Part shown: piece after piece, positions 1 through 64,000 of the stretch | How the letters are laid out: every line of letters begins with the position of its first letter | How positions within the stretch are numbered: position 1 is the first letter of the stretch | Sequence record: NC_061447.1 | DNA length: 64,000 nt | Strand: one strand, 5' to 3' | Made by a program: the position numbers and the translations under genes | Notes under the pieces: model-generated | What the model was told of the DNA's origin: nothing | Database searches by the model: none | What the model saw: only the letters and a program-made list of their open reading frames with translations

Positions 1-1
1 G

Positions 2-1162
2 AATGCTAATATCGTGGTATCGGTACAAAGCAAACAGTTCACTGGTCAGGCTGATAACGCTGGTGCGTTCTCTATCAACGTTGACCCACTGCCGTTTGGC
101 GATATCAACCTGACGTTCACTGCTGACGGCTATCTGGATAAAACGGTAACTGTCGTAACTGACTCAGTGCCTGGTCTGGCGCAGATTGACAGCGCATCGT
201 TCCTGACTACTTCTCTGTCTGGTAAAGCAACGCCAGAAGCAGAAGTCGAAATCCTGATCGACGGCCAGTCTAATCAGTTCGCTACTGCCAATGCGCAGGG
301 TGACTGGGCTGCTACTGTCGGTGCCGTTAAAGGCGCTGTGTCTATTCGTGTGCTGGAGAAAGACGGCTACGATGAAGCAACCGCGACAATGCAGCCGACT
401 AAACTCCAGTTCGGTGCAATCGCAGTTGATGACGCTGATGCGTTCGGCGAAACTCGCACTGTGGTATCTGGTACCATTGCAGGTCTGAATGCCGAAGCGA
501 ACGATATCGCTGTTACCGTAACAGTTCAGGCTGGCGTGTACGAAGGTACTGTCAATCTGGCTGCTGGTACGTTCAACATTACTGGTGTTGATGCGAAAGC
601 TGGTGTGGGTTCTACTGGTGTGGTCAACGTTACCTCTGCGTTCTACGAAGATGGTTCAACGTCGTTCACTATTCTGGAAGAGTTCGCTGCGCCTACGCTG
701 CAACAAGCACAGGACGGTCAGACTGCTGTAGTCGGTGACACTGTTGCGAGCGCCACCGTTAAGATCACCATGAACGGCGAAACCAAAACTGCGTCTTCAA
801 ATCCGCAGGGTGCGTTCAGTGTTAACGGCTTCACGAACGTTGTGCCTGGTCCGATCACTATCGAACTGTCACGCGCTCAATATCTGCCAGCTTCCTTCCA
901 GGTTACTCTGGTCGTTGAAGCACTCGGTCAGCTTGATGCTGATCTGAAAGCTGGCGAAGACACCGTTGCAGGACAAGCAACGCCTGGCTCTACTGTCACT
1001 TTGACGCAGGGTAGCGTTACAGGTGATGCTGTAGCTGATGCGTCCACTGGTGAGTTCATTATTACGCTGTCCGGCCCTCTGGTTGAAGGTCAGGCTCAGC
1101 TTGTGGTGCAACATGCTGGCTATGTTGACTTCACCGACACTTTAGCTGTCGCGGCAGCTTAA
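2..1162 (+). CDS. Ig-like repeat virion structural/decoration protein, 5' truncated
   Basis: Frame open from base 2. Repeated ~80-aa beta-rich units (vsG.a.Pgs.V.i...atA...G.fsi) typical of bacterial Ig-like domains. Confidence 0.7.
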   Translation, partial: NANIVVSVQSKQFTGQADNAGAFSINVDPLPFGDINLTFTADGYLDKTVTVVTDSVPGLAQIDSASFLTTSLSGKATPEAEVEILIDGQSNQFATANAQGDWAATVGAVKGAVSIRVLEKDGYDEATATMQPTKLQFGAIAVDDADAFGETRTVVSGTIAGLNAEANDIAVTVTVQAGVYEGTVNLAAGTFNITGVDAKAGVGSTGVVNVTSAFYEDGSTSFTILEEFAAPTLQQAQDGQTAVVGDTVASATVKITMNGETKTASSNPQGAFSVNGFTNVVPGPITIELSRAQYLPASFQVTLVVEALGQLDADLKAGEDTVAGQATPGSTVTLTQGSVTGDAVADASTGEFIITLSGPLVEGQAQLVVQHAGYVDFTDTLAVAAA

Positions 1163-1170
1163 TCCTTTAC

Positions 1171-1186
1171 AGGGGCTTCGGCCCCT
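1171..1186 (+). terminator. cUUCGg hairpin after Ig-repeat gene (no U-tract)
   Basis: AGGGGC-TTCG-GCCCCT. Confidence 0.5.
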
Positions 1187-1215
1187 AATAGAACTGAAAA
1201 TTCGGAGATTTACCC

Positions 1216-1866
1216 ATGAGCAATAAAGTCCTTGTACAACCGATTACCCTGACTACCTATAACGAGCGCTACGGTAAAGACACCGTTGCACCTATGTACG
1301 TTGCTAACCGTACTGAGCCTCGCGGCAACGTAATGTTCAGCGCGAAAGATGACATGGGACAGCCAGTTCCTGTTCTGGTTCCTGCTACCTTCATCCCAAT
1401 CGATCTGACGCAGCAAGCTACCAAAGATAGCCTGATGCAGTCTACTCACCTTCGCCGCGCCCTGCGTATGGGCCACTTGGTTATCATTGATACCAAGAGC
1501 GCCGAAGAGTACATGCGTAGCAGCAAGCTGGCGCAGAAAGAAATGCGTAACCTGAACAAGATGAACGCGGCTATCGCGGCTGAACTGGGTGAAGAAACTG
1601 GCGAACTGCAAGCTATCGATCTGGGCGGTGGTGCTCGTAAGAAAGAAATCATCTTCGAAGGCGGCGAGCAGCTCTCCAGCAACCAGTTCGTTAACGCATT
1701 CATCATGCGAGCGCAAGAAGACAGCGAAGAATCTGACGACAACCTGGAACGTGAATTCCTGTCTCGTGGTCTCGGTCTGCCTGTGTCTGAACTCAACATT
1801 CTGCGCGAGCACATCACTCGTCCAGCAATCGTTGAACTGATCGTTCAGGCTCTTGACGACGCGTAA
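1216..1866 (+). CDS. hypothetical protein
   Basis: GGAG RBS, 216 aa, followed by terminator. Confidence 0.8.
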   Translation: MSNKVLVQPITLTTYNERYGKDTVAPMYVANRTEPRGNVMFSAKDDMGQPVPVLVPATFIPIDLTQQATKDSLMQSTHLRRALRMGHLVIIDTKSAEEYMRSSKLAQKEMRNLNKMNAAIAAELGEETGELQAIDLGGGARKKEIIFEGGEQLSSNQFVNAFIMRAQEDSEESDDNLEREFLSRGLGLPVSELNILREHITRPAIVELIVQALDDA

Positions 1867-1882
1867 TCGACAAGCCATAGAC

Positions 1883-1920
1883 AAAAAAATGGGAGGCCCC
1901 GAAAGGAGTCTCCCATTTTT
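1883..1920. terminator. bidirectional intrinsic terminator between convergent genes
   Basis: A-tract, ATGGGAG...GAAA...CTCCCAT stem, T-tract. Confidence 0.85.
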
Positions 1921-1921
1921 A

Positions 1922-2101
1922 TTACTGCTGCTGTTCTGTTTGCTTGCGTAAGCGATCAAGAAACGCTGATGATTCACCAGGCTTAATCAATCGCGGTTCA
2001 ACTTTGATGCGGTTGATCAGACGCTGCATACGACGAATACTGCGACTGCGTAAATCTTCAATCGAGTGTTGCTTAAACTGCTTTCTGAATTTCAGAGCCA
2101 T
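1922..2101 (-). CDS. small basic protein (59 aa) downstream of primase; below ORF-track cutoff
   Basis: Hand translation MALKFRKQFKQHSIEDLRSRSIRRMQRLINRIKVEPRLIKPGESSAFLDRLRKQTEQQQ; AAGGA RBS; starts 1 nt after primase stop. Confidence 0.65.
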   Translation of the reverse strand: MALKFRKQFKQHSIEDLRSRSIRRMQRLINRIKVEPRLIKPGESSAFLDRLRKQTEQQQ

Positions 2102-2102
2102 T

Positions 2103-3161
2103 CTACTTTCCTTTCTTCTCTATTGCTTTAGGTCGATTCCATCCAAGCGCTTTCGCTGGCATGATGCACTTCTTGCCGTGAATGTCTTTCAGTGTCATGC
2201 GAACTTCTTTGATCAACTTGAATGGTGCGTTATCTGGGTCGAGCTTAATCAGTTTACCTTCTTCATCAAACTCACGAGGCAGCTTGAAGTGTTTGACTGG
2301 TACTGGTGAGTTCTTCGCAAACTCTTCCTTGATCTTGGTACGAAGCAACTTCCCGCCACCGTCATTATCTGTCATGGTGTACACGACACTCACACCAAGC
2401 ATCTCAATCGTTCTGCGTTTCGTTTCACCAAACTGTTCTGCGCCAAGAACTGCCAGAGCAGGTATACCATACGATAACAGCGCGAGAGCATCACGAGGAC
2501 CTTCCACCAGCACAACGTAGCGCAGCTTGTATTTCTTCAAACACTCTTTGACTAATGGAAGTGGGAACAGGCCTTTGTCTTTTGCCCAATCACCTTGCGA
2601 GTTCACATAGCTGGTGCCGTTCATTTGCTTACGCAGATATGCAGCGATACCGCCTATGTATTTCGTTCCGTGTTTGCATGGGAAGAAACAAACGTTCGTC
2701 CCTGTGTGCTGTGCGTTAAGCAAACCACCAGCAGCACGAACAAGCGCTCCAGGATAACCGCGCCACTCAACATCAAGCGGCCACTCCATGTAGCTCTTAC
2801 GTCCAAGCGCTTTCATCAATAGACCAACTGATGGGTAAGTACCGATCTTCGAGCCTATCTGGTCATACGTTTTAAGCAGAGCACTAAGAGAGTTCGTGCC
2901 AGCATCTTTTAGCGCCCAGCCTTTGATCTCTTGTAGTCTCGCGTGTGCTGCGAGTTTGTTCCAGCCACCCTTCTCACCGCAGCCAAAGCAGTGAAAGAAT
3001 CCGAGCGGTATCTCCATCCCTACAGATGTGTAAATACCACAACTAGGAGTCTTATCGCTGTGGAACGGACAGCACACCATAACAGTGTCGCCGTTGTATT
3101 TCTTCTCGCCTGGCAGTTTGCCAATTTCATCGAGAATTATCTGATGGACATCTTCTGCCAT
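2103..3161 (-). CDS. DNA primase (DnaG-type: Zn finger + TOPRIM)
   Basis: CCPFHSDKTPSC...FHCFGC zinc finger; VLVEGPRDAL and DNDGGG TOPRIM motifs. Confidence 0.92.
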   Translation of the reverse strand: MAEDVHQIILDEIGKLPGEKKYNGDTVMVCCPFHSDKTPSCGIYTSVGMEIPLGFFHCFGCGEKGGWNKLAAHARLQEIKGWALKDAGTNSLSALLKTYDQIGSKIGTYPSVGLLMKALGRKSYMEWPLDVEWRGYPGALVRAAGGLLNAQHTGTNVCFFPCKHGTKYIGGIAAYLRKQMNGTSYVNSQGDWAKDKGLFPLPLVKECLKKYKLRYVVLVEGPRDALALLSYGIPALAVLGAEQFGETKRRTIEMLGVSVVYTMTDNDGGGKLLRTKIKEEFAKNSPVPVKHFKLPREFDEEGKLIKLDPDNAPFKLIKEVRMTLKDIHGKKCIMPAKALGWNRPKAIEKKGK

Positions 3162-3200
3162 ACCATCCTCTATTCGTTTCGTAATTTACGCATATAGCTA

Positions 3201-3209
3201 TATTTACAG
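3201..3209 (-). promoter_or_regulatory. CTGTAAATA motif upstream of primase (candidate phage-sigma promoter)
   Basis: Same motif precedes sigma (9581), SSB (10662, CTGTAAACA) and 22889 (22848) on +. Confidence 0.5.
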
Positions 3210-3225
3210 AAAAGGGACAATAAGA

Positions 3226-3561
3226 ATGGGTAATCCACATCGCTATGTACATAAAGCGGAACGTCGCTTTTATGATCGGCACTGGCTACAGTTTTGCGAT
3301 CTACTCAAAGTCGAACCTCAAACGTTAGGCGCGTTCAACAATCAGGGTGATATGATAGGCCTTACTTTGCCTGCCGCTACTGATATTGAGACAATGACCA
3401 GTAGTCTGCGCCTGATGTATTCTTTCAAGGAAGAAGGCGTTGAAGTACGCTGTTACCTGTTTGGTACTCGCTACTACAAGTTCGTTTTCTTTGAACAAAC
3501 AATTGCCGTAAGCGAGGATGACTATGAGAACGTTCGCAAACGTACCAGCGCGAGTCAATGA
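3226..3561 (+). CDS. hypothetical protein
   Basis: ORF divergent from primase, overlaps next gene. Confidence 0.7.
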   Translation: MGNPHRYVHKAERRFYDRHWLQFCDLLKVEPQTLGAFNNQGDMIGLTLPAATDIETMTSSLRLMYSFKEEGVEVRCYLFGTRYYKFVFFEQTIAVSEDDYENVRKRTSASQ

Positions 3562-4609
3562 TACTCGCGTGTTGTCGCGCATCGGCAAGATGATCGATGC
3601 TGCGCTTGACGTAAAGAACCAAGAGAAGCGCTGGCCGAAGAAACGCGTCAGCCCTTCAATGTTTCCTATCTGTGCGATTCAAGAAACGGCCAAGCTGATT
3701 TACCAGAAGCACAACAAGTGCATGACTGGTGAGTCTGGTACGTTGCTGAACATCTTTGCGAAAGCAGGGACAGGGATGCACGAATCGTTGCAGAATGCTC
3801 TGGGCCACAGTGGTCAGATGGTTGGTCACTGGAAGTGTACCAACGAGAAGTGCGTAGAGTACCCGAAGACCAAAGGCAAAATGGTTGACGGTAAGTACAA
3901 GAAAGGGAAGTACACGCGAACTAAAAGCACGAACAACCGCTGCCCATCTTGCGATCAACCTATGGCTTATGCAGAATTGAAAGTCCTGTACAAGTCACTC
4001 AAAGGTTACGTCGATGGACTGATTGATAATCTTGACGGCACATACAGTCTGATCGATTTGAAATCAACTATGGTCACTAAGGCCGCAGATGGTTCGTTCT
4101 TTGTTAAATACCATCGCTTTCAGATCGCGACCTACGCCTATCTTCTCAAAAAGCGTTATGGCTATAACATCGTGGACTACACTCTGGTGTACGTACCGCG
4201 TGACAACCCTAAAAAGTTTGTCGAGAAGACCTTTGTGTTTGACGAGGCAGAGTCAAAACGCGCAAAAGATTTTATGATGGAGCAAATACGCGCATGGGAT
4301 GCTGCGGTAAAATCGGCGCGCACGGGTGATCTGCTGCCAGCTATTAAACGTAAGCCGTGCAAGAGCGCTGAGTATTATTGGGACGAGTTCCACGGATATG
4401 ACACATGCCCTTTTGTTGACTATTGCTTTATTCAATCACACATGATTGACTTCATGAAGAAGTTAGAGCAGCGAATCATGGCCAACCCCGACCTGACATA
4501 TATGGAAATCGTAAGTACGGGTCGGAAAACTCAACAACAAGGTCTGCTGCCGGACAAGAAGCAGAAGTCTCAACGTCCGAAGCATATCGTAAAAACATTT
4601 GAGCTATGA
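3518..4609 (+). CDS. Cas4-like PD-(D/E)xK exonuclease
   Basis: SPSMFPIC, GTGMHE, GYVDGL, IDLKS, QIATY motifs; C-terminal Cys cluster (C...CPFVDYC); inserted C..C/CPSC Zn ribbon. Confidence 0.85.
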   Translation: MTMRTFANVPARVNDTRVLSRIGKMIDAALDVKNQEKRWPKKRVSPSMFPICAIQETAKLIYQKHNKCMTGESGTLLNIFAKAGTGMHESLQNALGHSGQMVGHWKCTNEKCVEYPKTKGKMVDGKYKKGKYTRTKSTNNRCPSCDQPMAYAELKVLYKSLKGYVDGLIDNLDGTYSLIDLKSTMVTKAADGSFFVKYHRFQIATYAYLLKKRYGYNIVDYTLVYVPRDNPKKFVEKTFVFDEAESKRAKDFMMEQIRAWDAAVKSARTGDLLPAIKRKPCKSAEYYWDEFHGYDTCPFVDYCFIQSHMIDFMKKLEQRIMANPDLTYMEIVSTGRKTQQQGLLPDKKQKSQRPKHIVKTFEL

Positions 4610-5016
4610 GCATACAAAAAGATTATGAACGATCATTGCGCCGACTTAAGGAGTCTGTCTATCGCACTGAACAGCTAGGTTATGTGGTGCCTCGCTGCAT
4701 CGACGTTATTCTCTCTAAGGTAAAGCCACCCGATCAAGTACAGTCACGTAAGTATCTGGTAATGCTGATGTTGGTCAGCCAGACCTGTGATAACCTGCGA
4801 TCGGCCTTGACCATGAGAGAACAACTGGTAGTTAAGATGGCTCTACTCAGTCGCAAGCATCCAACACCAGAGATTCAGCGTCGCATTAGACGCCTTGAAG
4901 AACTGGTTAATAGTCAAGACAAGAACATCGAAGGCCAGAGATTGCTACTGGACTACAGAGCAAATATCCTAACCGATATTCTCGACGGCAAAGAACCCAA
5001 CTCTCGATACACTTGA
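4606..5016 (+). CDS. hypothetical protein (coiled-coil)
   Basis: ATGA overlap with upstream gene. Confidence 0.75.
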   Translation: MSIQKDYERSLRRLKESVYRTEQLGYVVPRCIDVILSKVKPPDQVQSRKYLVMLMLVSQTCDNLRSALTMREQLVVKMALLSRKHPTPEIQRRIRRLEELVNSQDKNIEGQRLLLDYRANILTDILDGKEPNSRYT

Positions 5017-5023
5017 GGTAATC

Positions 5024-5500
5024 ATGGAAATTTATGTAAGCCTTAGTCAGGATAGCACGTACAAGAACCGCGCTCGCGTATCAAGCCCAGAGTCCACAAC
5101 TGGACGCACTGACCTGGCCGATTACGCTTCATTGGAGAAGAAGCTCCGTCTCACAGAAGAAGCCAAGGACAAAGAAAAACTAGCTCAAAAGGCTGGTGGC
5201 GGTGATTCTGTAAAGGGTAAGAAAGGCGCCAAGAAATCCGGCGAAACTAAACCCGAAGAAGACGATACTGACATTGATACCGACACTGATACAGATGGTG
5301 GTGACGATGAAACAGATGACGCTTCCGATGATACTGGAGACGACTCCGATGGAAAGTCTAAGACTAAGAAAGGTGGAAAGAAATCTGACACCTCTGGAGA
5401 TGCTGACGCAGAAGACGCAGAAGACCCTGACGCGGATGAATCCGAAGGTGATGACGGGGATGCAGATGCTGAAAGCATTGATGACGAGGACATCGAATAA
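5024..5500 (+). CDS. charged low-complexity protein with MEIYVSLS N-terminus
   Basis: GAGG RBS; K-rich and D-rich blocks. Confidence 0.8.
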   Translation: MEIYVSLSQDSTYKNRARVSSPESTTGRTDLADYASLEKKLRLTEEAKDKEKLAQKAGGGDSVKGKKGAKKSGETKPEEDDTDIDTDTDTDGGDDETDDASDDTGDDSDGKSKTKKGGKKSDTSGDADAEDAEDPDADESEGDDGDADAESIDDEDIE

Positions 5501-5534
5501 CGATCCCGTCGATGTGCCGAAAACGCATGATGCA

Positions 5535-5996
5535 ATGATCGAAGTCCTGATCGCCATTCGTTATATGTGCATGAAGCGAATGGTCTATCCTGTAGTCGCT
5601 GCAACAATCGAGCAGAGCAACAACTATCTGGTGATGAACAAAGCCTGTCTCCAGATGAAGCCTACGAAAGTCTATACTGCCCTGCAAGATCCAAACTGTG
5701 AAGTGAACTCGCGTTGGTTATTACGTGCATTCACGCGCACTGCCTTGCACTTCGATTTGTTGCCTGTGATAGCAGATAGGAGTGGCGACTTCCAGCCGTT
5801 AATCACTCGCTATTTCACACAGGATGATCCTGACTTCGCGTATCGTCGTCAGTACGACATTCGGAACCTGACCCAGCTTACTCAAATTCGTAAGCCGCGA
5901 ATGTATCTGCTTAATGGAGTTAATTATGGCGTACAAATCACTCGCCAAGAAACCGAAGAAGTCGAAAGCCGCCAAAGAGGCCGAGACTCGGAATAA
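5535..5996 (+). CDS. hypothetical protein (start re-assigned; GTG 5514 also possible)
   Basis: The track's 5274 start overlaps the real 5024 gene; only the part after 5500 looks like a natural protein. Confidence 0.65.
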   Translation: MIEVLIAIRYMCMKRMVYPVVAATIEQSNNYLVMNKACLQMKPTKVYTALQDPNCEVNSRWLLRAFTRTALHFDLLPVIADRSGDFQPLITRYFTQDDPDFAYRRQYDIRNLTQLTQIRKPRMYLLNGVNYGVQITRQETEEVESRQRGRDSE

Positions 5997-6582
5997 GGCA
6001 CACAAACAAGCGAAGCGTGGTAAGCTCGCGCAAGCTGTTAAAACTATCAGTGCTGCTACAGCCAAGTCTCGTCGCATGACCAAAGGTGAGAAACGCGCAA
6101 TTCAATTGCAGCCATTCAAGCCGCAAGTTGTACCTCAGCCACCGAAGACTCCTCTGATGGAAAAAGGTATGTCGCTTACTGCGCTGATGCGCTCGACACC
6201 TCGCCTGATGAAAGAGAACGCGATGGAGTGTTACGTTAACGGTGTGAAACGCGGTAAGACTAACAAAGGTCTGCCGATGATCATGGCTAACGTGCGACAC
6301 AAAGATCCACTGCGCCCTAATAAAACAGTGCGCATTCACAAGCCGATGATTATCGGTCTGGATGACCCGTTCAAGCCTATTTCAAAACAAAAGCGTGTAC
6401 TGGTCAGTTGTCCATGTGAGAACTTTGTTTTCATGTGGGAGTATGCGGACGCCGAACACGGCTGTGCGCGAATTATTTACGGCAACGGTGAGCCACCTGA
6501 CTTCACTAACCCAGGACATGCGCCTGGTTTGTGCAAGCACCTGATGGCTTTAGCCGATCAAGTCAAACGCAACGGAGATTAA
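5926..6582 (+). CDS. SWIM-type Zn-finger protein with basic N-terminus
   Basis: VSCPCENF...GLCKHLMAL (CxC-xn-CxH); GGAG RBS at 5916. Confidence 0.75.
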   Translation: MAYKSLAKKPKKSKAAKEAETRNKAHKQAKRGKLAQAVKTISAATAKSRRMTKGEKRAIQLQPFKPQVVPQPPKTPLMEKGMSLTALMRSTPRLMKENAMECYVNGVKRGKTNKGLPMIMANVRHKDPLRPNKTVRIHKPMIIGLDDPFKPISKQKRVLVSCPCENFVFMWEYADAEHGCARIIYGNGEPPDFTNPGHAPGLCKHLMALADQVKRNGD

Positions 6583-6587
6583 TCTCG

Positions 6588-6869
6588 ATGTTCTTTAAAA
6601 ATCCTGCGATGGGTGTTGTGCCCAGCCAGCCAATCATCCACTCGATTACAGAGATGCACCGTCGTGTTGCAGAACTGAATGGTGAACTGATCGCTGCTGG
6701 CTGTACTGTAGTTGAGAACTGCGGTGAGATGCTGATTGAAGTACCTGCTGGTGCATCTATCACTGTGGATGAAATCGTGCAGCGTCATATGGACATGTTC
6801 AAAGGTCCTATCGTCAGTCGTCCTGCTCGTTTGCAAATCGGAGGCGAAGATGCAGAAGCAGAAATTTAA
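6588..6869 (+). CDS. hypothetical protein
   Basis: GGAG RBS, co-directional packing. Confidence 0.65.
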   Translation: MFFKNPAMGVVPSQPIIHSITEMHRRVAELNGELIAAGCTVVENCGEMLIEVPAGASITVDEIVQRHMDMFKGPIVSRPARLQIGGEDAEAEI

Positions 6870-7281
6870 TCCTGCAATCAATAGTGTGTCGTTGCACTTT
6901 GGTCCGCACATCGTTCACGGACATGCAGAAGAAAGCGCGTTTGGCAAAGTGATGCAGAACATGTTGCTGCGCGAGATCAACAAAACATGCGGCGAGATGT
7001 TTGAGAAGATGGCTGGTACCCCTGCTGCCGCTCCTACATCATTCGATTTTTCTGAGGTAAAAGCCAGCAGCATTCTCGGGTCTGTCCAGCGCTGGCGTGA
7101 GATGATTGCCAGACAGGAACCAGTCAAGGAGTTCGAACCGTGCTCTGTGCCTGACTGGATGCGACCAGGTCTTCGAGCTAAAGGCATGACTGATGAACAG
7201 ATTGATAAGATCATTATCACTGCTGTCGAGCCTTCGTTTGAAGACGTTCCAGGCATTGTGTTGAGAACGGTGTCCTCCTAA
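6850..7281 (+). CDS. hypothetical protein
   Basis: GGAGG RBS before ATG 6850. Confidence 0.7.
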   Translation: MQKQKFNPAINSVSLHFGPHIVHGHAEESAFGKVMQNMLLREINKTCGEMFEKMAGTPAAAPTSFDFSEVKASSILGSVQRWREMIARQEPVKEFEPCSVPDWMRPGLRAKGMTDEQIDKIIITAVEPSFEDVPGIVLRTVSS

Positions 7282-7496
7282 TGGCATGTTCAGGTTGCGG
7301 CCGTCGTAGCACACGCATTAGCTATCACGGCGCTTCTGCTCCTCAAGTCGAAGTCGAAGAGGACGATACGTTAAGCGCTGCGCGTTTAACTCCAATGGGC
7401 TGGGTACGCACCTGCGTTAAGTGCGGGAAAGTGTCTGAGCCTTCACCATTTGCAGAAAACATCAATAAGCCATGTGACTGCACTTTAGACGAGTGA
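7281..7496 (+). CDS. small Cys-rich (Zn-binding?) protein
   Basis: CSGC, CVKC, CDC; TAATG coupling. Confidence 0.7.
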   Translation: MACSGCGRRSTRISYHGASAPQVEVEEDDTLSAARLTPMGWVRTCVKCGKVSEPSPFAENINKPCDCTLDE

Positions 7497-8227
7497 TCAT
7501 GATGAACAATCTCGTTGGCCTTGTGGCCGCTCTGGACCATTGTCGCTTCTATGCGGAGAATATGGTTCACATTCAATTCGGCAGTTCTCTTTGTGTTGTG
7601 CCTCCTGAGGCGCCATACAATCAACCAATCAATGAGCGACGTCTGCACTCATTGGCGGAAAGCATCGAGCTGGCATTCGACAATGCAATCAGCCGTACTG
7701 ATTTGGAATTTCCTATTCAGGGTATTCTCTATCGCTTCCGTTCTCTCTTTGGTCAGTACGTTGCGCAATATCGTGAAGATCTGTCGCGTGGTAACCCGTA
7801 CAAAGACAAGCAGGAAACTCTGACGCCCGCAGTTCCTGAGCGTCTTCCTGGCGAGCATGAGAAAGAGTTTGCATCGCGCTTCCTTAAGTATACCTCAGAC
7901 CAAGTTCAGGCATTTCTGTCTATGGTGTGTTTTGATCAGTATGCGCGTGAACAAACTGATTGTTGGTTGCCTGCTCCTGCTCCAGCGTTTGATCATCCTA
8001 CGAACACCTTCAATGAAAGCCCACTAGCGTTTACGACTACGCATAACGTTCTGGTCAATCATTTGATGGAAGCGATGTTGAAAACGTATAGCGACACGCT
8101 GGATATTCATGTATCGTTGCGCGACTACGGCGTGTCTGTATTATTCCCGCTGGTGGCTGAATGCCGTAACGTGATTTACGCTGCATGGCCTATCCCTAAC
8201 GCTAAAGGACAAAAACCAAATGTCTGA
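7493..8227 (+). CDS. hypothetical protein
   Basis: GTGA overlap, 244 aa. Confidence 0.75.
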   Translation: MIMMNNLVGLVAALDHCRFYAENMVHIQFGSSLCVVPPEAPYNQPINERRLHSLAESIELAFDNAISRTDLEFPIQGILYRFRSLFGQYVAQYREDLSRGNPYKDKQETLTPAVPERLPGEHEKEFASRFLKYTSDQVQAFLSMVCFDQYAREQTDCWLPAPAPAFDHPTNTFNESPLAFTTTHNVLVNHLMEAMLKTYSDTLDIHVSLRDYGVSVLFPLVAECRNVIYAAWPIPNAKGQKPNV

Positions 8228-8753
8228 TGTTATTCTGTTCGATAAACAAAATGAGTGGGAAGACTTCGGCAGCGCGGTCTACGAAGAATTTCGTCTGAAC
8301 GTAATGACGGGAAGTAGCAGTGCCAGCCAGATCCCAACTGTCGCACCGTTCGAAGACGTGAAGCACCAACTAAGCTATTCGAGCATTCTGCCTGAAGGTG
8401 AGCAGTCGCCTATCGTTGTGCTTGACATTCTTGTCATGGAAATCGATCTGGCTGAAGGTGAATCCAGCAGCTACAATGCAGACAGTCTGGACGAAGCTGT
8501 GCGTAAAGTTGTGGCACTGTACCAGGCTCGCGCTCGCGATCTTGACTGCCACCTGACAGGCAACTTCATCACAGCAGACCACAAAGTCAATGGTGCCCTG
8601 CTGCGTATCTATCGCAATCAGGACTTTGTGTGCAAAGGTCACCCTGAACTTCTGCACGGTAAACCGCTCGGTATGTTCCACTGCGACAAATGCGGTCAAC
8701 TGCAACAGGCTGGCTGCTTCCACTTGCCCAAAGAGGAAACTCAAAATGGTTAA
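8220..8753 (+). CDS. hypothetical protein with C-terminal Zn-ribbon-like motif
   Basis: C..H...HCDKCG...CFH. Confidence 0.7.
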   Translation: MSDVILFDKQNEWEDFGSAVYEEFRLNVMTGSSSASQIPTVAPFEDVKHQLSYSSILPEGEQSPIVVLDILVMEIDLAEGESSSYNADSLDEAVRKVVALYQARARDLDCHLTGNFITADHKVNGALLRIYRNQDFVCKGHPELLHGKPLGMFHCDKCGQLQQAGCFHLPKEETQNG

Positions 8754-9213
8754 AGGTGGCCTGTGGCGCGTCTTCCCTGACTATGATTCAGAGGAGATGC
8801 TGCTGAAACTCGGTGCTGCTATCGGCATCGACCGTGATAGCGATGATGTGCCAGAAGAATTGCACGTTACTCTGGCTTATGATGAAACCAATCCTGACGT
8901 TCAGGCTGAGCAAAACGATGCTGGTGAGTTCTTCGCTACCGTCGCTTCTGCTGAACTGTTCGGCGAAGGTCAAGATAAGATTCTGGTTCTCGTTCTCGAA
9001 TCACCTGACCTGTGTGCGGAGCATGAGCGCATTCACGCATGTGGTGCAGCGGAGTTTTGGCACTCGCCGTATCGCCCGCACGTCACGTTGCTGAAACACG
9101 CGAAAGACAGTCAGGCTGAATATCTCAATCAGATCATTCAGCACCCAGGACGCCCTCCAATTACTCTGCGCTTCATTGATGAAGACCGCAAGGTGCTGGA
9201 GAAGCGTAGCTAA
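8746..9213 (+). CDS. 2H phosphoesterase, T4 gp57B/Acb1 (anti-CBASS nuclease)-like
   Basis: Two HxT motifs (LHVTLAY, YRPHVTL) and LVLVLES.DL...H...GA block matching 57B/Acb1 as recalled; GAGG RBS. Confidence 0.8.
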   Translation: MVKGGLWRVFPDYDSEEMLLKLGAAIGIDRDSDDVPEELHVTLAYDETNPDVQAEQNDAGEFFATVASAELFGEGQDKILVLVLESPDLCAEHERIHACGAAEFWHSPYRPHVTLLKHAKDSQAEYLNQIIQHPGRPPITLRFIDEDRKVLEKRS

Positions 9214-9264
9214 AATCTAGCGGTGGCCTTGTGCTGCCGCTTTTGTCATTCTGGAGTAAATCCC

Positions 9265-9576
9265 ATGGAAATCTTTGTAAGCCTTTCACACGAGATTCGT
9301 GTTGATCGTCAGGACACGTCAGAGAAACAATTGCCTCTCGATGGCCAGCAACGCGCACTGGAGCAACAGGACCAGCAGCGCATCAAAGAAGAATATGGTA
9401 TCGACACACCCAAGGAAGAGATTGAGAAAAAGGAAAAAGAGCGCACTGAACGCGAACAGGAGCAGCGTGAAGAACAACGCACTAAACCACCAGCAGATTT
9501 AGGCCAGCGTAAGCCTGAGGCAGAACTAACTGGCTCCGAGATTCAAGATCAACACGATGACCTCACGAAGATCTAG
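9265..9576 (+). CDS. charged protein with MEIFVSLS N-terminus
   Basis: GGAG RBS at 9253; E/Q/K/R-rich. Confidence 0.75.
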   Translation: MEIFVSLSHEIRVDRQDTSEKQLPLDGQQRALEQQDQQRIKEEYGIDTPKEEIEKKEKERTEREQEQREEQRTKPPADLGQRKPEAELTGSEIQDQHDDLTKI

Positions 9577-9580
9577 GAAT

Positions 9581-9589
9581 CTGTAAATA
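9581..9589 (+). promoter_or_regulatory. CTGTAAATA motif upstream of sigma factor
   Basis: Intergenic, 32 nt before ATG 9622. Confidence 0.5.
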
Positions 9590-9621
9590 AGAGTCAAAGC
9601 AACTAACAGGTGTATTTGACC

Positions 9622-10659
9622 ATGAACAATAAGTCGAATCTCACAGGCGGTCAGATAGAAAGCGTCATGGACACCATGCTTCACGACTGCCTCCGTGAGA
9701 TTGTTGAGAACACGAACGTATTCGATGTGCAACTGACCTACCTGTTGAACATGATTACGTCGAATAAGAAGCGAAAGCCGTATAACGCAGAAACGCGTGA
9801 CCGTGCGATTAGCCTTCTGATTAAGGCGCTCTCTGTGCCTCGTGATCAGAAAATGATTTATATCCAGGAACTGAAAATGGAGCGCAACTTCATCTACGTC
9901 TTCCTGGAAAATGTAATTAAGCGATACTACGCGACGTATGTTGATCTCTATCGCGGATTCATTTCGACGCAAGACCCTATCAAGCGCGAAGCGTATTCGA
10001 AACGATTGAACGCATACGTGAAGATGTTTGGTGCAGAGTCTCGTTCCAAACTCTTTATCGCGTTGTGCCGTCTGAATGACCTTCTACCGCAGTTCATGGA
10101 ATACTTCCACTCGGTAGTTGCTGACTTCTATAGACTATGCAGCAAGCAAACAAAATTCTACGTTGATACGAACCGCGGTAAGCTGTACGACAGCAAAGAC
10201 GTGCGCCAGAACTTCCTGCGTAACGTCATCGTGGCTATCAACAAGTATGACTCGTCGCGTGGTGCGATTGTGAGTTATACGAAGTGGTGGATCTTGAACG
10301 CACAAACCTGTAGTAGTAGCGAGCATGAATACGGCATCGCGTACACTATTCCCCAGACTCAACGTAAGAAACTGGCTACAGGTGAAGATACCACTTCTCT
10401 GAATTTCTCGGTAAGTCTCGATACTTCTGCGAATGAATCTGATGAAGGTGCGGACGCGTCCCTACATCAAAAAGTGAGTGACCATCATCACTTAGAAGAT
10501 CACGTAGATAGTGAAAGACGTACCGAAAAACTGAGGCTGCTTATTAAGCGCGTAGACCCACTCGGCGTTGCTCGTCTAACGATGGACGTTGGTGAGGAGT
10601 TCGATAAATTCGAACTTGAACAGATGCGCAAACATATGCAGGCTCAAGGGCTAGCCTAA
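9622..10659 (+). CDS. phage sigma-70-like RNA polymerase sigma factor
   Basis: DVRQNFLRNVIVAINKYDSSRGAIVSYTKWWILNA resembles sigma70 regions 2.2-2.4; VSLD motif of region 3. Confidence 0.8.
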   Translation: MNNKSNLTGGQIESVMDTMLHDCLREIVENTNVFDVQLTYLLNMITSNKKRKPYNAETRDRAISLLIKALSVPRDQKMIYIQELKMERNFIYVFLENVIKRYYATYVDLYRGFISTQDPIKREAYSKRLNAYVKMFGAESRSKLFIALCRLNDLLPQFMEYFHSVVADFYRLCSKQTKFYVDTNRGKLYDSKDVRQNFLRNVIVAINKYDSSRGAIVSYTKWWILNAQTCSSSEHEYGIAYTIPQTQRKKLATGEDTTSLNFSVSLDTSANESDEGADASLHQKVSDHHHLEDHVDSERRTEKLRLLIKRVDPLGVARLTMDVGEEFDKFELEQMRKHMQAQGLA

Positions 10660-10709
10660 AACTGTAAACAATGCTCACACAAGAGCAAACTCAATATTGA
10701 GGAACAACA

Positions 10710-11954
10710 ATGGCACGTGGATTTGGTGACATTCAAGACAACAGCAAGCGCGATAGCTTGCGTGAGTCAGAGATCTTTGAAATCTTCCCTCTTTCGAAGA
10801 AAGCAAACGGCAACTGGGTATCAATTCGTCTGCTTGACCTTGACCTGCTTCCAATCAAGAAGCACTGGATCAAGATCATGGGCGGCAAAGATAAAGACAA
10901 AGAGATCAAAATCCCGCGCATGTGCGTTAGCTTCGACCCGGACAATCAGAACAAACCTCTGAACGGTATGAAGTGCCCGTACTGTGGTATCGCTCACGGT
11001 AACGACGAATCTGGTGCGCCGGCGCAGTACGACTATAAGTGGTACGCACAGGCAATCATTCGTGACGAGCAGGCTGCTGCACCGCGTAAAATGCCTAAGC
11101 TCACTAAGCAAGAGCAGAAGACAGGCAAGAAAGAAATGGGCAGTGAGTCTTGGACTCCTGTTATGTGTATTCCTCTGTCTAACTCTCTGGCAGGCAAAAT
11201 CCGCGAGCTGGGTGAACGTAACATTCACACAGTCAAAGATAAGAAGTCTGGCAAGAAGTCTAAGCAGGCGTTCCAGGTTAACCATCCGAAGTATGGCTGC
11301 GATATTGAAATCAAATACAACGCCAAAAAATCTCCGGCCGAGCGTTACACCATCGAACGTGGCGATCACACTCCGCTGACCGAAGAAGAAAAGGGCTACC
11401 TGACCTGGGACTTCGACAACTGGAACGAAATCTACGACATGCTGGGTCGTCTGGACGAAGCCGCCGCTATGGCAGACTTCAAAAAGATGGACGTTATCGG
11501 TGTCAACACCAACGATGATGGTGATGATGACGAAGACGATGACGACGATGACATGGCGCTGGGCCGCAAGAAGAAAGGCGGCAAGGCAGACAAGAAAAAA
11601 CGTCGCAACGATGACGATGATGACGACGAGGATGAAGATGACGACGATGACCGTCCATCCAAGTCCAAGAAGTCAAAAGCGTCTAAGTCTCGTAAGCTGT
11701 TAGACGATGACGAAGATGACGATGACGAAGACGATGATGACGATCGTCCTTCGAAAAAGAAAAAGTCCTCGAAGGTGAAGTCTAAGAAGTCTAAGAAGTC
11801 GGACGATGATGACGACGACGAAGACGATGCACCTAAGAAGAAGAAAAAGAAATCTTCTGACAAGGTGAAATCATCCGATAAGAAGAAGAAAAAGAAATCT
11901 TCTGATGACGATGATGACGACGCGCCGAAGAAGAAAAAGAAAAAGAAAAAGTAA
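10710..11954 (+). CDS. T4 gp32-like single-stranded DNA-binding protein with long D/K block tail
   Basis: IRLL..HWI..C...CPYC N-terminal pattern; directly upstream of RecA; long alternating acidic/basic tail. Confidence 0.7.
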   Translation: MARGFGDIQDNSKRDSLRESEIFEIFPLSKKANGNWVSIRLLDLDLLPIKKHWIKIMGGKDKDKEIKIPRMCVSFDPDNQNKPLNGMKCPYCGIAHGNDESGAPAQYDYKWYAQAIIRDEQAAAPRKMPKLTKQEQKTGKKEMGSESWTPVMCIPLSNSLAGKIRELGERNIHTVKDKKSGKKSKQAFQVNHPKYGCDIEIKYNAKKSPAERYTIERGDHTPLTEEEKGYLTWDFDNWNEIYDMLGRLDEAAAMADFKKMDVIGVNTNDDGDDDEDDDDDDMALGRKKKGGKADKKKRRNDDDDDDEDEDDDDDRPSKSKKSKASKSRKLLDDDEDDDDEDDDDDRPSKKKKSSKVKSKKSKKSDDDDDDEDDAPKKKKKKSSDKVKSSDKKKKKKSSDDDDDDAPKKKKKKKK

Positions 11955-11962
11955 TCGGTAAC

Positions 11963-11989
11963 GGGGTAGCTTAGGCTGCCCCTTCTTTT
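11963..11989 (+). terminator. intrinsic terminator
   Basis: GGGGTAGC-TTAG-GCTGCCCC + TTCTTTT. Confidence 0.85.
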
Positions 11990-12011
11990 CTCAATCTGGA
12001 CTATAGCACAA

Positions 12012-14531
12012 ATGGCTAAAGCGAAACGAATCAAGGCTGAAAAAGAAGCCGAAGGTAAAACCAAAGCCAAGAAAGGTAAAGCAGTCGCAGCCGATGATGT
12101 TGGCGGCGTAGAAGTCATGGGCTTTGACCTGGCTAGTTTGATGGACGATGTTCTTGATGGCATCGAAAAGAAAACGAAAGTAAGTTCGCAGGATGCAGCG
12201 CGTCACGCACCTCGTATCTCAACAGGCTGTCTCGCACTCGACATGTTCCTGTCTGGTGGCATTGTCCCTGGTGGCTGGTACACGTTTAGCGGCGGTGAGC
12301 AGTCGTGTAAGTCAACAATGACCATGAGTATTATGGCGAGCCTGATTCGTCTGCATTACTCTGGCATTAGCGTAGTGTTTGACTACGAAGGTTCAACCGA
12401 CGCAGAGTACGTTGCTGGTCAGTTGAAAACGTTCGGCGTTCGCGTTGACCCGAAAACTATCTTCGGTGTGCGTGATGACGAAGACGGTAGCTGGATCGTT
12501 AAGCCTAAGATCCGTTACTATGCCCCAGACAACGGTGAGCGCTTCTTCGATTATATGTCGATGCTGCGTCGTCGTCTGCCAGACAAGATCGTTGAGAAAG
12601 ACGGTACCGCGTATTACATCTTTGAGAACAACAAAGAGAACGCGAAGAAGCTGGCTGGTAAGTACGACAAGAAATGGTTTAGCCGTAACAACCAGTTCAA
12701 AGTACCTGCGCCAGACGGTCACATGCAGGCTATGGTTATCGTTGACTCCTATCCTGCAATGATGCCAGATCAGGTCGATGATGACGAAGGCTCGAAAGCA
12801 ATGGCGCTGCAAGCGCGTATGTTCTCTGACGGCATCAAACGTTTCCGTGGTGGTATGCGCCGTAAGATGATGACCATCGTTGGTGTTAACCAGTTGCGTC
12901 AGAAGCCTGCTGTTATGTTCGGTAGCCCTGAGTATGAGCCAGGTGGTGATGCGTTGAAGTTCTACTGCTTCGACCGCGATACTCTGATTCGTACTGATCA
13001 CGGCGTGCTGACTGCACCTCAGATCAAAGAGCTGATCGATGCTGGCAAGGAAGTCATGGTCGAATCGTTCGACGGCTTCCAGAAGATCAATGGCGCGTGG
13101 AAAGTTGATGACGCTCCGTTCCCAATCGAACTGAACGCTGGTGGACATGCGTATGTTGGTAGCGCTGAACACCGTCAGTTCACCTTCATGTATGACACGA
13201 CTGCTGATGGTATGGCTGTGCTGCGTCCTGAGTGGAACACGCTCAACCAGCTTGCTCAATATCCAGAGCAGAAAGGCCAGTATGCAGGTCTGCGTGTACC
13301 ACCTGTGAAAGAACTGAAAGCGAACGTGCCTGATGCGTTTGATGAAGCAAGCCAGCTCGTTAGCAATCTACTTGGCAACGCTGACTTCGTAAGCGTACAA
13401 CTGCCTCTGGCTGTTGCTGGTGATACCACGTTTGCTGCGAACGTACTGACTACCAATATGATTGGTGATCAGGATGATGTTCACACGTTCTCTTTGTGGG
13501 CACGTCACCTACTGTCTATCGGTATCTATGCTTACGCCGATGAAAGCGGTCTGCATATCCCAGGTCTGAACTATCACGAACTGCAAGCGGCTGTAACTCA
13601 GGATGAACTCGGTGCATTTGCTGGTATCAGCTTCGAAGCCACCAGCCGTCAACGTCAGACTCAGATGCTGACTGTGATTGCAGACGTGTTCCCTGAACTG
13701 ACCCGCTACGTGCTGGACTATCAGTTGCAGACAGGCCAGGATAAAATCTATCTGGCGCCAGAGCAGGACTTCGCACAGGCTCTCGACCTGATTCTGCATA
13801 AGCAGATTGAAGGTTACGATGACCAGTACGACCTGCTGATGCAGCAACTGGCGTACATCGACGACTGGTATAACTTCGATAACTCTATCGTTCCTGTTCC
13901 GTTCACGCTGAAAGCTCTGGTCAATCCTGTGGAGTTCTGGGATGTGAACGTCGAAGAAACGTCTGTTGTGATCACTAACGGTTTCGTTAGTCACAACTCT
14001 GACGTGCGTGTTCGTCTGGCTTCTCGTGCTGTGCCTCAGGGCTGGCCGACAATGAAAGACGCACCGGGTATCGTTGGTGAGAAGTCTGTAACTGTTGAAG
14101 GTGGTACCGACCGCTACCGTTTCATTGCAGCCAAGACCATCAAGAACAAGATGGGCGGCATCCCTAACCAGCAGACTTGGTTACGTCTGTGGGAAGCTGA
14201 CGGCAACGGTGAAGCGCGTGGCTTCGACCCAGTGTTCGATACGTGGCATTACCTGAAAACTCTCGGCCTGATCAACGGCACTCGTAAGAGCTTCAAGATC
14301 AAGGCGCCATGCCCGCTCGCATCTGACGTTAAGATGGACTGGGATGACTTCCGTACTCTTATCAACGGCAGCAAAGAGCAAGTTGTTGGCGTGTGTAAGA
14401 AACTGAAAGTCAAACCTGCTGGCCTGCGTCTGTGGTGCTTCAAGTTCGTGCAGTCTACCAAAGGCAACGAGATGTTGAAGAACGCTATCAGTAAGTCTGC
14501 GAAGACTTCTGATGACGATGACGACGAGTAA
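12012..14531 (+). CDS. recA: RecA/UvsX-like recombinase precursor containing an intein
   Basis: GGEQSCKST Walker A variant, VIVDS Walker B, QARMFS, VNQLRQK, GGDALKFY/SDVRV RecA motifs. Confidence 0.93.
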   Translation: MAKAKRIKAEKEAEGKTKAKKGKAVAADDVGGVEVMGFDLASLMDDVLDGIEKKTKVSSQDAARHAPRISTGCLALDMFLSGGIVPGGWYTFSGGEQSCKSTMTMSIMASLIRLHYSGISVVFDYEGSTDAEYVAGQLKTFGVRVDPKTIFGVRDDEDGSWIVKPKIRYYAPDNGERFFDYMSMLRRRLPDKIVEKDGTAYYIFENNKENAKKLAGKYDKKWFSRNNQFKVPAPDGHMQAMVIVDSYPAMMPDQVDDDEGSKAMALQARMFSDGIKRFRGGMRRKMMTIVGVNQLRQKPAVMFGSPEYEPGGDALKFYCFDRDTLIRTDHGVLTAPQIKELIDAGKEVMVESFDGFQKINGAWKVDDAPFPIELNAGGHAYVGSAEHRQFTFMYDTTADGMAVLRPEWNTLNQLAQYPEQKGQYAGLRVPPVKELKANVPDAFDEASQLVSNLLGNADFVSVQLPLAVAGDTTFAANVLTTNMIGDQDDVHTFSLWARHLLSIGIYAYADESGLHIPGLNYHELQAAVTQDELGAFAGISFEATSRQRQTQMLTVIADVFPELTRYVLDYQLQTGQDKIYLAPEQDFAQALDLILHKQIEGYDDQYDLLMQQLAYIDDWYNFDNSIVPVPFTLKALVNPVEFWDVNVEETSVVITNGFVSHNSDVRVRLASRAVPQGWPTMKDAPGIVGEKSVTVEGGTDRYRFIAAKTIKNKMGGIPNQQTWLRLWEADGNGEARGFDPVFDTWHYLKTLGLINGTRKSFKIKAPCPLASDVKMDWDDFRTLINGSKEQVVGVCKKLKVKPAGLRLWCFKFVQSTKGNEMLKNAISKSAKTSDDDDDE
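12966..13997 (+). mobile_element. intein (344 aa) in RecA with degenerate LAGLIDADG-like core
   Basis: Begins CFDRDTLIRT (block A) right after LKFY; SAEHRQF (block B-like); ends WDVNVEETSVVITNGFVSHN followed by Ser+1; removal restores LKFY-SDVRVRL. Confidence 0.92.
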
Positions 14532-14538
14532 TAAACGC

Positions 14539-14565
14539 GGGAGGGCTTCGGCTCTCCCTTCTTTT
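14539..14565 (+). terminator. intrinsic terminator
   Basis: GGGAGGGC-TTCG-GCTCTCCC + TTCTTTT. Confidence 0.88.
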
Positions 14566-14580
14566 GTTTGAGGAGAACAA

Positions 14581-15009
14581 ATGCGTACTCAAATCTATAC
14601 TGCTGATATCCTTAATCTGGAAACAGTGACAGTCAACGAAGAAGACGGTAGTGAGGTTCGTACACCAACTATCGTGCCTAACGTTGAAGGCGAACCTGAG
14701 TTCAATGTCGATACAGTCTATTCTCTGTTGCAGTCAGCACTGCCAGAAGAGTCTGCTCCTGATACACGCCGAATCGTATTGGTAACTCTTGATTTGGTGG
14801 CAGGCTTCTCTACCAACGGCCTGGAAAACTTCTTCGACCCTATCGCTCGCGTCGAAGATATCACTGCTGGTAACGTCGGCAGCATTCTCGGCCTACAGGT
14901 TGTCGTCAATGACAAGTCTGTTGCGCCATGCCTTGCAGTGGCAAACGTTAGCGATGTTGAAGAGGGTGTCACAATTCTCTCATACAGCGCGGCCCGCGTA
15001 AAACTGTAA
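14581..15009 (+). CDS. hypothetical protein
   Basis: GAGGAG RBS. Confidence 0.8.
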   Translation: MRTQIYTADILNLETVTVNEEDGSEVRTPTIVPNVEGEPEFNVDTVYSLLQSALPEESAPDTRRIVLVTLDLVAGFSTNGLENFFDPIARVEDITAGNVGSILGLQVVVNDKSVAPCLAVANVSDVEEGVTILSYSAARVKL

Positions 15010-15109
15010 ACCAATAGTGGGAGGCATCCCTCCCACATTCTCTCGCTTGATAGGCTATCCGCCACAAGCAAACAACTTAACTCGATAGGCTATGCGCCAG
15101 GAGTGTTTT

Positions 15110-15820
15110 ATGAAAAAGATTCAGACTAACATCTTACCAACCGAAGCTCTGCACGGACTTATTCACGGATTTTTCCATCAGGCAAAATCTCCTGAACATC
15201 CATCTGATAGTTCACGGAGTTTGATCTATATTGATGTTACCGACACTAGTGCTAGAAACGCATTGTACGCGATACTGAAACGCGAGCCTTCTAGCTATAC
15301 GCATCCAGTTGCCTATGATCGCGTTGGTGACGTGCGTGGCTTTACCGCACCTCGCCATCTTCCTGTAGTTCTGTCTGCGAACTTAGCACATGTGGATAAA
15401 CCAACACTGGCAAGCTCTCTTGCTGGTATTTTTAGCGCTCTTTCTCACACCGTACATAAATACGATACACAAATAACTATCTACGGTGAACCCCAGATTG
15501 AGAAACTTCTGTCTGACGTTCGAAATATTCAGTTTAAGGACTTCTTGGAAGTATGTACACCAGAACTCGCTTGCGGTGACTTCGATCTAAAATCCAACAT
15601 CACCGTAGACAACTTTGTGTCTATTGCGATCGATCCAGAGTTCGCACAGCGTATTCCGGAAAGCCCAGGTACGACCTACACGTTCGGCCGTGACTTCATG
15701 TTCATGCACTATGAAGATCTGCACAAAGTCATTCAGATCCTGCGTAAATATAAGAAGAACTGCACCTTGCATCCAGACTTGATGCGCTACTACTTCATGA
15801 ACGTAATCTGTAAATATTGA
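15110..15820 (+). CDS. hypothetical protein (possible distant paralog of 16983)
   Basis: AGGAG RBS before ATG 15110. Confidence 0.75.
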   Translation: MKKIQTNILPTEALHGLIHGFFHQAKSPEHPSDSSRSLIYIDVTDTSARNALYAILKREPSSYTHPVAYDRVGDVRGFTAPRHLPVVLSANLAHVDKPTLASSLAGIFSALSHTVHKYDTQITIYGEPQIEKLLSDVRNIQFKDFLEVCTPELACGDFDLKSNITVDNFVSIAIDPEFAQRIPESPGTTYTFGRDFMFMHYEDLHKVIQILRKYKKNCTLHPDLMRYYFMNVICKY

Positions 15821-15868
15821 TCACCAACCGAACACAAATGCTGTGTGTAGTCTAGCCCGACTTGGGCA

Positions 15869-15899
15869 GGGGAGAGCCTGATGGCCTCCCCATTTTTTT
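15869..15899 (+). terminator. intrinsic terminator just upstream of AcrVA2-like gene RBS
   Basis: GGGGAG..GCC-TGAT-GGCCTCCCC + 7 T. Confidence 0.75.
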
Positions 15900-15913
15900 G
15901 TCTGGGAGTTTCT

Positions 15914-16936
15914 ATGTCTGAAAAAGCAACATTCGTCCAAGTACATGAGGCATACCTACAGGAGTCCGCCTCTCGTGGTGCAGCACGATCAAAGATAACC
16001 GATCACTTCACTAAGTACCTGAAAAACAAGAACGGTAAACTCCCTTCCCTCGGAATCCCTATGGAAGAGTTTGTTCGTTGGGCTAATATGATTCCAACGG
16101 AGATCAATCCTGACATAGCACGTCAGCTAATGTTTATTTCGTCAGCGACCTATACGCATTACGTTTGGTCTTTTACGAAAGCATCGTTTGTGATTGAGAA
16201 AGAACTGTGGCCGCATCTGATTGAGGGTGATGCACCTAAAGTGCTGCCGACCTCTACGCTGCGTCAATTACCTCACTGGTCGCAGTGGATCAATTGTGTG
16301 TTCACACTCGACTACAAACATGCCGCGACCGGTAACAAATACGAAATTGATATTGAAGGGTTCTGGGCAACATACGTTAACTACCAAGAGGCAACTCACC
16401 TGAGCTTGTCCTGCTTCGGTGTGTATAATGATGGCACAGGCAATCAAGTAATGTCGCTCTATATCATATTTGACATTACCAAAGACATGGAACTGTCTGA
16501 TGGTTTCGATTGGTTCATGCACCTTGTAGGCGCTAACGGCGCGACTGGTGTTGACAGTAATTCTGACAACGGCCCTGAGATCACTGGAGCTGTCATGGCT
16601 CTCATGAAGCCTGTCGTTAACGTGCTGCTGTTCGTTGCATCACAGGTAGACAATATCTATAAAGGAGGAATCAAATCACTCAAACCTAGACGTAGCGGTA
16701 ACAGTTACAAAATCATTCCTGTTCGTGATGTTCGTGAGTGGAATGTGGGTACAGAGTTGCTTAATGAAATTCGTACCTATGAAAGCGAAGTGAAATCTCA
16801 TGAATCTAATGGTCGTCGTGCGCATATACGCAGAGGCCATCATCATAGTTATTGGTACGGACCTTTAAAGGGTGAGCGTGAATTAAAGTCACGCTGGGTA
16901 CCACCATGTGTTGTTCGTGGCACTATCGCAGAATAA
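15914..16936 (+). CDS. AcrVA2/FinQ-family protein
   Basis: Collinear motifs with AcrVA2 as recalled: W..T, LP.S...LP.W, I.GFWA.Y, LL......I.YKG, G..L..E.R.Y.S, HIRRGH.H.YW.G, RW.P..V. Confidence 0.7.
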   Translation: MSEKATFVQVHEAYLQESASRGAARSKITDHFTKYLKNKNGKLPSLGIPMEEFVRWANMIPTEINPDIARQLMFISSATYTHYVWSFTKASFVIEKELWPHLIEGDAPKVLPTSTLRQLPHWSQWINCVFTLDYKHAATGNKYEIDIEGFWATYVNYQEATHLSLSCFGVYNDGTGNQVMSLYIIFDITKDMELSDGFDWFMHLVGANGATGVDSNSDNGPEITGAVMALMKPVVNVLLFVASQVDNIYKGGIKSLKPRRSGNSYKIIPVRDVREWNVGTELLNEIRTYESEVKSHESNGRRAHIRRGHHHSYWYGPLKGERELKSRWVPPCVVRGTIAE

Positions 16937-16982
16937 CTTTTTATCTCAACTCCATGTATGGGCGTTATGCCCGGAGGCTATT

Positions 16983-17750
16983 ATGAAATCTCGTGTACAA
17001 CATATGTATATCCCTGCTATGGGATCGTTTGACCCTTACGTCCGTTCTCTGTGCCATATGGCGCGAGCACTGGAAAACAATGGCTTGAATTACGGCACGT
17101 CAAAGCCTGTCGTGATCATCGGCACTTCTAAACGTGTAGTCGAAGCCTACGTTAAGCAGTTACTGAATACAAACAATCTGCCACACACTCTCATTTGCTT
17201 TGGTGTGGACGAACCGCCTATCAGTCATCGTGACTATACTTACGCTGGCGCCCACGTTGTGTTGATGCACGATCTAACGTATGTTTGCAGCGACACAATG
17301 AACAAGGTTGCCACACGCGTCCTAGAAATCATAGACAGCCTGAAACAGAAAGAAGGTGATACTGACCTCAAAAACAGTGAGCTGTCTTTGGTGTATTCAA
17401 ACCCGGACTTGTGGCAGGCTATTCTTGACTACGGCGCTGCTTCATTTATGCACATGGGTGGACGTAATATCGAATATCGCAGCGGCTTGGTTTCATCTGT
17501 AAGCCTTGATGCACTGATGAAGTGCGAAAGCAACCAAGAATACCATGAGCTTCGTGCCGAAACTATTACGATCGGCCTGGAGTTCTTCTGTGTGCGCACG
17601 GACTACCTGCTGTCCAAAGTGCATAACCTGTTGTGGTCACTCGCGTGTGATGACTGTGAGTTCAAAGCGAACCATCGTATCATCTTCCACGAAGACTTCC
17701 GCCGCTTGTTCTTTGAAGAATACATCCTCAGGGACTTCAAGGGCTTTTAA
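16983..17750 (+). CDS. hypothetical protein (possible distant paralog of 15110)
   Basis: GGAGG RBS before ATG 16983. Confidence 0.75.
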   Translation: MKSRVQHMYIPAMGSFDPYVRSLCHMARALENNGLNYGTSKPVVIIGTSKRVVEAYVKQLLNTNNLPHTLICFGVDEPPISHRDYTYAGAHVVLMHDLTYVCSDTMNKVATRVLEIIDSLKQKEGDTDLKNSELSLVYSNPDLWQAILDYGAASFMHMGGRNIEYRSGLVSSVSLDALMKCESNQEYHELRAETITIGLEFFCVRTDYLLSKVHNLLWSLACDDCEFKANHRIIFHEDFRRLFFEEYILRDFKGF

Positions 17751-17824
17751 GAATATTCTTAGCCTGCTCTCTAATTTCTATATGTTGGCAAGTAGTGCTG
17801 ACGTAGAGTTATTGGAGAAATAAC

Positions 17825-18085
17825 ATGTGCGGTCGTAGCCTTATCAGGTTGAAGTACAACGCACGGTCCTCGAACTGGTGCAATAATAAAGTAAACGCTT
17901 GTAGTGAGCGGAAGGCGACCAACGTACAATGCGAAGATTTTCTGGCAGCAACGAAAAACTGCCGCAGTGTGCAAGAGTCGTCCAGTGTTGTTTCTTTCTT
18001 TGATGGCCAAGAGCTGGTTGGTCAGGCTGTATGGCATGAGATAGAAGGCGACAATACACTTCAATTCCGGTTGCTACTTGCTTAA
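17825..18085 (+). CDS. small Cys-containing hypothetical protein
   Basis: GGAG RBS, followed by terminator. Confidence 0.55.
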   Translation: MCGRSLIRLKYNARSSNWCNNKVNACSERKATNVQCEDFLAATKNCRSVQESSSVVSFFDGQELVGQAVWHEIEGDNTLQFRLLLA

Positions 18086-18089
18086 CGAT

Positions 18090-18127
18090 AAAAGGGCTTT
18101 CAGAGAGTATCTGATGGCCCTTTTCTT
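18090..18127. terminator. intrinsic terminator (possibly bidirectional)
   Basis: AAAAGGGC...GCCCTTTT. Confidence 0.75.
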
Positions 18128-18183
18128 ATTCTGACGCTAATTTTGACCTGTCAATACACACAAACCGAACTCGGGGTAATAAC

Positions 18184-19824
18184 ATGTCTTTGATTAAGAT
18201 TGAAGGTGTTGCATCCACCTCCGCTCCAACGCGAGCGCAGAAAGATGCTGCTGAATTTCTGTTTGGCTCTAAGGGCCACGCAATCGTTGCCGTGCTCGAC
18301 AAATTCAGTCGTGCCAAAGAACTGCGTTCTGCACACCTTGATGGTCTGCTCAAGCTGATGAAAGAAGGCGAAGATGATGATATCATCAAATTCGGTGCTT
18401 CTGCTTTGGGCAAGAAAACCATCCAGAATGCCAAAGCGTTTGCTGTTGCGAAAACTTTGACTGCTTCTATCAAGGCACTGAAACTGATTCGCGTTCCTGT
18501 TAAGTGGATCGAAGGTCACTCTGATGTGGCTGCTGCTCGCGTACAGGAAACCAAAGAGGTTCGCGCACGTCGTACTGCTGGGAACAAAGTTGAGAAGCCG
18601 ATTAAGCTCGACAACCCAGGCGCACCTGAAGCTACTACCGTAGATAACAAAGTTATTGATCCGAAGAAGGGATCTGCGACGCCAGCCACAGATGAAGTGA
18701 GTGTAATTTCAAGCACGTCATACAACAAGTCTATTGGCGTTAACTCTATTGTAATTCGACGCTTCTTCCGTGGCCATGAAGTCACCAGCTCTCTGATGTT
18801 CAGAAAAGGTGTAGGTGAGCAAGCGACTCAACTCGGACTTTCCTCTCACGGTAACGGCCATGAGCAAGGTGCTGGTCTGTTGGTTGAAGCGTTCAAAGCA
18901 ACTGGCGTCAAGCCTGTTTGGTATCTGGCTGATGCTGGCGATGCTGCGTTCGATCTGGGTTCTGCTGCAAACGTGGCGAAAGTGTTTAAGTGGCTGCGAG
19001 CACGAAAAGTCGGTATGACCTTTGACGCAAAAGCGAAACTGCCTAAGTCCGGCAAAGTTCCAGCAGGCGCCTCTCGAATTGTTCGAAACGATATCGGTAA
19101 GCAGAAGACTGCAACGGCAGACGAAATCAATAAAATGACCTTTGAATTTGTTAAGAGCAAAAACACAGGCAAAGATTCCGTAGAGCTAAGTTTCAAACAA
19201 CCTTCGAACGGTCATGAGTGGTCACTGAACCTGTCACGTCAAGGCGATTCTATTGCGAGCGATCATGACGGTACATCTGGCTATCAGACGGCAGAATCAT
19301 TCCTGCAGCGTGGCGTCACTGCCATTGGTGGTACCCTTGTTTGGGAGCACCAACAGCCAGGTAGCGCGAGCTTCAAATTCGCAAGCGAAGATCAGGCCAA
19401 ACAGTTTATGGCCTGGGCCAAGAAGCAGAAAGCCCAAACCATCAACTTCAAGACTGAGCCAAAACTCACAGTCGCTAAGAGCGCAGGATATACGCCGTCA
19501 GGCAAATCTGATGTGACGCTGGTGGATGAACTGGCAGAAGTTACCGCACGTAAGATCGCTGCAAAGCCATTGCAGGCGCGTGAAGAATATTTCAATGCGC
19601 TGCGTAATACTCTGCACTCTAACCTGCGTAACTCTGTGGTTAACACAACGTCCGATGGTGTTACCGTTGCACTTGGTAGCAAGCTGTACACGATCCGCCT
19701 GTCAGATAACGCGTGGACTATTCAGACTGGCGCTACTGGTAAGCAGAAAAAAGTCGGTGCAACGTTCGATATCGTTGACCTGCTGGGTATGATGGACAAG
19801 AGCATTCTGCGTCCTAAAGCATAA
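18184..19824 (+). CDS. K/A-rich multi-domain protein, possibly virion-internal
   Basis: 546 aa, own terminators on both sides; no recognised domain. Confidence 0.7.
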   Translation: MSLIKIEGVASTSAPTRAQKDAAEFLFGSKGHAIVAVLDKFSRAKELRSAHLDGLLKLMKEGEDDDIIKFGASALGKKTIQNAKAFAVAKTLTASIKALKLIRVPVKWIEGHSDVAAARVQETKEVRARRTAGNKVEKPIKLDNPGAPEATTVDNKVIDPKKGSATPATDEVSVISSTSYNKSIGVNSIVIRRFFRGHEVTSSLMFRKGVGEQATQLGLSSHGNGHEQGAGLLVEAFKATGVKPVWYLADAGDAAFDLGSAANVAKVFKWLRARKVGMTFDAKAKLPKSGKVPAGASRIVRNDIGKQKTATADEINKMTFEFVKSKNTGKDSVELSFKQPSNGHEWSLNLSRQGDSIASDHDGTSGYQTAESFLQRGVTAIGGTLVWEHQQPGSASFKFASEDQAKQFMAWAKKQKAQTINFKTEPKLTVAKSAGYTPSGKSDVTLVDELAEVTARKIAAKPLQAREEYFNALRNTLHSNLRNSVVNTTSDGVTVALGSKLYTIRLSDNAWTIQTGATGKQKKVGATFDIVDLLGMMDKSILRPKA

Positions 19825-19826
19825 TC

Positions 19827-19855
19827 AAAAGGGGTGGCTTCGGCTGCCCCTTTTT
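19827..19855 (+). terminator. intrinsic terminator
   Basis: AAAAGGGGTGGC-TTCG-GCTGCCCCTTTTT. Confidence 0.88.
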
Positions 19856-19886
19856 GCGTCTATATGCCCTCAGATCTGTGAAGTCT

Positions 19887-19939
19887 GCAAATAATAGGCT
19901 GAAATAGCTCTTTATACGCACACGCGCCTGTGATACAAT
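19887..19939 (+). promoter_or_regulatory. box promoter P1
   Basis: GCAAATAA-TAGGCTGAAA-29 bp-(TGA)TACAAT. Confidence 0.8.
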
Positions 19940-19992
19940 ATATGCAGACGCTACATGTCGTAGCGCATACAACTCATGCTAAGGGGCATACA

Positions 19993-20697
19993 ATGAAAGC
20001 AGCAGATTTTGACAAAGCATTCAACGCGAAAGACGAAGCAACCTTAAACGCATACGCCGACAAAATTGTTGCGGCGCTTAACGCTCTTGGTCGCTATGAC
20101 CTGAAACTTCAAATCCTCTTCGGCACCGACCCGTACGGCGAGTGCCCTGATTTTGTGAATGACCCGAACGGTTTCCGCGTTACACAGAACGGCGAAGAAA
20201 TTTTCGATATCTACACGCCGACTGAAAAACAAATTGAAGCCGATTCGTCTGATGCTTTCGTATACGCTTCATTAACTGGCGTTGAAGCCACGAAGTGGGG
20301 CAAGATGGTAAGCGAAGATGACGTGACAGAAATCGCCGCTGACCTGAACGAAGAAATCGAACGTGCCAGCCGCGTGTTTGATGAATCTGATCGTCAGATG
20401 CTGCAAAAACTCGCCGACACTTTGAACGCTCGTATGGATCGTACCGATGCGCGAGTGATCGTAACGAACGGCGCCGAAGACGATCTGATTCTTATGGTAG
20501 TTGGCTATGACGCCGAAGAAGATGAAGTCAGTGATGAATACGGCTTCTTCTTATCGCTTCCGTATACTGATGTAGAAGGCACCGACGAGAAATACAGCCT
20601 GCACTACGCTGGCTACCCTGGCGTGAATGATCACTCATACAGCTCTGCTGACCTCGACGAAATTTCAGAAGAAATCGAGTCACTCGACCTGATGTAA
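19993..20697 (+). CDS. acidic hypothetical protein
   Basis: AAGGGG RBS; first gene after P1. Confidence 0.8.
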   Translation: MKAADFDKAFNAKDEATLNAYADKIVAALNALGRYDLKLQILFGTDPYGECPDFVNDPNGFRVTQNGEEIFDIYTPTEKQIEADSSDAFVYASLTGVEATKWGKMVSEDDVTEIAADLNEEIERASRVFDESDRQMLQKLADTLNARMDRTDARVIVTNGAEDDLILMVVGYDAEEDEVSDEYGFFLSLPYTDVEGTDEKYSLHYAGYPGVNDHSYSSADLDEISEEIESLDLM

Positions 20698-20708
20698 TCT
20701 ACACAAAG

Positions 20709-20753
20709 CTGGTCAAAAGCGCCATAGCAATGTGGCGCTCATTATCGTATTAT
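20709..20753 (+). promoter_or_regulatory. box promoter P2
   Basis: CTGGTCAAAA-29 bp-TATTAT. Confidence 0.65.
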
Positions 20754-20801
20754 GTAATCTCTAGCGCAATGACGCGCTCAACACAGAAAGAGGCAATAAC
20801 A

Positions 20802-21041
20802 ATGGCTGAGAAACAAGTAGTTCTTGATCTGATCGCAGACGTAGCATCACCTACAGAAGTTATCTTCGAAGATGGTCAATCGTCTAATGAGTGGCTGGCT
20901 CCATACGATCTGCGTCTGACCGTGTCGCAGAACGAAGGGCCGAACGGCTACCCCGAAGTGAACATCATCGGCGATGAAGACAATCTGAAACGCTTCTTGT
21001 CTGAACAAGACCTTGAAGGTTCGGTCGAAGAAGTGAAGTAA
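20802..21041 (+). CDS. small acidic hypothetical protein
   Basis: GAGG RBS. Confidence 0.75.
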   Translation: MAEKQVVLDLIADVASPTEVIFEDGQSSNEWLAPYDLRLTVSQNEGPNGYPEVNIIGDEDNLKRFLSEQDLEGSVEEVK

Positions 21042-21050
21042 AGTTGTTTG

Positions 21051-21081
21051 AGCGGGGCTTCGGCCTCGCTTCTTTTTTTTT
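21051..21081 (+). terminator. intrinsic terminator
   Basis: AGCGGGGC-TTCG-GCCTCGCT + long T tract. Confidence 0.9.
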
Positions 21082-21101
21082 ATTCTGCCTGAGATTAAAC
21101 G

Positions 21102-21605
21102 ATGAAAACATCATACCTGATTATTCGCCTCAACGCCAAAGATATGTATGACCGTGAATTTTTAATGCGCGGCTTTAACGCAAAACGCATTGAGAAAGTT
21201 ATCGGCGTTATCGCTATTGTAGGTGAAGGCCTGCTGACAGATGATTCTAAGATGTACCACCTGTCGCGTGTCGATATCAACCTGCTTGAGTCAGATACTC
21301 AACAAAGCTGGGCGCGTTTCAACTGGTCCTGTGTTGACGATAACCTCATTGATTCTGGCATGCGCCGTTTGCCAACTGAGTTGCGCGATAGAATTACGGC
21401 GATGCGCACTAATCGCATTTACTGCGAAGTCGATACGGCTATACCAGAAGCGTTTCGTGACTGTCATACTAAGTTTGTGTACAAGTCACGCCCCGCACGT
21501 CTGACCGTTAGTGACGAGAAAACAGGTACGCTCGACGAGTTCACTGTAGAAGAAATCGTAGCTAACCTGAAAACGCGCATTAAAGGCGTCACTATCGCTT
21601 TCTAA
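21102..21605 (+). CDS. hypothetical protein
   Basis: ORF in + strand run. Confidence 0.75.
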   Translation: MKTSYLIIRLNAKDMYDREFLMRGFNAKRIEKVIGVIAIVGEGLLTDDSKMYHLSRVDINLLESDTQQSWARFNWSCVDDNLIDSGMRRLPTELRDRITAMRTNRIYCEVDTAIPEAFRDCHTKFVYKSRPARLTVSDEKTGTLDEFTVEEIVANLKTRIKGVTIAF

Positions 21606-21667
21606 TCCTTGTCTGACTGTGGCGTTACGGCGCCACTTACTTCACAATCTAATTGAGAGAACATGCC

Positions 21668-22282
21668 ATGAACCTTATTAAAACTTTCTTCGCCAAACGC
21701 TCTTACGCTTCTCTGGCTGCTGGTAACTTTGCAATCGACGCCAAACACGTACAAGAGCTGGTGGAATGTGAGTGTATGATCGTACACGTAGACACTGGCC
21801 ACCGTAATGCGTTCGCGTTAAAGAACATCTCTATCACGCCTATCGACGAACACAACGTTCGCATTACGTTCGACCCGCTGACCGACGCACACGCTATGCC
21901 TGTGACTGTCATGCCGAAAGATCTGAAAGGCAGTATTGATGTGTACGACATGTACGCAGAAGACCTGAAAGACGTGCCGCGTTTCAACGTGTCGAATGAC
22001 GCATCAGGCAACAATCCTAATCTGCTGTCGCTTGACCTCGAAAGCCGCCAGCGTTTCACTCAATACTTCGGTGGCATGTGTACGCTGACAGACCTGTGCT
22101 TGACGCTGCACGACAAAGGCATTCACGTTGTCGATATTCACCATAACGTTAAGCAGCACGATCATGGCGTTGGCGTTTTCACTCAGCGCTACCGCACAGC
22201 ATTCGAACTCAACAAAGACAACGGCATTAAGCGCCACAACGACGACTATCCTGTTCTGGCTCGCATGACCGTATTAATGTAA
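21668..22282 (+). CDS. hypothetical protein
   Basis: GAGAG RBS-like; followed by terminator hairpin 22292-22314. Confidence 0.75.
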   Translation: MNLIKTFFAKRSYASLAAGNFAIDAKHVQELVECECMIVHVDTGHRNAFALKNISITPIDEHNVRITFDPLTDAHAMPVTVMPKDLKGSIDVYDMYAEDLKDVPRFNVSNDASGNNPNLLSLDLESRQRFTQYFGGMCTLTDLCLTLHDKGIHVVDIHHNVKQHDHGVGVFTQRYRTAFELNKDNGIKRHNDDYPVLARMTVLM

Positions 22283-22330
22283 ACACACATTGCCTCGCAT
22301 TGAGCGGGGCTTTTCTATTTGGAGAATGTT

Positions 22331-22591
22331 ATGGTATACGAACGCGAAGAACTCGAAGACATGCCGCTTGATGTGCTTTATCATTTGGCGAGCGCCAAAG
22401 GTCTTCTGGACGATCTGGACGATGATGACGATGTGCCTGATCGTGAAGTGCTGGTGGGCATGATTCTCGATGCTCAGAATGAAGACGAACAGGCAGAGCA
22501 AGATGCTGCCAACAAACAACGCGCCGAAGATGATCGCGACCCACGTATCAATCGTCGTGATGGTCAAGACGGCTCAGAGGATTATTGCTAA
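22331..22591 (+). CDS. small acidic protein with helix-extension-helix (Rho-N/SAP-like) motif
   Basis: ELEDMPLDVLYHLASAKGL...DREVLVGMIL; GGAG RBS. Confidence 0.65.
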   Translation: MVYEREELEDMPLDVLYHLASAKGLLDDLDDDDDVPDREVLVGMILDAQNEDEQAEQDAANKQRAEDDRDPRINRRDGQDGSEDYC

Positions 22592-22809
22592 TGACACCTA
22601 CTGAATTGAATGAGTATCTGCATCTGGTACTGACGCCTGTAGCTATGGCCTGGCGTGAGCAATTCCCTAAGAAGAAGCAAGCGATGGTCTCTATTAAGAC
22701 TGCGTACTCTTGCCGAATCAAATTCGTTGAGGACCGTGAAGTTGAAAAACGGTGGCAGGCCTTCTGTCGCACACACGGCCTCAAGAACGAGGAAACACTC
22801 GAAAGCTAA
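22591..22809 (+). CDS. hypothetical protein
   Basis: TAATG coupling. Confidence 0.65.
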   Translation: MTPTELNEYLHLVLTPVAMAWREQFPKKKQAMVSIKTAYSCRIKFVEDREVEKRWQAFCRTHGLKNEETLES

Positions 22810-22811
22810 AT

Positions 22812-22842
22812 AAAAGGGCTGCCATTGCTGGTGGCCCTTTTT
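22812..22842. terminator. intrinsic terminator
   Basis: AAAAGGGC...GCCCTTTTT. Confidence 0.85.
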
Positions 22843-22847
22843 CATTT

Positions 22848-22856
22848 CTGTAAATA
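22848..22856 (+). promoter_or_regulatory. CTGTAAATA motif
   Basis: Immediately after a terminator, 32 nt before ATG 22889. Confidence 0.55.
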
Positions 22857-22888
22857 TCTCGTACACAAACAACAATGCGAGATATACA

Positions 22889-23257
22889 ATGCGCCGCTTC
22901 GTTATCGTCTTCAACGTCAGTCAGGCAGAGCTTGATGACCGCCGCTTCTTTCAATCTAAGTTCAATATCGTTTCGTCACTGCGCCGCGCTCGCTGTGTCT
23001 TCCTCGTCGTTCGTGAAACCAAACAGGTGCTGTGTGTTTCAGAACTGACCTATCAACCGAGCGTCGAGCCAGGCATTCGTCAGGTAGACTTTGATGCGCC
23101 GCGTGACGTAACAGCATACGTGCTGCCTTTCGCAGAACTCACCGCAGCGATGATCAATAACTCACAAGACCTGAGCATTCGCTACTTTGGCCGCAGCCTT
23201 GATATGGACATGGACCAGGCCAAACGCTTTCACACTCAACTGGAGATTATCCCATGA
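22889..23257 (+). CDS. hypothetical protein
   Basis: ORF, ATGA-coupled to RHH gene. Confidence 0.7.
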   Translation: MRRFVIVFNVSQAELDDRRFFQSKFNIVSSLRRARCVFLVVRETKQVLCVSELTYQPSVEPGIRQVDFDAPRDVTAYVLPFAELTAAMINNSQDLSIRYFGRSLDMDMDQAKRFHTQLEIIP

Positions 23258-23499
23258 GTCAATCATTAGGCGCCTCACTTGGCGCTCGCTTCGCTGTCAC
23301 CTCTCAGGCTAACATTGAGAAGCGTAAGAAGCGCGACCCCAAAAACAGAACACTAAGCTGCGCCGCTACCTCAGCGCAGTATGATGCACTTGGTATGCTC
23401 GCCAACAAACTCAACGTGTCTCGTTCGCGCGCCGTAGAGATTGCAGTCGAAGAACTGTTGGCTAAGCACGGCGTTAAGGTGCAGACTGACAATGAGTGA
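23254..23499 (+). CDS. ribbon-helix-helix (CopG/MetJ/Arc-like) DNA-binding protein
   Basis: RTLSCAAT...YDALGMLANKLNVSRSRAVEIAVEELL. Confidence 0.7.
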   Translation: MSQSLGASLGARFAVTSQANIEKRKKRDPKNRTLSCAATSAQYDALGMLANKLNVSRSRAVEIAVEELLAKHGVKVQTDNE

Positions 23500-23854
23500 C
23501 ACGCACATCTACTGCAAGCTGTATGGCGTTCAGCACCGCTTAAAGATCACGGCCTTCAACTTCATGAAGCAGCCGAACATGATCACGGTTGATTCGTCTG
23601 ACGTGCTCAAGATGATGCCGCTGATTAATGTCGGTGCTGCATACGACACGTACACGCCATACAACGTACTCAAAGCGGGACGCGCTGACTTCAAAATCAA
23701 ATTGATGGAGCGCACTGATGCAAACGTCTGGCGCTATGAGTTCGAAGACTATCGTGGCCAACGCTTCGAAACGTACCTGATACGGAGACACTATGAAACG
23801 CCTCGGGATTGTAACGGTGTTGTCATTAAAGGACAAACAACCCAAATCATGTGA
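23492..23854 (+). CDS. hypothetical protein
   Basis: Overlaps RHH stop. Confidence 0.65.
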   Translation: MSDTHIYCKLYGVQHRLKITAFNFMKQPNMITVDSSDVLKMMPLINVGAAYDTYTPYNVLKAGRADFKIKLMERTDANVWRYEFEDYRGQRFETYLIRRHYETPRDCNGVVIKGQTTQIM

Positions 23855-24428
23855 CCTCGATATCACGCCTGTATCGAAAGACGAAGAATGGGGCTCGCTG
23901 AGTCCCTTTCATTTAGGTCCATGCAGAACGCCAGATGGCGTCATGTTCCACAACATGGAAAACTTGTGGCAGTACAGCAAGGTCTATGAAGAACATCTCG
24001 TCAATTCGAACGATCTATTTCACGGCGAGATTGCTGCCGATTGGTGGGCGTGGCATTTGAAAGGCAGTACGACAAAACAGGCGCATCGCTATCCTATGGG
24101 GAAAGGCCAAAAGGCTCTGTTCTCCAAATGGGGCGACTTGCGCCTTTCTTACGTTGCCGCACGAAAACAAATCTATGTGCCTGAGTATGCAAAGCTGGTG
24201 GTGCAGCAAAAGATGTTCAAGCGCCTGCTCAAGGAATATAAGAAAGGTGCCCACATAGTTCTGCGTGACTATGACACCTACGATATTCAGAAGGCCTATC
24301 CAGATGCACGTAGTCCCTGGATATCGGCTATCCAAAACAACAATGCTAAATTCGGACATGCGTTCGTTATTGCATTGGCCCTGCTCTTTCACGAACGACC
24401 ACTATGGTACAATCAATGGGTAATCTAA
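23793..24428 (+). CDS. DUF6939-like protein (NADAR-related fold suspected)
   Basis: LSPFHLGP, NMENLWQYSKVY, RYPMGKG, LSYVAARKQIYVPEY, LRDYD, GHAFV motifs; GGAG RBS. Confidence 0.6.
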   Translation: MKRLGIVTVLSLKDKQPKSCDLDITPVSKDEEWGSLSPFHLGPCRTPDGVMFHNMENLWQYSKVYEEHLVNSNDLFHGEIAADWWAWHLKGSTTKQAHRYPMGKGQKALFSKWGDLRLSYVAARKQIYVPEYAKLVVQQKMFKRLLKEYKKGAHIVLRDYDTYDIQKAYPDARSPWISAIQNNNAKFGHAFVIALALLFHERPLWYNQWVI

Positions 24429-24733
24429 ACGGAAGCTACTGGCGATTCGATATAGACGAACGTGCAGGCAACATCAATCTACCTCATCTTCCTGCTGACT
24501 ATACTGTGGTGATCAAAGACAACCTGACGCTACAGCGCACTACAGTCAAAATTGATGGCCTGACTATCGTGACCTCTCAGGGAAAGACCTGCGGTAGCCT
24601 TCAATTCATTACAGGCGCAAACATGCTTATCTGGTCCTCGTTCGAAGCATTCAGATTTACGCTGATTGTAGACGAGGTGAAGCATTACAGACTCAAAGCA
24701 GTCGACCGTCAATCTGACGAACTCTGCAAATAA
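24404..24733 (+). CDS. hypothetical protein
   Basis: ORF in run; stop codon lies in promoter P3. Confidence 0.65.
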   Translation: MVQSMGNLNGSYWRFDIDERAGNINLPHLPADYTVVIKDNLTLQRTTVKIDGLTIVTSQGKTCGSLQFITGANMLIWSSFEAFRFTLIVDEVKHYRLKAVDRQSDELCK

Positions 24734-24778
24734 CTGGTCAAAATAGCCATTCTTTTCAGTACCAGCTTATGATATACT
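24726..24778 (+). promoter_or_regulatory. box promoter P3
   Basis: GCAAATAA-CTGGTCAAAA-29 bp-(TGA)TATACT. Confidence 0.85.
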
Positions 24779-24825
24779 AAGAGCGAGCGCTATTGCTCAA
24801 AACAACACAAGCTGAGGAGCTTAAC

Positions 24826-25143
24826 ATGTCATCTTCTACTACTCTGACTTTCATCTTCCCAGAACTGACCTCTCTGGAAGTTTCTATCGGTAACGGCGTT
24901 GTCCCGCACTATTTGGGAATTGCCGAGAACATGGACAAGACGTTCAGCGATGTTAAGGCGCTACGTCTGATGCAAGACTCGAACGTCGTAGGCGTTATGA
25001 GCCGCTTCGATCAGTCCATGCTTAATATGCTGATCGCTCGCCACGAAACGCATGAGCATATTCGCTGTCGTGATGCCATTGAGCACGGCACCGAGCACTT
25101 CCCATCTACCTGTCTCTACCTGAAGGTAGCGCATCACCGCTAA
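24826..25143 (+). CDS. hypothetical protein
   Basis: GAGGAG RBS. Confidence 0.75.
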   Translation: MSSSTTLTFIFPELTSLEVSIGNGVVPHYLGIAENMDKTFSDVKALRLMQDSNVVGVMSRFDQSMLNMLIARHETHEHIRCRDAIEHGTEHFPSTCLYLKVAHHR

Positions 25144-25207
25144 GATTTGTGAAGGGCCTTCAACGAGGGTCCTTTGAAAATCAAACCATGTTCTGAGGAG
25201 AACAACA

Positions 25208-25561
25208 ATGCCAGCAACTGAATTGCCTATCGACGCTCGCGCTTTCGATGACCTGAGCAATAGCAACTTCCTGCAAGTGTGCAACGCGATCTCTTTCTGT
25301 GTGTCTCGTGGCGATCTTGAGTTTCGCCATCATATCAAAGGACGCCACATCGACGTTGCGTATCGCGCTGGTGGTCACAACGTTTTCGGTATCAGCACTG
25401 TTCGCATTCTGATGCCGTCCGAAGTTCTGCGTGAAGATATCGTAGAAGACTTCGAAATCATTCACGGCGATGCAGTCATTCAGATCGAACGCCAGAAAGA
25501 TTCGTTCTCGACGTTGCAGCGTATCGCTGGTGCAGTTGAAGCGTGTATGCCTAAGAAGTGA
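25208..25561 (+). CDS. hypothetical protein
   Basis: GAGGAG RBS. Confidence 0.78.
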   Translation: MPATELPIDARAFDDLSNSNFLQVCNAISFCVSRGDLEFRHHIKGRHIDVAYRAGGHNVFGISTVRILMPSEVLREDIVEDFEIIHGDAVIQIERQKDSFSTLQRIAGAVEACMPKK

Positions 25562-25626
25562 TTGTTGCTCGCAGGTTCTTACGAGAGCCTGCTGTCAACA
25601 TAACACCATGAGCTGAGGAGCTTAAC

Positions 25627-26031
25627 ATGAAACAATTTCCACTGCGTAATCGCATCTACACGTTGAAAGAAATCGAGCATGACCTCGAACTGCGTGATAG
25701 CCCGTTCCTGCGCTTCGTCCCGCAGAAAGTGCGTTACGTAGGCATGCCAGCAGGCATTCAGGTTATTCAGCAGTCGCATATTGCTAACCTGTCTGACCTG
25801 CCTGGTTGGGCAGATACTGAATGGATATACGTGCGCGAGACCGAAGAGTGGATTCCACTTTTCCGCGCCGTTGATGATGCGGCTATTGAAGCGCTCTGTG
25901 TTATCGAGCCTGACGTGTCTCAGTTCCGCTCTGACAACACGTTGTTCATCTACCCGAAAGGTACTGAGTGTAAACAGTACGATGGTTATGACGAAGAAGT
26001 TCACGGCGAACTTCTGGAGCGTGATGAATGA
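25627..26031 (+). CDS. hypothetical protein
   Basis: GAGGAG RBS. Confidence 0.78.
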   Translation: MKQFPLRNRIYTLKEIEHDLELRDSPFLRFVPQKVRYVGMPAGIQVIQQSHIANLSDLPGWADTEWIYVRETEEWIPLFRAVDDAAIEALCVIEPDVSQFRSDNTLFIYPKGTECKQYDGYDEEVHGELLERDE

Positions 26032-26207
26032 CTAAATGGCATCGCAAGATGCGGCGGATAATGCGGCAGTACATGGCATGCTGCATAGTTGTCGTGCTAC
26101 TTCTGGTTCTGACATTCATATTCAGAAGTCTGCCGCTTGGTTTGTTCACGCTCGCCTTTACTGTGGTTGTTACCGCAATCTACTCGTGGCGAGTGAGTAA
26201 GATGTAA
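26028..26207 (+). CDS. small two-TM membrane protein (59 aa), not in ORF track
   Basis: MTKWHRKMRRIMRQYMACCIVVVLLLVLTFIFRSLPLGLFTLAFTVVVTAIYSWRVSKM; ATGA overlap; terminator follows. Confidence 0.65.
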   Translation: MTKWHRKMRRIMRQYMACCIVVVLLLVLTFIFRSLPLGLFTLAFTVVVTAIYSWRVSKM

Positions 26208-26213
26208 CTGTCA

Positions 26214-26244
26214 GGGATGCTCACTTCGGTGGGTGTCCCGTTTT
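26214..26244 (+). terminator. intrinsic terminator
   Basis: GGGATGCTCAC-TTCG-GTGGGTGTCCC + GTTTT. Confidence 0.85.
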
Positions 26245-26263
26245 ACATTCAAGGACTAATCCT

Positions 26264-26716
26264 ATGGAAATGTTTGATCGCTCAAACGTGATTAAAGCAA
26301 TCATGCGTAACCTGAAAGACGCGCGGAGAATAGAAGACATACGCACGTTCGACGACAAGGTATACTTCAAAGTTAACGGCGTAGGCTACTTTGTCACTGG
26401 CAGCTATCCTAATCTGAAAGTTGTATCTCGCGGTCAGTATGACCAAGAGATGATGAACCAACTCAACTATGTTTATCGGCGCAAGAAGGGTGTAGAAGAA
26501 GATACGCCAATGCGCATAGCACGTACCTCTCGCAATCTCACACTGACGCAGATAGCTAAAGAGTTGGGACTGGACCCAGGTAACCTGAGTCGAATCGAAC
26601 GGGGTATGCAGATACCTTCAATGGAGTTGGCGGAACGTATCGCCGCGTATTTCGATAACACAATAACAGCAATTCAAATTTGTCATCCGACTTATAAGGG
26701 GAATCCAAATGCTTGA
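26264..26716 (+). CDS. XRE-family HTH transcriptional regulator with extra N-terminal domain
   Basis: RNLTLTQIAKELGLDPGNLSRIERGMQIPSMELAERIA. Confidence 0.85.
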   Translation: MEMFDRSNVIKAIMRNLKDARRIEDIRTFDDKVYFKVNGVGYFVTGSYPNLKVVSRGQYDQEMMNQLNYVYRRKKGVEEDTPMRIARTSRNLTLTQIAKELGLDPGNLSRIERGMQIPSMELAERIAAYFDNTITAIQICHPTYKGNPNA

Positions 26717-27248
26717 CCAAATCACTCACATCGTCCAAGTGATGATGACCAGCCTGAAAGACGTTCGTGAAGTAGATCAGGTTAACTTCATTGGCAATCA
26801 GGCTGTGCGCTTTCGTATGAACGGTAAAATCTTTGACGTGCGTGGTCACTACCCGCTGTTTTCTGTGCATGAGATCGAAGGCTCTTGCATGTCTGGCTCG
26901 AAAGCTGCCTACGAGATCGAGCGTCAGATGAATGGCGGCCCGATTGAAAGTCAGGACAGCGAAGACTTCGCGCATGATTCGCATGAAGAAGCGGTGAACG
27001 ATCTGCTGTGCAATCACGTTGACAGCATGTGTGAAGAACGTGTACGCGCCTATAATGAAGAATGCGGCGGCCCTGATTTAGACCCAATCAATGCGCAACG
27101 CGTTTGGTTGAAAGCGCACTTCATTCATATCAGCGCGGAAGTCCCAAGCATGTTGGAGACTGTGATGTTCATGGAAGGCAAAGAGCGTTACGAGCAACTG
27201 CGCAAGGCAATCAAAGAGATTTACTCTCCTAAACCAAAAGTAGCCTAA
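26709..27248 (+). CDS. hypothetical protein sharing N-terminal domain with the upstream HTH protein
   Basis: V.F..NG..f.V.G.YP...V in both. Confidence 0.75.
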   Translation: MLDQITHIVQVMMTSLKDVREVDQVNFIGNQAVRFRMNGKIFDVRGHYPLFSVHEIEGSCMSGSKAAYEIERQMNGGPIESQDSEDFAHDSHEEAVNDLLCNHVDSMCEERVRAYNEECGGPDLDPINAQRVWLKAHFIHISAEVPSMLETVMFMEGKERYEQLRKAIKEIYSPKPKVA

Positions 27249-27260
27249 GAGGAAATAGAA

Positions 27261-27701
27261 ATGAGCGAAATAGATATTCTGATCCGTGAGTTCGAACGGG
27301 CGTATCTCAAGTCACTGGCGTCGTCTTGGGGAAACGTTGCGTATCACGTTCACGACCTTCACCCTGAGATGAAGAATTTCCGAGTGTACTTGCGCTTTCG
27401 CACCCAGTTCCAGTGTCTCTGGAATCGCCCTGTGTTAGTGCTGTCTACTATCGACGTGACTAACCCAGGTCAAGGCGAGTTCTCGAAGTTACTCGCACGT
27501 ACCAAAGAGCTGTGTCGGCAGCGTGACTGGATTCTCCAGATTGAAAACGTAATAACGCCGAAGTTCAGAAAGTTTCTACAGCGTGGTGGATTCAAGCCGT
27601 TTGGCATTGACGCCGAAATACCGTTCGGTAGTCTCTACTGGTTCCACGACGAGACAATCCCAACGCAGTGTGCAATGTACAGACAGGAGCGCTCACTATG
27701 A
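27261..27701 (+). CDS. putative GNAT-family acetyltransferase
   Basis: LSTIDVTNPGQGEFSKLL (motif A-like); FRKFLQRGGF (motif B-like). Confidence 0.6.
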   Translation: MSEIDILIREFERAYLKSLASSWGNVAYHVHDLHPEMKNFRVYLRFRTQFQCLWNRPVLVLSTIDVTNPGQGEFSKLLARTKELCRQRDWILQIENVITPKFRKFLQRGGFKPFGIDAEIPFGSLYWFHDETIPTQCAMYRQERSL

Positions 27702-28141
27702 ATATCTGGTGGCCCTCAATTGCTATTGGCTTGCTGCCTCTAGCTACATGCTACGCTGTGTTTCCGTGGTTTCGTGCTGCCGTGAATCGTCGTCTGACAT
27801 TCAAAGCGTTTGACTATGACGCTCTCGACGAGATTCTCGCAGGCAACATGCCTGAGCGTCTGCGCATTAAATGTTTGCAGGCGAGTTACAGTTCGAACGA
27901 CGGTGAGCACACGCACGTGGACATTTATCCGTATAAAGAGAATACGGCTGTGATTCGCATTGCGATGGATGATGACTTCCCTGTCGCCCGAATGTTTCGT
28001 GATGTGTTGATCAATAACATCACCGCACTGTGCCTGAAAGGTCGCAAGCTGCCTCTGATTACGATCAACCAATCGACGTATCAGGTGCTGGGCTATCAAC
28101 ACGACAACTACTACCTCCACATTTACGTGGAGCATAAATAA
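27698..28141 (+). CDS. hypothetical protein with N-terminal TM segment
   Basis: AGGAG RBS; hydrophobic N-terminus. Confidence 0.72.
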   Translation: MNIWWPSIAIGLLPLATCYAVFPWFRAAVNRRLTFKAFDYDALDEILAGNMPERLRIKCLQASYSSNDGEHTHVDIYPYKENTAVIRIAMDDDFPVARMFRDVLINNITALCLKGRKLPLITINQSTYQVLGYQHDNYYLHIYVEHK

Positions 28142-28150
28142 GGGACTATC

Positions 28151-28450
28151 ATGGTCACCCAACAACAACTCAAAGAGTTTTCTGCATTGCCCTCTTTAGA
28201 CAGGAAAGTGTTTCTGCGTAGTATGCAAGTAGAGATGTTGGGTGCCCTCCCTGAGGTCGAAGCGATTGTGCGTGAGATGTTGTGTCGCGCTATCGTGGTA
28301 GACGTGGTCCAAGCGGAGATGGCACTCCTTGCAGCACGTCAAATGTGCGAGAACAAGGACGTAAAGAAAGCCATTGACGATTTACTTTTATTCGCGGCTC
28401 GTATTCACGATGCCACCGACGATACCTTATTTCTTGGAGATATAGCATGA
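28151..28450 (+). CDS. hypothetical protein
   Basis: ORF in run. Confidence 0.7.
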   Translation: MVTQQQLKEFSALPSLDRKVFLRSMQVEMLGALPEVEAIVREMLCRAIVVDVVQAEMALLAARQMCENKDVKKAIDDLLLFAARIHDATDDTLFLGDIA

Positions 28451-29502
28451 ACACAATTTCTGGTTCCGTAATTGACGAAGATGTTCTGGACTGGCTTGAT
28501 AACTTTAGCTCGCACGACCAGCGTAAGATTGCTGACACGATCAACGCGATTGCTTATGTGCACCGTACCGAGCTGTCTATTCCAAACATGCTGCATGACG
28601 AAGATATTGCTGCGCTGTCTCATGCTGACCTGTTCACCATTCTGTCGCTCGCTGCACCGAATGCGAAGTATGATCTCACGTTGTCTAACGTGCAACTGCT
28701 TGGTCTGGCTATGAGTGCTATGGGCATCATCAACTACAACATGCCTGAGTTGAATAGTCCGATCATGATCAAACGCACCTTTGCCGACGAGCGCCGCAAA
28801 AACATGCTCGGTGGTGATAGCTCTCGTGGTGATGTGATCAAAGCACTCAATCAGTGGTTGTGTGGTATGCGCGATATTGACCTGACTCACGCAGGCACCG
28901 ACTATGCTCCTGATATCCCAGGCATGTATCTGTGTCTCGACGAGCACGAACAGATTCGCTACGGCCGCCTATTCCGTAACAGCAGTGATGGATGGACCTT
29001 CTGCGAATCGCACGAGAACAATGGCGCCACTGTTTGGTATGATCGTCAGACAACGCATCTCAAAGAAGATGACCTGCCGATGACGCTACTTAGTCATTGG
29101 GTGCTGGTGGCTGAATGGTACAGCCCGAACGAACGTGCTGCACAGAAAGCAATTCCGATCGGTATCGTAAGCGACACCCATCGCATCTTTATGTTCCTGC
29201 GTAGCCTCAGCCCCCATGTGAAAGCAGAGCTGGTGGCACACTTCAAAGGTGTGCTTGACCATAAAGATCCAACGTCCGTTGACTCTATCGGTCGCTTGAC
29301 TGAACACGACTGGCGAACGGCAGCAATCGCAGTTGCTGATGACGCTAAAATGCCTGATGGTGTTAAGAGCTGGTCAGAAGTAAACGCGTGGGTGTGCTTC
29401 GTTGCTGTTGCAGAAGCGCTTGGCTTTAACTTTGAAACTCGTCAGTTTGACCCGCAGTTTGACTATCAGGCAAACGACGATGCACTGGATGCAGATGAAT
29501 GA
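28447..29502 (+). CDS. hypothetical protein
   Basis: GGAG RBS; ATGA overlap; 351 aa. Confidence 0.8.
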   Translation: MNTISGSVIDEDVLDWLDNFSSHDQRKIADTINAIAYVHRTELSIPNMLHDEDIAALSHADLFTILSLAAPNAKYDLTLSNVQLLGLAMSAMGIINYNMPELNSPIMIKRTFADERRKNMLGGDSSRGDVIKALNQWLCGMRDIDLTHAGTDYAPDIPGMYLCLDEHEQIRYGRLFRNSSDGWTFCESHENNGATVWYDRQTTHLKEDDLPMTLLSHWVLVAEWYSPNERAAQKAIPIGIVSDTHRIFMFLRSLSPHVKAELVAHFKGVLDHKDPTSVDSIGRLTEHDWRTAAIAVADDAKMPDGVKSWSEVNAWVCFVAVAEALGFNFETRQFDPQFDYQANDDALDADE

Positions 29503-29708
29503 ATAGAAAGATGATCGCCTGGTTCGCTTTGGTGATCTTCTGCGTGGTGGGAGTGGTTGCTTCCACCGTCGCACTCAATCACTACAGCTTCTTGTTGAGC
29601 ACGTTGCTCACAATCGTATTCGGCGTTGGCCTAGTTATCTGCGTGAAGTGCTTAGACGCGGCCACATGGGATTACTGCGTTAAGAAAGGAAAAGAAAAGA
29701 ATGGCTAA
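29499..29708 (+). CDS. small two-TM membrane protein
   Basis: Two hydrophobic stretches. Confidence 0.72.
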   Translation: MNRKMIAWFALVIFCVVGVVASTVALNHYSFLLSTLLTIVFGVGLVICVKCLDAATWDYCVKKGKEKNG

Positions 29709-30234
29709 ATCACTTGGTGTTTACCTGACGTATATCTTGCGCCATAAGCCACAAGATATCGGCATCGCAATGGACACTCAGGGTTGGGTGTCTGTGCATG
29801 ATCTGCTTGAGAAGGCTCGTTATGTAAAACCAGTCACTCTTGAATCGCTGACAGCCGAAGTGGAGTCAGACAACAAAGGCCGCTTCGAGTTCAACAAAAA
29901 CAAAACGCGCATCCGTTGTGTTCAGGGTCACTCGGTTGAGCATGTGCTTTTGAACATGCAGGCGTGGACAGACTGGTCGCCGTTATATCACGGTACGGCA
30001 GAAAAGAACATCTCGTCTATTCAACATGACGGCATCCTCAAGCGCAAACGCAAGCACGTCCATTTGAGCAACGATATCGAAACTGCTCGACGTGTTGGTC
30101 AACGTCACGGCGTACCTGTTGTGTTTCAGATCGACACGCTGTCCATGATTACTCACGGCTATAAGTTCTACCGTGCTGAGAACGGAGTCATCCTGACCGA
30201 GTACGTGCCGTCCCGTTATATCCGACTGGTGTAG
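29701..30234 (+). CDS. kptA: RNA 2'-phosphotransferase (Tpt1/KptA)
   Basis: LRHKP..IG..MD..GWV, DNKGRF, IRCVQGHS, LYHGT, RKHVHLS, RHG.PVV, NGVILT. Confidence 0.93.
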   Translation: MAKSLGVYLTYILRHKPQDIGIAMDTQGWVSVHDLLEKARYVKPVTLESLTAEVESDNKGRFEFNKNKTRIRCVQGHSVEHVLLNMQAWTDWSPLYHGTAEKNISSIQHDGILKRKRKHVHLSNDIETARRVGQRHGVPVVFQIDTLSMITHGYKFYRAENGVILTEYVPSRYIRLV

Positions 30235-30236
30235 TT

Positions 30237-30650
30237 ATGGAGAAGACGTACATGACACACTGGGGATCTCGGTATGTGAGATCTCCAACGGGCAAATGGT
30301 ACTCTGTTCATGGTCGCGAAGGTGCCTGGGTGACGAATCGCTACGGCACTTCATTCTATCGTAGCGGCACAGAGGTGTGGCGAGACATATCTCCTGCCTC
30401 TTGTAGGAATCTGGAGCGTGAGTTTCTCAAACGAACCCGCAATGACTTCAAGGATAATAAGAACAAGTACAACCACTGGGGTAAGGTAGTGCTGGTGATT
30501 GCACGTCAGTCGGAAGAAGAAAAGAACCCGCACACGTCAGAGCTTGCTGAGATGCTCGAAGCGCTTAGACAGACTTTCTATGGACAGAAGGTACAGCAAC
30601 TAAGCACAATTCTGGACGAAATAGGTCTTACAGACAGATATCGTTCGTGA
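30237..30650 (+). CDS. hypothetical protein
   Basis: ORF in run; 3' end contains promoter P4. Confidence 0.7.
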   Translation: MEKTYMTHWGSRYVRSPTGKWYSVHGREGAWVTNRYGTSFYRSGTEVWRDISPASCRNLEREFLKRTRNDFKDNKNKYNHWGKVVLVIARQSEEEKNPHTSELAEMLEALRQTFYGQKVQQLSTILDEIGLTDRYRS

Positions 30651-30656
30651 TATAAT
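30604..30656 (+). promoter_or_regulatory. box promoter P4 (within end of upstream CDS)
   Basis: GCACAATT-CTGGACGAAA-29 bp-(TGA)TATAAT. Confidence 0.8.
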
Positions 30657-30705
30657 AGAGATGAACGCTAGACACTCGTTTAGCTACTTACATGAGGACA
30701 TGTAT

Positions 30706-31029
30706 ATGAAAAAGAAAACTGCTGCTCAACCTACAATCGAAGGTCGCGTTTTTACTCTTTTCAGTGCCGAGCAAATTCCGCCTGAATCGACTACGCCGTT
30801 TGCTGATCGTGATTCCTTCCTTCCTCTGTTACGTAGAGTTCAGGAAAGTTCTAGGCTGGAACGCATTCGTGGTATGTCCTGCTGTCCATACTGCGGTGAG
30901 ATGATGATGCTTGGTGAATATACCAAAGACAACTGGCTCTGGTCTTATTCTTACCAGCACATGATCGAACACCACAACGTAAAGCCGTCCGCAGAATTTA
31001 TTGCCTACGTTGAAACTGCTTCCAACTAA
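30706..31029 (+). CDS. small putative Zn-binding protein
   Basis: CPYC ... HMIEHH; GAGG RBS. Confidence 0.7.
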   Translation: MKKKTAAQPTIEGRVFTLFSAEQIPPESTTPFADRDSFLPLLRRVQESSRLERIRGMSCCPYCGEMMMLGEYTKDNWLWSYSYQHMIEHHNVKPSAEFIAYVETASN

Positions 31030-31056
31030 TCTGAATTTTACCTGAGGAACATGTAC

Positions 31057-32550
31057 ATGAAAAAGATTAAACACGCTTTCCGTCTGACCGACCTGGTTAA
31101 TATTGAAAAAGTCGATACCGTTGATTATTCCCAATTGCATCACGGTAAACGTGCTATCATTGTTGGTCGTGAGCTTGACTGTCAAATGTACGATCTTCAC
31201 ATCGAAGGTGTTGGCGTTCATCACATGCAATACCCAGAAGAATGTTTGTCGCTCATTAAGCGCAATCAGGGTGAGATGCTCGACAAGTGGGAAGCTGGTA
31301 AGTACGGCAAGAAGAAAAAGAAAGAGCGCGAGATCCCTAACGTGCTGCGTAACTTCACTGCTATTCTGCCTGTGACCTGCAACGCCGATTGTTCGTTCTG
31401 TCCTGAGAAGGAGATGGAAAACAAGGCGCCTCAGAAAGAGTGGCAAGACAAACTGATTGCTGCGATTAAGACGCACGGGCATCGCGTTGACCACGTATCA
31501 ATCTCAGGCGGCGAACCTACGCTGCGTATGAAGTACCTGTTCGAAACGATCGACCAGATTCAGACCAAAGCACATATGTATAAAGTCGGTCTGACGTCGA
31601 ACGGTCAGTTCCTTGAGAAACCTAATCAGTTGCTGACGTTCCTCGACCTGAACACCAACGAGATGTTGGAAAGCAAACTGTCGCATCTGAATATCAGTAT
31701 GCACTCGTTCGACCGCGAAAAAGCAAACAAGATCATGGGCGTCAACTATACGTGGACTCTCGAAGACCTTGCTCGCTTCCGCCGTCAGTTAGGCCGCAAG
31801 CTGAGTTTCCACATCAACTTTGTTATCAACGAACAGAACATTGATAACATCGAGTGGGAGTTCCGTCAGGCCAACGAGTTCATGAAAGAGAATCAGTGGA
31901 TTGACGTTGTGTTCCGTGTTGACTACAACAACAAAAAGCTGAACAAAGAACTGCGTAAGTATGGTCTGGCTGTACAGGCAGCGCGTGAAGCAAAACGACC
32001 ACGTGATAAGAGCATCAAATACTTAGCGCCTAAGATCAAGGAGCCTAAGCTGATCGAGTTGTTTAACTCTATCTTCGACGGTAGCTTCTACGATGATTTG
32101 ACCGAAGAGACTATGCCTGGACTTGGCGATACGTTTACAACCGCATGTCCGTCCTGCTTCACGCATCGTAGCACAGACCTCGGTAACAGCTTCGCATACC
32201 TGAAAGCGTCTTCATACGAACCGAACGAAGACGAAGAAGAATATACCGAGATGGTATTCCACATGGACGGCAACTTGTACTTCGACTGGTCACGCAAAGA
32301 GCCTGTGCCGGAAATGAAGGCGAAGACTAAAAAGACGAAGCGTTTCGACTTCGAGTTCGAGCAAAAAGGCGAACATGATGCACCTAACGGTGCTGCGCTT
32401 AAACTTGAACAGGGCAAGAAAGCCAAACCTGTCCGCGTTAAGAAGGCCAAGAAGACTGAGCCACAGGGCTACCCAGATAGCTGCAACTATTCTTCTCCGT
32501 GCAGTTACTCGCGTGGTTCGTCTTGCAATTTCGGCAGCGGCATGTGCTAA
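31057..32550 (+). CDS. radical SAM enzyme with C-terminal Cys/Ser/Gly-rich tail
   Basis: CNADCSFC (CxxxCxxC), ISGGEPT, LTSNG, NISMHS; tail DSCNYSSPCSYSRGSSCNFGSGMC. Confidence 0.88.
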   Translation: MKKIKHAFRLTDLVNIEKVDTVDYSQLHHGKRAIIVGRELDCQMYDLHIEGVGVHHMQYPEECLSLIKRNQGEMLDKWEAGKYGKKKKKEREIPNVLRNFTAILPVTCNADCSFCPEKEMENKAPQKEWQDKLIAAIKTHGHRVDHVSISGGEPTLRMKYLFETIDQIQTKAHMYKVGLTSNGQFLEKPNQLLTFLDLNTNEMLESKLSHLNISMHSFDREKANKIMGVNYTWTLEDLARFRRQLGRKLSFHINFVINEQNIDNIEWEFRQANEFMKENQWIDVVFRVDYNNKKLNKELRKYGLAVQAAREAKRPRDKSIKYLAPKIKEPKLIELFNSIFDGSFYDDLTEETMPGLGDTFTTACPSCFTHRSTDLGNSFAYLKASSYEPNEDEEEYTEMVFHMDGNLYFDWSRKEPVPEMKAKTKKTKRFDFEFEQKGEHDAPNGAALKLEQGKKAKPVRVKKAKKTEPQGYPDSCNYSSPCSYSRGSSCNFGSGMC

Positions 32551-32564
32551 TAAGGAAAACTAAA

Positions 32565-33182
32565 ATGGCTACTCAAAAAGAAGTAAACGATTTTCTGATC
32601 GAGTTCGAAAAGAACTACGGTCTCTCTATTCCTATCACGGACGAAGACGAGTTTGGTCTTAACGTCCTTGAGCAAACCAATCGAGGTTCTTTCATCGGCT
32701 ATCTCGATGAAGATGTGTTTGACATGTACGACCAGGAAGGTGAGTTTGACGAAGACGAGGATGACGATGTTATCGACGGCGAAGATGAAGAAGCCGTGCT
32801 TGATCGCATTGACGCAGAGCTTGATCGCTCGCACGTCTTCCGCGTCCTGTATCTGGCGCTGAGAGACTGGCAAGGCACCATCAAAGAACTTGAGATGGTA
32901 ATGTTCGACGTCATGGAAGAGATGGATATTCTCGAAGAACACCCAGAGGTTATCACGGAGCCTCTGGCCACCATCGTCGTTTCACAAGATGACCTGAAAG
33001 CTCTGGCTGACATTGTGCGTGAATGCACAGGTCCAGAAACGCATCGTTTGTACGGCATGTTAACCGTACGCAAACTGCAACGTCTTGCTGCGGGTCGACC
33101 GTTCCCTGAGAAGTTTGCTGGCCTCACTATTACGAGTAGTGCGTTTGAACTTACCGAAGCGCTGGCCGAGCTTGGAGAATAA
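32565..33182 (+). CDS. acidic hypothetical protein
   Basis: AAGGA RBS. Confidence 0.78.
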   Translation: MATQKEVNDFLIEFEKNYGLSIPITDEDEFGLNVLEQTNRGSFIGYLDEDVFDMYDQEGEFDEDEDDDVIDGEDEEAVLDRIDAELDRSHVFRVLYLALRDWQGTIKELEMVMFDVMEEMDILEEHPEVITEPLATIVVSQDDLKALADIVRECTGPETHRLYGMLTVRKLQRLAAGRPFPEKFAGLTITSSAFELTEALAELGE

Positions 33183-33183
33183 C

Positions 33184-33540
33184 ATGCGTCGTAACTATTA
33201 CTATGACAGCCCTTTCTATTACGGGCTTATTGTGTGGCGTAGACGCCTTGCTGTTGTTTGTGCGATGTTGATTGCTATTCTGATCATGCACGGTCGCTCC
33301 GCGCCTGCTGTAGAAGACATGTGGTTCTGGACCGGCATTATCTTCGGTGTCGTAGGTGGTGTGTGCTATATTCGTATGTGGTCCTATGAATGCTATCTGC
33401 TTGCTGCAATGGGTCCACTAGATAACAGCACTGTTATTGGTTCGTTGAACTTCGATAAGATTGAACGGCGCCACGCTGTCTGGTACGAAAAGAAGTTCGG
33501 TCACAAGCCACCTAAAACTAACACATGGAGTATTGACTGA
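33184..33540 (+). CDS. two-TM membrane protein
   Basis: GGAG RBS; hydrophobic segments. Confidence 0.72.
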   Translation: MRRNYYYDSPFYYGLIVWRRRLAVVCAMLIAILIMHGRSAPAVEDMWFWTGIIFGVVGGVCYIRMWSYECYLLAAMGPLDNSTVIGSLNFDKIERRHAVWYEKKFGHKPPKTNTWSID

Positions 33541-34007
33541 TGCCGCGCATGTTTACTGAAACTCACCGCACCAAGTATTTCCGTGATCGCAATCATCCTG
33601 AGTATCACGGTGATGTGTGCGAGCGCATCCACCTTGAAGGTATGGAGACGTTGAAAGACCTGAAATACTATCAGGCTGCTATCGCGTTGAAGCGCCGCAG
33701 TAGCCCACATCGTGTGCGTCGTCTGGTTGAGCCTAAGACGTGGGATCAACTTTGTCAGTCACGTGGCGAGCGTCACGATATGTATTATCTACGCGCTCAA
33801 TTCAAATTGTCGGCGGCCCGATTGAAGTCACTGCGTATTGCATACACCGAAGAGCATTGCCGTAGACATGGCGATCCTATGCGACTCGAAGTGAAAGACG
33901 CAGATGGTAATCGCGTTGATTTGTTCGTAACCTATGATGCGGCCAATCACTGTAAACTACGTTCAGGGCTTGGCGCTACAATTAATCGCTACGAGGAAAA
34001 GAAATAA
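33540..34007 (+). CDS. basic hypothetical protein
   Basis: TGATG coupling. Confidence 0.72.
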   Translation: MPRMFTETHRTKYFRDRNHPEYHGDVCERIHLEGMETLKDLKYYQAAIALKRRSSPHRVRRLVEPKTWDQLCQSRGERHDMYYLRAQFKLSAARLKSLRIAYTEEHCRRHGDPMRLEVKDADGNRVDLFVTYDAANHCKLRSGLGATINRYEEKK

Positions 34008-34008
34008 A

Positions 34009-34272
34009 ATGGCAGTAGGTTTTGTCAAAGACGATGGCGTGAACGATACCATCGAAACAAACGTGCTGAACGAGATTGACCGCGCTCGTTCAGAACTTCA
34101 AGGCGTAGGTTCCGACTACTGCGTCAACCCTGACTGCGGTGAAAAGATTCCTGTAATGCGTAAGCTCGCTATGCCGAACGCGCGTTACTGTGTTAACTGT
34201 CAGGCAGCGCACGATGGTACTGCTAACGTCGGCTACAATCGTCGTGGCTCAAAAGATTCCCAGCTGAGGTAA
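34009..34272 (+). CDS. ybiI: DksA/TraR C4 zinc-finger protein, YbiI-like
   Basis: MAVGFVKDDGVN..., C....CGEKIP..R..A.P....C..CQ, C-terminus GYNRRGSKDSQLR matches E. coli YbiI as recalled. Confidence 0.88.
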   Translation: MAVGFVKDDGVNDTIETNVLNEIDRARSELQGVGSDYCVNPDCGEKIPVMRKLAMPNARYCVNCQAAHDGTANVGYNRRGSKDSQLR

Positions 34273-34274
34273 CT

Positions 34275-34703
34275 ATGGAAACTAAAGTATTGCAGTCTGC
34301 CACTGAGTGGCGCGTTAAGGTTACGCAGAAAGATCAGCCAAGCAACACGTTCACTGATGTGTATCGCTCCGAAGAGGAATATCAGAAGTGGATGGACTTG
34401 CATAAGAACGACTACACGGTAGAAGTGAACGTTGTTCAGACGCTGACTATCGAAGTGAAGAAAGGCACCTACCCTGACGTCCAGCCAGTAGTTGATCCGA
34501 ACGTGACGTATTCTCTCGAAGCGTTCGTTAAGACTGCTAACGACTGGGTAGTTATTCGTAGCGGTATCGCAACGCCAGAAGAAGTTACTGGTCTGGTTGA
34601 TCGCCTTAATCTCAAGTACAACAAGCCAGAGTCTGCTACTCATTTCCGTGTTGTGCGTGTTGTGCGCAGCGAAGTAGAAGAACTGTGGGGAGAGATGTGG
34701 TGA
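34275..34703 (+). CDS. hypothetical protein
   Basis: GAGG RBS. Confidence 0.75.
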   Translation: METKVLQSATEWRVKVTQKDQPSNTFTDVYRSEEEYQKWMDLHKNDYTVEVNVVQTLTIEVKKGTYPDVQPVVDPNVTYSLEAFVKTANDWVVIRSGIATPEEVTGLVDRLNLKYNKPESATHFRVVRVVRSEVEELWGEMW

Positions 34704-34885
34704 ACGAAGAAGAACGCAAACAGTTCCTCGAACGCTTAGGTAAGCGTAGCGAAGAACGCGCCGAACCTTACTCACGTTGCGAAGACTGCCGTACACCTCT
34801 AGCAGAAGATGAAGTGTACGGTGAATTTGATGACCTGTGTGAGAATTGCTGTGCTGATCGTGAAGACTCAGGGGAGCCAACATAA
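34700..34885 (+). CDS. small Zn-ribbon-like protein
   Basis: CEDC...CENC; GTG start with GGAG. Confidence 0.6.
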   Translation: MNEEERKQFLERLGKRSEERAEPYSRCEDCRTPLAEDEVYGEFDDLCENCCADREDSGEPT

Positions 34886-35202
34886 TGCTGCGTAAACTTT
34901 GGGTAGCTATTGGATTCAAATTTCCTACTGTGGCTGATGCTATGCGTAAACGTCAGGCATGTACACGCGTTGGCTATAAGAGCTACTGCGTTATGAATCG
35001 TGCTGGATTCGCAGAGGCATTTACTCACCACCTGCATGAGTATCGTGATTCCAGCCCTTCGCTGGCTGTGCTCAATAAACACAAGCATGAAGAAGTAGCG
35101 GCCAAGGCACAGCGTATGGACTATCCGTGCGTTGTTGTTTTTGCTGACGATGGCTTCTCTGCAATTGCAATTGATGCACCTACTATGGATCGCCACGTAT
35201 GA
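34885..35202 (+). CDS. hypothetical protein
   Basis: TAATG coupling. Confidence 0.7.
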   Translation: MLRKLWVAIGFKFPTVADAMRKRQACTRVGYKSYCVMNRAGFAEAFTHHLHEYRDSSPSLAVLNKHKHEEVAAKAQRMDYPCVVVFADDGFSAIAIDAPTMDRHV

Positions 35203-35552
35203 AACTCAAAAACACACCACGCGGGCTGTGGTTGTACGTTAAACAACTCTACTTAATGTGTCTGTTGCTTAAGGATGAATATGACCTTATCCGACTGGAG
35301 CATGAGTCAGAAGTTCTTGACGCTCTGCAAAGATTGACCGAACGGGACATGGCTAATAGCACAGATATAGGTGTACGCGTTCTGTTGTTCTTTAAGGAAC
35401 ACAAGAAACCACGTAGCGCAAGATATAACCTGCCTTACCTGTGGCCTAAGCGCGACCTAATTCGTTTGCTCAACCAGAACGGTGTTGCAGTAGGTCCCGT
35501 GCCGAACTACTTTGTAGCACTCCATCAACTCGTCGATAAGGGCTTCAAGTGA
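35199..35552 (+). CDS. hypothetical protein
   Basis: ATGA overlap. Confidence 0.7.
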   Translation: MKLKNTPRGLWLYVKQLYLMCLLLKDEYDLIRLEHESEVLDALQRLTERDMANSTDIGVRVLLFFKEHKKPRSARYNLPYLWPKRDLIRLLNQNGVAVGPVPNYFVALHQLVDKGFK

Positions 35553-35887
35553 TGAAGACAGTAACCTGTTCTGTAAATGCGCTACACGGTAAACGTGTGC
35601 TACCAGTCTTCTTTCAAGAGGAAGAAGAAAAGTTTTATATCGGCAGTGACTTCTGGAAAAGTCTGAACCTGCGCGACGACCTGTTCATTGAGCCTCAAAC
35701 AGAGCAAGTCATCCACAATGACGAGCGCATGAACCGCACCGAGTTCATTCGTGTCTCTACCGTGCGCGATGTTATTCATGCGCTGCATCGTTGCCGCAGT
35801 TATATCTGCTACTTTGAGTACATCTCCGACGAGGAAATTGACAGCCTCGCCGAAGCACTCGAACATTGGGAAAAACCAGAGGACTAA
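35549..35887 (+). CDS. hypothetical protein
   Basis: GTGA overlap. Confidence 0.7.
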   Translation: MMKTVTCSVNALHGKRVLPVFFQEEEEKFYIGSDFWKSLNLRDDLFIEPQTEQVIHNDERMNRTEFIRVSTVRDVIHALHRCRSYICYFEYISDEEIDSLAEALEHWEKPED

Positions 35888-35889
35888 TC

Positions 35890-36513
35890 ATGAACACCAC
35901 AATTCAATTTCTCATGGATGAGAACGAGATAGAAGACGCACTCACCTCGTATCACACTGACCCTACCGATGAAAACAAACGTCGTGTGATTGAAACGATT
36001 TTGAGTGAGTCTAAACACGCACCAAAACCAGACATTGAACCTGAGGCGCATCGCATTATATTTGTGCCGTCCGTAACTACACTTAGAAGTGAGCCTGCTG
36101 TTACGCAATATGCTTCTTTCAGTGGTGAGATCGACAAGATGCTCGTGGCCACTGCTAAATTGGCTAAGCGTGTTGCAGACAAAATTCATGAGGCAGGCAG
36201 CTCCGCTGTGCTTGTTCGCTTCGACCCAGAAGAATGGTATTCGTATCGCATTCCTATTCTTCTGGGTTTCTACGATCTGGCGTTAGAGTCGAAAACGCTG
36301 GACGGGATTGATTCCTCCATGCGCGACCTCATGCGCAAGGTAGGCAATCTGCCTTTCGATGAAGATGTTGAAGCCTTCTACGAAAGAATAAATCGTTATG
36401 TGGCTGAGGGAGAGCATGAAGGCTGTCTGCGCTCCATCACTCAAATGGTGGACACTAAGTTCACACGCAACTTACCTCAAACCGAAACCGAAGAAGAAGG
36501 TGAAGAAGAATGA
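35890..36513 (+). CDS. hypothetical protein
   Basis: GAGGA RBS. Confidence 0.75.
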   Translation: MNTTIQFLMDENEIEDALTSYHTDPTDENKRRVIETILSESKHAPKPDIEPEAHRIIFVPSVTTLRSEPAVTQYASFSGEIDKMLVATAKLAKRVADKIHEAGSSAVLVRFDPEEWYSYRIPILLGFYDLALESKTLDGIDSSMRDLMRKVGNLPFDEDVEAFYERINRYVAEGEHEGCLRSITQMVDTKFTRNLPQTETEEEGEEE

Positions 36514-36881
36514 TCAGACAAATGCCGTTGCAGCTTTTAAGCAAGGACCCAGACGTAACAGCTCAATCGACCGCAGCGCGTCTAGGCCTTGTTAACTACA
36601 CGATAGTCGTTCGTGGTGACTGGCAACTGATCTGCGGCACTGGCGTAGATCGTAAACCGCGCATCGCACTTATCGGTCCTTATAAAATCAATCCTGATTT
36701 GACCGGTGTGCATATTCTGACTCATGCTGGCTTCTCTGATATTGACGCACTGTTGGCTCTCGGTCTGCATCGCAATGACTTACGCCGTATGCAGAAAGAA
36801 CACCGTGCTCGCGTCAAAGCTGTAAAAGAACAGAAACGCATGGGCAACACTACCGCACTCGACGATATCAAGGGGAAGTAA
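36510..36881 (+). CDS. hypothetical protein
   Basis: ATGA overlap. Confidence 0.7.
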   Translation: MIRQMPLQLLSKDPDVTAQSTAARLGLVNYTIVVRGDWQLICGTGVDRKPRIALIGPYKINPDLTGVHILTHAGFSDIDALLALGLHRNDLRRMQKEHRARVKAVKEQKRMGNTTALDDIKGK

Positions 36882-36882
36882 G

Positions 36883-37641
36883 ATGAAACAGTTATTCGTA
36901 GGCAGCCACCCAAACACCGTTCGCTTTTCTGATCTCGACAGCCGTGACCGCATCTGTGAGATTCGCGCGATGATCGCTGACGCGTATCGCATGTTGCGTG
37001 ATTCAATTGGCGAACAGGCCAAGAACGAAACGAATACCTTCCACGGCCCGTGGCTTGTGTTTCGCAATCTCATGAACGATCACCCTGCCGCCTGTCTGGA
37101 AGAGTTTCGTCATGCGTCTATCTACTTCGATGCAGACACCGAAGGCAAGGTAACTGAGATTGCTGATCTGATTGAACAGCACATCGAACTCTCCCGTGAA
37201 GCCCTGAGCCTGAAAGGTGTGCACCAACATCAGGCTGACGCGATGATCAGTATTCAACCTGACACAGCTACGCGTGAAGTAACGTTGCGTGTTGGTCTTG
37301 GCAAAACGCGTAGCAATAACCCGCATCTCATTTTGGCTGATAGTGTTCGTCACTACATCGACCTGGCCTCCACTGCTGCATCGACGTTCGAGTTCTGCGT
37401 ACTGCTCACCAAGAAGCTGGACTCTGACGCCCACGATAACTACGGCGAGATGACGCACGACGAGATGGTAGACTGTGTACACGGCCTAATTCTCGGCTCG
37501 TCTAAAAGCATAAAGAACCTCCGTGAACTGATCATGGACAGCATTAACGAATTGTCTATGCCGTATTCTCAATTCGTTTCTGGTCCTAAGTTCGACGACG
37601 AACAGGCGGCTGACGATGAAAACTTTGCGCTGCGTGGCTAA
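36883..37641 (+). CDS. hypothetical protein
   Basis: GGGGA RBS. Confidence 0.78.
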   Translation: MKQLFVGSHPNTVRFSDLDSRDRICEIRAMIADAYRMLRDSIGEQAKNETNTFHGPWLVFRNLMNDHPAACLEEFRHASIYFDADTEGKVTEIADLIEQHIELSREALSLKGVHQHQADAMISIQPDTATREVTLRVGLGKTRSNNPHLILADSVRHYIDLASTAASTFEFCVLLTKKLDSDAHDNYGEMTHDEMVDCVHGLILGSSKSIKNLRELIMDSINELSMPYSQFVSGPKFDDEQAADDENFALRG

Positions 37642-37819
37642 ACGTTATTGGCGCGAGGTGGTGATACTGATCGTGTTAGTTGTCATCGCCTTCGCTTTAC
37701 CTTATTTTGAAGTGCGCAACCCTAAGCTGACTATGCTGGTGGCTGTTATTGTGGCTGTGTACTTCTTCGCTACTTGGGCATGTAAGCCCAGTTACGGAAA
37801 AGACAATGAGAAAAAATGA
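37616..37819 (+). CDS. small two-TM membrane protein
   Basis: Two hydrophobic stretches. Confidence 0.7.
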   Translation: MKTLRCVAKRYWREVVILIVLVVIAFALPYFEVRNPKLTMLVAVIVAVYFFATWACKPSYGKDNEKK

Positions 37820-38357
37820 AATCGTACTGAGTGCCGAAGAGATTGCAGACGGCATTGAGAAGATCAATCACGCATTGCTGCAAGTTGGTCTGCGTTGTAA
37901 TGAAGGTGATGTTGGTTACGAAACTGTGTACACCGATGACCGTGGTGAAACGCAGGGTGGCTGGTACGCCGAGTTCGATAAGAAGTCCCGCGACAAACTG
38001 CGCGAATCAAAGAAAGTGTCATGGCGTAACTGCGGCATGATTAGCGGCGACACGCTCGACAGCATTCTGCGTACTGCTGCCAGTCTGAAATTCCGTAACT
38101 ACGGCAAAGAGCCTAATCCTACTCAGATTAAAAAGGTGGTGCACATGATGACCAAAGAAGGTGCCACGCAGAAAGCGCTTGAGACCTACAACTCGGCCAA
38201 GCCTTTGTCCGATGGTGACCTCAAGCTGTGTATCGAACACTTCCGCACTCTGGAAAACTTAATCAAAGTTGACCCGATGTTGAAGCTGGCGCAGCCGTAT
38301 GTTGTAAACAACCTGTATCAACTCGAAAACTATTTGCAAGCACGTAAGAGCAAGTAA
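37806..38357 (+). CDS. hypothetical protein
   Basis: ORF in run; terminator-like hairpin 38363-38390 follows. Confidence 0.72.
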   Translation: MRKNEIVLSAEEIADGIEKINHALLQVGLRCNEGDVGYETVYTDDRGETQGGWYAEFDKKSRDKLRESKKVSWRNCGMISGDTLDSILRTAASLKFRNYGKEPNPTQIKKVVHMMTKEGATQKALETYNSAKPLSDGDLKLCIEHFRTLENLIKVDPMLKLAQPYVVNNLYQLENYLQARKSK

Positions 38358-38415
38358 CAATCATGGGAGGCCCTTAACAGGGTTTCCCATTAGTCATTTC
38401 TGGAGCAAATTTCGC

Positions 38416-39396
38416 ATGAGATTCGGATTCGCCTGTAAGCTGCTTGACGCAAACGACAAACAACCATACACCAACAAGAGCCTTAGCTATAAACATTTCT
38501 CGGCGCTATCCGCACCTGACCAGCATGAAAAACTTTTGGCCGTTGTCGCACACAACCTGACTTCGTTACTCGACATGATAAAGCACGTTGGTCGTCTGCG
38601 TACCGACCTGCGTATGTTTCGAATCACAAGTGAGTTACTTCCGTTGTACACTCACCCGAAAGTGTTCCACATGTACATGCGCCATGACGTCGCAGCCTTA
38701 ACAGAAAAGATGTTAGCACTCTGTGGTGCAGCGGCACGTCGGCTTGATGTGCGACTATCTTTTCACCCAGGTCAGTTCACGGTACTTGCATCTGATCGTC
38801 CTGACGTGGTTGAGAACTCCATTCGTGAACTTGAGTACCATGCGTACTGTGCCTACCACATGGGATATGGCCGACGCTTTCAAGACTTCAAGATCAACAT
38901 TCACCTCAGCGGTAAACTTGGTGCAAAAGGCTTTCGTGCCGCACACCAGAAACTTTCTGACCACTGCCGCAAGATGTTGACCGTTGAGAACGACGAGATC
39001 ACTTCCAGCCTCGAAGACTGTTTAGAGCTGGCAGACATATGCCCGATCGTCCTCGACATTCATCATCACTGGGTTATGACTAACGAGTACATACAGCCGA
39101 CCGATGATCGTGTTAAGCGTGTCATTGACTCTTGGCGTGGCGTTCGACCGACTGCTCACTACTCTGTGTCGAAGCCTGAGTTCGTGCCGTCACGTGGTCT
39201 GCCTGATCAGAACAAGCTGTCCGCTAATCGTATGCAGTTACGCGCACACTCTGACTACTATCACAATGACGATGTAAACGACTGGGCCCTCAGCTTCACT
39301 GATTTTGACCTGATGTGTGAGTCAAAAGCTAAAAACAGGGCTAGAGTCAAACTGGCGTGTTTTAGCGTCAACTCTGCAAATAAATGGACAAAATGA
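38416..39396 (+). CDS. uvsE: UV-damage endonuclease (UvsE/UvdE)
   Basis: RFGFACK, MFRITSELLP, RLSFHPGQF, INIH, VENDE, VLDIHHH, HYS, AHSD, MCESKAK. Confidence 0.92.
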   Translation: MRFGFACKLLDANDKQPYTNKSLSYKHFSALSAPDQHEKLLAVVAHNLTSLLDMIKHVGRLRTDLRMFRITSELLPLYTHPKVFHMYMRHDVAALTEKMLALCGAAARRLDVRLSFHPGQFTVLASDRPDVVENSIRELEYHAYCAYHMGYGRRFQDFKINIHLSGKLGAKGFRAAHQKLSDHCRKMLTVENDEITSSLEDCLELADICPIVLDIHHHWVMTNEYIQPTDDRVKRVIDSWRGVRPTAHYSVSKPEFVPSRGLPDQNKLSANRMQLRAHSDYYHNDDVNDWALSFTDFDLMCESKAKNRARVKLACFSVNSANKWTK

Positions 39397-39429
39397 GGCT
39401 TGTTTGCGATATTCGACCTGTGATACACT
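39376..39429 (+). promoter_or_regulatory. box promoter P5 (overlaps UvsE C-terminus)
   Basis: GCAAATAA-ATGGACAAAA-30 bp-(TGA)TACACT. Confidence 0.8.
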
Positions 39430-39485
39430 GTTTATGAGCACTATCGCTCGTTTTTCTCATATAACTAGACAGAGGAAATAAGACA

Positions 39486-39788
39486 ATGTTCACAACAACC
39501 ACTATCGCAAAGAAAGCACCTGTTGTTCAGTCCGCCAACCATTCATTCGGTATTACTGGTATCACACCAACTAACCGTATCTCCTGCATTTGGCCTGGCG
39601 CTCTGGAAGTTCCTGCGAATATTAAACGTTGGTGCCGTGTAAACGAAATCACCAACGACCTTGATGCTTACATGCGTGTTCGCTTTAAAGGTCGCCGCGC
39701 AGATATTCTGAACCTGGTGACTAAACACCTTGCTCCGAATAATCCTGAGCTGGCAGTTCGTATTCTCGCAACTATCACTGAGGCGTAA
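39486..39788 (+). CDS. hypothetical protein
   Basis: GAGGA RBS; first gene after P5. Confidence 0.75.
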   Translation: MFTTTTIAKKAPVVQSANHSFGITGITPTNRISCIWPGALEVPANIKRWCRVNEITNDLDAYMRVRFKGRRADILNLVTKHLAPNNPELAVRILATITEA

Positions 39789-39789
39789 A

Positions 39790-40053
39790 ATGAAAGTCCA
39801 ATGTTTGGAAGCCGTATACGGTACTACGAATACCAATACTCCGCTTGTGGAGAAACGTGGCTTCCGTCCTGTCGAATCAAAATATCTCGATGGTACGGAG
39901 GTTAGATTACAACGGTTATCACACGATATACATGAACGTGTGGTTGTGGGTTACGACCGTTTTGGCCGTGCTGTGTATGGAACACAAGTACCACAATCAA
40001 CGTTCGAAGTGCGTGACAGCAAGGAAAGCGAACCGAATAAAACGGCGCCCTAG
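39790..40053 (+). CDS. hypothetical protein
   Basis: GAGG RBS. Confidence 0.6.
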   Translation: MKVQCLEAVYGTTNTNTPLVEKRGFRPVESKYLDGTEVRLQRLSHDIHERVVVGYDRFGRAVYGTQVPQSTFEVRDSKESEPNKTAP

Positions 40054-40126
40054 CAAGCTCACAACCAGAAGCCATAGAATAACCAACAATAAATTCATGT
40101 GCTGACCTATCGTGGGGTGTCTTAAA

Positions 40127-40504
40127 ATGATCGTCATTTGTAACAGTTCAAAACAGTTTTGTGCTGATCGTCTGGCACACGGGGATGCTTTTGTTTTTGG
40201 TAAAACTCGCATGTTGCTACGTGCGGACTTTATCGTCCTGACCGACAAAAACAATTGCTTCTATGTAGTACGCAAATCTGATGTTGTTTGGGCTCCCGAG
40301 CTTACGGGTGCGACGCATGTGATTAAAATCCGGGCGTTCGCCCAGATTAAGCCATTTGAACTCAACGCAGCATGTCCTCAGTTCAATAGCCGCGTATTCG
40401 GAACAATCGCGTTCCGCAATCCGCACTTCGAACACAGACTCTCTGGTCTGAAATACGTAGAGACAAACTTCGGAGGTTTACATGGCACGTTATCATGTGT
40501 TTAG
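40127..40504 (+). CDS. hypothetical protein
   Basis: ORF in run. Confidence 0.6.
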   Translation: MIVICNSSKQFCADRLAHGDAFVFGKTRMLLRADFIVLTDKNNCFYVVRKSDVVWAPELTGATHVIKIRAFAQIKPFELNAACPQFNSRVFGTIAFRNPHFEHRLSGLKYVETNFGGLHGTLSCV

Positions 40505-40733
40505 CGCAACCCATAAATACTACGGCGAAGCATACGAAGGTACGTGGCTGAAAGAGATTACACTCAACGGCCATCAAGTTACCTCAGCCGAGTTTAAAGA
40601 CTTCGAGAGCGCAAAGGAATGCGCGGACAAGCTGCATGAGGTTTGCGATATAGGGTGGATCGTATACAACGCCTTCTCTGAAAGAGCGATGTACGATACC
40701 CGCACAGAGCAAGGCGAGTCTGTAAATACATAG
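40482..40733 (+). CDS. hypothetical protein
   Basis: GGAGG RBS. Confidence 0.72.
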   Translation: MARYHVFSATHKYYGEAYEGTWLKEITLNGHQVTSAEFKDFESAKECADKLHEVCDIGWIVYNAFSERAMYDTRTEQGESVNT

Positions 40734-40807
40734 CAGCCTCGCCTGCACCTATTCTTAATGTGGCGCTTACGGGCAACACACAAATTCACTATCTAATGAG
40801 GTTCAGA

Positions 40808-41320
40808 ATGAAATTCACTTCCATCGCTATCGCACTGGTTATGGCCGCTTCTTCCGCTAACGCTGCAAACTACAAAGCGCCAGCACCTGCTGCGGGCATG
40901 GAGTCTTCTGGCATGTCTATCTCTGACAAACTGGACGACTCCTGCCAAACTAAGCTGGCTCAGGCCATTGACCTGCGTGGTGCCGTTGTTGACTTTGCCG
41001 TGTCGCGTGACGCTATCGACACTGTGCCGCTCTGGCCTCTGGTCTGTGCGCCGACTGTTGAAACCAAATCAATCAACGTTGAGCGTACCGGCGCTGACCT
41101 GACGATCACCTACATCAACAACGATGTGAAGATGCCAAAACTTACTTTGGTGTTGCAGCGCGTTAAGTCTGAGAACGACGATGATGCACCTGCGTATCAG
41201 ATCGTTCAGGTTGGAGATATGAATGCGATGGGCTACGAAGAACAGTCCGCCGTTAAAGACTGGTTGCTTGATTGCTACGCGGCCACTATTCAAGATGACA
41301 TGGTGGCGGTGCTGAACTAA
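40808..41320 (+). CDS. exported (signal peptide) protein
   Basis: MKFTSIAIALVMAASSANA SPase I-type signal; GAGG RBS. Confidence 0.75.
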   Translation: MKFTSIAIALVMAASSANAANYKAPAPAAGMESSGMSISDKLDDSCQTKLAQAIDLRGAVVDFAVSRDAIDTVPLWPLVCAPTVETKSINVERTGADLTITYINNDVKMPKLTLVLQRVKSENDDDAPAYQIVQVGDMNAMGYEEQSAVKDWLLDCYAATIQDDMVAVLN

Positions 41321-41625
41321 TGAAAGGAAAGAAGTTAGACGTATTCCTGCAACAACGCACGGCAATAAACAAGGTCGCCTCAAGTCCACAAGACTGGCAG
41401 ACTTATAAAGAAATGCTGTTGAACATACGGCTTGCCGTTGCTGTTGAACCACGACCCGATGCTGCGGTGCGACACTTAGCTCGCACTTGGCACGCGGAAA
41501 AGAAATATGCGCTCCCTGTCTGTCAGGCCACGCTTTTAAAACTGATGACGTTGAAGAAAGCGAACCAAACGCTTGAAGAAATGATCGCGCTCTACATTGA
41601 CCTTGAGGAAGGACCAATCAAATGA
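41320..41625 (+). CDS. hypothetical protein
   Basis: TAATG coupling. Confidence 0.7.
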   Translation: MKGKKLDVFLQQRTAINKVASSPQDWQTYKEMLLNIRLAVAVEPRPDAAVRHLARTWHAEKKYALPVCQATLLKLMTLKKANQTLEEMIALYIDLEEGPIK

Positions 41626-42824
41626 CCGAAGCTGAGATGAACATCGACCAAGTAACAAACGCCGCTAAAACCATTTTTCGTTCTGGTACCGCTGAACAGC
41701 GTGATGCACTTCGTGCTGTAGCCAACACGGTGCTTGCTGGTTCTGCTGCGCTGGCTTACGAAGGCACCGAGCCTGATGTTGAAACTACCTATCGTCTGCT
41801 GTCTAAGATTCAATTCTCTGGCGATGGCCAACAAATGCTACCTGCCGATGAAATCTACGCACTCGACACGTTGCTGCGTAAAGGCAAGAAAGCCACGTTC
41901 ATGCGCGCCGTAGAAAACATAGCACTGACTATGTACTGCACTGACCCACGTACTGCTGGTCGCGGTTATTGGCCAAAGAACAACAACGATCTGAATCTGC
42001 TATTGACCCGCGCTTTTATCTGGCTGGTTGCTCAGGAAGGTCTGGAGAACATTCTGGTCAAAGACACTTCTGTAGTGAGCCATACGCGTCTGGCGCAGTT
42101 CCTGATCGCAACGCAGGTTGCAGGTAAAGACGAAGGTGCGCTGCGTCACTTCACGCTTTATCATCCGCATCAAGATACAGGCAACATCTATTCCTGCAAC
42201 GTGCTACCTGATGAATATATCGCTTCATTGAAAGCGGCGCGTCGTGCGAATCGTCCTGAAGAATACGATCAGGTTCGTGGAATGTCGTTCAATCAACTCG
42301 CAGATCTGTGTGAGCGCCTGAATGTTATTGGTCCTAACTCTGTGCCAAAACACTCATGTAGCTGTGATGATGAAGATTGCGAATGTGAGGACGATGATTA
42401 CCGCAGCCGAGAAGATTACGAAGGCGACACCGAAGAACTGCTTGAAGATTTTTACGGTAAGTTCGGTGACCCTGACGACGACGAAGAACCAGAACAAGAT
42501 ATCTGGCAGCCTGACGTATCGCTCATGGAAGTCGAAATCGATCTGCCTGCCGTAACGTTACCGCGTCCTGCGCCGGATGCTTATGTAGGCCGAGCGCCTT
42601 CTCGCTACAAGAAGCCAGTTCAGAAAACATCGCGTACTAAATTGCTCCTTACCCGTGAGCAACAAATCTGGCACACGATTGATACTGATAACAAAGAGTT
42701 CGGTGATCGTCGTTTTGCTATTACGCTCGTATCACGCCACACGTGCGGCGTAAGTCATGCAATCGCCACAGCCCGTGAAGCACTCGCAGTTGCTGCCGTG
42801 CTTATGGACGAAAGTAGCAAATAA
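41622..42824 (+). CDS. hypothetical protein with acidic insert
   Basis: 400 aa; CSCDDEDCEC acidic segment. Confidence 0.8.
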   Translation: MTEAEMNIDQVTNAAKTIFRSGTAEQRDALRAVANTVLAGSAALAYEGTEPDVETTYRLLSKIQFSGDGQQMLPADEIYALDTLLRKGKKATFMRAVENIALTMYCTDPRTAGRGYWPKNNNDLNLLLTRAFIWLVAQEGLENILVKDTSVVSHTRLAQFLIATQVAGKDEGALRHFTLYHPHQDTGNIYSCNVLPDEYIASLKAARRANRPEEYDQVRGMSFNQLADLCERLNVIGPNSVPKHSCSCDDEDCECEDDDYRSREDYEGDTEELLEDFYGKFGDPDDDEEPEQDIWQPDVSLMEVEIDLPAVTLPRPAPDAYVGRAPSRYKKPVQKTSRTKLLLTREQQIWHTIDTDNKEFGDRRFAITLVSRHTCGVSHAIATAREALAVAAVLMDESSK

Positions 42825-42869
42825 CTGGTCAAACTAGCGCTTCGATTCGAGGCGCTTTTCTGCTATAAT
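42817..42869 (+). promoter_or_regulatory. box promoter P6 (terminator hairpin inside spacer)
   Basis: GCAAATAA-CTGGTCAAAC-29 bp-(TGC)TATAAT. Confidence 0.85.
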
Positions 42870-42937
42870 CATAGCTAGAGCAATATTGCTCTCAACGTCA
42901 TTTTTTAACCATACGTTTATAACGGGAATTGTCATTT

Positions 42938-43240
42938 ATGTCACGCACTATTTCACGCAAGAAAGCAGTTAACCTCATGTCCACCACTTACAACGCGAAA
43001 CACCCTGAGTACCTGCCACGCCTGTTGGCAGAAGATATGGACTCGACTCACCTGTTTGAGTTTCGTGAAATGGTAATCGCCAAGATTCAATCTGGTGAAG
43101 ACCCAACTAAAGTGGTCGATGACATGATCGATACTGCAATCCGCGTCACTCAGGTTCGTCGTCGCACCAGCAATGACTATAATCCGAAAATCGCTGACGT
43201 GCTGACTGATGAAATGCGTGAGATGCTCCGTAACCTTTAA
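42938..43240 (+). CDS. hypothetical protein
   Basis: First ORF after P6; start uncertain. Confidence 0.65.
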   Translation: MSRTISRKKAVNLMSTTYNAKHPEYLPRLLAEDMDSTHLFEFREMVIAKIQSGEDPTKVVDDMIDTAIRVTQVRRRTSNDYNPKIADVLTDEMREMLRNL

Positions 43241-43248
43241 GGATTAAA

Positions 43249-43803
43249 ATGAAAAGCTACGGTTACTTCTTTATTCTGAATCACATCGCTATGGCCGTAG
43301 ATGCACCCGACAAGGACGTCGGGTTTAAAGCTATGGTTGAACTGGATATGCTCAATCGCGCATCTATTTTTGCTCGACCTGACGCAGAGCCTCGCGCTGC
43401 TAAACTTGTGCGTGACTTAACTCAGGCAATCTACCCACCGGCATCCGATATTCATCCGACTGTTGCGCAGCGTATGATGTTGGTGAAAGCTCTGCACGAT
43501 GAAGAACTCGAATCTATCGTTGGTGGTATTCGCTTCTTCGTGCCGTTTGCGTACACGAAAGAACAACTGACCGAGCAGTTCGGTTTCTTTGATAGTGGTG
43601 AAGCGCTTAACGTGCCGTACTATCTACGGCACATGCTCATGGAAGATCAAGCTGTCTTCCTTGACGGTAAGCTGACCAGCTTCGCGCATTCGTGCGCACA
43701 CGGCGAAGTGACGCAGACAGCCAGAACTTACGGTCTGCTTCCTGCTCAGGCTTATGGCAAAAACGATATTCCTGAGCAATTCAAACATCTGCCTCTGTTT
43801 TAG
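43249..43803 (+). CDS. hypothetical protein
   Basis: AAGGA RBS. Confidence 0.75.
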   Translation: MKSYGYFFILNHIAMAVDAPDKDVGFKAMVELDMLNRASIFARPDAEPRAAKLVRDLTQAIYPPASDIHPTVAQRMMLVKALHDEELESIVGGIRFFVPFAYTKEQLTEQFGFFDSGEALNVPYYLRHMLMEDQAVFLDGKLTSFAHSCAHGEVTQTARTYGLLPAQAYGKNDIPEQFKHLPLF

Positions 43804-43815
43804 GAGACAACGCTC

Positions 43816-44274
43816 ATGGGAGTTGTTAAAGGCATAACCGCTACCACGTTCCCTTCACGGGGACGTGACGAGGGCCAGAAGATTGCTCTCAAGACTCGCT
43901 GGGGAATTTATCCAGCGGTCATTGTGCGACAAGATAACGACCAGCCGTACAATGAGATATGGAAGATCGATGCAAAGAATCTTCCTCGCCGTTACTTCGC
44001 TGAAAGCGATGACCTGTTCGTGTCTCGCCACTACATTGAGAACTACGCGAAGCATTCACCTATCTGTGCTAAAGGTGAGTACGAAGGTCAGTTCGTCGAT
44101 GTTGTGTTTGACTACGACACGCAAAATAAATGCGAAGGCGTTGTTGTGACGCATCGTGATTTGCTTTTGGTAATTCTTATTACCACAGGCCCACATTCAG
44201 GTCGCTACGTCACTGGCAAAGAATGTCAGTATGCACCGCGACCTCGTTCCACCAAAGAACTAATCGACAACTAA
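43816..44274 (+). CDS. hypothetical protein with two similar small beta domains
   Basis: G..EGQ.i......  ...viV..D unit occurs twice. Confidence 0.72.
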   Translation: MGVVKGITATTFPSRGRDEGQKIALKTRWGIYPAVIVRQDNDQPYNEIWKIDAKNLPRRYFAESDDLFVSRHYIENYAKHSPICAKGEYEGQFVDVVFDYDTQNKCEGVVVTHRDLLLVILITTGPHSGRYVTGKECQYAPRPRSTKELIDN

Positions 44275-44284
44275 GGACGTACTA

Positions 44285-44779
44285 ATGCAATTCAAAGTAA
44301 TGCCAGACCTCAATCGCTACCCTGACTTCATCATGCCTAAACGCGCCTCCGGTCAGGCTGCTGGTGTTGACCTGTTTGCTCAGGAAGACATGGAGATCAC
44401 AAACAATACCGAACTGTTTGAGCTGGGCTTTAAAGCAGCGGTCCCTGAAGGTTACGTTGGCATCATCTTCCCTCGCAGCGGCCTGGGTGCTAAGTTCAAC
44501 TGTCAATTGTCTAACACGCTTGGTGTGATTGATAGTGACTATCGTGGAGAGTGGATGGCAGCTCTGCATCTCGGCGGTAAAGGCACTAAGGTTCAGATCG
44601 TCGAAACGCATCGACCGAGCCACGATCAAACACATCGCCTTGTGGTTAAGAAAGGCGAAGCGTATGCACAAGTGCTGTTCTTCGAAGTGCCTCTGATGGA
44701 GATCGTGCAGGTCTCCGAGCTGGACGACACTGAACGTGGTGAGGGTGGTTTCGGTTCCACCACACCTGCCCGTGGATGA
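44285..44779 (+). CDS. dut: dUTPase (trimeric)
   Basis: AGVDL, IFPRSGLG, GVIDSDYRGE, AYAQ, TERGEGGFGST. Confidence 0.96.
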   Translation: MQFKVMPDLNRYPDFIMPKRASGQAAGVDLFAQEDMEITNNTELFELGFKAAVPEGYVGIIFPRSGLGAKFNCQLSNTLGVIDSDYRGEWMAALHLGGKGTKVQIVETHRPSHDQTHRLVVKKGEAYAQVLFFEVPLMEIVQVSELDDTERGEGGFGSTTPARG

Positions 44780-44987
44780 TCTGCTGATAGTGCTTATCGC
44801 CTACTATATTGTGGGCGTTATCATATTCATTCGCGATCTATACGATGCCGCAGAAGACACGGTGCTCCGCAAACAGTTCGATGCAGAACTCGAACAGACC
44901 TCTAATACAGGTCTGGCGATTGAACTTATCCGTGTTGTGCTATTCGTTGTGTTTATCCACATCCCTTGCTGGATATTCCGCGTATAG
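44772..44987 (+). CDS. small two-TM membrane protein
   Basis: GTG start overlapping dut stop; hydrophobic segments. Confidence 0.6.
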   Translation: MDDLLIVLIAYYIVGVIIFIRDLYDAAEDTVLRKQFDAELEQTSNTGLAIELIRVVLFVVFIHIPCWIFRV

Positions 44988-45045
44988 TGACGCTACTCAC
45001 ACGAGGAGCCTTACGTGGGCTCCTCATTATCGTAATATAAACACT

Positions 45046-45360
45046 ATGGCAAAGAAAACTTATCTGCTACCTCGTGAGCGCCCAAGCCCGTTGCCTAATC
45101 TACGAGCCTATCTCGCGTTTCTCGCCCGGAAGCCTAATGCTAATCGCGCAGTATTAGAATCGTATTGCAAAGCAAGTGTGGCACAAATGGCGCGCGGCCG
45201 TTTCTTTGTAGGTAAGCTCTTTGGCTACAAGGTGTATACGAAATCGAACAAGCTCGCATACACGGTTGTCTGGATTGACCCATACAACTACGATTGTCTT
45301 GTTCTAAACCATCAAAGGAGAGAAGTAGAGTTTAAAAACCTTTATGGCCTGCTTTTATAG
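45046..45360 (+). CDS. basic hypothetical protein
   Basis: ORF after hairpin 45004-45024. Confidence 0.6.
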   Translation: MAKKTYLLPRERPSPLPNLRAYLAFLARKPNANRAVLESYCKASVAQMARGRFFVGKLFGYKVYTKSNKLAYTVVWIDPYNYDCLVLNHQRREVEFKNLYGLLL

Positions 45361-45397
45361 TTGGGTCCTAGCGCCTTCACACTAGGGGAATCTTCCG

Positions 45398-46078
45398 ATG
45401 ATAACTGTTCTTAACAATCGTACCGACGAGGTAATTAACCGCCTGAACGTAGCAGTATGGATTTGCGTAGCGTTTGCATCGGCAATCTTTGCCGCATTGC
45501 TCTTAACGCCAGCATCTGCCAGTATGTCTACAGGCCCTGACAACGCCATTGATATTTCATCTTCCGTGTCACTCGATCCCTCCAATCGCGTGGCAACCAA
45601 ATACAAGGAGATAGAAAAGGCAGTAGCTGCAAAAGAGGAACGAAGGCCAAAACGCTATGTAACACGCGAGCGCCTCCGACAACTCTATGCTCACTTGCCT
45701 CATCCTTCTGACTTAGGCAAGCAGATTGATTTGGCCGCAGAGAAGTACAACGTAGATGCAAAACTGCTTCTATCGATCTGCGTCTCCGAGTCGCATCTTC
45801 GTGCAAAGGTCAGAAATAAATCCGGCGCTACGGGCCTGTGTCAAATCATGCCTAACATGCACGGACGTACTGTTAAGGAACTGCAAGATTATCGCATCAA
45901 CGTTGATCAGGCAGCCCAGATTGTTGCGTTACTAAACAAGCAGTGTAAAGGACGACGCGCCTGCGTTATCCAAAGTTACAACACTGGTTGGGGAGCATAT
46001 TTGAAGGGGGTACGTGCCCCGCAATATTTAGCGAAAGTTCAGACTGAGTATCGCCGCAAGCATACTCCATCTTCATAA
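45398..46078 (+). CDS. lytic transglycosylase (SLT domain) with N-terminal TM/signal segment
   Basis: AAEKYNVD..LL.SIC.SES, SGATGLCQIMP, YRINVDQAAQ, YNTG. Confidence 0.88.
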   Translation: MITVLNNRTDEVINRLNVAVWICVAFASAIFAALLLTPASASMSTGPDNAIDISSSVSLDPSNRVATKYKEIEKAVAAKEERRPKRYVTRERLRQLYAHLPHPSDLGKQIDLAAEKYNVDAKLLLSICVSESHLRAKVRNKSGATGLCQIMPNMHGRTVKELQDYRINVDQAAQIVALLNKQCKGRRACVIQSYNTGWGAYLKGVRAPQYLAKVQTEYRRKHTPSS

Positions 46079-46092
46079 TAGAGGACATAATA

Positions 46093-46779
46093 ATGAACAT
46101 CAATATCACCACGCTGTACAAAATGCAATTCCAGTTACTGAAACCTCTGTCACCTCGTCAGGAGTATGCGCTTGTTGTGCTGCTCTGTGACAACGTGCAA
46201 GATGGGGATGTGGCTGCACTGGCTCAAGTAATCGTTCGTGACTATCCGCACGTTGCGCGTCTGTATGATGCGTTCGCTGCCGCCAACCAGTATGAGAATG
46301 CCGTGCCGTTCATCGTACCTGTGTTGAACTCGGATGAAGTCACCGAAGAGATCTTCTGCATTCGTAATCACGCTCTGGTTGTTGCACCTGACCTGCGCGA
46401 TTCTCTGTATCAGGCTCTGACTCGCGTTGTAATGATGCGTGAAACTCCTGATGAATTGCTGATGCGTGAAGGCGCTGAATTGATTCTGGTCCATGACGCT
46501 CTGCCGTTCTTGCTTGGCCAGTTCGTTGACAGTATGCTCGACGCGTACAACTGTGGTGTGCTGCCTGTGGTTATTCGTCCTACGAAAGACCAGCAGGCTA
46601 TGCGTGATGATCGCCTGTTGTCGTTTGAGATGTTGCGCGACAACAATATGTTCTCTGGAAGTCTGGACTTCACTAAAGCTCTACAGCCGAGCGAGAAAGC
46701 GAAAGCAATTGCTGCCCAGCTTATCTCTCGTCTGCGTGGTGTCAAGTCGGCACACGGCTTCGATGCAGTAACACAATAA
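46093..46779 (+). CDS. hypothetical protein
   Basis: GAGGA RBS. Confidence 0.78.
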   Translation: MNINITTLYKMQFQLLKPLSPRQEYALVVLLCDNVQDGDVAALAQVIVRDYPHVARLYDAFAAANQYENAVPFIVPVLNSDEVTEEIFCIRNHALVVAPDLRDSLYQALTRVVMMRETPDELLMREGAELILVHDALPFLLGQFVDSMLDAYNCGVLPVVIRPTKDQQAMRDDRLLSFEMLRDNNMFSGSLDFTKALQPSEKAKAIAAQLISRLRGVKSAHGFDAVTQ

Positions 46780-46784
46780 AACAC

Positions 46785-46815
46785 AACGGGAGACCTTAAC
46801 TGGTTTCCCGTTTTT
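46785..46815 (+). terminator. intrinsic terminator
   Basis: AACGGGAGACC...GGTTTCCCGTTTTT. Confidence 0.8.
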
Positions 46816-46846
46816 CATTTCTGCGCAAATTTTTGAGACTACGACG

Positions 46847-47815
46847 ATGACTAATCAATTCCAACAAATCCCTGCAGGTAAAACCCTTCTGCCATTCTAT
46901 TCTTCTGTTGCACTTAACGTCTACTTCAACGAGCGTATCAAACGTCTTGGCCTGACTAAGGTGTGGGAATACGTAGAGCGCAACAACTGTCCTGCGTTCG
47001 GCGACGATCAGATAATGGAAGCTCTGCACTATCATTCGACCGTACACATGAAGCACGTAACGGCTCTTGCGCTTTGGTTGCTTGACTGCGAAGCTATTCA
47101 CGATTGGCAATACAGAAACGGCGCAGTCCCATTAGCTATTGCCTGTATGTTCCACGACATGAATCATACTCTCGGTCAGAAAGACGATGCGTACAATGTC
47201 CAGCAAGCTGTTGCCGCATTGGAGAAAGCTGCTCACCATGAACTGGCCGACGCTGTGCTGATCGATAACTGCGATATTGCGGCCGACCTGATTCGTGTTA
47301 CGCAATTCCCCTACTCGGAAGACCGCGTGCCGAAGAATATGATTGAGCGTTGTATTCGTGACGCGGATATTCTCTACGGCATGCAGCCGTTTGTTATCGA
47401 CCACGTTATGTTTGGTTTACGTGAAGAAGTGAATAGCAATCCTGATATGCCTTATACCTTCACACAGAAAGAGTGGGCTGCTGGTCGTGTTGACTTCCTG
47501 CGTAGCGTTGAGATGTTTACGCAGACCGGCAAAGACGCTATGGACTGGTTGCTTGATGCAGAAAACGATCACAACCATCAGGCGAAGATTGAAAGCTGGA
47601 TGACAGACAACATTGATTTTATTGTTACCAGTGCTCGCCGCGTCAAAGCGAACGATGTTCTGTTTATCGACACACCAGAAGATACGTTGAAAGCTCGTCG
47701 CTTGATTGAGCGTGTTGCTGACATGGGTGTGGGTTTCAACGTCTATTTCAATGACGGCACTTCGGTTCATCTGCGTAATGGCGAGAGTTGTGTGGTCTGC
47801 GAAAGACGCAAATAA
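46847..47815 (+). CDS. HD-superfamily metal-dependent phosphohydrolase
   Basis: YHSTVH, ACMFHDMNH, IRDADIL. Confidence 0.85.
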   Translation: MTNQFQQIPAGKTLLPFYSSVALNVYFNERIKRLGLTKVWEYVERNNCPAFGDDQIMEALHYHSTVHMKHVTALALWLLDCEAIHDWQYRNGAVPLAIACMFHDMNHTLGQKDDAYNVQQAVAALEKAAHHELADAVLIDNCDIAADLIRVTQFPYSEDRVPKNMIERCIRDADILYGMQPFVIDHVMFGLREEVNSNPDMPYTFTQKEWAAGRVDFLRSVEMFTQTGKDAMDWLLDAENDHNHQAKIESWMTDNIDFIVTSARRVKANDVLFIDTPEDTLKARRLIERVADMGVGFNVYFNDGTSVHLRNGESCVVCERRK

Positions 47816-47860
47816 TAGGATGAAATAGGCGGTATACGAACCACGTGCCTGTGATATAAT
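47808..47860 (+). promoter_or_regulatory. box promoter P7
   Basis: GCAAATAA-TAGGATGAAA-29 bp-(TGA)TATAAT. Confidence 0.85.
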
Positions 47861-47892
47861 ACGCATAGACACACATAATAGAGAGAACTCGA

Positions 47893-48597
47893 ATGAAATA
47901 CTTGAAGCGCATTCATCCAAACGTAGACGCCAGCTTATTTGCGGTTAATGGAATCGTAATGCCGATGGCCTTCTTCTACATGGACGTCACCGTTCACGAT
48001 CAGGAACGCGGCGACAAAGAAATAAAAATCGGTGTGCGTATGAATCCTAACGTTTCTCGTGAATCTTATTTGCCTGGCGTGGATTACAGAACGTTTATTC
48101 CAGTGTTAGCCTGCGACCCGTCCTCCGACGAAGGGTTCCACACCGAGCTGGGATTCATCGACATTAACAGTCGCTATGTTGACATGCACCACCAGAAGCG
48201 AACGTATATTGCTTATCTTGGTTCGTTGCCTGATGTTGCTGAGTCCGATGTACGCGACAAACGTTATGTATGTCCAGTAGACATACGCCAAGTACCGCCA
48301 CATCCTGACATGCCTCAACGTTTCCGCAACGTGCCACGCTACGGAGCAACGATACGCACTGACTATCTGCGCACTTCTGTGCTCGACCAGATAGATGATG
48401 AAACGTGGGAAGCGCTGCGCACCATCGACCACGCTAAAGGCACCACGTGGTCGCAGTTCTTAGATGCCGCAACGTCAGGGCGCTTCACTCCGCACGATGA
48501 TCTGTCAGACTGCTTGGAGAGTCTGGAAGAAGAATACATGCCCGAACATATCTTCAAGCGTATTCGTATTTCTCAATTCGAGAAAAGAAGGGGCTAA
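47893..48597 (+). CDS. hypothetical protein
   Basis: First gene after P7. Confidence 0.78.
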   Translation: MKYLKRIHPNVDASLFAVNGIVMPMAFFYMDVTVHDQERGDKEIKIGVRMNPNVSRESYLPGVDYRTFIPVLACDPSSDEGFHTELGFIDINSRYVDMHHQKRTYIAYLGSLPDVAESDVRDKRYVCPVDIRQVPPHPDMPQRFRNVPRYGATIRTDYLRTSVLDQIDDETWEALRTIDHAKGTTWSQFLDAATSGRFTPHDDLSDCLESLEEEYMPEHIFKRIRISQFEKRRG

Positions 48598-48599
48598 TC

Positions 48600-48830
48600 A
48601 TGATGCACGATATATACAAGGTAAGTGCTGTCTTGTTCTACCTGCTTGGCGCTATGGCTTTCCTTGCACATATCGTTGGCTTCGTGAAGAACTGGATGAA
48701 GATAAAAGAGATGCGGCAGAAAGCACAGGCGAAGATCGCCAAAGTGAAAACGCCGCATGAACTGATTAAACGCCGTTTGCGAAAAGCAGAAGAACGCGCA
48801 CGGCACCGCCCACGTAAACTGAGAGATTGA
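48600..48830 (+). CDS. small membrane protein with basic tail
   Basis: One TM then K/R-rich segment. Confidence 0.7.
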   Translation: MMHDIYKVSAVLFYLLGAMAFLAHIVGFVKNWMKIKEMRQKAQAKIAKVKTPHELIKRRLRKAEERARHRPRKLRD

Positions 48831-49141
48831 TTATGGCTGAGATAACTATCGAACCCAAATTGACAAACAAAGTACGCAAGGCTCTTGAGACTTGCTGGGA
48901 TGAAACAACCAATAGAAACGAAGGCCCGATAGCATTCTCGTTTCTCGCCTCATCTTTTGCCAAAGATGGTAAGCGCCTGTTCGAAGGTGAGTTGCGCCTG
49001 ATCAATGCGATTCTGCGCGAAGCCATAAACATCAACCTGTATGGCTGGTACGTAGCAACTGTCCATAACAGTAAAAAGGGTGACATGCTGATATTCCAGC
49101 CTGTTGCTGACCTCGAAGATATCGTTGAACTGGAGCTGTGA
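48827..49141 (+). CDS. hypothetical protein (paralog of next gene)
   Basis: Shared C-terminal YG.w.......lvF.PV..l..vVEL. Confidence 0.7.
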   Translation: MIMAEITIEPKLTNKVRKALETCWDETTNRNEGPIAFSFLASSFAKDGKRLFEGELRLINAILREAININLYGWYVATVHNSKKGDMLIFQPVADLEDIVELEL

Positions 49142-49142
49142 C

Positions 49143-49451
49143 ATGAAAGAAAAATCAAAAGTTAATCTGCACCATATCCAAACAGTAACGCTGCGTACTC
49201 TGGATGATATTCTGCAACGTAAGAGCGAACACGATCTGCCTAATACGTCGTTCTCTGTTAAACAGTCTCACCTATTTCCTGATACGGAGATGACGATTAA
49301 ACACGCGAGCGATATGGCGATCTTTCTTTCATCGCCTTCCGTATGTGAGAAGTACGGTCGATGGGCAATAGCGCCTGAGCGAAATGCAAACAACGAACTT
49401 GTTGTTGTGTTTGTTCCCGTTCCTGCCATTTCAAATGTCGTGGAGCTGTAG
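49143..49451 (+). CDS. hypothetical protein (paralog of previous gene)
   Basis: GGAG RBS. Confidence 0.7.
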   Translation: MKEKSKVNLHHIQTVTLRTLDDILQRKSEHDLPNTSFSVKQSHLFPDTEMTIKHASDMAIFLSSPSVCEKYGRWAIAPERNANNELVVVFVPVPAISNVVEL

Positions 49452-49452
49452 C

Positions 49453-50028
49453 ATGGAACAGATTGATATGTTTGATACGCAGGGTGCTCATGAAATCTCC
49501 GAGTACACTGAACTTGATTCAGATCGTTTGCATCCGTCTGTGGTTACGCGCAATGACCGTCGCGTGATTGCTGCGTTCGGCCAGCCTGTACTTAGTGACG
49601 AATATCTTGCTAAGTACCCAAGTATGCGTCCTGGTAAATTGAAGTTTCGCAAGAAGCTGGTTGTGATTCATGAGTTCGTGCTCGTCACGCATGATAAACT
49701 GAAAGCCAGTTTGTTGAAAAATCAGGGCGACGTGCGCCGTATGAGCAACGCCGACCCGCAGTACCTGATCAATGTGTACAACCACACAGAGAAGGTAGCG
49801 TTGTTCATGCGTGACTTTGAAGACTTCATGAGCCACTTCATGAATGCCCTTCATTTGTTTACTGTGGCAACTGTGTATGATGGCCGACTGCTGGTATTTG
49901 CAGAGAACGGCGATCCGCTTGTTACCTCAGAAGAAACGTTGGCGATGCTCACCGAGATTGAGCACTTCATCAACAAGAGCAAAGTGTATCGCGTACACTC
50001 ACAACACGCTATCTACCGTACAATCTAA
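49453..50028 (+). CDS. hypothetical protein
   Basis: GGAG RBS. Confidence 0.75.
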   Translation: MEQIDMFDTQGAHEISEYTELDSDRLHPSVVTRNDRRVIAAFGQPVLSDEYLAKYPSMRPGKLKFRKKLVVIHEFVLVTHDKLKASLLKNQGDVRRMSNADPQYLINVYNHTEKVALFMRDFEDFMSHFMNALHLFTVATVYDGRLLVFAENGDPLVTSEETLAMLTEIEHFINKSKVYRVHSQHAIYRTI

Positions 50029-50064
50029 CCTGAGCGCTTACGGGCGCTCTACTGGAGAAACATT

Positions 50065-51600
50065 ATGTCATTCGATCTTCGTCAAAACTTACTGCTTGTT
50101 CGTGACGCTGCCCTGACAGGCAAGCCGCTGTTTTATTTCTACAACGCCATGGGACGTGAGATGGTTCTTACTGGCGATGTGCTGCGTGAAATCATTGAGC
50201 GCCAGAAAGAAGGTACGCTCTGCACTAACACTTACTGGGGTTTCGCTACTGACCCTACGCTGGAAGTTTGGTCGTTCGACGATAACAATGACCTAATGCT
50301 TCACCATCACGTAGGTAGGTCCTGCAAAACGTTCCTGCCGTATGAGATGCTTGAGAGTGCGCACGAAGGCTTCAAGCCAATCAATGGTCTGTTCATTGAA
50401 GACAGTCTGCGCCGCATAATCAAGATTCATCTCAAGGCAACCTGTCGTGAAGAACAAAAGATCACTTGGTTCGCTGATCTGCCAGAGCCTGAAATGCGTA
50501 GCATGTTACTGTCGTTTGGTGTAGGCCCAATGCGCGTGTCGCGTGAAGATAAAGAAGGTCTGATCAAACTACATGATCGCTGGCTCGAAGACTTCGACGA
50601 TAAATACAAGTACACGCATAACGCAATCGGCTTGGACGACAACGAAAAAATTCCTGCTGACTATCGCCCTGACCGCATTCGTGATCTTACGAAGCGTATG
50701 ATGGCTAACGGTAAGACGCAGGATATGATGGACCAAACTCTGAATGACTTGTTGCGTCAGTGCCGTATTCGCGGCGATATCCCGCATCCTGGTCGTAACT
50801 TCAATCGTTATCAATTGACTTGCTACTATGCAACGCATTTGATCTTTGCGCACGACGCGAAAGATAAAATGGCTGAACTGATTGATAATCCGCAATTCGT
50901 GGTCAACTTTATTTATGGTTGGTACCCGGACTATACGTGGATTACGATCAACGAAGAAACGTTTGAGTACCAGCAATCGTTGGTACGTGCCGCGCTGATT
51001 AGCTTGCAGCGTCATGTACAAAATGAAGTTGGCGTATACAAGATCGATCGTGGCATGGTTACGTGTGCAGATAACTTCGACCCACATGCAGACGAAGAAT
51101 CAGAAGATGGTGATGTTGATCTGGATAAACTGGACAGAGAAGGTCTGTTAGATCTGGTCATCCAGTATAAGCTGGCCTCAGCCAAGAAAGCCGCATCACT
51201 TGATATCTCTGAGTTACGTGAGCTTTGTGAAGATCATTTCGGGTATGATGAAGTTGAGGAGGACGAGCCGGAACAGGAGCGTGAGCCTCGTAAATTCCCA
51301 GCAGTCAGTGATGACCGCAATATCAGCTACGAAACGATTCGTAAGACTCTGATGAAAGCTAAAGTTCCTCGCGCTACATATGCTGGGGACCTGTACTCAA
51401 ACAAGAAAACCGTCGTGCGTGATGTGCGTAAAAGCATAATAAGTGCTCTGACAAATGCAGTCGAAGCTGGTCTGCTGGATAAACTGCCTCAAATTTCATT
51501 GGAGGCTATCGCTTACGCTCTGACAAAAATGAAAGATGGTGATCGCTATCCTCGTGATGCAGAATACCTGAAAGAACTAATTAAACACGCACTGCGTTAA
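50065..51600 (+). CDS. hypothetical multidomain protein with acidic HeH-like segment
   Basis: GGAG RBS; LDKLDREGLLDLV...LDISELRELC. Confidence 0.8.
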   Translation: MSFDLRQNLLLVRDAALTGKPLFYFYNAMGREMVLTGDVLREIIERQKEGTLCTNTYWGFATDPTLEVWSFDDNNDLMLHHHVGRSCKTFLPYEMLESAHEGFKPINGLFIEDSLRRIIKIHLKATCREEQKITWFADLPEPEMRSMLLSFGVGPMRVSREDKEGLIKLHDRWLEDFDDKYKYTHNAIGLDDNEKIPADYRPDRIRDLTKRMMANGKTQDMMDQTLNDLLRQCRIRGDIPHPGRNFNRYQLTCYYATHLIFAHDAKDKMAELIDNPQFVVNFIYGWYPDYTWITINEETFEYQQSLVRAALISLQRHVQNEVGVYKIDRGMVTCADNFDPHADEESEDGDVDLDKLDREGLLDLVIQYKLASAKKAASLDISELRELCEDHFGYDEVEEDEPEQEREPRKFPAVSDDRNISYETIRKTLMKAKVPRATYAGDLYSNKKTVVRDVRKSIISALTNAVEAGLLDKLPQISLEAIAYALTKMKDGDRYPRDAEYLKELIKHALR

Positions 51601-51635
51601 TTGTCCAACCATACCTAACATTGTAGGGAACAAAA

Positions 51636-52070
51636 ATGAAATTCGAACAAAACATTCTGGTAGTAAATCGTATTCAACTGGCTATGAACGACGAGCTGGT
51701 CAAGAAGCTGACTGATGCTGCGCGTGATGATCGTGGCGCATCGGCTATGTCACTGGCTTATGCGACCGCAATCGTTATGGCTAAACTTCAACATAAGATT
51801 ACCTTCGCTTTGGCTGAGGAGAATCCTGAGGCCTGTGTTCGTGCTGAACTACTCTGGACTGATCATGGCTCAGTCACCACAAGTGCGCTATTCCTCATAG
51901 CGTCCGCAGCCGACGAAGAAGTATTAAACCACGTCGAAGACCACGACTACCTGAACCATCTGCACACAATCAAACGTGTAGCAGAGGAGAACGGATTTAA
52001 CCTCCATGTCTTCCCCGTGGCTGCTAACTTCCCGTTCAAGCGTACTGAAATCCCGGCTAATATGCAGTGA
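51636..52070 (+). CDS. hypothetical protein
   Basis: AGGGA RBS. Confidence 0.75.
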   Translation: MKFEQNILVVNRIQLAMNDELVKKLTDAARDDRGASAMSLAYATAIVMAKLQHKITFALAEENPEACVRAELLWTDHGSVTTSALFLIASAADEEVLNHVEDHDYLNHLHTIKRVAEENGFNLHVFPVAANFPFKRTEIPANMQ

Positions 52071-52078
52071 GGTGATCT

Positions 52079-52378
52079 ATGACTGATAAACTGACATTGG
52101 TACCGAATGTCGCTATCGTCCTGAAGATGAACGAACGCCGCGCATTCTTAGGGCCGAAAGAAGATGGGTTTGTCTATCTGGCAAGCAAGGAAGCACTCGA
52201 TAAATTCGAGGCGCATATCCTGCGCTACCGCAGCCGCGAAGAATACTCTGAGATAGAGGAACGTGAATTACGCGCTCTGACAGACGAGGGTGTTCTGGCT
52301 CTGAGTCATGAAGTCAAAACAGACCCAGACAGACCGTGGCTGTGGACAAAGACAGACTTCCGCAAGAAGCTCTGGTAA
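52079..52378 (+). CDS. hypothetical protein
   Basis: GAGGTG RBS. Confidence 0.75.
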   Translation: MTDKLTLVPNVAIVLKMNERRAFLGPKEDGFVYLASKEALDKFEAHILRYRSREEYSEIEERELRALTDEGVLALSHEVKTDPDRPWLWTKTDFRKKLW

Positions 52379-52431
52379 GCATAAAACTGGACAAAACAGC
52401 GGTAGTATCTGAAAGCGTCCTATGATACAAT
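52379..52431 (+). promoter_or_regulatory. box promoter P8
   Basis: GCATAAAA-CTGGACAAAA-29 bp-(TGA)TACAAT. Confidence 0.85.
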
Positions 52432-52484
52432 AGAAGCGTAGCTTGTGCTGCGCTTTTATAACATATGTCTGAGGAGACAACGAA

Positions 52485-52949
52485 ATGATGAACGAAACTC
52501 AAGCAACCCCATCTGATATCGAATTGCAGGACCGCATGATGGACGCCGCTGTCCAGAAAGTTATTGAACTGACCCCTGAGTGGATTGACGTGGCAGCCGC
52601 AGGCCTTCGCCTGTACCTGACCGTGTGTGACCAGCTTGGTGGTCCGATTCCTGAAATGCGTTTCGTACACAACAACCGTCCATGCAAACTCCAGTTCAAT
52701 TTGAACGAAGTTGCCGAAGGTTCTGAGTTTGTTGCGAACGATATCGATCATGCCAAGCAGATGGAAATCTGTGAGGCGATTCTCGCTACAGCCGAAGCGA
52801 ACGAAGATGGTCACTCGCTAATGGACCTTGCGATTTGTTCTGGCCGCCTGTTTATGATCGGCTACGATGGTCTTGCTGGCACGGTTAGCAAAGTTTGCTT
52901 CCGCTTCGCCAAAAAGAACTACGTCATGAATCTGGTTGAGGCTAAATAA
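52485..52949 (+). CDS. hypothetical protein
   Basis: GAGGAG RBS; first gene after P8. Confidence 0.8.
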   Translation: MMNETQATPSDIELQDRMMDAAVQKVIELTPEWIDVAAAGLRLYLTVCDQLGGPIPEMRFVHNNRPCKLQFNLNEVAEGSEFVANDIDHAKQMEICEAILATAEANEDGHSLMDLAICSGRLFMIGYDGLAGTVSKVCFRFAKKNYVMNLVEAK

Positions 52950-52950
52950 C

Positions 52951-53646
52951 ATGAAACTCTCACCGTTTATGTTGAAACGCAGTAAGCTGGCTCCTGAAGT
53001 ATTTGCACTCGTTCGTGAAAACGAAGTGCTCGCCTCATTCAGACCTAGAAAGTTTCTGGAAGCTCTCCAGGCAGTTGTTAAAGAGCACGGTCTGAAAGAA
53101 GTCGATGTTGTATGGCGTGACGGCTCCCGTACCGTAGAGCACTTAGTTGTCTCGCTCACCCGTGAGCTGGTATCAACTGATACTATCATGAACCGATACA
53201 ACATGTGCCTGATGCTTCGCTCGCAGGGTATTGCGGCCAGTCTTGCCGTACCTGTCGATATTCGCACGATGTATGATGAACACGGTCCGATGATCAGTGA
53301 GATTCACATTGACCCTGAAATCGCAGACAAGCTGGCTGTGGCCCTCGCACCAAAACATCCCCTGTATGCGGATGCTCATAACGGGTATGAGGAGGATGAT
53401 GACGCCATCGACGACGAGGACGACTTTAACGACGATGAATGTATCGACGATGAAGAAGACTTCGACATGGAAGATGCTAACCCTGAAATCGAGCGTATGA
53501 TGATTTGCAGTTGGGGATATCGCGCCGAAGACTGGGCAATCACTCTGAACGATGATCAGGTTCAGGAAGTACACAGCCTTGAGGTTGGTGTTGACCCTGA
53601 CATTGAACTGCCACTCGCACCTGATGCGAAGGACAAATACTTCTAA
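52951..53646 (+). CDS. hypothetical protein with acidic segment
   Basis: GAGG RBS. Confidence 0.75.
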   Translation: MKLSPFMLKRSKLAPEVFALVRENEVLASFRPRKFLEALQAVVKEHGLKEVDVVWRDGSRTVEHLVVSLTRELVSTDTIMNRYNMCLMLRSQGIAASLAVPVDIRTMYDEHGPMISEIHIDPEIADKLAVALAPKHPLYADAHNGYEEDDDAIDDEDDFNDDECIDDEEDFDMEDANPEIERMMICSWGYRAEDWAITLNDDQVQEVHSLEVGVDPDIELPLAPDAKDKYF

Positions 53647-53837
53647 TGAAAACCACTAACGAAATGATCAAAGAGTTGCGACAACGCGGCGAGCTTGTTA
53701 TTGAAGAACGCCAGAAAGACGCAGTGCCCGACTTAACGTTCACGCTTGATTGTCTGTGTCTCACATACAAGAAGCGGGAAGTGGAAACAACCAAGCGCGG
53801 CCGCGTTATCACAATCAAGTTGACGAACATGCACTAA
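53646..53837 (+). CDS. small hypothetical protein
   Basis: TAATG coupling. Confidence 0.6.
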   Translation: MKTTNEMIKELRQRGELVIEERQKDAVPDLTFTLDCLCLTYKKREVETTKRGRVITIKLTNMH

Positions 53838-53978
53838 CAATCAGTTTGGCTCGCCCGTCCAGAAATGCTCACCCCCAATGAGGCGCCCCATCGCAGAGGC
53901 GTGACGACGCGGGTCCTTTTTGAAGCGTACTGAGTAGTGCGCTGCATAAAGTACCTAAAACCAAACAGGAGGCTGTTA

Positions 53979-54392
53979 ATGAAGTTCAACGAAGCAAGTA
54001 AAGATGCACAGGTCATTCTCATGGGTGGTGCACTCGCTGGTGTGATTGAAGTCTTCGGACGCGACGAAGAAGACGAAGGCAAAAAGCTGATCGAAACGGC
54101 ATTAAGCCAGATAGGTCTGACGTTCGACGAGTTCTGTGTGCTGATGACAGATATGGCGCCTGAGGTAGAAGTTGAGGTCGAAGCGATTCTCGGTGAGCAT
54201 AAAGCTGTACGTGTTGCTGATGCAGACGATGACTTCGATGATGAAGACCTCGACACTGCGGAAGAACGACCAGGCAATCTCAACGATGACGGCCGTACCG
54301 ATGAAAACGGTTGGCAGAACCTCGACGAAGGTGAAGATGAAGTCTGCTTCTCCTGCCATAAAGAGCATTGCGAATGCAATCGTGTGGGGTAA
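53979..54392 (+). CDS. acidic hypothetical protein
   Basis: AGGAGG RBS; C-terminal CFSC..HCEC. Confidence 0.75.
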   Translation: MKFNEASKDAQVILMGGALAGVIEVFGRDEEDEGKKLIETALSQIGLTFDEFCVLMTDMAPEVEVEVEAILGEHKAVRVADADDDFDDEDLDTAEERPGNLNDDGRTDENGWQNLDEGEDEVCFSCHKEHCECNRVG

Positions 54393-54396
54393 TCAA

Positions 54397-54612
54397 ATGA
54401 GCCGACGTCCTACACAAGATGAAGTGAGCGGCCAGATAGCTGCCGCCGAAGAACAACGCTATAATGAGCAAATCGCTCAGTACGACGACTGGACAGACGA
54501 CGAGCTGGCCGACGCTGTAGAAGCTAACGAGCTTGTGGACGAAGATGACGACGCAAGCAACTACAGCCGCGAAGCGCTGATTCGAATGCTTCTGGCAGAT
54601 CGTCGCTTCTAA
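54397..54612 (+). CDS. small acidic protein with HeH-like motif
   Basis: YDDWTDDELADAVEANEL...SREALIRML. Confidence 0.65.
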   Translation: MSRRPTQDEVSGQIAAAEEQRYNEQIAQYDDWTDDELADAVEANELVDEDDDASNYSREALIRMLLADRRF

Positions 54613-54665
54613 GCATAAATCTGGACAAAATGAGGATTGTCTCAAAACAGCGTCCGTGATACAAT
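54613..54665 (+). promoter_or_regulatory. box promoter P9
   Basis: GCATAAAT-CTGGACAAAA-29 bp-(TGA)TACAAT. Confidence 0.85.
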
Positions 54666-54667
54666 AT

Positions 54668-54860
54668 AGAGACAGCGAGACATGTTCTCTCTGTGATGTG
54701 CCTATAACGTCTTGACCGTGTGTTTATTTTTTCCCGGGCACACGGTCCTTTTTAAAGCTGCTTCCTGTGAGGCTGTTTTAAAAAGGGTTCGATACCCTTT
54801 GAGCGCGTCGGGCTTTACGCGGTTTCCGCCTGCCGTGCTCTCATGCTAAACCGCAAAGGA
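54668..54860 (+). ncRNA. candidate structured ncRNA or 5' leader with tRNA T-arm mimic
   Basis: Stacked hairpins 54714-54747, 54747-54786, AAGGG-TTCGATA-CCCTT at 54783-54799, GCGGTTT/AAACCGC 54819-54854; no ORF. Confidence 0.45.
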
Positions 54861-54867
54861 AATAGAT

Positions 54868-55698
54868 ATGCCTAATACTTCACGCCCTAAGACAGAAGAC
54901 AAATTCTCCCGCGCTCGCGCCGCTAAGAACTCGCCAAAGCGCGTTAAAGGCAAAAAGCCTAGCGAGCGTCCTGAGAACGAAGGTGAGAAGAAACGCCCAA
55001 CACCACGCGGGCCGTCTTCCGCTAAACCACGTCAACTGCCTCCTGGCTACGGTTACAAATCGAAAGCTACGGGCGAACGTCTCCCGGACACGCAGACGAA
55101 AATTCGTGACGAGGAACGCGTGTTCAATCTGGTTCACGCAATCTTATCAGCATGGAAGGTTACGACTGACGCGGAAGCGGTTGCTACGGGTATCATCAAA
55201 GTGTCTCGTCGTAAGATTGAAGGCGCCTTGCGTGACCTCAAGAATACGCGCTTCACTAAAATCCCGTCGCTGGTTAACGATATTCTGACCGATATGGACC
55301 TCTACAAAGAGTTCGGTCAGTGGGTGTATGTCGAACACGATTCTCCTGATTGGATTTTCGTTCGACTGCCTGAAAACAGTACGCAAGTGATTCGTGCTGA
55401 TATCAGTTCTGATCGTATTGGCGAAACGTCTGCTGCCGTGACAACCAGAACAGAAGTTCTGCTTGACGGTGCGCACCTCGAAGAAGATGAAGAGGAGATT
55501 CCTGAGAACGTCGAGTATGGCGACGAAGAAGAAGAATCTGACGAAGAAGAAGAATCTGACGAAGAAGAAGATGATAACGCCGCTGCTGTTGCTAAGATGC
55601 GCAAGTATCTGGTAGCTGCGCAAATCATCAAGCCAGAAGCTGCCGTCAAGCTGTCTGACAATGACGTAGTGAGGTTGTATAGCTACTACCGAGCGTAA
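54868..55698 (+). CDS. hypothetical protein, basic N-terminus and acidic C-terminus
   Basis: AAGGA RBS. Confidence 0.8.
   Translation: MPNTSRPKTEDKFSRARAAKNSPKRVKGKKPSERPENEGEKKRPTPRGPSSAKPRQLPPGYGYKSKATGERLPDTQTKIRDEERVFNLVHAILSAWKVTTDAEAVATGIIKVSRRKIEGALRDLKNTRFTKIPSLVNDILTDMDLYKEFGQWVYVEHDSPDWIFVRLPENSTQVIRADISSDRIGETSAAVTTRTEVLLDGAHLEEDEEEIPENVEYGDEEEESDEEEESDEEEDDNAAAVAKMRKYLVAAQIIKPEAAVKLSDNDVVRLYSYYRA
55522..55571 (+). repeat. 18-bp coding tandem repeat (GACGAAGAAGAAGAATCT x~2.8)
   Basis: Encodes DEEEES repeats. Confidence 0.8.
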
Positions 55699-55750
55699 GC
55701 ACTAACGAGCGGGGCAGTGAAATATAGCTGCCCTGCTATCTGCGAAGTAT

Positions 55751-55804
55751 GCAGAAAACTGGACAAAATCGTGGTTGTTATCTGCCGGCCACCTATGCTA
55801 TAAT
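55751..55804 (+). promoter_or_regulatory. box promoter P10
   Basis: GCAGAAAA-CTGGACAAAA-30 bp-(TGC)TATAAT. Confidence 0.85.
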
Positions 55805-55860
55805 AGATTCAGACGCAATAGTGCGTCACACACAAAAACATATACTGAGGAGTATTAATC

Positions 55861-57492
55861 ATGGCACGTATCGAAACTAACACTAACCTGGTTGGCAAAA
55901 CTATCGTCCTGCTGAACGGCACCAAATCTAAAATCGAAGATGCAATCGCGTCTGGTTATAAAGTGAAGGGCCTGACCAAGCGCATCGCCACCCGCTGCAT
56001 CATCAAAGAAGGCTCTCACTTCCGCGAAATCGAACGCATGAACATGAGCCAGCTGGAAGATACAGGCGAAGGTTATGTTAAGCTGAAAGATGCGAAAGCG
56101 TCTGGCAAGAAAACTGCCAAGAAAGAAACTGCCGCGCCGAAAGCGTCTGGCAAGAAAGCTGGCTCTAAGAAAACTTCTGGCAAGAAAGACGCCAAGCCGA
56201 CGAAAGACAAAGAGCCTAAAGTTCGTCGTAAATCTTCCGAAGAGCAATCCGAAGATTACCAGAATCTGGCTCACGCTATCATCAAAGGCGGCAAAGCCAA
56301 GCCTGCTGTTGAGATCGAAGCTGTAGACGAGTCGCTGACTGATGCAGTTGCTCAACGTCTGGCCCATTACGTGCTTAACTCTGACGTTGCAAAAGTGTGC
56401 GCTGATAACAAAACGCCGATCGCTAACGCACTGGACGTTACTTACGGTGCTGAGTATGCGCCTGAAGGTAACGTGCTCCAGATTACGCTGAATCTGCAAT
56501 ACGCTGCGCCTGTGAAAACTGTTGCTGCTGCGCCTGAGCTGGACGAAGCTGTGGCGAAACGTGCTGCCAAGCTCGCTGCTAAGAAGATTGGCAAAGTGCT
56601 GGCGAAAGCAATCAAAGCGGCCTTCGACCTTGAAGACGCGAACGACCTGCTGCCTGGTACCGTGTTGACCAGCGAAGGTACTGAGTTCGTGTTCGTCGGT
56701 GAGTCTGCGAAACATGCAGGCAAAGCGCTGATGTATAGCGCCGACACTGACGGCTTCAAATCATTCGGTGCCGACAAACTGGCCGACTTCGAAATCGTCG
56801 CTGATGAAAGCGAAGAAGAGGAAGAAGATGAAATTGAAGATGAAGATGAAATCGAGGAGGAAGAAGAAGAGGAAGAATCCTCCGAAGACGAAGAAGACGG
56901 TGAAGAAGACGATGGCGAAGAAGAAGACGGCGAACCGCAAGATGCCGAATACGAGTTCGTCGCAGTCGATGCTGATCAACTCGAACTGGTCAACAAGAAA
57001 GTAACCGCCAAGTATCACGCTTCACTGGCTGAACGCTTCGGTGTTGACGAAGAAGCTCTGGCCCCAGGCCTGATGTTAACTGACGGCGAAACTACTTTCG
57101 CTTACCTCGGCTGCGATAGCAAAGGCGGTCTGCTGGTTATCGACCTGTCTGATGATGCAGACGAAGATGATAACGTGCTGGTGTATAGCAAAGCCGATAT
57201 CAAAACTCTGACCGACTTTAGCCCTGTGATCGATAGCGGTGAAGCTGACGATTCAGAAGAAGAAGACGGTGAAGAAGAAGACGGTGAAGAAAACGACTTC
57301 GAAGATGAAGAAGATGGCGAAGAGGAAGACGGCGAAGAAGAAGACGACTTCGAGTTTAACGACCTGCCGTCCGAAGATCTGGAAGACCTGTCCGAAGACG
57401 AACTGCGTGACCGCGTTGTTGAAGCCGGCCTGACCACTGTGCGTAAAGCTGAGAACATGAAAGCCGCACAACTGCGCAAGCTGCTGAAATAA
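55861..57492 (+). CDS. modular protein: H1-like K/A segment, two similar beta domains, acidic tracts, C-terminal HeH
   Basis: GAGGAG RBS; KASGKK repeats; LEDLSEDELRDRVVEAGL. Confidence 0.82.
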   Translation: MARIETNTNLVGKTIVLLNGTKSKIEDAIASGYKVKGLTKRIATRCIIKEGSHFREIERMNMSQLEDTGEGYVKLKDAKASGKKTAKKETAAPKASGKKAGSKKTSGKKDAKPTKDKEPKVRRKSSEEQSEDYQNLAHAIIKGGKAKPAVEIEAVDESLTDAVAQRLAHYVLNSDVAKVCADNKTPIANALDVTYGAEYAPEGNVLQITLNLQYAAPVKTVAAAPELDEAVAKRAAKLAAKKIGKVLAKAIKAAFDLEDANDLLPGTVLTSEGTEFVFVGESAKHAGKALMYSADTDGFKSFGADKLADFEIVADESEEEEEDEIEDEDEIEEEEEEEESSEDEEDGEEDDGEEEDGEPQDAEYEFVAVDADQLELVNKKVTAKYHASLAERFGVDEEALAPGLMLTDGETTFAYLGCDSKGGLLVIDLSDDADEDDNVLVYSKADIKTLTDFSPVIDSGEADDSEEEDGEEEDGEENDFEDEEDGEEEDGEEEDDFEFNDLPSEDLEDLSEDELRDRVVEAGLTTVRKAENMKAAQLRKLLK

Positions 57493-57580
57493 GATCGACC
57501 TGTAATACGAAAACTTGAAGTAAGATGCGGTTCAGACAGAGCCGCATCTCTGACAACTAAGCTGATTGAGGAATCACACT

Positions 57581-58813
57581 ATGTCAAACGCAAATGCAAA
57601 CCTGTTGAATGCCCGTGTACGTCGTCTGGACGGCACCACCACTTTCATCAACAAAGTAAACGCTAACGGTTATAGCACCGACGCGAAAGGTCCGCAGATT
57701 CCGGTGAAGCGTATCGTGCTTGCTGGTAAAACTCTGAAAGAGATCGAACAGCCGTATGCGAAAGCCGAGCACGTTCTGATTGACGGCATCACCGTTAAGC
57801 TGAACAAGCCCCAGCAGAAAGATCTGCGCAACGACGAAATCGACGTTGACACTATCAAGCCTGACTTCGGCAATTTGGTCTACATCGACCCTGAGACAGG
57901 CAAGCCTGCTGTGAAAACTGCGAAAGTGAAAGGCGGCGTGAAAGCTACCCGCGAACGTAACAAAGACAAGCGCACCAAGAAAGAGCGTAAAGCAGAAGTC
58001 GCCGCGTCGAAAGACGAAATCGACATGCTGCCGTCTGCTAAAGTTGATCGTAAAGCTGAACTGGCTGGCATCATCGACGCAACCATCGCCGACGCGAATA
58101 CGAAAGACCGTCGCAAGATGTTGAGCGAAGCGTTTGACATGGACTGGAAAGATGTGAAGAAACACGGCGGTGCTGGTGTTATCAAACACATGGGCCGCAA
58201 AGCTGCACAGACCGCAGTGAATCGCCTGAACGCCAGCGTAACGCAAGACACGTTCATCAAGCAGATGCCTGTCGCGTTGAAACGTCTGATTCAAGACGGC
58301 GCCCTGACGTTGAATCGTTCGCAGATTGAGCGCGTACTTAGTGCGCTTGACCTCGACGTGAAATTCTACGATGTTGCCATTCAAACTCTGATGGGCAACC
58401 TCAAGCTGTCTCTCGATAAGTCCATCGAGAACCCGAAAGTGAAATCAAAGAAGGCAAAGCATAAACTTGCCGTGCCTACATACGCTTCGGAAAAAGAAAT
58501 CACCAAGCGTATTCGCAAGATGACGATCAAGCTCATTAAGCCAAGCAAGAAAGATATGCCAGCGCTGAAAGAGCACTCGAAAGCATCGAAAGCGGTTATC
58601 GCTAAAAAGCTGGGTATCAAATCTTCTGACGTGAAGCGCGGCCTGATCGTCTACAAGCCGAATGGCGTTGAGTTGATGTTCCTGACTTGCGATATGACGG
58701 GTCCTGTCTTCATCGACAAAGACGGTGCTGAATGTGTGATGGCCCATGCTAATGTTGACAGCACGTTCAACCTGACCCTGGGCAAAACCTCTGAACTGGA
58801 TGCCAGCGTATGA
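57581..58813 (+). CDS. basic protein, partial paralog of 55861 gene
   Basis: GAGGA RBS; shared N- and C-terminal domains. Confidence 0.8.
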   Translation: MSNANANLLNARVRRLDGTTTFINKVNANGYSTDAKGPQIPVKRIVLAGKTLKEIEQPYAKAEHVLIDGITVKLNKPQQKDLRNDEIDVDTIKPDFGNLVYIDPETGKPAVKTAKVKGGVKATRERNKDKRTKKERKAEVAASKDEIDMLPSAKVDRKAELAGIIDATIADANTKDRRKMLSEAFDMDWKDVKKHGGAGVIKHMGRKAAQTAVNRLNASVTQDTFIKQMPVALKRLIQDGALTLNRSQIERVLSALDLDVKFYDVAIQTLMGNLKLSLDKSIENPKVKSKKAKHKLAVPTYASEKEITKRIRKMTIKLIKPSKKDMPALKEHSKASKAVIAKKLGIKSSDVKRGLIVYKPNGVELMFLTCDMTGPVFIDKDGAECVMAHANVDSTFNLTLGKTSELDASV

Positions 58814-59190
58814 CAAACAACGAAATCGTTTTGTCTGGTGTATTCGCTCAAATCTATTCGCGGCTGACAACGGCCGCGATACTCAAAACCTACGTGTACT
58901 ACTCTGACCTGTCACCTGCGGTGTTTGGTCTCCAGCTTAACGTGAGCACGGCACAGTATCACGCGCTGTGGGAATTTGTAGTGAAGACCATGCGTCTTGA
59001 TATTGCTAACGGCCGCCCACCGTTAGCTGCTCTTTATGTGTCGCGGGCAAACGACGAGAAGGCTCCTGCGAAGAAGTTCTTCTCTGAATACTACAAGCTC
59101 ACTGGGAAGCGCCTGACACTTGATGAATGGCAAGCACTCGTTGAACATGTGTGGAAATCATATGAGCCAGATCTTCGGGAGCCATCATGA
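58810..59190 (+). CDS. hypothetical protein
   Basis: ATGA overlap. Confidence 0.72.
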   Translation: MTNNEIVLSGVFAQIYSRLTTAAILKTYVYYSDLSPAVFGLQLNVSTAQYHALWEFVVKTMRLDIANGRPPLAALYVSRANDEKAPAKKFFSEYYKLTGKRLTLDEWQALVEHVWKSYEPDLREPS

Positions 59191-59648
59191 AAAAGTCGAA
59201 AGTTGTAATTAGTCGTGGCGGCTACAGGCCGTCTTCACCAGAAGAAGCTCAGAAGCTGGTAGCTGAGTTTATTCTGGGTACCATCGGAGTTAACCCTACT
59301 GTTATCAGCCAGCAAATGTTATTGAACGTTGCGAACTACAATTACCTGACGTCTATTGCTGACACGGGTAAGGCAAATCAAGCGAACCAGAGCGCATTGC
59401 ATAAAACTGTAAAAGAACTTAATGCGTTCTGTAGATTGCACAAGATTCCACTGGGATTACTAATTATGCCGCATACGTCGGCCAGTGATTATGCTGGTGA
59501 CGAGGTTGTAGCGATTCCTTGGGAGCATGTGCGCACAAACGCATTGAGCCAGTCTGCCATCGAATCTCTGTTTGAAGTAGTTGTAGCCGATGGTTATCCG
59601 CAGTTTGTGACTGATGCGAAAACAGTAGAGGGATACAATGTTTTATGA
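59187..59648 (+). CDS. hypothetical protein
   Basis: ATGA overlap, GGAG RBS. Confidence 0.72.
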   Translation: MKKSKVVISRGGYRPSSPEEAQKLVAEFILGTIGVNPTVISQQMLLNVANYNYLTSIADTGKANQANQSALHKTVKELNAFCRLHKIPLGLLIMPHTSASDYAGDEVVAIPWEHVRTNALSQSAIESLFEVVVADGYPQFVTDAKTVEGYNVL

Positions 59649-60918
59649 CCACGTATTCAACCACGACCAGAGACAGTTGCTCTTGTCTGTGGCTGAATCT
59701 AAATATCTGGTGCGGCTTGACTGCCCCGACTATTTGAAAAAGTCGAAACATGCAATTGAAGTTCGGCACACAGTAACCAACCGCGGCGAGCAACGCCGTA
59801 GCGGTACAATCACAACTGCATTCGTACCTCGCATTCATTCCGCAACCGTACAGCGGCTTGTGCGTGAAGTACGTGACACCCAAAGCAAGAGCGCGTCGTC
59901 CAGTCTGGCTGCGCTGTTTGAGCTAGGGCTTGGTGTACCGAAGCAACATGACATTGCGGTGTACCTGAAAGACTACTGCCAGGAAAACGATAAGAAGGGT
60001 GTGGGTATCAAGTATATCCGCAAACTGATTAACGAATACCACCGCAAGCATCGTCATAGCTTCGCGGGAAGTCGCTGGTTGATGCCTGCCGCTTACACGG
60101 CGAACATGCTCAACATGCAGTCCTTCATTCATCTGAAAGAAGACGGCTATGCGAACAAGGTGAAAGTGCCTGATGGTATTCCTGTCGTGTTCATCTACCA
60201 GAACACGAATCATGAGCAAGCCACATTTACTTTGTGTGACGCATTCACGATAAGCCCGCTTGGTTATCCGATGCCGTTCGCACAGATAGCGTTACGACCT
60301 GAGTTCAAAGCTGCACCGAAAGAGTTCAAGTCGAAAGCGCTGCGTGGCAAGAGCATGTATGCGATGGTCATGGGCATGGTTTACTGGACAGAAGGTGATT
60401 CTGTTTCTAACTTCCGCGAACTGCAAGATATCGACGACGACCCGTACCTGACGTTGCTGTCAAACGACAAGTATGCTGATCGCCGCAGCCCTGAATATCA
60501 GGCACTGCTGGACGAACGTGTTGCGTTGAACGAGCAGGCGCCGAAGTGGAACGCAGTGATTGCCAAGTACGGTAGCACGACTCGAACGCTCAAGCCTGAG
60601 CAAGCCGAGAAGCTCCAGAAAGCTAACGACTTCTTCCAGAAGCGTAAAGAGTTCATGGATGCTTTCGACAAGTTCGAGAAGAAAGAGAACCACCATGCAG
60701 CGAAGAAGTTCGCCGCAGCCCGTGCTCTGTTTGCCGCCGTAGATTGTGGTACTATCATGGACCGCAGTACGTACATGTCGGTATCGTCTGGTCTTGACGA
60801 TGTGAATAAAATTCTCACTCGGTGGGGATTCACTACAGTCAACACTGTTAATAGTAGTTTGAAGAAGTCTATCCTTACTTATGACCGCAAAGGCGCAAGT
60901 CGCGTCTGGTCACTGTAG
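59638..60918 (+). CDS. hypothetical protein (basic, 426 aa)
   Basis: GAGGGA RBS. Confidence 0.78.
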   Translation: MFYDHVFNHDQRQLLLSVAESKYLVRLDCPDYLKKSKHAIEVRHTVTNRGEQRRSGTITTAFVPRIHSATVQRLVREVRDTQSKSASSSLAALFELGLGVPKQHDIAVYLKDYCQENDKKGVGIKYIRKLINEYHRKHRHSFAGSRWLMPAAYTANMLNMQSFIHLKEDGYANKVKVPDGIPVVFIYQNTNHEQATFTLCDAFTISPLGYPMPFAQIALRPEFKAAPKEFKSKALRGKSMYAMVMGMVYWTEGDSVSNFRELQDIDDDPYLTLLSNDKYADRRSPEYQALLDERVALNEQAPKWNAVIAKYGSTTRTLKPEQAEKLQKANDFFQKRKEFMDAFDKFEKKENHHAAKKFAAARALFAAVDCGTIMDRSTYMSVSSGLDDVNKILTRWGFTTVNTVNSSLKKSILTYDRKGASRVWSL

Positions 60919-60945
60919 ACAACCTTATCTGAGGAGATAACACAA

Positions 60946-63900
60946 ATGTCTAATAATAACCTGGGCGCTGCTGCAACATTCGGTTCTGAGACTCAACGCC
61001 AGATCGCTGATGAACAACGTCGCGCTAACTCGTCCGAGTCGGGCCACATCAACAAATGTACCATCGTTGTTTTGACTTCGCTTAACGCACACGGCCGCTT
61101 CTCTTATATGAGCGCCAGTGAGCAACTGCACGAAAAGCAGATCGAAGGCAAAGTGATGGACCGTCTGCCAAACCTGATCGAACGCGCATCTGGTCCTTCG
61201 ACTGACCAAAACAGCGCGTACTACATCCTGCATCCAAACAACGGTGTGCCTACTCGTATCGACGAGCGCATCAAAGTGGGTGAAGGCGATGCAGTCATCG
61301 TTTCGTATACTGTAAATAAAGCAGTGTCGGAGATGCACGGCAGTCTGTCGCTTGCTCTGTTCAGTGCTGGCGAAACAGATCTCGCGGACCTCGCAGCCGA
61401 GTTTGGCGTTCACTCCATCTCGATTGTCGAAGAAAGCAAAGCTGGTCCGTACATCCGCGCATTGGCCGCGCAGGTGGAAAATCTGCAAACTGTAAATATC
61501 ACAAGCATTGATGAAACTGACGGCGCTTTCGATAAAGCAGTAATCGACTACAGCGCGTTGCCGGCCAATCCTGTTACTGTGCTGTCCGGCGCTGTGCGTA
61601 CTTTCATCATGCAAACCATTGGCGGCGAGATCGTTGCTGCAATTCCAAATAACGGAGAACTGAACGTGAAACAACCTACTAACGCAACGCCGGTTAATCT
61701 GAACGAAGACTTCGATGCCGAAGACGAAGTTGTAGATCAGAACGAAGGCAGCGAAGAAGAAGTCGCGGCCGGCACGGACCTGTTTGGCTACAAGGCTGAA
61801 ACCCTGAGCGTCGAACAAATGTCCGAAGCGCTTGAAGCTATAGGCTACACGCTGGACGCTATGAACGAAGACGGCATCCGCGAATCGTTCGAAACTGAGC
61901 AGGCCATCTGGCTGGAAAAAAGCGAAAGCGGTGACGACTCCGCTGATGACTCTGCGGAAGACGAAGAAGAAGAGGAAGAAGATGGCGAAGAAGAAGACTT
62001 CGATGCTGTTCAGTTCCTCGCTTCTGTGCTGGTCGCCGAAGAGCTTGATCGCGCCGGTCTGAAAGTTCTGATCCGCACTCAGGATATTCCGGTGATGAAG
62101 AAAGACACCGTTGAAACTCTGACTGCGAAACTGCTGGAAGTTGTTGAAGGTGCAACCGAGCAGGAAATGATTGAACTGCTGAACACCTTCGTCGGCGCTC
62201 TGCAAGAGCACGAAATCGCCTGCCCTAACATGCTGGCCGCTCTGTCTTCTGACGAAGAAGACGAAGAAGACGAAGAAGAATCCGATGAAGAAGAATCGGA
62301 AGAAGACGAGTCCGAAGACAGCGAAGAAGAAGACGAAGACGAAGACGAAGTGCAGCACCAGATCGACGCTGTTACCGATCCTCTCGACTACTTCCAGTTT
62401 GCTGGCGGTATGCTGACTGCCGAACAACGCGCTGCCGCTGTTACTGCTATGGGCGAAGACGCCTCAACGATGACCATCGTTCAGGTAATGAAAGCGTTCA
62501 CCCGCATCCAGGGTCAGGCCAACGAAGAAGTTGAAGCCGAAGAAGTTGAAACCTCTAACGCCGAGCAAGTTGTTGAGCTGCTGCGCCAGTACGACGACGC
62601 TACAATTCAGCACGTAGCAGAAAGCCTGGGCATTCTGGTCGATGAATGCGAAACTGCTGACGAAATGATCGAAGCGATCATTAACGGCGGTAGCGAAGAT
62701 GACTTCGCGGCTGTTGAAGAAATCGCAACCAACTACGGTGTTGACCTGTCAGAGATTGCTGACGAAGACGGTCTGTCGTTTGTTGACGCGCTGCTGGCTG
62801 TGCTGCCTGAGTTCCTGGCCGATGACGAATCTGCCGATCAGGAAGACGAAGGCGAAAGCGACGAAGAAGCCGAAGATGAAGAAGGCGACTTCGTGGATGA
62901 CGAAGAAGAAGACGAAGAAGACAGCGCCGAGCAGGCTGCCGAGTCTGAAACTAACGATCATCTGAAATTCGTTAAAGACGTTGACACCACCAACTCCGTC
63001 GGCCCGATGCTGTCTGTCGATATGGACCAGACGCTGATCATCAACTTCACTCTGACTGACGGTAACACCTACGGTCCGATTGAAAGCGAACTGTCTGACG
63101 TTGGCGGCTTTAACTACCGCTACCCGTTCAATCTGGGTAAACCTGGTAAAGCGCCTGGCTCTATGCACCTGCCAGCTCAGTCTATTCTGGATATTCTGGA
63201 GCGCGTCGGTACTACTCGCTTCCTCGCTAACCCTAAAACGTTTGATATTGAAACGTGGGCGGAAAGCCTGGAGCAGACCATCAAGCAGGACCTCGATGCG
63301 AACCTGTACGCCGGCCGCATTGAAGACGGCATGGACCCTACCGAAGCGGGTCTGATTGTTGGTGACTTCATCGACGAAGAAGAAATGGCTCAGGCTGCTG
63401 AGATGGGCTATCTCGACGAAGACGGTCTGGACGAAATGCAGGGTGATCATCTGCCGCTGGCTAGCCTGTACAGTGCTAAGTCTCGCGTTCGTCCTGTTCA
63501 GGTTGACACCGCACACGTTGCGCTGCACACCACCGTGATGAACGTAGCTGTCCCAGGCTTCTGGGGTGACTCCGAAGTTTCACGTCTGGTGCAGGCTGCT
63601 GTTAACCGCGTTATCTCTCTGGCTGAAACAGTCGAAGGTATCAAAGTGTACGCTGGCTTCACTATGGAGTCTGCTGCTCTGCTGAACAACGACCGCCTGT
63701 TCGAAGCGCTGACCGCACTGCGCGCCATGGAAAACGTACAGTCCTACTCTGCTGCTGACGCTGCGAACTTCGACGATGCCGAAGACGTGATCGAAGTAGC
63801 AAGTGCGCTGGACTCTCGTGACCTGCCGCTGGCTGTGCTGTCTGGTGGTCTGGCTGCTGCAACGTTCGACAACGGCGGTGACCTGACCGTGCTGGTGCTG

Positions 63901-63957
63901 TGCTCTCCTGAGGACGAAGAAGACGAGTCCGCAGAAGACGAAGGCGACGACGAGTAA
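60946..63957 (+). CDS. very large acidic protein (1003 aa) with repeated HeH/SAP-like modules
   Basis: GAGGAG RBS; D/E tracts separating helical modules; globular N- and C-terminal regions. Confidence 0.85.
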   Translation: MSNNNLGAAATFGSETQRQIADEQRRANSSESGHINKCTIVVLTSLNAHGRFSYMSASEQLHEKQIEGKVMDRLPNLIERASGPSTDQNSAYYILHPNNGVPTRIDERIKVGEGDAVIVSYTVNKAVSEMHGSLSLALFSAGETDLADLAAEFGVHSISIVEESKAGPYIRALAAQVENLQTVNITSIDETDGAFDKAVIDYSALPANPVTVLSGAVRTFIMQTIGGEIVAAIPNNGELNVKQPTNATPVNLNEDFDAEDEVVDQNEGSEEEVAAGTDLFGYKAETLSVEQMSEALEAIGYTLDAMNEDGIRESFETEQAIWLEKSESGDDSADDSAEDEEEEEEDGEEEDFDAVQFLASVLVAEELDRAGLKVLIRTQDIPVMKKDTVETLTAKLLEVVEGATEQEMIELLNTFVGALQEHEIACPNMLAALSSDEEDEEDEEESDEEESEEDESEDSEEEDEDEDEVQHQIDAVTDPLDYFQFAGGMLTAEQRAAAVTAMGEDASTMTIVQVMKAFTRIQGQANEEVEAEEVETSNAEQVVELLRQYDDATIQHVAESLGILVDECETADEMIEAIINGGSEDDFAAVEEIATNYGVDLSEIADEDGLSFVDALLAVLPEFLADDESADQEDEGESDEEAEDEEGDFVDDEEEDEEDSAEQAAESETNDHLKFVKDVDTTNSVGPMLSVDMDQTLIINFTLTDGNTYGPIESELSDVGGFNYRYPFNLGKPGKAPGSMHLPAQSILDILERVGTTRFLANPKTFDIETWAESLEQTIKQDLDANLYAGRIEDGMDPTEAGLIVGDFIDEEEMAQAAEMGYLDEDGLDEMQGDHLPLASLYSAKSRVRPVQVDTAHVALHTTVMNVAVPGFWGDSEVSRLVQAAVNRVISLAETVEGIKVYAGFTMESAALLNNDRLFEALTALRAMENVQSYSAADAANFDDAEDVIEVASALDSRDLPLAVLSGGLAAATFDNGGDLTVLVLCSPEDEEDESAEDEGDDE

Positions 63958-63970
63958 TATCGTCTGATTG

Positions 63971-64000
63971 AGCGGCTCGAAAGGGCCGCTTACTTTTCTT
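63971..64000 (+). terminator. intrinsic terminator
   Basis: AGCGGCTC-GAAA-GGGCCGCT + TACTTTTCTT. Confidence 0.85.

What the first reader, a model, noticed from the sequence alone, without database searches (positions are those of the whole stretch)
19887..55804. Ten-copy promoter family: conserved -59/-42 box plus extended -10 at fixed spacing, no -35
Seen: at 19887, 20709, 24726, 30604, 39376, 42817, 47808, 52379, 54613 and 55751. An 8-nt GCA-A-rich element (absent in P2) precedes a 10-nt box, (C/A)TGG(T/A)C(A/G)AA(A/C) in eight copies and TAGG(C/A)TGAAA in two. Then come exactly 29 bp (30 in two) and a sigma70 -10 hexamer (TATAAT/TACAAT/TATACT/TACACT/TATTAT) with TGn in nine. The spacers share no TTGACA. 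The element often overlaps upstream coding ends: AAA-TAA Lys-stop in three genes, and the last residues of UvsE and of 30237. Known: -40 to -60 is the alphaCTD/UP-element and class I activator zone; T4 MotA boxes sit at -30 instead. Inference: a phage-specific promoter architecture, either a sequence-specific UP element for immediate-early expression or the site of a phage activator or modified RNAP, driving the accessory/anti-defence operons.
Basis: partly seen in the sequence, partly recalled or inferred. Interest (0 to 1): 0.8.

Follow-up and report, generated by a model that had tools for sequence, protein, structure and literature searches.

The report
Conserved early-promoter family, jumbo phage
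A jumbo phage of the fire-blight bacterium starts its early gene block from twelve near-identical promoters that pair a host-type extended -10 with an unusual, position-locked upstream element, and this design is kept across five phage genera but has not been described in the literature I could search.

Summary
The window is Erwinia jumbo phage pEa_SNUABM_33 (Alexandravirus), record positions 186001-250000.

**The family in this genome**
- All ten sites exist as described.
- A two-block weight matrix scores them 29.6-45.5 bits; everything else scores 15 or less.
- Two more copies lie just beyond the window. None was found in the other 186 kb.
- The invariant positions alone give 6 hits against 0.03 expected.

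**Conservation**
- Syntenic copies occur in Alexandravirus relatives, Y3, Yoloswag and JA11.
- Between orthologues the box (-59..-41) is as conserved as the extended -10 (0.79 each). The spacer is at 0.46.

**New details**
- The element reaches -66.
- A T(W)G remnant of a -35 sits at the correct 17-18 bp, so "no -35" is only partly right.
- A small 5' stem-loop follows the predicted start in most copies.
- The XRE and RHH candidates are missing from genomes that carry the family.

**Best reading**
- These are host sigma70 early promoters boosted by an upstream module in the alpha-CTD zone.
- The module is partly UP-like (8.7 of 14 consensus positions, phased A-tracts).
- Its invariant G/C positions and phage-specific "dialects" leave room for a phage-specified reader.

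Verdict: a new variant of a known kind.

The parts
19880..19965 (+). P1. Upstream module 19880-19907 (box 19895-19904, TAGG variant), -35 remnant 19911-19916, extended -10 19929-19939, predicted start ~19946, 5' hairpin 19949-19965. Drives gp250; 47-nt leader.
   Evidence: also picked up by the generic sigma70 scan
20694..20778 (+). P2, the weakest copy. Degenerate distal element, box 20709-20718, -10 TATTAT without TG, terminator-like hairpin inside the spacer, 5' hairpin 20763-20778. Drives gp251.
   Evidence: (29.6 bits)
24719..24798 (+). P3. Box 24734-24743, extended -10 24768-24778, start ~24785, hairpin 24785-24798. The stop codon of gp260 lies inside the distal element. Drives gp261.
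   Evidence: (45.5 bits)
30597..30684 (+). P4. Box 30612-30621, extended -10 30646-30656 (it holds the stop codon of gp273), start ~30663, hairpin 30667-30684. Drives gp274 and the radical-SAM gene.
39369..39451 (+). P5. Box 39384-39393, 30-bp spacing, extended -10 39419-39429, start ~39436, hairpin 39434-39451. The UvdE gene gp290 ends in the spacer. Drives gp291.
42810..42892 (+). P6. Box 42825-42834, intrinsic-terminator-like hairpin 42836-42856 embedded between box and -10, extended -10 42859-42869, start ~42876, hairpin 42877-42892. Drives gp298.
47801..47867 (+). P7. Box 47816-47825 (TAGG variant), extended -10 47850-47860, start ~47867. The only copy without a 5' hairpin; 26-nt leader. 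Drives gp307.
52372..52454 (+). P8. Box 52387-52396, extended -10 52421-52431, start ~52438, strong hairpin 52435-52454. Drives gp315.
54606..54694 (+). P9. Box 54621-54630, -35 remnant TTGTCT 54637-54642, extended -10 54655-54665, start ~54672, hairpin 54672-54694. A 196-nt leader with a terminator-like hairpin precedes gp320.
55744..55827 (+). P10. Box 55759-55768, 30-bp spacing, -35 remnant TTGTTA 55775-55780, extended -10 55794-55804, start ~55811, hairpin 55812-55827. Drives gp321.
9622..10659 (+). gp241, a highly divergent phage sigma factor. It lies outside the family block and is itself preceded by a class II motif at 9579-9589.
9579..9589 (+). Example of the second promoter-like class (ATCTGTAAATA). 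Other intergenic copies in the window start near 15806, 22846 and 40718. The family's distal unit (-61..-53) is a near-copy of this core.

Best explanation
These are the phage's early promoters, used by the host sigma70 RNA polymerase.

- Core recognition is through a near-consensus extended -10 (T-17, TG at -15/-14, TAyAAT) plus a vestigial -35, T(T/A)G, placed 17-18 bp upstream.
- The weak -35 is compensated by a position-locked upstream module spanning -66 to -39. Its A-tracts, centred near -64, -54 and -43, are one helical turn apart and lie where the two alpha C-terminal domains dock on UP elements.
- Transcription would start at a purine 7 nt after the hexamer. The RNA begins with a 4-8 bp stem-loop, which I infer protects the 5' end.
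- Copies often start at, or overlap, the stop codon of the preceding gene. Two carry the preceding operon's terminator inside the spacer. The unit is therefore a composite stop / terminator / promoter / 5'-hairpin cassette heading each early operon.

Shown: the anatomy, its non-randomness, its restriction to one 53-kb block, and purifying selection on each block of the motif across five genera.
Inferred: use by host sigma70, alpha-CTD docking, early timing and hairpin function.
For: - Anatomy and significance.
- Restriction to record positions 205.9-258.6 kb, + strand only, 26-268 nt upstream of start codons.
- Pooled profile of 59 sites: T-12, A-11 and T-7 essentially invariant; TG in 53 of 59; T-35 in 57 of 59; pyrimidine at -1 and purine at +1.
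- The generic sigma70 scan finds no excess of canonical promoters in the block. The only hits with TG and a correctly placed first hexamer are family members.
- Orthologue footprint: box 0.79, extended -10 0.79, -66..-60 0.73, -40..-33 0.71, spacer 0.46, flanks 0.47.
- Profile self-similarity peaks at offsets of 10-12 bp.
- The published 17-bp UP consensus aligns best at about -58..-42, with 8.7 of 14 matches against a background of 4.5 +/- 1.7.
- Spacing wobbles 29/30 (28) between orthologues, as a flexibly tethered contact would allow.
- 5' hairpin: mean dG -7.0 against -4.2 kcal/mol, p = 6e-11, starting at -2..+6 in 55 of 59.
- T4 early promoters are a precedent for phage UP/-35/TGn/-10 promoters with extra conserved upstream positions (PMC2988021).
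- gp241 gives only a sub-threshold Sigma70_r2 hit.
Against: - No transcript data exist for this clade, so start sites and timing are unverified.
- The module is only 66% A+T. It has invariant non-A/T positions (C-58, G-49, G-48, mostly G-59) that the UP consensus does not explain.
- Phages sharing one host use different box "dialects": AD1 against JA11 on Dickeya solani, and Y3 against pEa_SNUABM_1 on E. amylovora. That is unexpected if a host protein sets the optimum.
- The distal unit resembles the phage's own class II motif.
- How the sigma gene, which lies upstream of the family block, is first expressed is unexplained.
Confidence: 0.5

Rival explanations
1. The box is the binding site of a dedicated, clade-specific transcription factor, or of a phage-modified alpha subunit. 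The factor would be either delivered with the virion or made very early. It would act like a class I activator on host sigma70 polymerase at promoters that are poor in -35 and rely on an extended -10.
For: - Invariant G/C positions about 10 bp apart (GCA at -59..-57, GG at -49/-48), as conserved as the -10.
- The asymmetric two-part layout fits a protein reading two successive major grooves.
- Genome-specific dialects differ between phages that share a host, as expected if reader and site co-evolve within the phage.
- The T4 Alt precedent: an injected enzyme changes alpha and favours some early promoters.
Against: - No candidate protein is identified. XRE gp265 and RHH gp257 are excluded as general readers. 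The DksA-like protein, conserved throughout, belongs to a family that acts on the polymerase rather than on DNA.
- Both box variants co-exist in one genome, so the code that is actually read is short (G, G/T, AAA).
- The 29/30-bp wobble between orthologues is unusual for a rigid activator contact.
Confidence: 0.3
2. The upstream module is a temporal switch. Its distal unit is a decoy or secondary site for whatever machinery reads the phage's class II (CTGTAAATA) promoters. Later in infection that machinery would occupy -61..-53, and would either shut the early promoter off or re-initiate through it.
For: - At -61..-53 the mean mismatch to the class II core is 3.2, against a background of 6.7. 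Ten of 59 sites are within one mismatch, against a background frequency of 0.03%.
- Class II is a real, strand-co-oriented class (36 of 36). The Lu11 authors annotated the same motif as a putative middle/late promoter.
- In JA11, two family members have a perfect class II core at the -10 position.
Against: - Position -58 is C in all 59 sites where class II has T, so no family member carries a true class II core.
- The preceding TCT is present in only some copies.
- 109 of 111 class II cores have no box.
- The resemblance may simply reflect a shared A-tract.
Confidence: 0.1
3. The promoters are read by the phage sigma gp241, not by host sigma70. The box would then serve as a displaced -35-type element for that sigma.
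For: - gp241 homologues are present in every genome that carries the family.
- A PaBG homologue was assigned to the sigma70 family by HHpred (PMC7412058).
Against: - gp241 has no Pfam or NCBIfam hit above threshold. The only trace is Sigma70_r2 at E = 0.054, so sharing sigma70's exact extended -10 specificity is unlikely.
- The gene content downstream of the family is early-type.
- Two other motif classes are available for gp241.
- No family copy was found in the 75 kb of Lu11 examined, although Lu11 encodes the sigma (inconclusive).
Confidence: 0.07
4. The upstream similarity has no reader. It would be maintained by recombination or gene conversion between copies of a mobile promoter cassette, as proposed for PeSL elements of T4-type phages.
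For: - The dialect is homogenised within genomes; 8 of 11 copies in pEa_SNUABM_1 read CTGGACAAAA.
- The gene next to a promoter is often the one that differs between relatives.
- The composite promoter plus stem-loop layout sits in an ORFan-rich block.
Against: - Conservation is position-specific, not block-wise. Spacers between box and -10 are unrelated among paralogues and diverge between orthologues (0.46), while single positions stay invariant across five genera.
- In the hypervariable P9-P10 interval both promoters survive in the gene-less relatives, so the deletions did not run from repeat to repeat.
Confidence: 0.08

Closest known systems
T4-type early promoters (UP / -35 / TGn / -10; Hinton 2010, PMC2988021)
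   Same: A multi-copy family of host-sigma70 promoters at the head of phage early operons. Both have an extended -10, a conserved region in the alpha-CTD zone, and additional consensus positions beyond the host elements.
   Different: T4 early promoters have an excellent -35 and A/T-rich upstream tracts. Here the -35 is reduced to T(W)G. The upstream module has invariant G/C positions, sits at a fixed 29-30 bp from the -10, and shows genome-specific dialects. No Alt-like enzyme has been identified.
PeSL cassettes of T4-type phages (Arbiol 2010, PMC2839356; Comeau 2014, PMC4122927)
   Same: Repeated composite early promoter plus stem-loop motifs in ORFan-rich, plastic regions. They begin at the stop codon of the upstream gene, and the stem-loop lies either between the promoter elements or just before or after the start.
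   Different: PeSL promoters match the full sigma70 consensus and have only an A/T-rich upstream region. Here I found no sequence evidence for repeat-to-repeat recombination. The stem-loop is mostly in the first 25 nt of the transcript.
UP element of bacterial promoters (17-bp consensus quoted in PMC2412878)
   Same: Same zone (-40 to -60). The best register of the consensus is -58..-42. A-tracts lie near -43 and -54, matching the two subsites.
   Different: Only 8.7 of 14 specified positions match. The centre (CTGG) and the GCA are not A/T. Conservation is far higher than in natural UP elements.
Lu11 'putative middle/late promoter' (annotated in NC_017972.1)
   Same: Identical core to the class II motif found here, and similar to the family's distal unit. 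It occurs in the same clade of sigma-encoding jumbo phages.
   Different: It is a separate class: compact, roughly 35-45 nt upstream of start codons where intergenic, genome-wide on both arms, and without the box or a sigma70 -10.

Membership tests
sigma70 extended -10 promoter | TGn immediately upstream of a -10 hexamer with T-12, A-11 and T-7 | tested here: met
   TG in 9 of 10 window copies and 53 of 59 pooled sites. T-12 in 58 of 59; A-11 and T-7 in 59 of 59. Part of this is ascertainment, because the searches required TA...T.
sigma70 extended -10 promoter | Transcription starts about 7 nt after the hexamer and depends on host sigma70 | not testable with these tools
   The sequence shows pyrimidine at -1 and purine at +1 in most copies. 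No RNA data are available.
UP element | Located between about -40 and -60, with subsites near -42 and -52 | tested here: met
   The conserved module spans -66..-39. The best register of the published consensus is -58..-42.
UP element | A/T-rich sequence matching the SELEX consensus | tested here: inconclusive
   8.7 of 14 specified positions match, against a background of 4.5 +/- 1.7 (95th percentile 7, 99th percentile 9). A+T is 66%. G/C is invariant at -58, -49 and -48.
UP element | Bound by the alpha C-terminal domain | not testable with these tools
   Needs footprints or a structure.
PeSL cassette | Repeated early promoter combined with a stable stem-loop | tested here: met
   A hairpin begins within a few nucleotides of the predicted start in 55 of 59 copies, p = 6e-11. 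Hairpins lie inside the spacer at 20701 and 42817.
PeSL cassette | Concentrated in plastic, ORFan-rich regions and flanking variable genes | tested here: met
   All 12 copies lie in one 53-kb block of mostly hypothetical genes. Promoter-adjacent genes vary at P1, P3, P4, P7 and P9.
PeSL cassette | Full sigma70 -35/-10 consensus promoter | tested here: not met
   The -35 is reduced to T(W)G. The generic scan recovers only 4 of 10 copies, at 9-10 of 12 matches.
PeSL cassette | Mediates recombination between copies (mini-circles, chimeric repeats) | tested here: inconclusive
   In the only interval examined, both promoters are retained after loss of the genes. Circles cannot be tested here.
T4 MotA/AsiA middle promoter (sigma appropriation) | Activator box centred at -30 that replaces the -35 | tested here: not met
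   The box is centred near -46 to -50, and a -35 remnant is retained.
T4 MotA/AsiA middle promoter (sigma appropriation) | Phage encodes MotA and AsiA homologues | not tested
   Only 21 window proteins were screened against Pfam, PHROGs or both. None was annotated as such.

The most novel reading that the evidence does not exclude
The box is read by a phage-specified component: a virion-delivered or very early DNA-binding protein, or an alpha subunit altered by the phage. That component co-evolves with the promoters, which would explain the genome-specific dialects. The same short code (CTG-n-AAA-n-A) is reused in the class II promoters. Early and middle transcription of this jumbo-phage clade would then be linked by one recognition system, a new way of redirecting host sigma70 polymerase comparable in kind to T4 sigma appropriation.
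Probability: 0.2. Interest if true: 0.8.

Novelty: new variant of a known kind. Interest (0 to 1): 0.55.

Why it matters
Nothing is known about how this clade of about 260-kb phages (Alexandravirus, Sasquatchvirus, Yoloswagvirus, Salmondvirus; relatives of Lu11 and PaBG) programmes transcription. They have no polymerase of their own and encode one very divergent sigma.

The family gives a precise, testable map of the early operons. Together with the two other motifs seen here, it outlines a three-class programme.

The upstream module is as constrained as the -10, yet it is not a textbook UP element. If host alpha-CTD reads it, it widens what counts as a UP element. If a phage factor reads it, that is a new activator system for promoters that rely on an extended -10.

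The cassettes are also compact, strong-looking promoter parts for Erwinia and Dickeya genetics, and useful landmarks for annotating these phages, several of which are used in fire-blight biocontrol cocktails.

Tried and rejected
1. Whole-genome matrix scan in the sandbox. I replaced the scan with the DNA search patterns on those loci.
2. XRE gp265 and RHH gp257 as box readers: rejected by presence/absence. The relatives were examined only as 50-kb syntenic stretches.
3. Phage sigma as reader: judged unlikely.
4. Clean 10-bp direct repeat in the module: the profile shows a 10-12 bp periodicity rather than one sharp offset. I therefore describe it as phased A-tracts.
5. Repeat-to-repeat recombination, PeSL-style: not supported in the P9-P10 interval.
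6. Box paired with class II cores: only 2 of 111, both in JA11.
7. Rfam: no hit in the window or in the long leaders.
8. Lu11: no family copy in the 75 kb examined. Its genome paper is not held.
9. IMG/VR strict-pattern scan: only 261-268 kb Alexandravirus-type contigs.
10. Host transcription-factor sites (Fis, IHF, CRP, sigma54, MarA/SoxS-type, PhoB-type) were considered only from recollection. I did not test them and give them no weight.
11. The genome contigs and metagenome scans were not used. A pattern loose enough to catch host promoters would give thousands of chance hits.

Full report
**Identity and setting**

The window is 100% identical to Erwinia phage pEa_SNUABM_33 (NC_061447.1, 263,237 bp, genus Alexandravirus), record positions 186001-250000.

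The genome has a plus-strand arm running from 183.7 kb across the origin to 45.2 kb, and a minus-strand structural arm covering 45.3-183.6 kb. No RNA polymerase is annotated. One sigma factor, gp241 (window 9622-10659), is encoded. It belongs to phrog_17569, has no Pfam hit at E 0.01 or better, shows only a sub-threshold Sigma70_r2 trace (E = 0.054), and matches nothing in the PDB by sequence.

**The observation**

- A two-block weight matrix built from them scores them 29.6-45.5 bits. The best other position in 77 kb, both strands, scores 15.0.
- The same scan finds two further copies beyond the window. One is at record 254499, before the topoisomerase II large subunit gene. The other is at record 258649, before gp336.
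- Pattern searches on the remaining 186 kb find no full copy. There is one loose, probably chance, hit on the minus strand of L004.
- A pattern of the invariant positions alone gives 6 hits against 0.03 expected.

The family therefore has 12 members, all on the plus strand, confined to 205.9-258.6 kb. Each sits 26-268 nt (typically 40-60) upstream of a start codon.

**Refined anatomy**

I pooled sites from pEa_SNUABM_33, phB78, pEa_SNUABM_1, Y3, Yoloswag and JA11. AD1 was left out of the statistics because it is nearly identical to pEa_SNUABM_33. This gave 59 sites, rising to 64 once five more JA11 copies were added.

Some columns were search criteria and are biased upwards: GCA.A, GG, AA, TA...T. 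Several strongly conserved positions were not selected for:

- T at -35 in 57 of 59 sites, followed by T/A at -34 and G at -33. This T is locked to the box rather than to the -10, so the extra base in 30-bp copies lies between the -35 remnant and the -10.
- AA at -65/-64 and T at -62.
- T at -17.
- Pyrimidine at -1 and purine at +1.
- A conserved +1..+7 segment.

The architecture, from upstream to downstream, is:

- AA-n-T at -65..-62
- GCA-a-A-t-a-a at -59..-52
- c-T-GG-w-C-a-AAA-T at -51..-41
- a G-rich step
- T(W)G at -35
- a 17-18 bp spacer
- T-r-TG-n-TAyAAT

"No -35" is thus only partly right. The generic sigma70 scan recovers four members through this remnant and shows no excess of canonical promoters in the block: 16 found against 22.7 expected, and 17 against 21.0.

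The profile is self-similar at offsets of 10-12 bp. This reflects A-tracts near -64, -54 and -43 separated by G-containing steps.

**5' hairpin**

The first 32 nt of the predicted transcripts fold more stably than controls. Mean dG is -7.0 kcal/mol, against -5.0 for segments 150 nt downstream and -4.2 for random 32-mers (p = 1e-4 and 6e-11). The first paired base lies between -2 and +6 in 55 of 59 copies.

Only P7 in the window lacks a hairpin. Two copies (20701, 42817) also carry a terminator-like hairpin between box and -10.

**Conservation**

Syntenic copies exist in:

- AD1 (10), phB78 (11) and pEa_SNUABM_1 (11), all Alexandravirus
- Y3 (11, Sasquatchvirus)
- Yoloswag (10, Yoloswagvirus)
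- JA11 (9, Salmondvirus)

Spacing is 29 bp in most, 30 bp in 7 of 11 copies in pEa_SNUABM_1, and 28 bp in two Y3 copies.

Identity per block in 63 orthologue pairs:

| Block | Identity |
|---|---|
| Box (-59..-41) | 0.79 |
| Extended -10 | 0.79 |
| -66..-60 | 0.73 |
| -40..-33 | 0.71 |
| +1..+25 | 0.65 |
| Spacer | 0.46 |
| Outer flanks | 0.47 |

Selection on the box is therefore as strong as on the -10, and it is not a by-product of shared ancestry. A strict pattern scan of IMG/VR returns only 261-268 kb contigs of this type.

**Dialects**

Consensus boxes differ by genome:

| Genome(s) | Host | Box consensus |
|---|---|---|
| Alexandravirus (incl. AD1, pEa_SNUABM_1) | D. solani / E. amylovora | CTGGaCaAAA |
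| Y3 | E. amylovora | tAGGctgAAA |
| Yoloswag | E. amylovora | TGGTCAAAA |
| JA11 | D. solani | gTGTCCAAAA |

AD1 and JA11 share Dickeya solani as host. Y3, Yoloswag and pEa_SNUABM_1 share E. amylovora. The constant parts are GCA.A, G at -49, and AAA at -44..-42. pEa_SNUABM_33 itself carries two dialects, so one reader must accept both.

**Comparison with the UP element**

The 17-bp consensus quoted in PMC2412878 aligns best at about -58..-42. That is the canonical register for subsites near -52 and -42. It matches 8.7 of 14 specified positions, against a background of 4.5 +/- 1.7 with a 99th percentile of 9. The flanks match and the CTGG centre does not. The module is 66% A+T against 53% for the genomes.

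**Other promoter-like classes**

- **Class II.** The 8-mer TCTGTAAA occurs 36 times in the genome, and every copy is co-oriented with the local genes on both arms. The window holds 7, against 2.3 expected. Most intergenic copies lie about 35-45 nt upstream of start codons of replication or recombination genes and of the sigma gene itself. The Lu11 record annotates the same core as a putative middle/late promoter.
- **Class III.** Structural-gene intergenic regions instead share a TAATTTCA-like motif.
- **Resemblance to the family.** The family's distal unit at -61..-53 is a fixed-position near-copy of the class II core: 10 of 59 sites are within one mismatch, against a background of 0.03%. Even so, -58 is always C where class II has T. 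Only 2 of 111 class II cores carry a box, and both are JA11 family members whose -10 lies inside a class II core.

**Candidate readers**

- XRE gp265 is found only in pEa_SNUABM_33, AD1 and phB78.
- RHH gp257 is missing from the Yoloswag and JA11 stretches.
- The DksA/TraR-type zinc-finger protein gp279 is present in all (Day 2018 lists the XRE as unique to AD1).
- All three genes lie inside family-driven operons, so none could serve the first round of transcription unless it is packaged in the virion.

**Plasticity**

The gene next to a promoter often differs between relatives:

- an extra gene after P3 in pEa_SNUABM_1
- gp274 absent after P4 in AD1
- gp307 absent or only 53-55% identical after P7
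- 0, 1, 2 or 3 annotated ORFs between P9 and P10

In phB78 and Y3 both promoters survive 190-246 bp apart, so those losses were not repeat-to-repeat deletions.

**Interpretation**

The most economical reading is a family of host-sigma70 early promoters, analogous to the T4 UP/-35/TGn/-10 early promoters and packaged like PeSL cassettes. They differ in having a degenerate -35 and a lineage-specific, position-locked upstream module.

I rate direct alpha-CTD docking as the single most likely mechanism for the module. The support is its position, its phasing, the partial UP match, and the 1-bp spacing tolerance. The invariant G/C positions and the host-independent dialects keep a phage-specified reader as a serious rival. 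The class II resemblance suggests a possible link to the temporal switch.

**Literature**

No accessible paper on Alexandra, AD1, the JA phages, Y3, Yoloswag, the SNUABM series or PaBG describes these promoters. The Y3 and Lu11 genome papers are not held, so an earlier brief mention cannot be excluded.

I also used the sigma70 hexamers in a script. I stopped when I noticed it.

None of those recollections is used as evidence. The UP consensus used is the one quoted by a paper. The sigma70 hexamers are those printed by the scan tool and by the finding.

Noticed in passing
window 9579-9589, 15806-15816, 22846-22856, 40718-40728; genome-wide in L001-L006: A second promoter-like class, aaTCTGTAAAta: 36 exact 8-mer copies in the genome, all co-oriented with the local genes. 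It precedes the sigma, SSB, DNA polymerase and clamp-loader genes. The core is identical to the 'putative middle/late promoter' annotated in Pseudomonas phage Lu11.
   Followed up: partly
L039 (record 96001-134000), upstream of gp137, gp143, gp151 and gp160; window 17751-17824 and 18086-18183: A third recurrent intergenic motif (GCTAATTTCA-like) lies upstream of structural genes and after some terminators. It is a possible late-promoter class. No statistics were done.
   Followed up: no
window 54672-54867: The P9 transcript would have a 196-nt leader containing an intrinsic-terminator-like hairpin (about 54710-54760) before gp320. In Y3 and phB78 the downstream genes are gone, but a promoter plus roughly 190-250 bp remains. 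This may be a small RNA or an attenuator. No Rfam match.
   Followed up: partly
L002 23708-23975 (record 258708-258975): The twelfth family promoter is followed by a 268-nt leader with strong predicted structure before gp336. No Rfam match.
   Followed up: partly
L036 (JA11) 34925-34990 and 38368-38430: In JA11, two family members have their -10 embedded in a perfect class II core (TCTGTAAAC). They are possible dual-class promoters.
   Followed up: partly
window 12012-14531: gp243 (839 aa) matches a UvsX-like recombinase profile of about 500 positions over its whole length. That implies roughly 350 extra residues, either an inserted domain or an intein-like element.
   Followed up: no
L004 33448-34772 (record 83448-84772): A 1.3-kb stretch of the structural arm has no annotated gene. 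One class II core lies at its edge (84763) and a second lies just inside gp118 (84966).
   Followed up: no
window 21042-21101, 22810-22888, 38358-38415, 46780-46846: Many intrinsic terminators inside the early operons are followed within 10 nt by a TTCTG...AAAT motif. This looks like a recurrent terminator-plus-motif composite distinct from the family.
   Followed up: no

Follow-up and report, generated by a model that had tools for sequence, protein, structure and literature searches.

A radical SAM enzyme family of large phages with a tethered or adjacently encoded cysteine-pair peptide

Main

Many natural products and cofactors arise through radical SAM enzymes with peptide substrates; to our knowledge, such enzymes almost always carry SPASM-type domains and act on separately encoded precursors. 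The stretch of DNA analysed here (the window, 64,000 nucleotides) holds a gene in which a radical SAM enzyme and a short Cys-rich peptide form one polypeptide, which raises the question of what the peptide does for the enzyme that carries it. A sequence-only reading of the window proposed a phage-encoded, single-polypeptide self-modifying RiPP system or, alternatively, a tail that ligates an auxiliary metal site. The DNA is indeed that of a phage: it comprises record bases 186001-250000 of Erwinia phage pEa_SNUABM_33 (MZ443779.1, Alexandravirus, 263 kb), a jumbo phage whose host is the fire-blight bacterium. Our searches found no curated family and no publication describing proteins with a radical SAM core, a CPxC hairpin and a Cys-pair tail, and this phage family is so far unstudied.

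Results

An enzyme body with a two-cysteine hairpin

The gene product has 497 residues (QZE58151.1) and is labelled 'hypothetical protein' in GenBank (Table 1). A second possible ATG lies at 31051. The start at 30604 that was first proposed did not hold up, as the span between it and the gene is occupied by a sigma-70-like site and a separate 107-aa gene.

Table 1. Features of the locus in window coordinates, followed by the split peptide ORFs of relatives, listed by locus.
Feature	Residues	Coordinates	Strand	Basis
Sigma-70-like promoter match, CTTACA-18 nt-TG-n-TATAAT		30627..30656	+	Consensus scan, 10/12 matches
107-aa protein, C-C-P-Y-C ... H-x3-H-H, putative C2H2-like metal site		30706..31029	+	Sequence motif
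Radical SAM gene with tethered Cys tail	1-497	31057..32550	+	ORF list, GenBank annotation, checked translation
SH3-like/KOW-like five-strand beta-barrel N-domain	1-82	31057..31302	+	AlphaFold2 model, Foldseek
Short Lys-rich inter-domain linker	83-96	31303..31344	+	Sequence; pLDDT dip to 59 in residues 81-90
Radical SAM core, partial TIM barrel	97-345	31345..32091	+	Pfam, AlphaFold2, Foldseek, PDB profile search
CX3CX2C motif, C108/C112/C115	108-115	31378..31401	+	Invariant in 54 and in 78 aligned sequences
GGEP SAM-binding motif (GGEPT 151-155)	151-154	31507..31518	+	Alignments
C-terminal beta-hairpin domain	356-417	32122..32307	+	AlphaFold2 pLDDT >90; invariant alignment columns
CPSC at hairpin turn, C364 and C367	364-367	32146..32157	+	Invariant in alignments
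Disordered Lys-rich tether	418-470	32308..32466	+	AlphaFold2 pLDDT, alignment indels
R-F-D-F-E short linear motif in tether	429-433	32341..32355	+	Motif search in homologues
C-terminal 27-aa Cys tail	471-497	32467..32547	+	Translation, shuffle tests, homologues
Split peptide ORF, L018		2770-3018
Split peptide ORF, L020		5991-6230
Split peptide ORF, L022		5011-5316
Split peptide ORF, L023		1-177
Split peptide ORF, L059		2629-2910
Split peptide ORF, L063		3752-3934
Split peptide ORF, L067		3825-4022

The cluster motif, the GGE motif and the partial TIM-barrel fold place the core in the radical SAM superfamily (Pfam, alignments and AlphaFold2), in agreement with the sequence-only reading. Pfam PF04055 (Radical_SAM) matches residues 108-267 (E = 1.2e-13; 52 bits against a cut-off of 29.5), PF13353 matches at E = 1e-6, and the core is modelled with pLDDT mostly >90. 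The Cys of CX3CX2C are the ligands of the SAM-binding [4Fe-4S] cluster. The close family alignment shows no variation at G151, G152 or E153; in the superfamily alignment, the G-E of GGEP is invariant and the adjoining G and P nearly so. The nearest folds are viperin and MoaA: Foldseek matched the core to viperin, viperin-like proteins, MoaA, SuiB and BlsE (E 1e-9 to 1e-8), with viperin and MoaA aligned over ~200 residues at 20-24% identity (E 8e-10 to 3e-8), and a PDB profile search with the core returned viperin (E 9e-6) and MoaA (E 2e-4).

AlphaFold2 builds the N-domain from strands at residues 13-16, 32-38, 44-49, 53-60 and 64-68 and a helix at 72-79; its Foldseek matches are weak (YorP, Spt5/NusG KOW and SH3, all E >= 0.01). 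This domain is limited to the Alexandravirus/Sasquatchvirus-type clade, and the Rivsvirus homologue and shorter relatives do without it. At the other end of the core, the hairpin domain (strands 360-364, 367-371, 380-385 and 398-401), for which no sequence relatives were detected in the PDB, conserves K383, E388-P389, E398 and H402-x-D-G-x-L-x-x-D410-W411-x-R413. The CPSC motif noticed at the outset sits here. Neither C364 nor C367 varies among 54 close sequences, nor does the aligned C..C among 78 superfamily sequences; this CPxC is the sole conserved Cys pair outside the SAM cluster and is likely to be where the tail thiols dock, bind metal or take part in redox exchange.

The tether is Lys-rich and flexible, as originally described, but 53 aa long rather than ~70 (16 K/R and 8 D/E). 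Its pLDDT per ten-residue block is 65, 50, 43, 40 and 41 from 421 to 470, with values <50 from residue 437 to the C-terminus; residues 437-497 are left undocked in the AlphaFold2 model, and the tail is not brought to CPxC. A [KR]-F-[DG]-[FL]-[DE] motif in the tether recurs in 14 close homologues at a comparable distance downstream of the core.

A conserved class of Cys tail

Translation confirms the terminal 27-mer, its C-x5-C-x7-C-x6-C spacing (C476, C482, C490 and C497, the last residue) and its three repeats, which are C-x-[YF] units (C-N-Y, C-S-Y and C-N-F). For the window tail alone, three such units arise in 0.46% of composition-preserving shuffles. No DNA tandem repeat was found under the tail, where repeated residues use different codons, and across its 27 codons the tail differs from that of phage SNUABM_1 at six synonymous sites and one non-synonymous site; selection on it is purifying rather than diversifying, and acts at the peptide level.

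Members of the family, as we define it, have a CX3CX2C core and a hairpin with an invariant CxxC, closed by the motif H-x-D/N-G-x-L-x-x-D-W; beyond a variable tether come two or more Cys within ~30 residues of the C-terminus, fused or in an adjacent ORF. These features are common to the close homologues (P0001-P0064) and to most superfamily sequences (P0067-P0206), and the window protein has them all, with its tail fused.

The earlier reading called for a check of whether tail composition is kept while sequence varies, and this was what we found. Of 64 close homologues, 63 have a tail, as do all 20 IMG/VR loci of the close family. Over the 63 homologues, C-x-aromatic units number 149, against 15.4 +/- 3.7 expected from shuffles; 38 of the 63 terminate exactly in C-x-[YF], and many tails end ...RCGY or ...RCGF. 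A profile search of the wider phage superfamily gave 2,692 proteins at E < 1e-3 and, at E < 1e-10, 360 clusters (50% identity). Among superfamily representatives, 118/138 (86%) have at least two Cys in their last 30 residues, and in 113 of these 118 the last Cys lies 0-3 residues before the C-terminus. Cys spacing in superfamily tails is mostly 4-9 (range 3-12), and the residue after Cys is most often Gly (106/232 in the close family, 197 in the superfamily). The number of Cys per tail ranges from 2 to 10, single-Cys tails making up 2 of 189; even counts prevail (130 even and 47 odd among 177 tails), with two Cys in 75 proteins and four in 43. One sub-clade has two Cys pairs with an extra Lys-rich stretch between them. 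The tether varies in sequence and length (median 44 aa, 5-95% range 14-90), with indels in the alignment.

In the jumbo-phage clade the aromatic position of C-x-aromatic is conserved, Phe freely replacing Tyr, and the more distant superfamily tails have no aromatics. Within the Alexandravirus clade the tail is conserved, not hypervariable. The roughly tenfold motif enrichment over shuffles, together with purifying selection, rules out that the tail is compositional filler; judged by these sequences, it is a hallmark of the family and a selected functional module.

Split forms and co-occurrence with the core CxxC

In seven relatives without a tail, linker and tail are encoded by a separate small ORF (Table 1) that lies upstream or downstream of the enzyme gene and always adjoins it, as would be expected of an autonomous partner or substrate peptide. 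Each consists of a helical N-part (40-60 aa), a basic stretch and a Cys-pair C-terminus, a leader-then-core layout that resembles RiPP precursors and counts in favour of the tail being a substrate. A precursor-like peptide accompanies the enzyme, fused to it in most members and adjacent in these seven. Core CxxC and tail also occur together: both are found in 168 proteins and neither in 8, with one tail lacking the CxxC. The peptide is a dedicated partner of the radical SAM enzyme.

Gene neighbourhoods

Hundreds of other large phages share the enzyme-peptide arrangement, fused or split. All neighbourhoods inspected are phage-like, and they contain no protease, exporter or immunity gene; few matches come from MAG contigs of bacteria or archaea. 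No PqqD-like neighbour was seen in the window by annotation and family search. RNA-repair-type genes recur, with Tpt1 in the window and Thg1, a dual-specificity phosphatase, PTH2 and a CCA-adding enzyme elsewhere. One relative and its split peptide are located among T4-type head genes.

The small CxxC/HxxxH protein reported ahead of the enzyme is indeed encoded there, with 87% mean identity in six phages and no match in family searches, but it is missing upstream of the enzyme gene in AD1, SNUABM_32, Y3 and Alexandra; from this distribution, we regard it as an optional neighbour and not as something that the system requires. A promoter had also been noted ahead of the enzyme, and a sigma-70-like site does precede both the small gene and the enzyme gene, although such sites are no commoner in the region than in shuffles.

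Comparison with known systems

Sactipeptide and ranthipeptide synthases such as AlbA, CteB, PapB and SuiB/StrB make Cys thioethers or aromatic crosslinks. The phage enzyme resembles these SPASM maturases in having a radical SAM core paired with a small Cys/Gly/Ser-rich peptide, and SuiB is among its structural matches. It differs in having only CPxC in place of a seven-Cys SPASM/twitch motif, in lacking an RRE and in being fused to its peptide. The SPASM family gave no match at E <= 0.1, and after the barrel just C364 and C367 are conserved; the twitch model NF033640 scored 18.9 bits against a cut-off of 170. No RRE (PqqD-like winged helix) was found in the protein, whose N-domain is all-beta. 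Matches to NCBIfam maturase models are weak, confined to the core and far below cut-offs (PapB 19.7 bits against 340; SkfB, scored for a relative, 33 against 300). In the MftC/MftA and PqqE/PqqA pairs, a radical SAM enzyme modifies the aromatic-bearing extreme C-terminal region of a small peptide, a likeness to the many phage homologues that end in C-x-[YF]; MftC and PqqE carry SPASM domains and a PqqD-like chaperone, unlike the phage enzyme, which scores 30.5 bits with the PqqE model (cut-off 381).

The closest solved folds gave no assignment either. MoaA has a flexible C-terminal tail used in catalysis and an auxiliary cluster after the barrel. We rejected it because the match to NCBIfam MoaA models reaches 46-53 bits where 231-325 would be needed, because the phage protein has only CX2C rather than CX2CX13C, with no conserved third Cys, and because it ends in Cys, not Gly-Gly. 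Viperin/pVip was rejected likewise (NF038283, 49.2 bits against 180; TIGR04278, 24.6 against 450); PADLOC pVip models match only at positions 9-152 of 257 and 12-170 of 262. With NrdG/NrdD and PflA/PflB the phage enzyme has in common a small activase-like core with the cluster motif near the domain start, and the R-C-G-Y-like ends of some homologues recall glycyl-radical systems. A glycyl-radical enzyme with its activase was nonetheless rejected, as no Gly follows the Cys of the window tail, the spacing of the signature loop (R-V-x-G-[FWY] type) is absent and there is no barrel domain.

Outside the radical SAM superfamily, class I ribonucleotide reductase (large subunit), large thioredoxin reductases and mercuric reductase have a flexible, Gly-rich C-terminal Cys pair that works with a CxxC-type pair in the body of the enzyme. 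The phage tail shares the C-terminal Cys pair, with 2-10 Cys rather than one pair. We know of no redox-tail enzyme whose tail also exists as a small protein of its own that begins with a helical part. That duality has its counterpart in borosins (OphMA-like), in which the core peptide lies C-terminal to the enzyme on a flexible linker, as in the phage family, and whose split relatives are separate adjacent genes (PMC8429565; bioRxiv 10.1101/2021.12.24.474128). Borosin enzymes are SAM-dependent N-methyltransferases rather than radical SAM enzymes, and their product is freed by a protease; in the phage family no release machinery was seen, and modification of the tail is putative.

Discussion

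We tentatively favour, from sequence and predicted structure, the reading that the tail is a tethered substrate of its own enzyme whose thiols engage the CPxC site, while giving it somewhat less than even chances. With such a tether, the C-terminus could bend back onto its own or an adjacent subunit, and the tail thiols could engage the CPxC hairpin beside the barrel, where they might supply ligands to, or complete, an auxiliary iron-sulfur or metal site. There is a parallel in the thioether-forming maturase CteB, in which a substrate Cys ligates an auxiliary iron-sulfur site. A 5'-deoxyadenosyl radical generated at the CX3CX2C cluster could then abstract hydrogen from a residue beside a tail Cys, either the small residue at +1 or the aromatic at +2, to give an intrapeptide thioether-type crosslink or a peptide-centred radical. 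The gene neighbourhoods suggest that the phage probably uses such a product in host takeover or counter-defence.

Arguing for a substrate are the persistence of the tail among close homologues with its motif excess over shuffles, the Cys-pair tails near the C-terminus across the superfamily, their co-occurrence with the core CxxC, purifying selection at the peptide level with no DNA repeat beneath it, and the borosin precedent for fused and split forms. Cys numbers of 2-10, nearly always at least two, also fit repeated core units better than a fixed ligand set. Against it stand a C-domain with two Cys only (we know of hardly any peptide-crosslinking radical SAM enzyme that lacks a SPASM or twitch Cys motif), the want of an RRE-like domain, a tail that AlphaFold2 leaves undocked and that is not hypervariable within the Alexandravirus clade, and nearest folds that act on nucleotides, not peptides. 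With no protease, exporter or immunity gene nearby, the product would stay on a protein of ~55-60 kDa (estimated from 497 residues). The self-modifying system first proposed is partly supported, by the enzyme-peptide partnership, the conserved tail class and the split ORFs; the label 'RiPP system' goes beyond the evidence.

Even Cys counts and the core CxxC fit a dithiol relay equally well, and overall a dithiol shuttle accounts for the data about as well. The enzyme would act on some other substrate, possibly a nucleotide or RNA, CPxC would be oxidised or donate hydrogen atoms or electrons during turnover, and the tail Cys pairs, recharged by host thioredoxin or glutaredoxin, would re-reduce it; we consider this possible, with appreciably less than even odds. 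Class I ribonucleotide reductase uses its C-terminal Cys pair in this way, and large thioredoxin reductases their C-terminal redox tail. An invariant CxxC that goes with paired tail Cys, the minimum of two Cys, their spacing in a flexible Gly/Ser-rich sequence close to the end, the long disordered tether, a tail that is conserved rather than diversified, nucleotide-transforming nearest folds and the RNA-repair-type neighbours all suit such a shuttle. However, tails with up to ten Cys or with odd numbers have no precedent among known shuttle tails, the conserved aromatic at Cys +2 in the jumbo-phage clade is left unexplained, the helical N-part of the split forms would be needless for a mere reductant, and there are few conserved basic residues for triphosphate binding. 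We also know of no radical SAM enzyme that uses a dithiol relay tail.

The metal ligation offered originally as the alternative survives in a dynamic form, consistent with CxxC-tail co-occurrence. A static site, in which two tail Cys and C364/C367 would permanently supply the four ligands of an auxiliary [4Fe-4S], [2Fe-2S] or zinc centre and make the tail a structural element of the enzyme, is unlikely. The same co-occurrence, the two or more Cys of nearly all tails, the likeness of the modelled CPxC turn to a metal knuckle and the fold neighbours would fit it, MoaA and twitch-domain enzymes having auxiliary clusters after the barrel. But the disordered tether spans ~14 to 90 residues, Cys number and spacing are not fixed, one sub-clade parts its Cys pairs, and the tail module also exists as a separate protein; invariant H402 could moreover complete a site without the tail, and AlphaFold2, which often pre-forms Cys metal sites, keeps the tail away from CPxC. 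Similarly improbable is a non-catalytic tail that serves as a docking or targeting element (for a host protein, a metal or a location) or is compositionally biased filler. Disorder, the linear motif in the tether and the relative sited among head genes would suit it; co-occurrence with a CxxC of the catalytic domain and the constant adjacency of split peptide and enzyme genes speak against it, and filler is ruled out by motif enrichment together with purifying selection. On the most doubtful reading, the enzyme is an activase and its own tail the carrier of a stable glycyl-type backbone radical. Cys is followed most often by Gly, the RCGY/RCGF ends recall the glycyl-radical loop of anaerobic ribonucleotide reductase, and activase models match weakly (NrdG2, E 9e-10; PflA, E 1e-5), yet these scores are all far below curated cut-offs. 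The glycyl-radical signature, moreover, has R-[IVT]-[CSA]-G-Y spacing, which the tails do not match, and there is no glycyl-radical enzyme barrel; the window tail has no Gly after any of its four Cys, C497 being terminal.

In this family, which numbers at least 360 clusters at 50% identity, a minimal radical SAM enzyme comes with a Cys-pair peptide that is mostly attached by a long disordered tether. A tail that is a substrate would make the protein a self-modifying enzyme of new architecture and would give phages an accessory function of a new kind. It is conceivable, if rather doubtful, that a self-contained module of radical SAM enzyme and Cys-pair peptide is found in large phages of many hosts and that its product is used in infection. 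That product could, with similar reserve, be a crosslink on the peptide, a radical or a small molecule derived from the peptide, for example for takeover or counter-defence. The module would then be the first radical SAM peptide system that is autocatalytic (enzyme-fused) and the first such system native to phages, with a minimal CPxC site standing in for a SPASM domain. Should the tail instead be a dithiol shuttle, it would give radical SAM enzymes their first redox tail of the ribonucleotide-reductase type and would point to a novel reductive reaction that large phages run in their hosts. Natural fused, split and tail-less variants make the family testable, and it offers a way into the function of a 'hypothetical protein' that is conserved in jumbo phages of fire-blight and soft-rot bacteria.

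One existing annotation is affected: the homologue in phage Y3 is labelled 'GTP 3',8-cyclase', which the MoaA comparisons made here do not support, and the label should be dropped.

A cysteine tail maintained as a peptide

pEa_SNUABM_33 is an Alexandravirus jumbo phage (263 kb) that infects Erwinia amylovora, and the window covers bases 186001–250000 of its record. The enzyme gene is annotated as 'hypothetical protein', as are all 40 annotated features in an inspected stretch of about 18 kb; the whole 64-kb window contained no tRNA genes and gave no Rfam matches at the gathering threshold. Translation of the gene recovered the radical SAM motifs, CPSC, Lys-rich stretch and terminal 27-mer picked out in the sequence-only reading, although the linker is 53 residues long rather than about 70. 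The interval proposed there, from 30604, does contain the enzyme gene, while its start also spans a promoter-like site and a separate 107-aa gene. The observation is thus confirmed, and is much extended below.

All 13 homologues from cultured phages (Alexandravirus, Sasquatchvirus, Rivsvirus and a Yersinia phage) end in a Cys tail, preceded by linkers of differing length. A database search yielded 66 homologues, almost all of them on jumbo-phage-sized contigs. The earlier proposal that tail composition is kept while its sequence varies held in this set: 63 of the 64 close homologues retaining the core's end motif carry a tail, mostly with two or four Cys, and in 38 of these homologues C-x-[YFW] is the exact C-terminal end. 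Past the core, close homologues contain 149 C-x-aromatic units, compared with 15.4 ± 3.7 in composition-preserving shuffles; for the window tail alone, the shuffle probability was 0.0046. An origin from DNA-level tandem repeats was ruled out for the window tail, as no such repeat lies beneath it, and its repeated residues are encoded by differing codons. Compared with phage SNUABM_1, the 27 tail codons show six synonymous differences and one non-synonymous difference. The lack of a DNA repeat, the codon variety, the mostly synonymous change and the motif excess together indicate, at the level of sequence comparison, that the tail is under selection as a peptide.

Positions of the features described. 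Nucleotide positions refer to the window unless a DNA locus of a relative (L number) is named.
Feature	Position	Strand	Remark
Tpt1/KptA-type RNA 2'-phosphotransferase gene	29701–30234	+	Pfam E 1.5e-44; PHROG E 1.5e-66
Sigma-70-like site	30627–30656		
18-nt direct repeat	30698–30715, 31049–31066		
107-aa gene	30706–31029	+	C-C-P-Y-C ... H-x3-H-H pattern
Enzyme gene	31057–32550	+	497 aa
SH3/KOW-like N-domain	31057–31302	+	enzyme
CX3CX2C	residues 108–115		enzyme, from translation
GGEPT	residues 151–155		enzyme, from translation
CPSC	residues 364–367		enzyme, from translation
R-F-D-F-E motif	32341–32355	+	enzyme, residues 429–433
Terminal 27-mer	32467–32547		enzyme tail; Cys 476, 482, 490, 497; three C-x-[YF] units
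DksA/TraR-type C4 zinc-finger gene	34009–34272	+	
Phage Y3 homologue, Y3_274	L009 2507–3850		
Tail-less enzyme	L018 1957–2766		
Split peptide ORF	L018 2770–3018		
Split peptide ORF	L020 5991–6230		
Split peptide ORF	L022 5011–5316		close-family member
Split peptide ORF	L023 1–177		upstream of enzyme gene
Split peptide ORF	L059 2629–2910		upstream of enzyme gene
Split peptide ORF	L063 3752–3934		
Split peptide ORF	L067 3825–4022		

A wider phage superfamily with Cys-pair tails

Searching the family profile against 1.84 billion representative proteins gave 2,692 matches at E<1e-3, 360 at E<1e-10 and 26 at E<1e-30. Scores fall sharply beyond the close family, beneath which lies a large set of 270–450-aa proteins that keep CX3CX2C, GGEP, an N-I-S-R-H motif, CPxC and the ...D-W end motif. 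At least two Cys occur within the last 30 residues in 118 of 138 superfamily representatives, and in 113 of those 118 the last Cys is 0–3 residues from the C-terminus. Cys spacing in these tails is mostly 4–9, and the residue after a Cys is usually Gly. The C-x-aromatic pattern is thus the form that a more general Cys-pair tail takes in the jumbo phages.

All the gene neighbourhoods inspected were phage-like, with, for example, T4-type portal, prohead protease and major capsid genes, Acb1 and many small ORFs. The 185,579 species genomes yielded seven strong matches, all on MAG contigs (six of 5–13 kb, one of 84 kb), and among cultured phages the family is limited to Erwinia, Dickeya and Yersinia jumbo phages.

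Coupling of the tail to the core CxxC

We tabulated 198 sequences with the end motif for the core CxxC and a fused tail. Both were present in 168, while 21 had CxxC without a fused tail, the group in which split peptides occur; eight, from a distant bacterial-genome group (Ruminococcus, Dysgonomonas, Bacteroides and others), had neither, and a single sequence had a tail without CxxC. This co-occurrence, in counts that are phylogenetically non-independent, suggests that C364/C367 and the tail thiols are functionally coupled.

The more distant radical SAM group, on bacterial MAG and isolate contigs (L132–L160; Ruminococcus, Dysgonomonas, Bacteroides, Bacilli), keeps an H-P-N-G-N-L-x-x-G-W end motif, and its tabulated members lack both the core CxxC and a Cys tail. 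Some of its proteins are fused to an uncharacterised N-terminal region of about 350 aa, and we found no named family for the group.

Fused and split forms

Some superfamily enzymes end directly after the D-W motif. Among these tail-less enzymes, where the flanking DNA extended far enough, seven have a small ORF of 60–101 aa adjoining the enzyme gene, and its product has a helical or coiled-coil N-terminal part, a basic stretch and a Cys-pair C-terminus. At L018, enzyme and peptide ORF share a reading frame with a single stop between them, which suggests recent fission or possible read-through. No split peptide ORF was found within the available sequence of the tail-less IMG/VR loci L049, L061 and L066 and the 2-kb contig L021. 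The adjacent ORFs show that linker and tail form an autonomous module, always beside the enzyme, and the neighbourhoods compared contained no conserved partner gene other than the peptide ORF. Enzyme and peptide are partners. We also considered selenocysteine recoding and rejected it, as no UGA-interrupted tail lay in-frame past the stops of 12 tail-less or split enzymes.

Fold and family assignment

AlphaFold2, run on a 54-sequence alignment, gave a model (mean pLDDT 82.6) with an all-beta N-domain (residues 13–79), a radical SAM barrel with pLDDT mostly >90, and a small beta-hairpin domain (residues 360–401) that carries CPSC in its turn. From residue 437 to the C-terminus pLDDT fell below 50, and we take this segment to be disordered; the model showed no docking of the tail onto the enzyme. 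The closest PDB structures in Foldseek were viperin, viperin-like enzymes, MoaA, SuiB and BlsE (E 1e-9 to 1e-8), with viperins at 20–24% identity over about 200 residues. Profile matching against PDB sequences gave the same picture (viperin 9e-6, MoaA 2e-4), for the core alone; PDB sequence searches with the C-terminal domain alone and the N-domain alone returned nothing meaningful. Modelled alone, the N-domain adopted an SH3/KOW-like barrel with weak Foldseek matches. It occurs only in the Alexandravirus/Sasquatchvirus-type clade and a few metagenomic relatives, and is absent from the Rivsvirus homologue and every shorter family member. Within the disordered tether, an R-F-D-F-E short linear motif, which may be a docking motif, has counterparts, about equally far past the core, in 14 close homologues.

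The window protein belongs to the radical SAM superfamily. For this protein and ten distant relatives, Pfam, PHROGs, NCBIfam and PADLOC gave generic radical SAM or sub-threshold matches alone, the latter to viperin, MoaA, HxsC and NrdG, and no member received a specific family name. The enzyme differs from SPASM/twitch maturases in lacking the auxiliary Cys set and an RRE; from viperin, to which it shows partial matches below threshold; from MoaA, in lacking the third cluster Cys and the Gly-Gly tail, again with sub-threshold scores; and from glycyl-radical systems, whose defining test it fails. The annotation of the phage Y3 homologue as 'GTP 3',8-cyclase MoaA' is therefore unsupported and is probably an over-annotation. 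We found no literature description of a Cys-tailed radical SAM enzyme in phages; the AD1 paper gives the gene only as 'Radical SAM superfamily protein'.

Possible roles of the tail

We tentatively favour, at rather less than an even chance, the reading that the tail is a tethered substrate of its own enzyme. The tether (family median 44 residues) would allow the C-terminus to fold back onto the barrel, either in cis or between subunits of an oligomer, and the tail thiols would then contact the CPxC hairpin, perhaps ligating an auxiliary metal or cluster there. A 5'-deoxyadenosyl radical could next take hydrogen from a position adjoining a Cys, and the product would be a thioether-type crosslink or a peptide radical. 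This reading is favoured because the split peptides have a leader-plus-core form, because unit number varies (2–10 Cys per tail) and because there is precedent in borosins, which are known as enzyme–core fusions and as split systems (PMC8429565; bioRxiv 10.1101/2021.12.24.474128) and are in this respect like the present family. The RiPP-like interpretation in the sequence-only reading is supported in part: the enzyme–peptide partnership stands, but neither the chemistry nor a place among the RiPPs is proven.

In class I ribonucleotide reductase and large thioredoxin reductases, a C-terminal tail regenerates the catalytic Cys pair. The main rival, somewhat unlikely in our judgement, is a dithiol shuttle of this kind: the enzyme would act on another substrate, and one or more tail Cys pairs would restore the CPxC pair used in catalysis. 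This reading would account for the near-universal minimum of two Cys per tail, the predominance of even Cys numbers (130 versus 47), the Gly-rich flanks and extreme C-terminal position of the Cys, and a tail that is conserved rather than diversified; the fold neighbours, moreover, are nucleotide enzymes. Static ligation of a cluster or zinc by the tail is improbable, given a variable tether, variable Cys number and spacing, and the existence of split forms. We give equally little weight to a role unrelated to catalysis, which fits poorly with the CxxC coupling. Least probable is a glycyl-radical carrier, a reading ruled out for the window protein, in which no Gly follows any of the tail Cys.

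Neighbouring genes

Sigma-70-like sites such as the one upstream of the enzyme gene are no more frequent in the region than in shuffles. The upstream 107-aa protein, with its Zn-finger-like pattern, is better conserved than the enzyme (mean identity 87%). Its gene is absent from AD1, SNUABM_32, Y3 and Alexandra, and is optional, not an obligatory partner. An 18-nt direct repeat flanks it and spans the start regions of both genes, an arrangement suggestive of a cassette that recombination has inserted or removed.

Two genes upstream of the enzyme gene lies a Tpt1/KptA-type RNA 2'-phosphotransferase gene. Around more distant family members, neighbours at L018 encode a Thg1-like protein, a dual-specificity phosphatase and a metallophosphatase, and those at L014 PTH2, a CCA-adding enzyme and a Macro domain. 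Such RNA-repair and RNA-end-processing neighbours could hint at an RNA-related role or could reflect a shared accessory-gene region. In a T4-like metagenomic phage (JGI contig of protein P0197, and L023), a tail-less enzyme and the small ORFs beside it lie between portal/prohead-protease and scaffold/major-capsid genes, raising the question of whether some family members are head-associated. A few genes downstream of the enzyme gene, a DksA/TraR-type C4 zinc-finger gene keeps its position in AD1, phB78, Y3, SNUABM_5 and the Yersinia phage.
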